Positions 1 through 26,891 of a stretch of DNA of 26,891 bases are shown in pieces (within the stretch, counting starts at the first letter, position 1; the number at the start of each line of letters is the position of its first letter). The stretch spans positions 1 through 26,891 of the forward strand of contig CAZSKP010000050.1 in NCBI GenBank assembly GCA_964607485.1, given 5' to 3'. Under the pieces are notes generated by a model, which did no database searches, had not been told where the DNA came from, and saw nothing but the letters and a program-made list of their open reading frames with translations. The translations under genes were made by a program, and so were the position numbers. This DNA is from an uncultured bacterium (lineage in GTDB: Bacteria > Abyssobacteria > SURF-5).

Positions 1-46
1 GTGACGGATTGGACAGGGAACCCGCTTATTGGAGAAGGAGAACCCA

Positions 47-739
47 ATGACAGAGAAAAATGGTCCGCTGACTGAATTGCGCAAGAATGTCATCTTGGGC
101 CGCATTGACAAGGATGAAGACCTTTATGAAGACATGATAGGCCAACCCGGCGTCGTCGAACTGACCCGACGGTGCGTAACAGACGGATTGGCAGTCAGAG
201 AGATTCTCCATGAAGGCCTCATCAACAGCATGGATGAGGTCGGGAGAAAATACGAGGACGGTGAATATTTCCTGCCCGACCTCATAGCCTCGGCCGACGC
301 GATGATTGCGGGCATGGAAGTCCTCAAACCCTATCTGCTCGAAGAACAGATAGAGGCGCGAGGCACGGTGATGATGGCGACCGTCGAGGGAGACGAGCAC
401 GACATCGGAAAGAATCTGGTGGGCATCATGCTGCGGGCCGCCGGCTTTGCACTGGTTGACCTTGGCACGCGTGTCAGCGCGACGGAAATCGCCAAGTCGG
501 TCGCCGAACACAAGCCCGACCTGCTCGGGCTGAGCGCACTGCTCACCTCCACGATGCCGCATATGAAAGAAACCATCGCCGAGTTGGAAAAGCAAGGACT
601 ACGGAAAGACCTGCGCATCATGGTCGGCGGGGCGCCCGTGTCTCCGGAGTTCGCACAGTCCATCGGCGCGGACGCGTACGGAGAGGACGCCTTCGAGGCC
701 GTGGAAAAGGCGAAACGGTTGACGGGAGTGGTCACATGA
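47..739 (+). CDS. Corrinoid (cobalamin-binding) methyl-acceptor protein, MttC/MtgC/MtaC-like
   Basis: B12-binding motif GDEHDIGKNLV (DxHxxG), LLGLSALLTSTM, IMVGGAPV and IGADAY; N-terminal cap domain (GLINSMDEVGRKYEDGEYFLPDL). ATG at 47 follows AAGGAG (35-40) and is preferred over TTG at 29. Confidence 0.93.
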   Translation: MTEKNGPLTELRKNVILGRIDKDEDLYEDMIGQPGVVELTRRCVTDGLAVREILHEGLINSMDEVGRKYEDGEYFLPDLIASADAMIAGMEVLKPYLLEEQIEARGTVMMATVEGDEHDIGKNLVGIMLRAAGFALVDLGTRVSATEIAKSVAEHKPDLLGLSALLTSTMPHMKETIAELEKQGLRKDLRIMVGGAPVSPEFAQSIGADAYGEDAFEAVEKAKRLTGVVT

Positions 740-1338
740 AACGGCGAATACTCAGCCGGCTCGATATCAAGACAAATCCCGAATCGGTGCTCAAGAGGCT
801 CGGCAGTGGAATCGACCGGCGGAAATGGGCTCGGGCAGTTGGCCGGATTTTCCGGGAGCACCAGTCTCGGATTAAGCCGAGGGGCGTTTATCACGAGGTC
901 ATCTGCCGGCCGAACGGGGCCGCGGTGGATATTGGAAGAGGGTTTCATCTTCGGAGCGAGTTCCTGAGAAAGCGCGTTGGAAGAGACGAGAAGGCGGCCA
1001 TATTTCTGGTTACCATCGGCTCCGAAATCGAAGAAATCATACGAGATGAGAGCCGCAGGGGGAGCAACAGGAGGGCCTACATTCTCGATTGCCTCGGTTC
1101 CACTGCGGCCGAGAACGCCGCCGCAGCGATTCAACGCGTGGTTCAGGAAGCGTTCGGAACAACAATGTGTCGTTACAGCCCCGGCTACAACGACTGGCAT
1201 ATCGAGCAACAGAAAATCCTGTTCGAGTTTCTCGGCTCTGAGGCAACCGAGGTGATTGGTGTCGATCTGACGGATGACTGTATGATGCTGCCCCGCAAAT
1301 CGGTCAGCGGGATCATCGTTCCGAAAAACAGTTCGTAG
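736..1338 (+). CDS. Stand-alone B12-dependent methionine synthase activation (AdoMet-binding) domain protein
   Basis: Motifs FLVTIG, YILDCLGSTAAE, RYSPGYNDW and MMLPRKSVSGII match the MetH C-terminal reactivation-domain family; ATGA overlap with the corrinoid protein gene. Confidence 0.85.
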   Translation: MKRRILSRLDIKTNPESVLKRLGSGIDRRKWARAVGRIFREHQSRIKPRGVYHEVICRPNGAAVDIGRGFHLRSEFLRKRVGRDEKAAIFLVTIGSEIEEIIRDESRRGSNRRAYILDCLGSTAAENAAAAIQRVVQEAFGTTMCRYSPGYNDWHIEQQKILFEFLGSEATEVIGVDLTDDCMMLPRKSVSGIIVPKNSS

Positions 1339-1469
1339 GCTCCCTTTTTGCCCAAGAATCTGCGCTTTTCCAGAAAAGCGACTATTGTGAGGTTGATTAC
1401 CCCGTGAAGACACAAAGACAAGAAGAAAAGGCGAGGCCGGAGCATTCCGGCATTGAACGGAAGAAATCG

Positions 1470-2924
1470 ATGGCGGCACGCAGAGGAATACCCGGCGGCG
1501 CATACAAGCCGCTCAGCGGCTCAGATATGGAGAGCGTGTGCAAGACGAGCTTCAAACTCCTGAGCGACGTGGGCATCCTGGTTCAGGAACCGGAGGCCCT
1601 GGAATATCTTGATAAGGCACATGCCCTGGTTAATCGCACATCCAAGATAGTCAAGATACCCGCATCGCTGGTTCACGAATGCCTCGAAGCCTGTCCCTCA
1701 CGCGTGACGCTCTATGGGCGGGATGACTCCCAAAACATCGTTCTTGAAGACGACCGCGTATACGCAGGCACCGGCGGCACGGCGCTGAACATACTCGAGT
1801 TCGATGCAGACCTCACGCGTCCCGCTCAATTGCAGGACCTCAAGTCTATCTGCCGGCTGGTGGATGCACTGGAAAACATACATTTCATTGTCCTCCCCAC
1901 GTATCCCAACGACCTGGAAATCAGCCGGGTGGACGTGAACCGCTTTTTCGCCGGGCTGAGCCAAAGTTCAAAGCATATCATGGGCGGAGTGTACACGGTT
2001 GACGGGCTGCGGCAGGTCATCCGGCTGGGAGAAATCGTTGCGGGAGGCCCCGACGCACTCCGCAAACGACCCATCATCTCCGTGATTACCTGTGTCATGA
2101 GTCCGCTCAAGCTGGACAGTCATTATGCACAGCTCATGATTGAAGCGGCGAAGGCTGGAATTCCCCTCTCCGTCCCTGCGGAACCGCTTGCAGCGGCGAC
2201 CTCGCCCGCGACGTTGGCGGGGACGCTCGCCGTTCAGGTTGCCGACAGCCTTGCCGGCGTCGTCTTGACCCAGATTGTCAATCCCGGCACTCCTGTCATT
2301 TTCGGGTCTGTGGCGACCACGACGGACCTGCGCGACATGAAGTATCTCGGAGCATCGGTAGAGAGCGGCCTCCTGAATGCTGCCGGCGCGCAAATTGCCC
2401 AACACCTGAAGGTGCCGTATTATGCAACGGCGGGGATGAGCGACTCGAAAACCGTCGATTGTCAGTGCGGCTACGAATCGGCGTTGACGCTCCTCCTCAC
2501 CGCTCTCTCCGGGGCCAACTTCATACACGATGCCGCCGGACTCATGGAATTCGCAAGCACGGTCAGCTATGAAAAATACGTCGTTGACAACGAAATCATC
2601 GGCATGGTCATGCGCGCACTCGAAGGAATCAGGGTGAATCCCTCTACTCTGGCGTTCAGCACGATCAAGGACGTAGGCCCGGGCGGCAATTTCCTCTCTG
2701 AACGCCACACCGTGAAACACATGAGAAGAGAAAACTATTTCCCCACCATCACCAATCGCGATCTTCGCACCAAATGGATTGCAGACGGCAAGCAGGACAC
2801 GTACGCAACTGCAAGCGAGAAGGTCCGCGAGATATTGGAGCGACACAAACCGCTGCCTCTGCCCGAGGAGGTGCTTGGCAACATTCGCAAGGAATTCCAT
2901 GGGATACTGGCGGACCATGATTGA
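1470..2924 (+). CDS. Trimethylamine methyltransferase (MttB) superfamily protein, non-pyrrolysine, copy 1
   Basis: YKPLS, SPLKLD, SPATLAGTL, NPGTPVIFGS, AGMSDSKTVDCQCGYE, GANFIHDAAGLME and VGPGGNFLSERHT are MttB/MtgB-family features; no in-frame TAG. An alternative GTG start lies at 1404. Confidence 0.92.
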   Translation: MAARRGIPGGAYKPLSGSDMESVCKTSFKLLSDVGILVQEPEALEYLDKAHALVNRTSKIVKIPASLVHECLEACPSRVTLYGRDDSQNIVLEDDRVYAGTGGTALNILEFDADLTRPAQLQDLKSICRLVDALENIHFIVLPTYPNDLEISRVDVNRFFAGLSQSSKHIMGGVYTVDGLRQVIRLGEIVAGGPDALRKRPIISVITCVMSPLKLDSHYAQLMIEAAKAGIPLSVPAEPLAAATSPATLAGTLAVQVADSLAGVVLTQIVNPGTPVIFGSVATTTDLRDMKYLGASVESGLLNAAGAQIAQHLKVPYYATAGMSDSKTVDCQCGYESALTLLLTALSGANFIHDAAGLMEFASTVSYEKYVVDNEIIGMVMRALEGIRVNPSTLAFSTIKDVGPGGNFLSERHTVKHMRRENYFPTITNRDLRTKWIADGKQDTYATASEKVREILERHKPLPLPEEVLGNIRKEFHGILADHD

Positions 2925-2933
2925 GGGGGCGGC

Positions 2934-3743
2934 GTGATCATCATCGGCGAAAAAATCAACGCGACGAGGAAGCGGATAGGAGAGGCCCTTCAGAAGAGGG
3001 ACGCGGGCTATTTGCGGCAAGTCTGTCAGGAACAGGACAGGGCGGGCGCTGACTATATAGACGTCAATGTCGGGACCGGCGACGAGAGCATAGACCGTGA
3101 AGCCTCAACAATGGAGTGGCTCGTGCGAGAACTCGAGGAAGTCTCTGAGAAACCCTTTTGCATCGACAGCTCCAGTCCCGAAGTCATTGAGGCGGGAGTC
3201 AAGGCGTGCAGTCGCGCCGTGCCGATGATCAACTCGGTAAACGGCGCCGCCGAGAAAATGGAAGCGCTGTTTCCCATTGCCGCGGAACACAAGACTCCGA
3301 TGGTTGCGCTCCCCGTGACCGAAGAGGGAATTCCCAAGGGACCGGATGATCGGGTTCGAGTGTGCAAGGCGATCCTCGAGCGTGCGGCCGAATTCGATAT
3401 TCCCGACGACGCATTGTTTTTCGATCCGCTGGTGGTACCCCTGTCCACGGGAGAAAAGCAAGGCGAGATAACGTTGGAAACGATAGCCAGACTCGAGGCG
3501 TTGCCCGGCGGAGCACGAACGGTCGTGGGATTGAGTAACATCTCCTTCGGGCTGCCCCATCGGTCGCTCATAAACCGCGCCTTTCTCACGATGGCGGTGG
3601 GCGCCGGGTTGGACGCCGCCATTCTCGACCCGAGCGATGCCAGGCTCATATCAGGACTGAAGGCAGCGGAATTGGTCGCCGGCAGAGACAGAAGATGCCG
3701 AAGATATGTGCGGGCGCACAATGAAGGGCGCCTTGTCGATTAG
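2934..3743 (+). CDS. Methyltetrahydrofolate:corrinoid methyltransferase (AcsE/MtgA-like pterin-binding TIM barrel), copy 1
   Basis: MIIIGEKINATRK, GADYIDVN, CIDSS, MINSV, FFDPLV, GLSNISFGLPHR and GLDAAILDP. Confidence 0.92.
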   Translation: MIIIGEKINATRKRIGEALQKRDAGYLRQVCQEQDRAGADYIDVNVGTGDESIDREASTMEWLVRELEEVSEKPFCIDSSSPEVIEAGVKACSRAVPMINSVNGAAEKMEALFPIAAEHKTPMVALPVTEEGIPKGPDDRVRVCKAILERAAEFDIPDDALFFDPLVVPLSTGEKQGEITLETIARLEALPGGARTVVGLSNISFGLPHRSLINRAFLTMAVGAGLDAAILDPSDARLISGLKAAELVAGRDRRCRRYVRAHNEGRLVD

Positions 3744-3783
3744 GAACTGAACTCAGGAAGGAAGTCAGAGGTCAGGCGAGATT

Positions 3784-5349
3784 ATGCAAGTACGGTCTCA
3801 GAGAGAAGGGGTCCTCGTTACCCCGTACGAACGCCTTACAGACGATCAAGTAAGCGCAGTACATCGTGCTTCCCTGGAGATTCTTGGGAACATAGGGATT
3901 GTTTGCGGCAACACGCAGGCCATGGAACTTTACGCGGATAACGGAGCGAAGATCGAGGCGCGCGACGGGACGACGATCGCAAAGCTTCCATCGAAACTGG
4001 TCGAGCGCTGTATCGAATCCTCGCCTTCAACTGTTTTGCTGGGCGCGCGCAATCCCGATAATCGTCTCATTCTGAACGCAGATGAGTCGCGCGTACGATT
4101 CGGCACCGGGTCAGAAACAAATGTTTGGCTGGACCTGCAGTGGGATAACGGAACCGCGGAGGCGGAAATCCCTTGTTGCGACGGCGAATCCCCCGGCTCG
4201 GACGAAGGCGCTCACATCCCTTCTTTCAGGAAAATGCGCGGAACGTTGGACCTCCTGTGCAAATCGGCCTGCCTTTGCGAACAGCTCGATTCGGTGGATT
4301 TCTTCATCCGAAACGTGAACATACAGGACGCCGAAATCGATGATGAAAACAAGGATGTCAATGTCTTCCTGGCGAGCCTGTCTAACATAACGAAGCACGT
4401 CATGGCCGGCATAAATCGAGTGGATAAGCTTCCGAATGTGATCAGGATGGCCGAAACAATCGCCGGAGGCGCGGCCGCGTTTGCGGAGAATCCCATCATC
4501 TCGTTCATCACGTGCGTCATCAAGAGCCCCCTCCAAATGGTCGACGACACCGCGGACAAATTGATCGCAATCGCCCGGCGCGGCATCCCGCTCGTGATAT
4601 CCTCCTCGCCCCAGGGCGGGGCTACGGGCCCCATCGACGAGGGGGACATGGTTGCGATGATAAACGCCGAGATTCTTGCCGGCATTGCCCTGGCTCAGCT
4701 TGTGCGGTCCGGAACGCCGGTTCTCTACGGCGCGGTTCCGGCAAGGGCGCGGATGGACACGCTCCACAACATGTACGGCGCTCCCGAATCGAACCAGTAC
4801 AACATCGACTGCGTTCAGATGGCGCGGCTTTATAAGATACCGTGCTATTCGACTGCGGGCGTCAGCGACGCCGCAATTCCGGGAATACAGGCGACCGTGG
4901 AACGATTGTTCTCGCATCTGAGCGTGACAATGAGTGGACCTCATTATCTTCACTATGCGTTCGGACTCTTGGACAAGACGAACATCTTTTGCCCGGCCCA
5001 GGCCGTGCTCGACGACGCACACATTGCGGCCGTCAAGCATTTCTGCCGGCAGCCGGCGGTCTCCGAATCGCGATTGAACAGAGGGATTCAGCAACTGCAA
5101 CAAACGATGGCCTCCTCTCACAAGCTGTTTGCACGGTTCGCGCGCAAGGGCATGCGCGACGGAAGCGTCTATCCTCCTTACCCGTTTGAGACTGCGGACA
5201 TGATGGATACGACGCTCTATCAGGCCGACGAACGCGCTCGCGAACTGATGCACAGGGAAACCGAGCCCATTGCGAGGGAGATAGTCGAAGATATTTGTGA
5301 AACGATCCCCGGCATTCTGCCGGAACTCAGGGCAACGATGAAGGGTTGA
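3784..5349 (+). CDS. MttB-superfamily methyltransferase, non-pyrrolysine, divergent copy 2
   Basis: PYERLTDDQVSAVHRASLEIL, KSPLQM, GATGPI, NAEILAGIALAQLVRSGTPVLYG and AGVSDA; the C-terminus diverges from copy 1. Confidence 0.88.
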   Translation: MQVRSQREGVLVTPYERLTDDQVSAVHRASLEILGNIGIVCGNTQAMELYADNGAKIEARDGTTIAKLPSKLVERCIESSPSTVLLGARNPDNRLILNADESRVRFGTGSETNVWLDLQWDNGTAEAEIPCCDGESPGSDEGAHIPSFRKMRGTLDLLCKSACLCEQLDSVDFFIRNVNIQDAEIDDENKDVNVFLASLSNITKHVMAGINRVDKLPNVIRMAETIAGGAAAFAENPIISFITCVIKSPLQMVDDTADKLIAIARRGIPLVISSSPQGGATGPIDEGDMVAMINAEILAGIALAQLVRSGTPVLYGAVPARARMDTLHNMYGAPESNQYNIDCVQMARLYKIPCYSTAGVSDAAIPGIQATVERLFSHLSVTMSGPHYLHYAFGLLDKTNIFCPAQAVLDDAHIAAVKHFCRQPAVSESRLNRGIQQLQQTMASSHKLFARFARKGMRDGSVYPPYPFETADMMDTTLYQADERARELMHRETEPIAREIVEDICETIPGILPELRATMKG

Positions 5350-5362
5350 GTGGTGACGCGTC

Positions 5363-6619
5363 ATGGAAACCGGTTCAGCTTACAGCGAGGCAATCAATTC
5401 GGGGCAGTACAAGAAAGAGCTGGGGCTGATAAAGAAATATGACAACGTTCGAATCTACTGGGAAGACGAAATAACGCGCGCCTTCCTGAGGCCCTATCTC
5501 GAGAAATTGATCGCGGAAAAAGAAGACCGATTGCAGCGACTGAGGATTCTCGACCTCGGATGCGGCAGCGGCGACGGCTTTGAGCTGCTCAAAGGAGTCC
5601 GCCGAAAAGATAACAACCTGACGACGCAGGAAATACACGCCATAAGCCAGGAGGACCTCGGCCTGTACCTGGGCGTGGACAACAATGCCGGGCTGATCGA
5701 GCAGGCAAGAGAGGTCCACGGCGAGAATCCCAAGCTCGAGTTTATCGAGGGCGACTTCTCGAACTTGACGCAACTGCTTGCGGGATACCCGCCCTTCGAC
5801 TTGCTCTTCAGCTCCTACGGGACGATGTCGCACTGCAGCGACGAGATGTTCGTCGATTTGACGCTCCAGGCGATGGAATATGCCGGGGACAACGCCATCG
5901 TCGTGTGCGACTGGCTCGGACGCCACGCATACGCATGGCAGGACATCTGGAGAAACGATTACACCGAAAGCCAGCACATGGACTACCGCATCTCCTACAT
6001 CTATCCCGACGAGATACGAGACAGCCTTGAGTTGGAAAGTTTTCCACTCAGGCTGATGAGCTCCGAGGAGGTGCTGCGCCTCATCGACAAGGTCAACGAA
6101 GCGGGGAAGAAGAAGCTGCGCCTGCTCAAGCTGGCTGACAGGTCTATCTTCGTCAGCCGTCACATGGACACGGGTGACTACAACAAGAAGTGCCAGCCGA
6201 TACGGCGCAGGGTCAACTCGCTCCACGAGGATTTCATGAGGACCCCGCTTGAACAACTGATAATAGATTACTATCCCAAGCCCGGGTTCAGCGAGGTCAA
6301 CGCGTATCTCGAAAAACTGCAGGTGTGCTGGAACACGCTCGTGAAATATGCGATGTTTCTCCTTGAAAGCTACGACAGAGACAGGGAGAAATTCCGGGAA
6401 GACAAGAAGGTCACGGGCGATTATCCCGAACCCTTGAGGAAAGGCATGCGGGAAATGAAGAAGGTGATTCAGGGAACCGGTTGGATTCAGACCGGAGACG
6501 TGAGAGCGAACATCATCGAGCCCCAACTGGGCTATGCGCTCAGGCAGCTCGAGATCGAGCTGCAGCAGGGTCTCGGCGTCGGCCACGGGCTCGTCGCGAT
6601 ACTTGAAGTTCACGGATAG
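5363..6619 (+). CDS. Class I SAM-dependent methyltransferase of unknown substrate (418 aa)
   Basis: Motif I ILDLGCGSGDG, acidic motif II YLGVD, EGDFS and FDLLFSSYG; long C-terminal region of unknown family. Confidence 0.82.
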   Translation: METGSAYSEAINSGQYKKELGLIKKYDNVRIYWEDEITRAFLRPYLEKLIAEKEDRLQRLRILDLGCGSGDGFELLKGVRRKDNNLTTQEIHAISQEDLGLYLGVDNNAGLIEQAREVHGENPKLEFIEGDFSNLTQLLAGYPPFDLLFSSYGTMSHCSDEMFVDLTLQAMEYAGDNAIVVCDWLGRHAYAWQDIWRNDYTESQHMDYRISYIYPDEIRDSLELESFPLRLMSSEEVLRLIDKVNEAGKKKLRLLKLADRSIFVSRHMDTGDYNKKCQPIRRRVNSLHEDFMRTPLEQLIIDYYPKPGFSEVNAYLEKLQVCWNTLVKYAMFLLESYDRDREKFREDKKVTGDYPEPLRKGMREMKKVIQGTGWIQTGDVRANIIEPQLGYALRQLEIELQQGLGVGHGLVAILEVHG

Positions 6620-6633
6620 GCGGCCCGTCCGAA

Positions 6634-7620
6634 ATGATTGAACTCAAGAACGTTTCGAAGATTTATCCGGATAATCAGGTGGCGGTAAACGACCTCTCCA
6701 TAACGGTGAAGGAAGGCGAGACGGTTGTCCTCATCGGCCCCAGCGGATGCGGAAAAACAACGACGCTTAAGATGATTAACCGGCTCATCGAGCCTACCGT
6801 GGGCGAAATATTCATTGACGGGAACGATATTTACAAGCTGAACGCTGTCACCCTGAGGCGTGACATCGGTTACGTGATCCAGCGGATCGGGCTGTTTCCG
6901 CACATGACGATCGAGGAGAACGTCTCAATCGTACCGTCGCTGTTGGGGTGGCCGGCGACAAAGAAACGCAGCCGCGCCAGGGAGCTGATGAGTCTCGTGG
7001 GATTAGCGCCCGATGTGTATTCCCATCGGATGCCCGATGAATTGAGCGGAGGACAGCGGCAGAGGATCGGCGTTGCGAGGGCTCTTGCCGCCAACCCCCC
7101 GATCTTGCTCATGGATGAGCCGTTCGGAGCGCTCGACCCGATAACCCGGCGCGATCTCCAGGAAGAGTTCCAGAATCTGAAGAACAGGATCAAGAAAACG
7201 ATTGTCTTCGTCACGCACGACATCATCGAGGCCGTGACGCTCGGAGATCGTATCGCCGTTATGGACAAAGGAAAACTCATGCAGTTCGGGCCGCCGCGGG
7301 AAGTCGTGCGCAATCCGGCGAACCCGACCGTCGAGAAGATCATCGGCCATCAGCTCTTTCAACTTACCCTGAGCTCGGAGACGATACGGAATACAATTGA
7401 AGAACAACCGTGGACTGCGTCGGAGTCGCCTCCCGAGGGCGTTGACGAGAATATGAGCCTTCTGGCTGCACTGAATTTGATGATTGAAAACGATGCGAGT
7501 GTTTTGCCTGTCGTGAGCAGCGAAGGTCATTTGAAGGGACTCCTCCGCAGGAAACGGTTGCTGCAGGAAATAGACAAAGTGTTCGCAGGGGAGTCGCGTC
7601 GGAGTGATTCCGGTGGGTGA
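6634..7620 (+). CDS. ABC transporter ATP-binding subunit, osmoprotectant/quaternary-amine family (OpuCA/OsmV-like) with C-terminal CBS-like region
   Basis: Walker A GPSGCGKTT, YVIQRIGLFPHMT, LSGGQRQRIGVARAL, Walker B LLMDEPFGALDP and FVTHD; CBS-like LPVVSSEGHLKGLL. Confidence 0.93.
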   Translation: MIELKNVSKIYPDNQVAVNDLSITVKEGETVVLIGPSGCGKTTTLKMINRLIEPTVGEIFIDGNDIYKLNAVTLRRDIGYVIQRIGLFPHMTIEENVSIVPSLLGWPATKKRSRARELMSLVGLAPDVYSHRMPDELSGGQRQRIGVARALAANPPILLMDEPFGALDPITRRDLQEEFQNLKNRIKKTIVFVTHDIIEAVTLGDRIAVMDKGKLMQFGPPREVVRNPANPTVEKIIGHQLFQLTLSSETIRNTIEEQPWTASESPPEGVDENMSLLAALNLMIENDASVLPVVSSEGHLKGLLRRKRLLQEIDKVFAGESRRSDSGG

Positions 7621-7635
7621 TTCAAAGGAATATCA

Positions 7636-9174
7636 GTGACTGAGTACGTCCAGTTTATTCTGTCCCGACTGCCCGAAATCGGGTGGTTGACGGTCGAGCA
7701 CGTCAGAATCACGCTCATATCGGTCGCGCTCGCGGTCGCAATCGGCGTCCCGCTGGGGGTCGTGCTTGTGAGGGCCCGACAGCTTGCGACCCCTGTCATT
7801 GGAGCCACGAGCGTGATTCAAACGATTCCGAGTCTGGCGCTGTTGGGATTTATGATTCCGCTGTTGGGAATCGGCGTCAAACCGGCCATCGTTGCGCTGT
7901 TTCTCTATGCTCTCCTGCCGATCGTGCGCAACACCTATACGGGAATCGACGGAGTCGACCCGGCCTTGGTCGAAGCGGGAAGAGGGATGGGCATGACAGA
8001 CGTGCAAATGCTCAGGAAAGTTCAGATACCCCTGTCTCTGCCCGTCATCATGGCGGGAATAAGGACCTCCACGGTCATTAACGTGGGGGTGGCGACCTTG
8101 TGCGCGCTCATCGGGGCCGGAGGATTGGGAGAACTCATATTCCGCGGCATCGCGATGGTAAACAGCCAAATGATCCTCGCCGGCGCGCTGCCGGCGGCGA
8201 TACTAGCGCTCGTGTTTGACGGCGCGCTCGGTCTAATTCAGGGAGGACTGATCAAAGGAAGGCGAGCTTCCTATCGGCTCATCGCCGGTCTGGTTCTGTC
8301 GATGGGGTTGATTCTCGTCGCTTTTGTTCCGTCGGGATTCGGCAAGAAGACGGAGAAACAGATTACTATCGGATCAAAGGAGTTCACGGAGCAGATTATT
8401 CTCGGGGAGATGCTCGCCCAGCTGGTTGAATCCAGGACGGGTGTCACCGTAGAAAAGAAATTCGGACTTGGCGGAACCATGGTCTGCTTCAATGCGCTCA
8501 AGAACGGCGAAATCGACCTCTATCCGGAATATACGGGCACGGGATTGACCGCCATCCTCAACCGTGAAGTTGTCACGGACCCCGACGAAGTGTACAGGAT
8601 CGTGAGAGATGAGTTTGAGAGGAAATTCGACCTGGTCTGGCTGCGTCCCTTCGGCTTCAACAATACTTATGCGCTGGCGATGCGAAGTGACCAAGCGGAA
8701 CAACTGGGCCTGAGCAAAATCAGCGATCTCTCCGGCAGGGACCTCGGACTGGTCCCCGGATTTACGCAGGAGTTCCTGGAGAGGCCCGACGGCTATCCCG
8801 GGCTTGTGAAAGATTACGCTCTGGAGTTCGCCGCCGAACCCAGAGGAATGGACCCCGGGCTCATGTATATCGCCTTGAAGGAAGGGAATGTGGACATTAT
8901 CTGCGCCTTCGCAACCGACGGGCGCATTCCGGCGTTTGACCTGCGGGTACTTGAGGATGACAGGCACTATTTTCCTCCCTACTATGCGGCGCCGCTTGTC
9001 CGCGAGGAGACCCTGGCGAGAGTGCCCGAGCTCGGCTCCATCCTGAATGAGTTGGCGGGTGTCATCACCGACGAGAAAATGGCCTCTTTGAACTATCAAG
9101 TGGATGAAGAAGGAAAGGCTCCCGAGACGGTTGCCTCGGAGTTTCTGCGAGAGGCCGGCCTGATTGCACAATGA
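7636..9174 (+). CDS. Fused ABC permease plus substrate-binding protein, glycine betaine/choline/carnitine family (OpuFB-like)
   Basis: Permease: QTIPSLALLG, EAGRGMGMT (EAA loop) and IGAGGLG. Binding domain: IGSKEFTEQ, IDLYPEYTGT, NNTYAL, AFATDG and FPPYYA. GTG start after AAGGA. Confidence 0.92.
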   Translation: MTEYVQFILSRLPEIGWLTVEHVRITLISVALAVAIGVPLGVVLVRARQLATPVIGATSVIQTIPSLALLGFMIPLLGIGVKPAIVALFLYALLPIVRNTYTGIDGVDPALVEAGRGMGMTDVQMLRKVQIPLSLPVIMAGIRTSTVINVGVATLCALIGAGGLGELIFRGIAMVNSQMILAGALPAAILALVFDGALGLIQGGLIKGRRASYRLIAGLVLSMGLILVAFVPSGFGKKTEKQITIGSKEFTEQIILGEMLAQLVESRTGVTVEKKFGLGGTMVCFNALKNGEIDLYPEYTGTGLTAILNREVVTDPDEVYRIVRDEFERKFDLVWLRPFGFNNTYALAMRSDQAEQLGLSKISDLSGRDLGLVPGFTQEFLERPDGYPGLVKDYALEFAAEPRGMDPGLMYIALKEGNVDIICAFATDGRIPAFDLRVLEDDRHYFPPYYAAPLVREETLARVPELGSILNELAGVITDEKMASLNYQVDEEGKAPETVASEFLREAGLIAQ

Positions 9175-9284
9175 TCGCGGCGGAAATCGAAGGAAAGGTC
9201 TTGTGGCGGTCGCTTCGTGAGTCGGAGGTCTGCCATTCTGAGATTCTCGTGGATTCTGGAAGCACGGAGAGAAGGGAGTAACGC

Positions 9285-10781
9285 ATGGCGGGAATTGTTG
9301 CGATTTTCGGACCCGACGCAGAGCGCGAGACTGACCTGGCTCGCACCATGCTCGCAAAAATAAAGCATCGCGGACCCGATTTTGAGGGAATATTCTCGGA
9401 GAAGAATGTCGTGTTGGGTTTCGTCGGGAAGAAAGCAGGCGCTTCGTCAAACGCCGAATCCATGCCCTTCATCGATGAGGATCGTCACACGGCAATCACC
9501 TGTGATGCGGAAATATATGCCCACGAGAGCGCGTTGCCGGATACTGCGCGCGAGAGGAACTTGACGGTGGAGAGCGCGAGAGCAATCGCCGACGCTGTCT
9601 TGAACTCCGGCAAACCTCTCGAAAAAGGACTGGAGGGGCCATTCAATTTCGTGCTTCACAAGAACGGCGACACTTATGCCGGAAGGGACCGCTTGGGCAT
9701 CGTCCCTTTGTATATGGCCGAGCGGGGCGACCTGACCGTATTCGCCTCGGAACTGAAAGCCATCAGCGGTCTGGCCTCGAACATCAGGGAATTCCCGCCG
9801 GGCAGCATCTATCTCTCATCTGGTACCCTCCGCGATTACGCGGGCGCCCCTCCGCCCTCCATTCGCGCGCAGCCTGTCGACTCCCTCTGTCTGCAACTCC
9901 GCGAACGGATAGAGGAAGCCGTCAAGAAGCGATTGGATTGCTGCGCGAGCAAGAAAGGCGTGTTTCTCAGCGGCGGAATAGACAGCAGCATCATAGCCGC
10001 GTTGGTCAGCAGGTACATCCCGAACGTCGATTCTTTCACCGTCGGCATGGAGAACAGCGAGGACGTTCCCTTCGCCCGCAAGGTGGCGGAGCATTTAGGA
10101 ACCAACCATCATGAGTATTCCTACGACCTGGATGAAGTCCTGAGCATCCTGCCCGACGTCGTTTATCACCTGGAGTCCTTCGATGCGCCGCTCGTTCGGA
10201 GTGCGACCGCCAACTATATTGCCAGCCGCGAAGCGAGCACGCGCGTTGACACGATACTCATCGGAGAGGGCGGGGACGAGGATTTTGGCGGGTACCACCA
10301 CGTGAAGCGCCTCAAGAGTGCCGAGGATCAGCAAAAGGAATTCATGAGATTGTTTCAGGGGCTCCACAATAACGGTTTCATGAGGACCGACCGGATGAAC
10401 TGGGCCCATTCCTTGAACGTGCGTGCGCCGTTCTTCGATACGGCGGTTGTTGAATTAGCCCTGTCAATACATCCGGAATTGAAATTGCACGGTGAAGACC
10501 AGACGGAGAAATGGATACTGAGGAAAGCCTTTGAGGACTACCTCCCCAAGGAAGTCATAATGCGGCCGAAAAAACAGTTCGCGCGCGGGTCGGGATCCGA
10601 TGACCTCCTCACCCGATATGCCGAAGGGGAAATCAGCGACCGGGAATTCGAAACCGAAAAGGAAAAATATCCCGCCGTGGACCTTCGCTGGAAGGAAGAA
10701 TACCTGTACTTCAAGATATTTAGAGACCACTTCGGCGACGACCCGTCAACGCTGGCAACCGTGGGCCGGTGGTATGAGTGA
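9285..10781 (+). CDS. Asparagine-synthetase-like ATP-dependent amide ligase with inactive glutaminase domain
   Basis: Synthetase domain intact (FLSGGIDSS PP-loop, GEGGDEDFGGY, RAPFFD, EKWILRKAF). The N-terminus is MAGI instead of MCGI, DAEIYA replaces NGEIYN, and there is no RLSI motif. RBS GGGAG upstream. Confidence 0.88.
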   Translation: MAGIVAIFGPDAERETDLARTMLAKIKHRGPDFEGIFSEKNVVLGFVGKKAGASSNAESMPFIDEDRHTAITCDAEIYAHESALPDTARERNLTVESARAIADAVLNSGKPLEKGLEGPFNFVLHKNGDTYAGRDRLGIVPLYMAERGDLTVFASELKAISGLASNIREFPPGSIYLSSGTLRDYAGAPPPSIRAQPVDSLCLQLRERIEEAVKKRLDCCASKKGVFLSGGIDSSIIAALVSRYIPNVDSFTVGMENSEDVPFARKVAEHLGTNHHEYSYDLDEVLSILPDVVYHLESFDAPLVRSATANYIASREASTRVDTILIGEGGDEDFGGYHHVKRLKSAEDQQKEFMRLFQGLHNNGFMRTDRMNWAHSLNVRAPFFDTAVVELALSIHPELKLHGEDQTEKWILRKAFEDYLPKEVIMRPKKQFARGSGSDDLLTRYAEGEISDREFETEKEKYPAVDLRWKEEYLYFKIFRDHFGDDPSTLATVGRWYE

Positions 10782-10849
10782 CCATGTTCGCGCATTCCAG
10801 AGGATATTTTTTCTAGATTGATTCGTTTCTCGAAGGATGGGAATGCCAC

Positions 10850-11644
10850 ATGTTGATTGTGGGAGAGAGAATTAACACGAGTCGAAAGCCGATAGCGGAA
10901 GCGACAAGAAGACGCGATTCGGCTTTCATCGTCAATGAGGCGCGCCTGCAACTCGAAGCGGGTGCGCACCTGATCGACGTCAACGCCGGCACCTTTGCCG
11001 AGCAGGAGAAAGAAAACCTCAGATGGTTGGTCAGCGTCCTCCATGACGAAGTCGCCGCGCCGCTCTCTATAGACAGCTCGGATCCGCTTGCCGTATCGGA
11101 GGCACTTGACATCTGCGGCAACGAAACGATGGTGAATTCCATTACCGCCGAGAAGGAGAAATATGCCGCGATGCTTCCCCTCATAAGAGAGCGCCAGTCA
11201 AAAGTCGTCGCTCTGTTCCTGGATGACGAGGGCGTCACGGGTGAACTGCAGGAAAAATTGAAGGTCGGATTCAATCTTCTGGAAAAACTCCTCGGGGATG
11301 GGATACCGCCGGACAAAATCTACGCCGACCCCCTTGTCATGGCGGTCGGCGCCACGCAGGATGGGGGCATCGTAACGCTCAGAACCATCCAGGAGATTCG
11401 GGTCAGATATCCAGGGATTCACATCATAGGCGGCGTCAGCAACATTTCGTACGGCGTCCCCGCGAGACCTTTGCTCAATCGAACGTTTCTTACCATGGCG
11501 ATGACAGTCGGACTTGATGCCGTGATCCTTGACCCGCTTGACAGCCAGATGATGGCAAGTGTCACCGCGGCAAATGCGATTCTGGGAAACGATGCGTTTT
11601 GTCGCGAATATCTCGCGGCTTATCGAAACAAGCAATTAGGGTAA
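10850..11644 (+). CDS. Methyltetrahydrofolate:corrinoid methyltransferase (AcsE/MtgA-like), copy 2
   Basis: MLIVGERINTSRK, GAHLIDVNAG, LSIDSS, MVNSIT, YADPLV, GVSNISYGVPAR and GLDAVILDP. Confidence 0.92.
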   Translation: MLIVGERINTSRKPIAEATRRRDSAFIVNEARLQLEAGAHLIDVNAGTFAEQEKENLRWLVSVLHDEVAAPLSIDSSDPLAVSEALDICGNETMVNSITAEKEKYAAMLPLIRERQSKVVALFLDDEGVTGELQEKLKVGFNLLEKLLGDGIPPDKIYADPLVMAVGATQDGGIVTLRTIQEIRVRYPGIHIIGGVSNISYGVPARPLLNRTFLTMAMTVGLDAVILDPLDSQMMASVTAANAILGNDAFCREYLAAYRNKQLG

Positions 11645-11715
11645 AGAGCAGCCGTCTTGTCGCGTGAGTGAAGCGGGACGCAGGATGTTTGGAGTTATTC
11701 AGGAGGGAGAAAAAC

Positions 11716-12381
11716 ATGGTTGACTTGAAAGAGCTCTCCGAAATCCTCCAGCAAGGAGACGCGAAGCGAGTACGCGAACTTACCACACAGGCGATTGAAG
11801 AGGGACTCTCTCCAAAGGAGATTCTGTCCGACGGACTGATTGCCGGCATGGATGTGGTCGGCGTGAAGTTCAAGGAAGGTGAGCTCTTTCTGCCCGAAGT
11901 TCTGAGTGTCGCGGGGGCAATGCACGCGGGATTGGAGGTGTTGAGACCGAAATTGGCGGAGACAGGGGCGAAACTTGTCGGAAGAATCGTACTCGGCACG
12001 GTGAAGGGCGACCTGCATGACATCGGCAAGAATCTCGTGGGAATGATGCTGGAAGGCGCCGGCTTTGAGGTGAATGACTTGGGGATAGATGTGGCCCCGG
12101 AACGATTCCTGGAAGCGGCCCAGGAGGAGGGTGTCGATATCGTGGGGTTGTCGGCTCTTCTCTCCACAACAATGCCGAAAATGAGAGAGACTGTCTATAA
12201 GCTGCGAGAGTCGGGACTTGTGCCGCACGTAAAGATAATGGTGGGCGGGGCGCCCGTCACCCGCAAGTATGCCGAGGAAATTGGCGCAGATAGCTACGGC
12301 GACAATGCAGCAGCCGCGGTCGACGAGGCGAGGAAACTCATCGGCATATCCTCCAACATCTCATGGCGAAAACAAAAATAG
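11716..12381 (+). CDS. Corrinoid methyl-acceptor protein, copy 2
   Basis: GTVKGDLHDIGKNLV, GLSALLSTTM, MVGGAPVT and IGADSY; ATG at 11716 follows the strong RBS AGGAGG (11701-11706). Confidence 0.94.
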   Translation: MVDLKELSEILQQGDAKRVRELTTQAIEEGLSPKEILSDGLIAGMDVVGVKFKEGELFLPEVLSVAGAMHAGLEVLRPKLAETGAKLVGRIVLGTVKGDLHDIGKNLVGMMLEGAGFEVNDLGIDVAPERFLEAAQEEGVDIVGLSALLSTTMPKMRETVYKLRESGLVPHVKIMVGGAPVTRKYAEEIGADSYGDNAAAAVDEARKLIGISSNISWRKQK

Positions 12382-12469
12382 CGGAAATTCCCCGGCAACG
12401 ATTCACAATCGCCGGGCACGTGTGAGTTGACGTAGAACCTACATTGGTACAACACCGGAGTGACGACCT

Positions 12470-13876
12470 ATGGCAAAGCCACTGCTGCTGTCTCATGAGC
12501 ATGCATCAACCATGCACGAAGCTTCGCTGAAAGTGCTCGAGAAGACGGGCATTCAACTGAACCATGCCGAGGCGGAAGACCTTTTCTTGGAAGCGGGCGC
12601 AACGAAGGATGACGAAGGTAGGATTCTCATACCGCGTGGACTTGTTGAACAGGCGCTGGAAAAGGCATCTCCCCAGATACAGTTGTACGACAGGAATGGA
12701 AAAGAATCCATCCTGCTCGGCAAAGGGAGAACATATTTCGGACCGGGCTCCGACGCGCTTTACAACTATGATATTGAAACAAAAGAGCTTCGGCTCTCGG
12801 TACTGGAAGATGTCAAGAACAATGCCCGACTGGCTGACTCCTTAGGATTCGATTTCGTCATGTCCATGGCGCTCCCCGAAGACGTTGCGCAGGATAAGCT
12901 GTATGCCGTGGTGTTTGCCGAAATGCTGAAAAACACCACCAAGCCATTGGTTGTCACCTCGACAAGCCTCGAAGATATCCAGCGAAATCACCACATAGCG
13001 TCATTGGTGAGAGGGGGAGAGGATAACTTAAGAAAAAGACCCTTCTGGCTGGCATACATAGAACCAATATCTCCCTTGATATTCGATGAGTGTTGCACGG
13101 CAAGGCTTCTCTATTGTGCGGAGCATGGTATTCCCTGCCTGTTCGCGGCCGGGGCCAACTGCGGCGGCGGAGCCCCGGTCACAGTGGAAGGGGGAGTGGT
13201 TCAAGGGACTGCCGAATCGCTGGCAGGCCTGACGCTTGCCTCGCTGAAAAACGAAAGGGTGCGCTTTGTCTATGGGACCAACACGTCCTCCATGGACATG
13301 AGAACCATGATTGTGTGCTATGGCTCCCCCGAATGGGCCAAGACGGTGGCGATGTATGCCGAAATGGGGGAGTATTACCATTTGCCCAGCTGGGGAACCG
13401 CGGGATGCAGCGACTCTTACGTGATAGATGCCCAGGCCGCCATGGAGGCGTATGAAGGAATATTCTGGGCTGTCCAATCCGGCACCACACTTGCCCACGA
13501 TGTCGGTTTCCTCGGGCACGGAGAAATGTATCATCCGGGAATGCTCGTGCTGACGGACATGATGATTCAGAGAGCACGGTATGTGTTGAGGAAACCGGAT
13601 CTCTCGGACGAGATTCTCGCCACCGATGTCATTGATGAGGTGGCGCGATCGGGGAAATTGTATGTCGCACATCCCCACACCGTAAAACACTTCCGGCAGG
13701 CGTTGTGGATACCGCCTACGTGGGTCTATCGGGACAAGATTGAGCAAATCTATGATAAGAAGGACCTTGCCGAGCTGCTGACCGATGAGGCCAAGAGCAT
13801 CCTCCTGAGACACAAACATGAGGAGCTCTCGCCCGACATCGCGCAAGAAATTGACGAATATTGTGCCACGATTTAG
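12470..13876 (+). CDS. MttB-superfamily methyltransferase, non-pyrrolysine, copy 3
   Basis: MHEASLKVLEKTGI, YFGPGSD, EPISPL, APVTVEG, AESLAGL, AGCSDSYVIDAQAAME, HDVGFL and HPHTVKHFR. Confidence 0.9.
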   Translation: MAKPLLLSHEHASTMHEASLKVLEKTGIQLNHAEAEDLFLEAGATKDDEGRILIPRGLVEQALEKASPQIQLYDRNGKESILLGKGRTYFGPGSDALYNYDIETKELRLSVLEDVKNNARLADSLGFDFVMSMALPEDVAQDKLYAVVFAEMLKNTTKPLVVTSTSLEDIQRNHHIASLVRGGEDNLRKRPFWLAYIEPISPLIFDECCTARLLYCAEHGIPCLFAAGANCGGGAPVTVEGGVVQGTAESLAGLTLASLKNERVRFVYGTNTSSMDMRTMIVCYGSPEWAKTVAMYAEMGEYYHLPSWGTAGCSDSYVIDAQAAMEAYEGIFWAVQSGTTLAHDVGFLGHGEMYHPGMLVLTDMMIQRARYVLRKPDLSDEILATDVIDEVARSGKLYVAHPHTVKHFRQALWIPPTWVYRDKIEQIYDKKDLAELLTDEAKSILLRHKHEELSPDIAQEIDEYCATI

Positions 13877-13915
13877 TGACGTTTTCGCAGGTGAACAGAA
13901 AGGTGGAAAGAACCG

Positions 13916-15400
13916 GTGTGTGGAATAGCCGCGATTTATGGGGATAGCAACCCGGAAATAGTCAGACGCATGACGTCACAATTGTGCCATCGCGGTCCGG
14001 ACGACGACGGCGTGTATTGCGACAACAATATCTCGTTGGGTCACACACGGCTGTCCATCGTAGATGTGGAGCATGGCCACCAGCCGCTGTTCAACGAAGA
14101 CGGCAGCATCGTCCTGATATGCAACGGGGAGATATATAACCACCTGCAGCTCAGGGAAAAGCTGGGCCGTCACGCGTTCAGCACGCGAAGCGATTCGGAA
14201 GTAATCCTGCACCTCTACGAGGAGCTTGGGCCGGAATGTGTGCGCGAGCTTGACGGCATGTTCGCGTTCATTCTGTTTGACGGAAAAAATCTCTTCGCTG
14301 CGCGCGACCCGATCGGCATAAAGCCCCTGTATCATGGAAAGCGCGGCGACAACCTCTGTTTCGCATCGGAAATGAAAGCCTTCTCGGGCTTGGTCGAGGA
14401 CATCTCCGAATTTCCCAACGGTAGTTACTACCACTCAGAGGAAGGATTTCAACCGTACTACGAACTGCCGCAAACGGAACCGCAGGTTGACGATGCGGAA
14501 TCGGCGGCTCATCATCTGCGAGAACTCTTTCAACAGGCCGTCGTCAAGAGGCTGATGGCCGATGTCCCGCTGGGGGTCCTCCTGAGCGGCGGATTGGACA
14601 GCAGCCTCGTGAGCGCGATGGCGTCCAAGCATGCAGACAATCTTAACTCGTTCAGCGTGGGGATGTCCGGGAGCGCGGACGTCATGGCGGCGCGGACGAC
14701 AGCCGATTTTATCGGCACCCATCATCACGAGTTCGTGTACACCATGGGGGACGTGCTGGAGGCTCTGCCCACCGTGATCTACTATCTCGAATCCTACGAC
14801 GCCCCTCTGGTGCGCAGCGCTGTTCCGACCTTTTTCGTCTCCCGCCTGGCCCGCCGCCACGTGAAGGTCATCCTGAGTGGCGAGGGAGCGGATGAGCTGT
14901 TTGCCGGCTACCACTACTACAAGAACTGTCCGAGCGGACAACTATTGCATCAGGAATTGGTCCGCAGCGTCGCAAGCCTGCACAACCTCAACCTCCAACG
15001 CCTCGACCGGCTCTCGATGGCTCACTCGTTGGAAGCGCGCGTTCCTTTCCTCGATGTGGCGCTCATCGAATACGCCCTCCAGTTGAGCCCCGCCTTGAAG
15101 ATCGAGGCAGCCAGCCAAACGGAAAAATGGATACTCCGAAAAGCATTTGAGGATATGCTGCCCCGCGAGATAGTCTGGAGGGTCAAACAGCAGTTTGCCG
15201 AGGGGTGCGGCTCGGCCGAACTCATCAGTGACTATGTGGAAAGCTTCATTTCCGACGAAGAATATCATACTGCGCTGGCTGAAGACCCGAGGTGTCGGGC
15301 GCGTTCAAAGGAAGAACTGTACTATTACAGAATCTTCTCTGAACATTTCGGAAATGAGAGTGCGGTCGGGTGCGTCGGCCACTGGGAAGAGACATATTGA
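13916..15400 (+). CDS. asnB: Asparagine synthetase B-like glutamine amidotransferase (glutaminase domain intact)
   Basis: GTG start followed by Cys (MCGI), HRGPD, RLSIVD, NGEIYN, SDSE, LSGGLDSS, SGEGADELFAGY and RVPFLD. Confidence 0.9.
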   Translation: MCGIAAIYGDSNPEIVRRMTSQLCHRGPDDDGVYCDNNISLGHTRLSIVDVEHGHQPLFNEDGSIVLICNGEIYNHLQLREKLGRHAFSTRSDSEVILHLYEELGPECVRELDGMFAFILFDGKNLFAARDPIGIKPLYHGKRGDNLCFASEMKAFSGLVEDISEFPNGSYYHSEEGFQPYYELPQTEPQVDDAESAAHHLRELFQQAVVKRLMADVPLGVLLSGGLDSSLVSAMASKHADNLNSFSVGMSGSADVMAARTTADFIGTHHHEFVYTMGDVLEALPTVIYYLESYDAPLVRSAVPTFFVSRLARRHVKVILSGEGADELFAGYHYYKNCPSGQLLHQELVRSVASLHNLNLQRLDRLSMAHSLEARVPFLDVALIEYALQLSPALKIEAASQTEKWILRKAFEDMLPREIVWRVKQQFAEGCGSAELISDYVESFISDEEYHTALAEDPRCRARSKEELYYYRIFSEHFGNESAVGCVGHWEETY

Positions 15401-15692
15401 GGGAACCGACAGCCTCCTGTAAGTGAGCCAAACTCGTCTAAATATCCCTCTCGACGAATGAAGAATTCGTTTTCAATTCCTCACCATACAATGCCCCGAG
15501 ATCAAGAAGCTGGACATTCCTCTGCCGATAGAGCATGTCACTGCTCCCAAATTCAAGACCTGACGTATCTCTAAGGAGTAGGAATGGGAGCTCTGCCGTT
15601 AAGTTCGAAGAGAATTCGTTGGGGGAAGATCCCGACGACTCTGGTCGTACATCTGATTCAAGACATCTCCTTAGTCTAATCAATCAGCGGAC

Positions 15693-15724
15693 AAAAGAAT
15701 AAGGGGGACAAAATTGCCCCCCTT
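15693..15724 (-). terminator. Rho-independent terminator downstream of the DUF1059 gene
   Basis: Minus strand reads AAGGGGGGCA-ATTT-TGTCCCCCTT (10-bp stem with one G-U) followed by ATTCTTTT. Confidence 0.7.
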
Positions 15725-15763
15725 CCCTTCGCCAGCAGGAAGAACCTCGGTTCATCCGACCGA

Positions 15764-15958
15764 TTACGTAACGACGCGGATTGCCTTGCGGACCTTCTCC
15801 AGAAGTTCCTTCGGGATTTCCTTCATGTCGTGGGCTGTTCTTGCATGCTCTGCGGCCTTCGCCAAAATCTCCTTCTCGTCCTTTCCGCGAGCGACGAAAT
15901 CACAATCTACCCCTACGTCTCTGCAACACAGTTCTTTTTCGCTTTCTTTTGCCGTCAT
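15764..15958 (-). CDS. DUF1059 small putative metal-binding protein (64 aa)
   Basis: CRDVGVDCDFVARG...EHARTAH pattern typical of DUF1059; ATG at 15958 after GAAGG. Confidence 0.85.
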   Translation of the reverse strand: MTAKESEKELCCRDVGVDCDFVARGKDEKEILAKAAEHARTAHDMKEIPKELLEKVRKAIRVVT

Positions 15959-16091
15959 CGATATCGCCTTCTTTCTTGTTTCCTTACTCAATTCTGTCGC
16001 TAAGACCCGCAAAAGGCAATGCCCATATGTTTAAGGACGTCTCGTAACCCCTCGCCCTGGTGGCAACGAGTGGGTGCGAATTTGTTTGCAA

Positions 16092-16214
16092 TCAAAGGGT
16101 ATGACTTTGATGAAGAGTTTGCGGTTCGTTGAGGAAAGTTTCTCCCAACAACGAAGAAGCTTTTTCAAGGTGGGATCGTTCTAGTGGTATGAGTTGAACC
16201 GTATTCTCGTTCAT
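16092..16214 (-). pseudogene. Probable truncated GNAT acetyltransferase N-terminus (40 aa)
   Basis: MNENTVQLIPLERSHLEKASSLLGETFLNEP resembles the GNAT beta1-alpha1 start (ending AF..DP); GGAGAG RBS directly after the MFS gene; the frame stops early. Confidence 0.4.
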
Positions 16215-16236
16215 TGCTTCTCTCCGGCAGCTCACA

Positions 16237-17640
16237 TTACAGTAATTCTTTGAACCCCGTCTCGTCCCATGCCGCGCCTGAACGTTTCGCCTCGATCGCC
16301 TCAAGAAGCGCCTTGTGCCGCTTCCGGGTCATGGGAAAGAAAATGGCAATGACGATAGAAATAAGGATGAGTCCCGCCAGAACCGGCCCAAACAGTATCC
16401 TTAATCCAAGGAGTACGGGGGCCGACTGGGTGGTGTTTGGTACGTAGCCGATCTGTTCGAGCACTTGACCAAGAATAAGGAGGGAGAGAGCAGAGCCCAT
16501 CTTCTGTACAAACGTGACGACGCCGTAATACAGCCCCTCACGCCTCTTGCCGGTCTTGAACTCATCCACCTCGACCACGTCGGCTATCATGGAAAAGCAT
16601 AAGAGAAATGATGCGGAGGCGCCTACTGCGCCCAAGGCCGCGAGGAAGTACATCAGGACAACATGATGCGGTCTGATTATCAGGTTGCCGATCCCATAAG
16701 CGCCGGCCCAAAGCCCCATGAAAAGCATAAAGGCACTGCGCTTACCAATCCGCTTGGAGACAAGCGTAATTATCGGCACCCATAAGACTGTGCAAACAAA
16801 GAAGAACAAAAAGAAGAGCGAAATCTGGCTCTCAGAGAAATTCATCCAATATTCGAGGAAATACATCGCCATCGTACCGGTTGCATAGACGGCGGTGGCG
16901 CTGAAAAAATAGATCCCGATGACGTGGCGGAACGAGCGATTACCGAAGACTGCCCGCGACAAATCCTTGAAGTTCAGCGGCTCAGTGTCCTCGACGTAGC
17001 GCTCCCATCCGCGGGTCAGGCGCCACGTAAGAAGTATCGGAAAGACGCAAAGAAAACCAAAGACGGCGCCGGTTACAGACCAGCCCGTCTTTGGGTCCGA
17101 AAACTGCTTTACAATCATCAATGGCACTGCGGCGGCGAAGATTGAAGCTATCTGGCTCCATACGACCCTGAAACTCATGAGGCTTGTGCGTTCATCATAA
17201 TCTTTGGTCATCTCAGGCGCCAGGGCAGTGTAAGGAACGTCCAGGACTGTGAGCGCGCCATGCATCAAAAGAGACATGACGAGGTAGTAGACGGGCAGTT
17301 TGTACCCGTGTAGAGGAGGGCCGGAAAAGAGCATCCAGAAGATAAGACCGAAAGGTATTGCAACACCGAGGAGGTAGGGACGACGTCTTCCAAATCTGCT
17401 GTGGGTGCGATCGGAAATGATTCCCATGGCCGGGTCGGTGACGGCGTCCCACATGGCCGCGGCGAACAGTATACCGCCACCGACTGAGGGGCGGATGCCC
17501 ACTACGTCCGTCAGGAAGATGAGAAAATACACCGCATATGCAGTGAATACGACGGAAGATGCCCACTCTGCGCCACCATATGCAATCTTCACCTCAAGCG
17601 GGATTTTCCCTGCATTTTGAGGCGTCCCGTTTGCCGTCAT
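16237..17640 (-). CDS. MFS transporter, glycoside-pentoside-hexuronide (MelB/UidB-like) family
   Basis: WDAVTDPAMGIISDRTHSRFGRRRPY, PYTALAPEMTKDYDERTSL and DVVEVDEFKTGKRREGLYYG; multiple TM segments. ATG at 17640 overlaps the TetR stop (ATGA). Confidence 0.9.
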   Translation of the reverse strand: MTANGTPQNAGKIPLEVKIAYGGAEWASSVVFTAYAVYFLIFLTDVVGIRPSVGGGILFAAAMWDAVTDPAMGIISDRTHSRFGRRRPYLLGVAIPFGLIFWMLFSGPPLHGYKLPVYYLVMSLLMHGALTVLDVPYTALAPEMTKDYDERTSLMSFRVVWSQIASIFAAAVPLMIVKQFSDPKTGWSVTGAVFGFLCVFPILLTWRLTRGWERYVEDTEPLNFKDLSRAVFGNRSFRHVIGIYFFSATAVYATGTMAMYFLEYWMNFSESQISLFFLFFFVCTVLWVPIITLVSKRIGKRSAFMLFMGLWAGAYGIGNLIIRPHHVVLMYFLAALGAVGASASFLLCFSMIADVVEVDEFKTGKRREGLYYGVVTFVQKMGSALSLLILGQVLEQIGYVPNTTQSAPVLLGLRILFGPVLAGLILISIVIAIFFPMTRKRHKALLEAIEAKRSGAAWDETGFKELL

Positions 17641-18239
17641 TGGGTGGCATCCTTGAGATACAATTCGATCAGCCGCTTCGTCATGCGTGACATATTCTTG
17701 AGATTGATGTTGCTCGGGTCCATGTCCCACTGCAGCGAAACGCCATCCTGTATCGCCACGATCATGGTGGCGAGCTCTTTCGTCCGGGCCGATGTGAGTC
17801 CCGCTGATTTGCCCGTCTCGGTGAGAAGTCTGATCATGCCGTTGCGGAACCGCTGGTAATACTTGGTAAAACTCCTGCGAACCTTCTCGTTCCGTCTGCC
17901 CTCCGCCCAGCAGTCATAGAAAAAGGCCGTGTTCTCATCTGACATTGCGTAGGGGCTGAAGAGAAAATCGACCGCCCTGTTAAAGCGAGTCTGGGGATTC
18001 TTGCAACGGCTGATTTCGGCCAGGTAGCGAACGGAAATATCATCAACAAATGTATCGACCATTTCTTCTATTATCTCGTCGCGGTCTTTGAAATAATGGT
18101 GCAGAATACCCGATTGAACCCCTGCTTCCTGAGCTATCCTCTTGACGGTGCTCTTCTGAAGTCCATGTTTCGATATGCATTGATAAAGGGCCTTAACGAT
18201 CTGGGAGCGCCTTTCGTCAGCCAGGCTTTTTCTTCCCAT
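17637..18239 (-). CDS. TetR-family transcriptional regulator, BetI-like
   Basis: MGRKSLADERRSQIV and HTH TVKRIAQEAGVQSGILHHYFKDRDEI; C-terminal AIQDGVSL; RBS GGAGG. Confidence 0.92.
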   Translation of the reverse strand: MGRKSLADERRSQIVKALYQCISKHGLQKSTVKRIAQEAGVQSGILHHYFKDRDEIIEEMVDTFVDDISVRYLAEISRCKNPQTRFNRAVDFLFSPYAMSDENTAFFYDCWAEGRRNEKVRRSFTKYYQRFRNGMIRLLTETGKSAGLTSARTKELATMIVAIQDGVSLQWDMDPSNINLKNMSRMTKRLIELYLKDATQ

Positions 18240-18265
18240 GCGTTTCCTCCCCCCGTTTAGATAGG

Positions 18266-18281
18266 TTGGTTAAGAAACCAA
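18266..18281. promoter_or_regulatory. Putative TetR operator (inverted repeat)
   Basis: TTGGTT-AAGA-AACCAA palindrome overlapping the -10 and likely start site of the tetR promoter. Confidence 0.65.
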
Positions 18282-18308
18282 TATATAGCGTGCATTCTGT
18301 GTTGTCAA
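18280..18308 (-). promoter_or_regulatory. Sigma70-type promoter of the tetR-MFS operon
   Basis: Minus strand TTGACA (18308-18303), 17-nt spacer, TATATT (18285-18280). Confidence 0.75.
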
Positions 18309-18528
18309 TCAATAGAGTGGGGGAAGGCTTCTTTCAGGATGAAAAACGGGATGAGTGGGAGGGGCACAGTGTGATCTTCTTGGGACAATTTCGAGGAGTG
18401 AGAAACGGTCAAGAGTTGAAAACGAAGACTTCACTCACCAAGAGCGATATTTGAACGACCGGAGTGGTGGAAGTTATACTGCGAGGGTGGAAGGAAAAGC
18501 GAAACTTTGGACGATTACCCTCCACATT

Positions 18529-19812
18529 CTAGGGCTGGCTGAGTATTCGCCCCGCAAGCCCCAGAAGTCTGGGATAATCCTGACACGTCTTGTGGGTCAC
18601 ACACTTATAGCAAGAAAAATCAGAGTCGATGCCTCCCGGGTATCTCTGGTACATTCCAAACTCTTCCATGAGCCTCGTTCTCTCCCAACCCAGCTTCAGA
18701 TAGAATGCGGTCGCGGGCAGTTCCATGCCGGCGTATTTGGTGCCTCTGGCTTTGGTCAGAAAGCCGAATATCGGCACAATGCCATGACTCAGCAATGAAG
18801 CATACGCTTCCAGATGAGAATCGACGGTCCGCTCCAATCCCCTGAACTCCTTGGAACATATCTCGGCGCCCGCAACGAAGTTTGTGGCTACTTCTCCCAT
18901 GCCGAAGATATCAACGGCGACTTTCAATCGTTCTATCCATTCCGTTCTGCCCAGCGCCTTTGTTTTGCCCGGTACGATCTCAGGCCAGAATCGCTCGTCC
19001 CAAACCTCCAGGTTCGGCTGCACTCGGCTTGCGCCTGCTTTTTTCAACAGCAGCCATCCCGCTTCGTCGAACGCCTGACAGACGGCTGTGATTCTCGGCT
19101 TCGGGCCGACGGCCTTGCGGAGGGCCGATATGGTTTTGGCATATGATTTGGCTTCCAATCCAGTATTGATAAATGCGCCGCCGCTGACGACGATATGGTA
19201 GATATCTATCTCCTGCGAAGCGAGCGCGCAGGCTTCTATGCTTCGACTCGGTGTGGGCAGCTCCTCTGCGGAAATATCCGCCAGCGTGAGACCGGACATG
19301 GTATTGCCGAGGAAACAGAAGGAGCATTGGTCGTTATTCTTGGCGTACTCGCAGAAGATCGAATGCGCCATCGCCACGCATCCCTCGGCCCTTTGGCCGA
19401 GGGCATCATAGATGGGAGAGCCGTCTGCAAAATTGTGCTTGAATTCCGGTCGTCGCGGAAAGGAGACTCCGGCCACGGGGTTGCCGTGGCGGCAGAGCGA
19501 GTAACGGGATTCTCCCTCTTTGCGAATGGTGTAGGGGCTTGCGCGGTCGAGTTCCATATTGATGCGGGTATCGTTTTCAAGAATCATCTGGTTGGGAACG
19601 CAAAGGGTAAAGTCGAGCGACTCCGCATCTGGCACATCTTCTCTGCTGAGGAACGCACCGCTGGGGATGGCCCACTTCCCGATCTCTCCGAGTTCATCCG
19701 TATATCGCACGCCCTCTCTCAATACGTCCGCTTTGAGGATGATGCTGTCGGGGGTCTCGGGAAATTGTTGCTTCAACTCCAATAAGTGTGTATCCGAAAA
19801 GGATTGCTCCAT
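18529..19812 (-). CDS. Radical SAM protein with CX8CX2C motif (NikJ/PolH-like family)
   Basis: CEYAKNNDQCSFC, VSGG, NLEVWD, VPGK and NFVAGAE; C-terminal CYKC; RBS AAGGAG. Confidence 0.8.
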   Translation of the reverse strand: MEQSFSDTHLLELKQQFPETPDSIILKADVLREGVRYTDELGEIGKWAIPSGAFLSREDVPDAESLDFTLCVPNQMILENDTRINMELDRASPYTIRKEGESRYSLCRHGNPVAGVSFPRRPEFKHNFADGSPIYDALGQRAEGCVAMAHSIFCEYAKNNDQCSFCFLGNTMSGLTLADISAEELPTPSRSIEACALASQEIDIYHIVVSGGAFINTGLEAKSYAKTISALRKAVGPKPRITAVCQAFDEAGWLLLKKAGASRVQPNLEVWDERFWPEIVPGKTKALGRTEWIERLKVAVDIFGMGEVATNFVAGAEICSKEFRGLERTVDSHLEAYASLLSHGIVPIFGFLTKARGTKYAGMELPATAFYLKLGWERTRLMEEFGMYQRYPGGIDSDFSCYKCVTHKTCQDYPRLLGLAGRILSQP

Positions 19813-20187
19813 GATAGAATCTCCTTTTTCCTCAGTCTTCGGTAACAGCGACGGACCCCGTATCGCGATTTATCAGCCGTGGATAATCCTGGGCGAATTG
19901 CATGCTTCGACAGTAATAGCAGTATAATTCCAGTGTCGGCGGGTCCATGCCGAGTCGCGGGAATCTCAAATCGCGGTACATACCGTGCTTCATACGCAAT
20001 TGATGGAGCCCATTGCCGAGTTCGAGGAAGTATTCGGCCTGAGGCGCGTTTGCCCAATCGAACAGGGGGATCCAGACTTTCCGGCAGCCGGGAAAGTAAA
20101 GGCTCGAACAATTATTCTCGGGAAATATTCCTTCCGCTCATGTTCTGGCTGAGTATTGGCCGCTGGGAAATGCGCCACATATAAATA

Positions 20188-21462
20188 CTACGTGAACCAG
20201 GTCGGCCGCTTTGCAAGCCAATTCTCAACAGTGCCGCGGAGCCAATCCTCAAGGTCTTTCTGAATATAGAACCTCGGGAAAAGAAGCTCGTCCTCCGATT
20301 CTATAATTCCTTCTTCCATGGCGTTCCTTGCCAGGGCTGTATTCGGATAAATTCGGATGCCAACGGTGATCTTTAGCATCTCCAAGCCCAGTGAATCTGC
20401 GAAGCGGAAGCTTTCTTCGACTGTTTCCTTTGTTTCGCCGGGCCCTCCGAACAGGAGGAATCCCGTTCGCCGGACCTTGTATTTCTTAAATAAATCAGAA
20501 GTGTGACGAACATCTTCCGGCCTGAATCTTTTATTCAAAGAGCTGAGCATCTGTTCGCTTCCGCTCTCAGAACCCAATGAAACTTCCCTGCATCCCGCCC
20601 CTGACATGTTTTTCACAAGTTCCTCGTTGAGTTTCACGGGATATATTATGCATCTCCAGGATATTCCCAATTCACTCGACAGCATCTGTTGACATAGCTC
20701 GCCCGCATACGAAGGGGGAAGATTAAAAGTGTTATCGGTGAAATAGAAGCGTTTGAAACCTCTGTCGAAATGGCTTTTCATCCACTGCACAACAATCTCC
20801 GGAGAACGCTTTCTGAGTCTTCTGCCTTCTATCGTTGCGGTTGAGCAGTAGCTGCAATCCATCGAACATCCACGCCTCGTCTGAACCGGCATCCAGAAAT
20901 CCGAATCCTCTGCATAGGATGGCTCCCATAGGTCGGGCGCCGGAAGAAGAAATTCGTCGAGGTTTTGAACATATGCTCTCTCCCCCTGGAGTCCTCGTCC
21001 GCGAAGATAGAGACCGGGAGTACCGGCAAGGGGAGAGTTGGTCTGTAACCTATCCAACAGCGTCACAAATGCCGCCTCTCCCTCGCCTTGAATTCCCATG
21101 TCCGCCCCCAGGTACTCAAGGGCGCGCTCTGGAAATATGCTGTATCCTGCTCCGCCAAGAACAATCGGGGCATTCGACAGGCTGCGACAATCAGAAAGCA
21201 CTCCTTTCACATGATCGAGGAGCAGCCTGGTCCCGTTCATTTTTTGATCGTCTATGTTTCGTATCGAGATGCCTATTACATCGGGCGAGAAACTCCCAAC
21301 AGCTTCTTTAACGGCCAGCTCTGGATCCTCTTTGGCCAGCAGATCAACCAGTTTTATCTCATGACCTGCCCGACGTGTCGCTTCGGCAACACACCCGATC
21401 CCGAGTGGCAAGGTCGGCATATTGATTCTTTCTGTGTTGGCAGAGATAAGAAGAACTTTCAA
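20188..21462 (-). CDS. Cobalamin-dependent (B12-binding) radical SAM protein
   Basis: N-terminal B12-binding Rossmann domain (PLGIGCVA, IGISIRNIDD, IVLGGAGYS, GEGE); QTRRGCSMDCSYC (CX3CX2C), FYFTDNTFN and LFGGPGET; TTG start. Confidence 0.9.
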   Translation of the reverse strand: MKVLLISANTERINMPTLPLGIGCVAEATRRAGHEIKLVDLLAKEDPELAVKEAVGSFSPDVIGISIRNIDDQKMNGTRLLLDHVKGVLSDCRSLSNAPIVLGGAGYSIFPERALEYLGADMGIQGEGEAAFVTLLDRLQTNSPLAGTPGLYLRGRGLQGERAYVQNLDEFLLPAPDLWEPSYAEDSDFWMPVQTRRGCSMDCSYCSTATIEGRRLRKRSPEIVVQWMKSHFDRGFKRFYFTDNTFNLPPSYAGELCQQMLSSELGISWRCIIYPVKLNEELVKNMSGAGCREVSLGSESGSEQMLSSLNKRFRPEDVRHTSDLFKKYKVRRTGFLLFGGPGETKETVEESFRFADSLGLEMLKITVGIRIYPNTALARNAMEEGIIESEDELLFPRFYIQKDLEDWLRGTVENWLAKRPTWFT

Positions 21463-21833
21463 AACCCGAATTTCTCCGATTGTTTATTCAACGGTTCGCT
21501 GCTTTAGAGTATATCACAGCGGTTGCCTTGCGAGGGTCTGGGCGAGATGACCAGACGGGCCCAAGACTTTGTCTTTACGGGAGCCAGACTTCCATATTGA
21601 AATGCGGGTATTCTTGACTCCCCTTAACCCGATGCATGGGTATCGGCCGGCTGAAGACTATCATGGTCAAGGGGGTCTCCGACGAATCTCATCTCGTCGA
21701 TATCATTCCCGAGCACTAATGGAGCGGATGCGTCCTGGCGCATCGCGTTCAGTTGTCTTAGGCAAAGAGGAGGGATGACGGGTGGATTCCGAGCCAATAA
21801 CAATAGAGCGCTTCTTGCCCAGATATACTCCCG

Positions 21834-23519
21834 TTAATTTGTCAAAACCTCGTACGCGATGATTATCTTCCTTTTCCCTTCTCGCCACGTCCCCAACTGA
21901 CGCAACGAGTGTCCAGCGACGGCATTCATCTCAGCACGGTCCTTTGATTGAAGGAATACGTAATGGTCACCCTTACCCGAGAGAAAATTGTGGAGGGATT
22001 TATCATCCCATATGTGAGTCACGGCGCGATCTGATTTGAAGTCCAATAGTTCGGACTCCGTTCGGTAATCGACGACACGGGCTCCAACGGGCAGAAGCGC
22101 GTCAATGTTCCGTATTGCAACAATCTCTTGATTATCTGAGGATAGCTCGTACTTGATAGGGTGCCATGCCACAGCCGTGATAAAAACAGTTGAGACAAGC
22201 GACCAGACGGCCGCCGCTCTTCTTGCGTGCCATGAAGCTCTCGCGCCGTAGGCTCCCAACGCCGCAATCAGCAGGCATACGAGAGAAGTAATGAGCTTGG
22301 CAGCGGGCATCAGCCAAACGAGAATGATGGAAGCGGCAAGACCGCCTATCGCGAACCCGCCCAGGATAATGAAGAGAGGCTGACGGACGAGCCAATACGC
22401 GACACGCGAAGAACCTGCAACCTGTCCGGCGTTATCTCCATCTGCTGCATCACTACCCTCCCCCTGACGAGCGAGGAACATACCTATGAACAATGCCCAG
22501 AGAGGCAGAATAGGCAGCATGTAATGGTCGCGCTTGTTGGGAAAGACAGTCATTATGACAAGGCCTATTATAAGGATCAGCGGTGCAATCAAAACGTATG
22601 TATGCTCTCTCCGTCTGAATCTACGCACAAATGAGTAGCTTGCGGCGATTCCAAATATGCTCCACGGCAGCGTCATTGCAAAGAGATGCTCAATATAGAA
22701 CAAGGGCCATTGCCGATGCTGATGAAGACTGTCTTTGAGCTGATATGCCAGAAGCGCTCCCAAATACCCTCTCGAGTGAAGTTTCACCTCCAATCCCCAC
22801 AGGAACGGGAGCACACATATGAGAACCACGGCGATTGCCAGAAAGGTTACCGACGGCATCCAATTGCCCCGATGATATCGCCACATAACGACTACCATTA
22901 TCACAAAGAAGAAGATTGCCTGGGGCCCCTTCGAGAGTGTGGCCATTCCGATCAGCAAACAGGCAGCCGCCCAATAGGCCCATGCCGCCAACGACCTTCG
23001 CGAGTCCGCGGCAAGGACGGCAAGCACGAACCCATAGAAAATGAAACAAGCCAGCATCATGTCGGCTCGAGCGATCCGTCCCCACTCGCAAATGAGCGGC
23101 ATTGTCAACCAGACGGCAGATGCCAGGAATCCGGCAGTGGCATTCTGCCAGCGGCACCCCAACCAGTAAACGCCGAGCGCGATCAGCACGGCAGAGACTG
23201 CACTTGGCAGACGGGCAAGGGTGAAATTGATGTGTCTCGTCACACGAAAGAGTAAAGCAACCGTCCAGTTAAACAGAGGAGGCTTCATGCTGTATGGTTT
23301 TCCCAAAAGGGTGGGGATCAGGTAGTGTCCGTCTTCCAACATCTCTTTCGCAATCTCCGCATGTCTCACTTCTCGACTGAAGAAATGCTTTTCCTGACCG
23401 AGCAATGGGAGGAATATTGCCGATCCCATGAGAATCAGTACGATAATCTGTGCCACGTGGAAACGAAGAGCTTTCATGGAAGAATAAGAACTCCTCGAAA
23501 AGAACTGGTTAACGCGCAC
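21834..23519 (-). CDS. ArnT/PMT-like GT-C family membrane glycosyltransferase
   Basis: EVRHAEIAKEM, KPPLFNW, ARLPSA, RIARADM, LSKGP, LPWS and KRDHYMLP; many TM segments. Alternative ATG start at 23477. Confidence 0.87.
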   Translation of the reverse strand: MRVNQFFSRSSYSSMKALRFHVAQIIVLILMGSAIFLPLLGQEKHFFSREVRHAEIAKEMLEDGHYLIPTLLGKPYSMKPPLFNWTVALLFRVTRHINFTLARLPSAVSAVLIALGVYWLGCRWQNATAGFLASAVWLTMPLICEWGRIARADMMLACFIFYGFVLAVLAADSRRSLAAWAYWAAACLLIGMATLSKGPQAIFFFVIMVVVMWRYHRGNWMPSVTFLAIAVVLICVLPFLWGLEVKLHSRGYLGALLAYQLKDSLHQHRQWPLFYIEHLFAMTLPWSIFGIAASYSFVRRFRRREHTYVLIAPLILIIGLVIMTVFPNKRDHYMLPILPLWALFIGMFLARQGEGSDAADGDNAGQVAGSSRVAYWLVRQPLFIILGGFAIGGLAASIILVWLMPAAKLITSLVCLLIAALGAYGARASWHARRAAAVWSLVSTVFITAVAWHPIKYELSSDNQEIVAIRNIDALLPVGARVVDYRTESELLDFKSDRAVTHIWDDKSLHNFLSGKGDHYVFLQSKDRAEMNAVAGHSLRQLGTWREGKRKIIIAYEVLTN

Positions 23520-23680
23520 ACCCTTAATTATGCACTAATTTAACGATGTCTGCCTAGCCAGCAAAGGCAATTGAAGAAAAATTTCTTTCTCGGTCTCAAG
23601 GAAATGACAAAATGTCGCCTGTCGAACCGATATAAAACCTTCGCTTGCTTGCGGTTGAAAAGGAACACGGCCAAAGTTAC

Positions 23681-23714
23681 AGGGCGCCGCCTCCGCCCCC
23701 GGAAGCGACGCCCT
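23681..23714 (-). terminator. Strong hairpin, probable terminator after the secreted-protein gene
   Basis: Minus strand AGGGCGTCGCTTCCG-GGGG-CGGAGGCGGCGCCCT forms a 15-bp stem fully paired only on this strand (G-U wobbles); the U-tail is weak. Confidence 0.55.
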
Positions 23715-23732
23715 TTTCGAAGGCAAGGTTGC

Positions 23733-24755
23733 TCAAGGAGTAGTCATATCAATGAGTTCGACACGCTCTCCGGTATCCGGATTTGTTTCAAGCACCGCAC
23801 CAATACCGGGGGCATAGTACTTGAATTCGACGACATCGGGTTCTACGGGCGAAAAGTCTCTCGTCTTCAGGACATCAACGGAAAATGCGCCGAAGGGAAC
23901 GTTCACAGATTCTTCGCCCCTGTTTTCCACTGCGGCCATGTCTTCCGCCTCGCCGAGGGCAAATTCCTGACGATAGATATCCCCTTCCTGCGGATCGGCC
24001 AGCATGATGTAACCCGGCTTGGCAAAGTCCTTCCCTGCCATCCAGGAGCCGTCGATGTTGTCGAGTAAGCCACCCTCGAAACTCAGCGATATTTCACCGA
24101 AATACCAGACATTGCCGAGCGTGTCCTGCGCATACCAGTCATCTGTGTCTTCGACTAGCGTCTCTTCGCCTCCTTCACCGATCTCCCAGACTCTGTCATG
24201 AACAACGACGCAGTTGACACCCAGGATTTCCTTCGACTCGAACAGGACCTCGGTCAGGATTCTTTCAATGGGATTCCCGTCGCCATCCACGGTAATGTAC
24301 TGCCAGATAGTTCCCGGCACCAGGGGAAAATATTGGTTGGGGACAAGACTCTCTTCTCCGTTGACGACAGCCTTGAAGTCAACGAAATTGCCCGGATTGA
24401 CTACCGGATCGTAGGGGCCTCCGCCCAGCTCCTCGCAAATCTCCGACCGAGCGTCTTCTTGCTCTTCGCACAATTCTTTGGATTCCAAAAGTTCTTCTGC
24501 GGCGGCTTTCATGCAGTCGTCCCTGGCAGCCGGGTCGGAGAGGTTCATGCAGTTTCCGAAAGTGATCCAATAATTATCCTGTATGTCGTTCTTGCATGCC
24601 TTATGTGCGGCCTCTGCCGTTTTGGTACAGGCGTTATCCTGGTTGTCGCGATTTTCATCATTATCGCGATGCTCATATGCCAATGCGGAACTGCTGCTCA
24701 GGCAGAGCACCGCGACGATCAGCGCCACGATTGATTTGCTGAAAATGCTTTTCAT
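23733..24755 (-). CDS. Secreted uncharacterised protein with Cys-rich N-terminal helical region and acidic beta-rich C-terminal domain
   Basis: Sec signal MKSIFSKSIVALIVAVLCLSSSSALA; six Cys in the mature N-terminal part; NQYFPLVPG, DWYAQDTLGNVWYFGE and YAPGIG; RBS GAGAGG before ATG 24755. Confidence 0.82.
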   Translation of the reverse strand: MKSIFSKSIVALIVAVLCLSSSSALAYEHRDNDENRDNQDNACTKTAEAAHKACKNDIQDNYWITFGNCMNLSDPAARDDCMKAAAEELLESKELCEEQEDARSEICEELGGGPYDPVVNPGNFVDFKAVVNGEESLVPNQYFPLVPGTIWQYITVDGDGNPIERILTEVLFESKEILGVNCVVVHDRVWEIGEGGEETLVEDTDDWYAQDTLGNVWYFGEISLSFEGGLLDNIDGSWMAGKDFAKPGYIMLADPQEGDIYRQEFALGEAEDMAAVENRGEESVNVPFGAFSVDVLKTRDFSPVEPDVVEFKYYAPGIGAVLETNPDTGERVELIDMTTP

Positions 24756-25015
24756 CTGGATACCTCTCTTTGAAGACAAACCTTCACACAAATTACCAGA
24801 CAAGAAGATATGCCGAGCTCACCCCTATTGTTTTCACCCCCCCCTTTGTTAAACGCAGACCATCCACTTACTGGAGAGCAGTGACCCCGGTCCAAGAAAA
24901 TGAGTTAATCCAGTTTTCTTCTCCGGCGCAACTTGCATGGTTTCCGGTGGAACCATTCGCAAATAGTCATGCTCTCGTAAATGGTGCTTCAATGCATAGA
25001 ACTATTGTTACGTCA

Positions 25016-25069
25016 ATTATAGGAATGGAGGTTAACTGGAAGATTGCCGGATTATTATCATTTGGTAAT
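25016..25069 (-). promoter_or_regulatory. Putative activator-dependent promoter with CusR/CopR-like box
   Basis: Minus-strand TATAAT at 25021-25016, no consensus -35, and an imperfect palindrome ATTACCAAATGATAAT at 25069-25054. Confidence 0.5.
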
Positions 25070-25098
25070 GATGCTTGATGTAACGGGAGGCGATACAA

Positions 25099-26511
25099 TT
25101 AGAGGGGAGACGACATGGGGATGAAGACGGAAAATATGCTTCCCTTGCCTGGCTTGCTTGTCACGGTAATCTTGCCGCCGAGGGCCTTGGCAACGGCCTG
25201 AGCCAAGCTCAGTCCCAGGCCGGTTCCCGGCTGGGATCGGCTCTGGTCGCATCGATAGAATCGTCCAAATACGTGGGGGAGGTCGTCTTCGGAAATTCCG
25301 ATGCCCGAATCAGAGACAGAGAAAACAACGTGCGCATCATCCTGCCCGACCGAAACGGTCACTCTTCCCCCAGACGGGGTATACTTGAGCGCATTGTCCA
25401 GTAGATTGGCAACCATTCGCTGCAATTTCAGCTTATCTCCGTAGATGAAAAAGGGTGAGTCGATGTCACACGTCATAGTGATGTTATTTGTTTCGGCCAC
25501 GGGCTGAAACAGGTCACAGGCATCTCGGGCCACTTGCGCCAAATCTATCTTCTCCGCGGAAAGCGTGCTCACCCCCGCCTCGATTTCCGTAATATCCAGC
25601 ATGGTGTTGATCATTCCCAGGAGCTGATCACATTCTTCAACAATGTTGGCTGCTATGGTTTCGTACTCGTCATTCGACGTGATATTGGTCAAGGCCATTT
25701 CCGCGCTGCCCCGGATTCTGGCGAGCGGGCTTCTCATGTCATGGGCGATATTGTCCGTTATCTCTCGCATCCCGACAATCAGGGCTTGAATACGATCGAG
25801 CATGTCGTTGAACATCGCTGCAAGCTTTTGTATCTCATCGTCTTTGGCCTTAACCGATACCCTCTTTTCCAGTTTTCCTCCGGAGATTTCCATGGCCGCT
25901 TGGGTCACCTGCTCAACATCCCGCAGAGCTCTTCTGGCCATAAACCATCCAACGACCCCGGCAAAGATGATGGTGACGGGGAAGGTCGCCCCAAAAATGT
26001 TTCGGAGAGCATCCATGAATTGCTCATCTTCTTCCATGGACTCACCTATCTGAAGGATAACGCCCGGACCGATTGCGCCGGATATGGTCCGGACGGGACA
26101 TTCCCGACCCGGGATCTCCAATACTTTGAATATGGGGTCGGAATGCGGAGTGAGGCCCCTGATTGCATCCGTATTTACACGTACGCCTCCCCACAACGAC
26201 ATATCCGACGTGGCGATCTCCTCACCTGCAGGAGTCAGAAGTCGGAGGAAGACCTTGTCCACACCGTCCGATTCGGCTTCGTGCGCGATCTCGCTCTTTA
26301 CCTCTTTGATCCCTTTGGAGTCAAGCAGGATGGAAAACTCCTTGATATCTGACATAAGGTCCTCGTCCCCCTTCTCCCGGAGTACCGAGCCTATCACGAG
26401 ATAGAAAACGAGAGCCGCTACCAGCGAAGATGCAGCAAAAACACTTGCATACCAAAGAGTTAACCTGAACGCCAAGGTATGTCTTATCCTATTCAGCTTC
26501 TTTGAGAACAT
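25099..26511 (-). CDS. Membrane sensor histidine kinase (HAMP-HisKA-HATPase), CusS/CopS-like
   Basis: Two TM segments, HAMP (DDEIQKLAAMFNDML), H-box AHDMRSPL, N-box NLLDNALKYT, DSGIGI and GTGLGL; ATG 26511 overlaps the response regulator end. Confidence 0.92.
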   Translation of the reverse strand: MFSKKLNRIRHTLAFRLTLWYASVFAASSLVAALVFYLVIGSVLREKGDEDLMSDIKEFSILLDSKGIKEVKSEIAHEAESDGVDKVFLRLLTPAGEEIATSDMSLWGGVRVNTDAIRGLTPHSDPIFKVLEIPGRECPVRTISGAIGPGVILQIGESMEEDEQFMDALRNIFGATFPVTIIFAGVVGWFMARRALRDVEQVTQAAMEISGGKLEKRVSVKAKDDEIQKLAAMFNDMLDRIQALIVGMREITDNIAHDMRSPLARIRGSAEMALTNITSNDEYETIAANIVEECDQLLGMINTMLDITEIEAGVSTLSAEKIDLAQVARDACDLFQPVAETNNITMTCDIDSPFFIYGDKLKLQRMVANLLDNALKYTPSGGRVTVSVGQDDAHVVFSVSDSGIGISEDDLPHVFGRFYRCDQSRSQPGTGLGLSLAQAVAKALGGKITVTSKPGKGSIFSVFIPMSSPL

Positions 26512-26890
26512 ATCCCACACCGCGAATTGTATGAATGAGCTTCGTCTCAAAATCCTTATCCACTTTATCTCTGAGCCGGCATATGCGCGCTTCCACCACA
26601 TTGGTCTGAGGGTCGAAATTGTAGTCCCAGACATGCTCCATGATCATGGTCTTGGAAACCACCCTTCCGGCATTTCGCAAGAGGTATTCCAGCAAGGCAA
26701 ACTCTCTGGGCTGCAGGTCGATTCTCCTGCCCCCTCGGGCTACCTCACGGGTCAGAAGGTTCATGGAGAGGTCGCCAAGCGAAAGCGCGGTAGGTTCCGC
26801 CGTCCCGCTGGCTCTTCGCATCAATGCCTGCAACCGGGCGAGAAGCTCTGAGAAAGCAAAGGGCTTGGTCAGGTAATCATCGCTGCCGGT
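26489..26890 (-). CDS. OmpR-family response regulator, CusR/CopR-like (5' end outside the window)
   Basis: The frame is open to the window edge: GSDDYLTKPFAFSELLARLQAL, LQPREFALLEYL, VWDYNFDPQTNVVE and IHTIRGVGY. Confidence 0.93.
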   Translation of the reverse strand, partial: TGSDDYLTKPFAFSELLARLQALMRRASGTAEPTALSLGDLSMNLLTREVARGGRRIDLQPREFALLEYLLRNAGRVVSKTMIMEHVWDYNFDPQTNVVEARICRLRDKVDKDFETKLIHTIRGVGYVLKEAE

Positions 26891-26891
26891 T

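Follow-up and report, generated by a model that had tools for sequence, protein, structure and literature searches.

Gene content and organisation of the locus

The window analysed here is a stretch of 26,891 nucleotides that forms the entire contig C50 of a 4.7 Mb metagenome-assembled genome. The ORF listing of this window contains a row of 13 plus-strand open reading frames that spans positions 29-15400 (Table 1), with intergenic gaps of -4 to 110 bases (g02 overlaps g01 by 4 bases). The first frame opens with a TTG codon at 29; position 47, where a previous sequence-only reading placed the beginning of the row, is its first ATG. Gene families were assigned with Pfam and NCBIfam profiles, which agree with every family named in that reading, and the 13 co-directional, closely spaced genes it described are all present. 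A scan of the window for promoters and terminators found no more sites than in shuffled sequence and, for this reason, a single operon is only consistent with the spacing of the genes. The genome also encodes acetyl-CoA synthase (ACS), formyl-H4folate synthetase (FTHFS) and three RACo genes, so that methyl-H4folate is a central metabolite of this organism, and a third Asn_synthase gene, of the long form, lies on its contig C58.

Table 1. The 13 genes of the row, with their positions in the window and their profile matches
Gene	Position	Strand	Assignment	Profile matches
g01	29..739	+	Corrinoid protein 1 (CoP1), MtgC/MtbC-like	PF02310 100.8 bits, PF02607 59.4 bits
g02	736..1338	+	Free-standing MetH activation-domain-like protein (Act)	PF02965 40.5 bits
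g03	1404..2924	+	MttB-1 (B1), pyrrolysine-free MttB-superfamily methyltransferase	PF06253 333 bits
g04	2934..3743	+	MT2a, methyl-H4folate:corrinoid methyltransferase (AcsE/MtgA/MetH-Fol type)	PF00809 86.8 bits
g05	3784..5349	+	MttB-2 (B2), divergent MttB paralogue with an insertion of ~30 residues	PF06253 184.7 bits, in two stretches
g06	5363..6619	+	Class I SAM-dependent methyltransferase, unnamed family of 410-430 aa	PF13649, PF13847
g07	6634..7620	+	ABC ATPase, ProV/OpuA type, with CBS domain	TIGR01186 proV 347 bits (cut-off 326.6); PF00005, PF00571
g08	7636..9174	+	Fused ABC permease and OpuAC-type substrate-binding domain	PF00528; PF04069 240.8 bits
g09	9285..10781	+	Cys-less AsnB-like ligase (AsnC-) with a dead glutaminase domain but an intact PP-loop synthetase domain	PF00733
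g10	10850..11644	+	MT2b, second methyl-H4folate:corrinoid methyltransferase, inserted module	PF00809; NF005719 308 bits (cut-off 259)
g11	11668..12381	+	Corrinoid protein 2, inserted module	PF02310 104 bits, PF02607 73 bits
g12	12470..13876	+	MttB-3 (B3), third pyrrolysine-free MttB, inserted module	PF06253 230.8 bits
g13	13916..15400	+	Ordinary glutamine-hydrolysing asparagine synthetase B (AsnC+), starts MCGI	PF00733

The constant core of the row is a disassembled methionine-synthase-like chain composed of Act, MT2 and corrinoid protein, each of which matches the metH model of NCBIfam. The corrinoid protein g01 is 70% identical to its counterpart in the closest relative (locus L001) and scored 196.7 bits with the MtgC-type NCBIfam models, under their cut-off, and g04 scored 298 bits with NF005719, above the cut-off of 259. 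The PF02965 match of g02 corresponds to profile positions 116-249 of 273; its family is also found upstream of B1 in L001, L038, L039, L041, L052, L056, L078, L096, L138 and L157, and g02 is presumed to be the SAM-dependent reactivator of the corrinoid protein. No RamA/RACo gene was found in the cluster, where the MetH-type activation protein is present. Genes 10-12, an extra MT2/CoP/MttB set, are a lineage-specific insertion, which the sequence-only reading did not point out; a g10 counterpart is missing between the two AsnB genes of L001, and none of the other 78 loci yielded a B3-type orthologue (one member in the family table).

As that reading stated, the three MttB proteins are pyrrolysine-free, since g03, g05 and g12 have Met, Val and Cys, respectively, where PDB 7xcl has pyrrolysine (X); none of the frames has internal stops. 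Against TIGR02369, g03 reached 443 bits, under the cut-off of 525, and it has orthologues in 13 other loci (37-71% identity). B2, with at least 539 relatives in metagenome contigs, is the marker gene of the cassette. At the four substrate positions of MtgB (Y97, R312, H348 and F356), the aligned residues are G, Y, D and A for B1 and T, Y, Y and T for B2; B3 has Trp at the R312 position. B1 and B2 therefore have neither the arginine nor the aromatic pair by which MtgB binds acidic betaines (the betaine-carboxylate site is absent from both) and carry Tyr at the R312 position, like the trimethylamine enzyme 7xcl. Judged from sequence, this pattern would fit non-quaternary or non-acidic substrates. 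The available text of PMC13080624 describes R312 as conserved in all MttB members of known function; the loss of this arginine was not noticed in the earlier reading.

The sequence of g06 matched no solved structure. The neighbours of its predicted model (pLDDT 86.8) span Z scores of 19.4 to 14.2 and are class I methyltransferases of a generic sort, among which no single class stands out; for this reason they do not show N-methylation. For the binding domain of g08, the nearest solved structures are acetylcholine-/nicotine-annotated sensors, Lmo1422, the ergothioneine-binding EgtUC, OpuCC and ProX; the domain thus lies nearest to proteins that bind trimethylammonium compounds, one of which, ergothioneine, is an amino-acid betaine.

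The two AsnB-like proteins are ~42% identical and of different kinds, one ordinary and one Cys-less, a distinction that the sequence-only reading did not make. With NF006949 (cut-off 499), g13 scored 619.6 bits and g09 only 409 bits; g13 also matched E. coli AsnB (PDB 1ct9) with 366 bits, and its cluster-linked orthologues share 48-70% identity. In g09, which starts MAGI and not MCGI, Ala replaces the Cys nucleophile and no counterparts of R49, N74 and G75 remain, and the SGGIDSS and GEGGDE motifs are kept. The nucleophile has been lost in 14 sequences (g09 plus a single AsnB-like gene from every one of 13 further cluster loci), and every member of clade P0002-P0013 is Cys-less. In an unrooted tree without outgroup, a branch with a support of 97/97 sets the Cys-less proteins apart, and this branch travels with the cassette.

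Distribution and composition of the cassette

Sediment anaerobes carry a widespread, undescribed cassette of which this row represents one copy. The cassette consists of the Act/MT2/CoP core, B1 and B2, g06 next to them and the AsnB pair as the usual partner; our literature search found no published description of it. When AsnB was used as the seed, the same MttB genes were adjacent in 15 of the 78 genome loci, belonging to at least 7 phyla, and both the Cys+ and the Cys-less AsnB were kept in 10 of these 15. When B2 was the seed, an AsnB-type PP-loop was present in 34 of the 43 metagenome loci with enough downstream DNA. This neighbourhood search had been put forward in the sequence-only reading as a way to refute its association of AsnB-like genes with MttB modules, and the association was borne out by co-occurrence in both search directions and by fusion proteins; the combination is part of no described MttB system. 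In the AsnB-less loci L138 and L157, the slot is occupied by ProA (522-526 bits, cut-off 289) and a carboxylate-amine ligase of the glutamate-cysteine-ligase (GCL)/YbdK family, which are likewise biosynthetic enzyme types. Variants of the cassette include one with ProA, GCL ligase and DUF362, one with an aldehyde:ferredoxin oxidoreductase (L096) and one with a deacetylase-family gene (L109).

The g06 motif follows B2 in 60 of the 80 metagenome loci, ~2.3 kb from the B2 start. Among the 20 others, the sequence ends too soon after B2 to contain it in 13, and it is missing despite sufficient room in seven (L089, L121, L126, L128, L143, L157 and L159), where the motif may therefore vary. The g06 gene also lies beside a g13-type AsnB, without MttB, in 11 cyanobacterial loci, and an OpuAC gene adjoins the pair in one of them. 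Moreover, P0303 (934 aa, with MCGI at its start) is a Cys+ AsnB that has the g06 type fused to its C terminus; P0304 (901 aa) is another AsnB::g06 fusion, whose stored sequence begins inside the glutaminase domain, and in P0346 the g06 type is fused to a universal stress protein domain. Tied in this way to both B2 and AsnB, g06 is the hub gene of the cassette, an aspect on which the previous reading was silent. The identification of g06 as CpcM (Sll0487, 402 aa, with PF13649 at residues 58-155 in the available text of PMC7801250) was rejected, g06 relatives being found in only 3 of 201 sampled cyanobacterial genomes.

Proposed function

Production (or recycling) of a methylated stress solute derived from asparagine is the most likely role of the cassette. 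Tentatively, we favour the view that it builds an N-methylated asparagine-type betaine, whose first methyl groups come from methyl-H4folate via the corrinoid chain and whose last comes from SAM; the simplest candidate product is N-alpha-methylated asparagine, up to the betaine. Briefly, g13 would convert aspartate, glutamine and ATP to asparagine, B1 and B2 would each transfer one methyl onto the amine, from methyl-H4folate through MT2 and the methyl-Co(III) corrinoid protein, and g06 would add the last methyl from SAM to give the quaternary nitrogen, the energetically costly step. The amide bond formed by g09 with free ammonia or an amine would be a second amide source or a second amide. Oxidised corrinoid would be re-methylated with SAM by g02, genes 10-12 would provide an inserted extra MT2/CoP/MttB set, and the OpuC/EgtU-like ABC importer would take up the same kind of solute. 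We infer which way the methyl groups flow, what the substrate is and that the cassette has a role in salt stress. The sequence-only reading had considered the use of methyl-H4folate and SAM for an N-methylated, amidated solute as one of two options, and this option, although unproven, fits more of the evidence and is preferred here.

Methyl-H4folate methylates primary and secondary amines exergonically, by roughly 20 kJ/mol (standard free energies), and does not easily drive the quaternising step; the two conserved MttBs plus the single SAM enzyme correspond to three N-methylation steps. Synthesis, to which SAM methyltransferases, AsnB and ATP-dependent ligases belong, is favoured because the cassette and its variants hold such biosynthetic types (SAM methyltransferase, AsnB, ProA and GCL-type ligase) and because g06 is tied to B2 and AsnB, including by fusion. 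It is also favoured by the resemblance of the chain to methionine synthase, which works from methyl-H4folate to an acceptor, by the replacement of the four glycine-betaine-binding residues of MtgB in B1 and B2, by the central place of methyl-H4folate in this organism and by an importer binding domain nearest to trimethylammonium binders. A corrinoid methyltransferase working in both directions, reported in the available text of PMC12478193, points the same way. On the other hand, the importer and the MarR or TetR regulators are the usual layout of catabolic clusters. We know of no MttB-superfamily member that methylates amines. Indeed, all six members with known substrate are demethylases that pass the methyl to a corrinoid, according to the accessible part of PMC12155760, which disfavours synthesis. 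Asparagine betaine retains its alpha-carboxylate, so the missing arginine of B1 and B2 is not predicted by the simplest product, and the ProA/GCL-ligase/DUF362 variant, the L096 oxidoreductase and the L109 deacetylase-family gene are left unexplained. A literature search for "asparagine betaine" and "trimethylasparagine" found no paper.

The main rival, which we consider doubtful, is a catabolic route in which a methylated amine other than a classical acidic betaine enters through the OpuC-like transporter, is derivatised with ATP, the AsnB-like enzymes ligating the amine to the Asp side chain or amidating its carboxylate, and is demethylated by B1 and B2 to feed methyl-H4folate into the Wood-Ljungdahl pathway. 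Every characterised MttB-superfamily member is a demethylase, ATP-dependent derivatisation before an MttB has a precedent in the choline kinase MthK (available text of PMC12155760), and known catabolic clusters likewise combine MT1, CoP, MT2, activator, importer and regulator. This route would also suit a genome with ACS, FTHFS and three RACo genes, a neutral amide substrate would fit the loss of the carboxylate-binding Arg, and coupling of an amine to Asp or Glu would be within reach of both g09 and the GCL-family ligase found in L138 and L157. However, it gives no sensible role to the SAM methyltransferase, since it is futile to add a methyl to a nitrogen only to remove it again, yet this enzyme is the most constant partner of B2, and the pair of AsnB and methyltransferase and its fusions exist without any MttB. 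For each molecule, AMP-forming ligation would moreover consume an estimated ~2 ATP, whereas little is gained from a methyl group, and demethylation of tertiary or secondary amines onto H4folate is endergonic. In the form given by the sequence-only reading, where methylamine is fixed as an N-methylamide that an MttB then demethylates, the route is unsupported, because an amide N-methyl has no positive charge and is a poor methyl donor and because the SAM methyltransferase is left unexplained. Its ligation of the amine to the side-chain carboxylate of Asp or Glu nevertheless gains support from the lost glutaminase of g09 and the GCL-family ligase of L138 and L157.

It is improbable that g06 and AsnB synthesise the solute with SAM alone, as in cyanobacteria, and that B1, B2, CoP and MT2 strip its methyls to methyl-H4folate when it is unneeded or after uptake. 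The known MttB direction would be kept, g06 would have a role, the cyanobacterial module indicates that g06 and AsnB can stand alone, and the importer would suit uptake for protection and for use; but same-strand genes for synthesis and breakdown, spaced by only 9-110 bases, would create a futile, ATP-costly cycle unless controlled post-translationally, the scan gave no sign of separate promoters, and the aromatic pair with which MtgB holds the quaternary nitrogen is missing from B1 and B2. Even less probable is that the accessory enzymes methylate a protein or peptide, B2 or the corrinoid protein for instance, and amidate its side chains or close a lactam, on the model of AsnB-like lasso-peptide cyclases and the asparagine methyltransferase CpcM. 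Cys-less AsnB homologues do include lasso-peptide cyclases, the NCBIfam lasso model matches g09 (115 bits, below cut-off), and CpcM shares its length and domain layout with g06; however, no precursor peptide or protease gene was found in the cluster, and the betaine-type binding domain of the importer points to a small molecule. Finally, we give almost no credence to the AsnB genes being housekeeping asparagine synthetases merely next to an ordinary betaine demethylation operon, without a shared pathway. The score of g13 is that of a bona fide AsnB, 51 of the 78 AsnB-seeded loci have neither MttB nor g06, and many g13-like genes (~50% identity) occur in unrelated contexts, but the adjacency found from both seeds, the retention of both AsnB copies and the AsnB::g06 fusions contradict it, and the gene on C58 could do the housekeeping.

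Comparison with known systems

Like the cassette, the glycine betaine:H4folate methyltransferase system MtgB/MtgC/MtgA of Desulfitobacterium hafniense (PDB 2qne, 9yce) comprises an MttB-superfamily TIM-barrel MT1 without pyrrolysine (259.7 bits between g03 and MtgB), a cognate corrinoid protein with a DxHxxG-type B12 domain and a pterin-binding MT2, with a betaine-type importer nearby. The cassette departs from this system in its fixed pair of MttB paralogues, B1 and B2, which have substitutions at every one of the four glycine-betaine-binding positions and make do with a single corrinoid protein. Its activator is of the MetH type instead of RamA, and it also contains a SAM methyltransferase and an AsnB pair. 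The choline pathway MthB/MthC/MthA/MthK of Eubacterium limosum, as far as the available text of PMC12155760 describes it, also has a cluster-encoded, ATP-dependent derivatisation of the substrate before the corrinoid step, and co-localisation across genomes was used as evidence there too. In contrast, the kinase MthK makes its substrate acidic whereas an acidic group would be lost through the amide synthetases of the cassette, the conserved arginine is retained in MthB (alignment statement of the authors, in the accessible part of PMC13080624), and that pathway has no SAM methyltransferase.

In MetH and its split forms (Ruegeria MtgBCD, PMC12478193; Electryoneota cluster, PMC9324843; available text of both), methyl flows from methyl-H4folate to an acceptor and the folate, cobalamin and SAM-activation modules are separate genes, and a free-standing activation protein beside an MttB homologue has already been published (PMC9324843). 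The homocysteine-binding module of MetH is absent from the cassette, where two MttB barrels are the acceptor/donor modules, and the split clusters have, in the same text, neither the g06 methyltransferase nor AsnB genes.

SAM-dependent, betaine-forming N-methyltransferases have the class I Rossmann core in common with g06, and the neighbours of its model at Z 15-17 include 5gwx (glycine/sarcosine N-methyltransferase), 6wlf and 5wp5 (phosphoethanolamine N-methyltransferase) and the N-terminal methyltransferases 7d8d and 5cvd; in this predicted model, Z does not separate them from many unrelated class I methyltransferases, and g06 has an extra region of ~200 residues. AsnB and its glutaminase-less relatives (1ct9, 248.7 bits with g09; beta-lactam synthetase 1jgt, 100.9 bits; CarA 1q15) share the two-domain AsnB fold, the PP-loop SGGxDSS and the Glu of the GEG motif with g09, which keeps an AsnB-like length but has Ala in place of the Cys nucleophile.

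Organisation of the gene cassette

The window is an entire contig (C50, 26,891 bases) from a 4.7 Mb metagenome-assembled genome (93 contigs, 97.5% complete). The thirteen co-directional genes described by the sequence-only reading were recovered as thirteen plus-strand ORFs (g01 to g13) separated by gaps of -4 to 110 bases, and every gene family which it had named was backed by Pfam and NCBIfam matches (see the table below). Judged from their spacing, the thirteen genes likely form a single operon. A promoter and terminator scan of the window returned site counts not above those of shuffled sequence, and thus gives no evidence on transcription units. According to Pfam, a three-component corrinoid system is complete in adjacent genes, with B12-binding proteins (g01/g11), pterin-binding MT2 proteins (g04/g10) and an activator of the MetH type (g02, hereafter Act).

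The block g10-g12, which encodes a second MT2, a second corrinoid protein and the third MttB-superfamily protein (MT2b-CoP2-B3), lies between the two AsnB-like genes in this genome only. It is a predicted lineage-specific insertion, since the two AsnB genes are adjacent (tblastn) in the closest relative, locus L001, which shares 64-77% identity per gene. Moreover, no B3-type orthologue was found in the 78 AsnB-seeded genome loci described below.

The further genes noted on the contig lie on the minus strand. A TetR regulator, encoded next to the cassette along with an MFS_2 transporter, has a BetI-type C-terminal domain, and its ligand may be choline- or betaine-like. The radical SAM and PMT_2 genes are unrelated to the cassette in strand and spacing.

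Features of the window and of the inspected variant loci (L-numbers, other genome or metagenome loci)
Feature	Sequence	Position	Strand	Description	Basis
g01-g13	window	29-15400	+	whole cassette	
g01, g11	window		+	corrinoid proteins CoP1, CoP2	Pfam/NCBIfam
g02	window		+	MetH activation-domain protein (Act)	Pfam/NCBIfam
g03, g05, g12	window		+	MttB-superfamily proteins B1, B2, B3	Pfam/NCBIfam
g04, g10	window		+	pterin-binding MT2 (MT2a, MT2b)	Pfam/NCBIfam
g06	window		+	class I SAM methyltransferase, 418 aa	Pfam/NCBIfam
g07	window		+	ProV-type ATPase with CBS domain	Pfam/NCBIfam
g08	window		+	permease fused to OpuAC protein	Pfam/NCBIfam
g09, g13	window		+	AsnB-like proteins	Pfam/NCBIfam
g10-g12	window	10850-13876	+	MT2b-CoP2-B3	
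Hairpin	window	15724-15701		strong, with T-run; downstream of MFS gene	
MFS_2 and TetR genes	window	16237-18239	-	transporter (497 aa) and regulator with BetI-type C-terminal domain; convergent with cassette, toward its 3' end	
Promoter-like site	window	18308-18280		best of the region, 11/12 matches	
Long ORF	window	18529-19812	-	427 aa, no Pfam match at E ≤ 0.001	
Radical SAM gene	window	20188-21462	-	B12-binding radical SAM protein	
PMT_2 gene	window	21834-23519	-	PMT_2-family glycosyltransferase	
Long ORF	window	23733-24803	-	356 aa, no Pfam match at E ≤ 0.001	
Two-component genes	window	25099-26890	-	HAMP/HisKA/HATPase sensor kinase; C-terminal part of OmpR-type response regulator, cut by contig end	
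Variant	L137			after core: AsnB-like N-terminus, cut by contig end	
Variant	L096	16471-18396		full core, no AsnB; aldehyde:ferredoxin oxidoreductase gene 3 kb downstream	
Variant	L107			after core: ABC transporter genes, then contig end	
Variant	L109	3818-5718		after SAM methyltransferase: histone-deacetylase-family amidohydrolase and CobW-type GTPase, replacing AsnB	
Variant	L138	12922-17028		after core: ProA, carboxylate-amine ligase, DUF362 protein	
Variant	L157	13540-17494		after core: ProA, carboxylate-amine ligase, DUF362 protein	

Distribution and variants of the cassette

Two surveys were carried out. In the AsnB-seeded survey, an alignment of the clade of AsnB-like proteins devoid of the N-terminal cysteine (Cys-less, as g09) was searched against one genome per species, giving 78 loci which were compared by tblastn with the 13 window proteins and arranged in a gene-order table. 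B1- and/or B2-type MttB genes lie beside an AsnB-like gene, on the same strand, in 15 of these loci, which are recorded under Spirochaetaceae, Planctomycetota (four loci), Syntrophales/Syntrophaceae, Desulfomonilaceae, Desulfobacteraceae, Thermodesulfovibrionia, Victivallales, Dehalococcoidia and unclassified bacteria. Their usual gene order is Act-B1-MT2-B2-CoP-SAM methyltransferase-AsnB(Cys-less)-AsnB(Cys+), both AsnB types being present in ten of the 15, and a MarR-family gene is often found upstream of the cassette in the MttB-bearing loci. Among the remaining 63 loci, many of which are short contigs, 51 have neither MttB nor g06.

In the B2-seeded survey, an alignment of 13 B2 proteins was searched against metagenome contigs, and 80 loci were retained and scored with degenerate motifs for g06 (D-x-V-R-x-x-W-E-D) and for the AsnB PP-loop (SGGxDSS). 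The g06 motif occurs about 2.3 kb past the B2 start, on the same strand, in 60 of the 80 loci; 13 of the 20 others end too soon after B2 and seven have room for it. A stricter g06 motif (RHMDTG) matched just 14 of the 80. The PP-loop motif is present in 39 loci and, by hand count, lies downstream on the same strand in 34 of the 43 loci that extend at least 4.7 kb past the B2 start. Six of the nine exceptions to this rule were inspected (L137, L096, L107, L109, L138 and L157). In L138 and L157, the ProA proteins score 522-526 bits (equivalog cut-off 289), the ligases are distant members of the glutamate-cysteine-ligase/YbdK family of carboxylate-amine ligases (39-46 bits) and the DUF362 proteins are iron-sulfur proteins with two 4Fe-4S motifs; the transporter encoded next is either an ABC system of the OpuA type or a sodium:solute symporter.

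From these results, Act-B1-MT2-B2-CoP-g06 is the constant core of the cassette, and the AsnB pair its usual accessory. At least one alternative accessory block again includes a predicted ATP-dependent carboxylate-amine ligase. With at least 539 B2 relatives in the metagenome collection and carriers known from at least seven phyla, the cassette is common. Within the phylum of SURF-5, which has 11 representative genomes in all, B2 is present in two; this patchy spread, together with the many carrier phyla, suggests that the cassette has moved between lineages.

The MttB-superfamily proteins

To our knowledge, substrates have been established for only six members of the MttB superfamily, which is very large. 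B1 (g03), B2 (g05) and B3 (g12) all belong to it (PF06253: 333.4, 184.7 and 230.8 bits respectively, cut-off 25) and all score below the cut-off of the true trimethylamine MttB (TIGR02369: 442.9, 239.8 and 290.6 bits, cut-off 525). Their reading frames contain no internal stops, and the alignment places Met, Val and Cys, respectively, at the pyrrolysine position (X of 7xcl).

In MtgB, Y97 and F356 form a cation-pi pair for the trimethylammonium group and R312 and H348 bind the carboxylate, R312 through a salt bridge with the acidic group of the substrate; according to the accessible part of the same source, R312 is common to all MttB members of known function, all of them users of acidic quaternary amines (PMC13080624). 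When B1 and B2 are aligned pairwise with 9yce and 2qne by HMMER, the four positions Y97/R312/H348/F356 are occupied by G/Y/D/A in B1 and by T/Y/Y/T in B2. The equivalent of R312 is Y340 in B1, Y355 in B2 (invariant across the 13 B2 sequences) and a Trp in B3; the pyrrolysine enzyme 7xcl likewise has a Tyr at this position. Because, in these sequence alignments, the substrate residues of MtgB are replaced, a classical acidic betaine is an unlikely ligand of B1 and B2. These two proteins therefore appear to break the rule by which known non-pyrrolysine MttBs hold acidic betaines via a conserved arginine.

The AsnB-like pair

The g13 protein, with an MCGI start and an SGGLDSS PP-loop, is a predicted ordinary glutamine-hydrolysing asparagine synthetase, on account of this start and of a NF006949 score of 619.6 bits, over the cut-off of 499. 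The g09 protein starts with MAGI, reaches 409 bits with the same model, below the cut-off, and does not classify as a glutamine-hydrolysing AsnB. Its glutaminase motifs are degraded (HxRLSI to LGFVGK, NGEIYN to DAEIYA), and both SGGIDSS (the PP-loop) and GEGGDE are retained. The nucleophilic cysteine is also absent in all 11 of the closest retrieved g09 relatives having a full N-terminus, which start with MAGI, MGGF, MSGI/MSGL or MKGI. In a maximum-likelihood tree of 31 AsnB-like proteins from the AsnB-seeded survey, built with no outgroup, one branch separates the Cys+ from the Cys-less proteins (support 97/97). The Cys-less side contains three subclades with long branches, and on the Cys+ side the cyanobacterial proteins fall within the diversity of those from anaerobes. 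Outside the window, the genome holds one long-form Asn_synthase gene, on contig C58.

The SAM methyltransferase g06

The family of the g06 protein has no name: none of the 1787 relatives found through the word index is labelled more precisely than "SAM-dependent methyltransferase", and 94 entries of a 50%-representative library match it at E ≤ 1e-30. Searches with g06 gave no sequence match to solved structures in the PDB, nothing meaningful in NCBIfam and only generic class I methyltransferases by Foldseek and VIA-align; an Atlas search with its homologue P0165 returned unnamed clusters only. Compared with betaine-forming SAM N-methyltransferases (GSMT/SDMT, PMT), the modelled structure has Z-scores of 15.4 to 5gwx and 15.9 to 6wlf, among a field at 14.2-19.4.

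Eleven cyanobacterial loci, from Rivularia, Coleofasciculus, Crocosphaera/Cyanothece and a Thermosynechococcaceae MAG, have a g06 relative adjoining a g13-type AsnB, with MttB absent; one of them has an OpuAC gene beside the pair. This two-gene module is found for instance in Crocosphaera subtropica ATCC 51142 (cce_2878) and Coleofasciculus chthonoplastes PCC 7420, and the g06 relative is single-copy in five module-bearing genomes. In five loci of Coleofasciculus, Cyanothece and Crocosphaera (L025, L028, L031, L036 and L063), a gene for a 705-aa double glutaminase A protein lies on the opposite strand between the AsnB and g06-like genes. The two are also fused in proteins retrieved by the 50%-representative search: P0303 (934 aa, MCGI start) and P0304 (901 aa, sequence beginning inside the glutaminase domain) consist of AsnB followed by a g06-family domain, and P0401 is a partial sequence of this type. 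In P0346, from the same search, a universal stress protein domain is joined to a g06-family domain. Fusion proteins and gene adjacency together indicate that AsnB and g06 work in one pathway, and g06 is the hub of the cassette.

CpcM, the phycobiliprotein asparagine N-methyltransferase, is general in phycobilisome-bearing cyanobacteria. Relatives of g06 are rare in this phylum (3 of 201 sampled genomes, E ≤ 1e-20), so that g06 is not the general CpcM and orthology between the two was ruled out. They resemble each other in length and domain layout, a comparison made through a published table: the available part of that source gives about 400 aa for CpcM Sll0487 and places the methyltransferase domain around residues 58-155 (PMC7801250).

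Importer and genomic context

The g07 and g08 genes (TIGR01186: 347 bits, cut-off 326.6; PF04069: 240.8 bits) encode a predicted osmoprotectant ABC importer of the OpuA/OpuC type, whose parts are a ProV-type ATPase carrying a CBS domain, a permease and a binding domain of the OpuAC family. The binding domain of g08 is nearest to solved trimethylammonium binders, among them sensor scaffolds annotated for acetylcholine/nicotine, Lmo1422, EgtUC (ergothioneine), OpuCC and ProX. Outside the window, the same genome encodes the acetyl-CoA synthase beta subunit, formyl-H4folate synthetase, three activators of the RACo/RamA type (contigs C60, C19 and C5) and one further MttB, on C19.

Proposed function

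We tentatively propose that the cassette is a biosynthetic route to an N-methylated solute. In such a route, g13 would form the amide, B1 and B2 would each pass one methyl group from methyl-H4folate through MT2 and the corrinoid protein to the amine, and SAM would donate the quaternising methyl through g06; g09 would perform a ligation dependent on ammonia or an amine, and the importer would recapture the solute. Several observations argue for synthesis. The g06, AsnB, ProA and ligase genes are biosynthetic in character, and the AsnB-g06 module and its fusions exist without any MttB. The methyl-transfer chain is methionine-synthase-like in composition, since the cluster includes an activation protein of the MetH type, and two fixed MttBs plus one SAM enzyme would account for three methyl groups. 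Synthesis is also favoured by energetics: from the free energies of methanogenic reactions, methyl-H4folate can methylate primary and secondary amines exergonically and a quaternary nitrogen needs a stronger donor. Finally, there is a precedent for bidirectionality, a corrinoid methyltransferase working both ways being reported in the accessible text of PMC12478193.

Other observations count against synthesis. The six MttB members characterised so far all act as demethylases, as stated in the part available of PMC12155760, the product is hypothetical, and the missing arginine is not expected for a product which keeps its alpha-carboxylate; nor are the variant accessories (ProA/ligase and others) accounted for. 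The missing arginine and the ligases are explained by the opposite direction, a catabolic one, in which a substrate would be derivatised at the expense of ATP and then demethylated. The choline kinase MthK is a precedent for it (PMC12155760, same part); this catabolic reading, the main rival, leaves g06 unexplained and seems to us possible but less likely than synthesis. The route of the sequence-only reading, in which a ligase fixes methylamine as an N-methylamide that then serves as methyl donor to an MttB, was set aside on chemical grounds. Synthesis and catabolism are both likelier than the other explanations considered: a make-and-salvage cassette is improbable, modification of a protein by the cassette very improbable, and a chance adjacency of the AsnB genes scarcely credible.

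The most specific form of the biosynthetic proposal is possible but rather unlikely. B1 and B2 would be corrinoid-dependent, methyl-H4folate-driven N-methyltransferases, in effect a split methionine synthase redirected to nitrogen, running in the reverse of every characterised member and adding the first two methyls to an asparagine-type amine, and the third would come from the new SAM methyltransferase family. The product would be an asparagine-derived betaine, a stress solute of sediment anaerobes in many phyla with an all-SAM version in a few marine cyanobacteria. Our literature search found no paper describing this cassette, and none with the names asparagine betaine, aspartate betaine or trimethyl-asparagine betaine.

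Quaternary amines, and the methyl groups they carry, rank among the major currencies of carbon, nitrogen and methane precursors in anoxic sediments. Were the biosynthetic reading true, the cassette would represent a cheaper, folate-driven betaine synthesis, a new reaction direction in the superfamily and a natural solute not described before. Were the catabolic one true, it would reveal an ATP-dependent amide conjugation for amines hitherto considered beyond the reach of pyrrolysine-free anaerobes.

Comparison with known systems

Among known systems, MtgBCA has component types in common with the cassette, which differs in its substrate site and by the addition of g06 and AsnB. In MthBCA-MthK, an ATP-dependent enzyme likewise accompanies the corrinoid system as an accessory. 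For the split methionine synthases, the MttB-homologue cluster has a homocysteine module and, as far as the accessible part of the source describes it, no MT2, g06 or AsnB (PMC9324843). A reverse methyl flow, if demonstrated, would lift the cassette beyond a variant of the described MttB systems.
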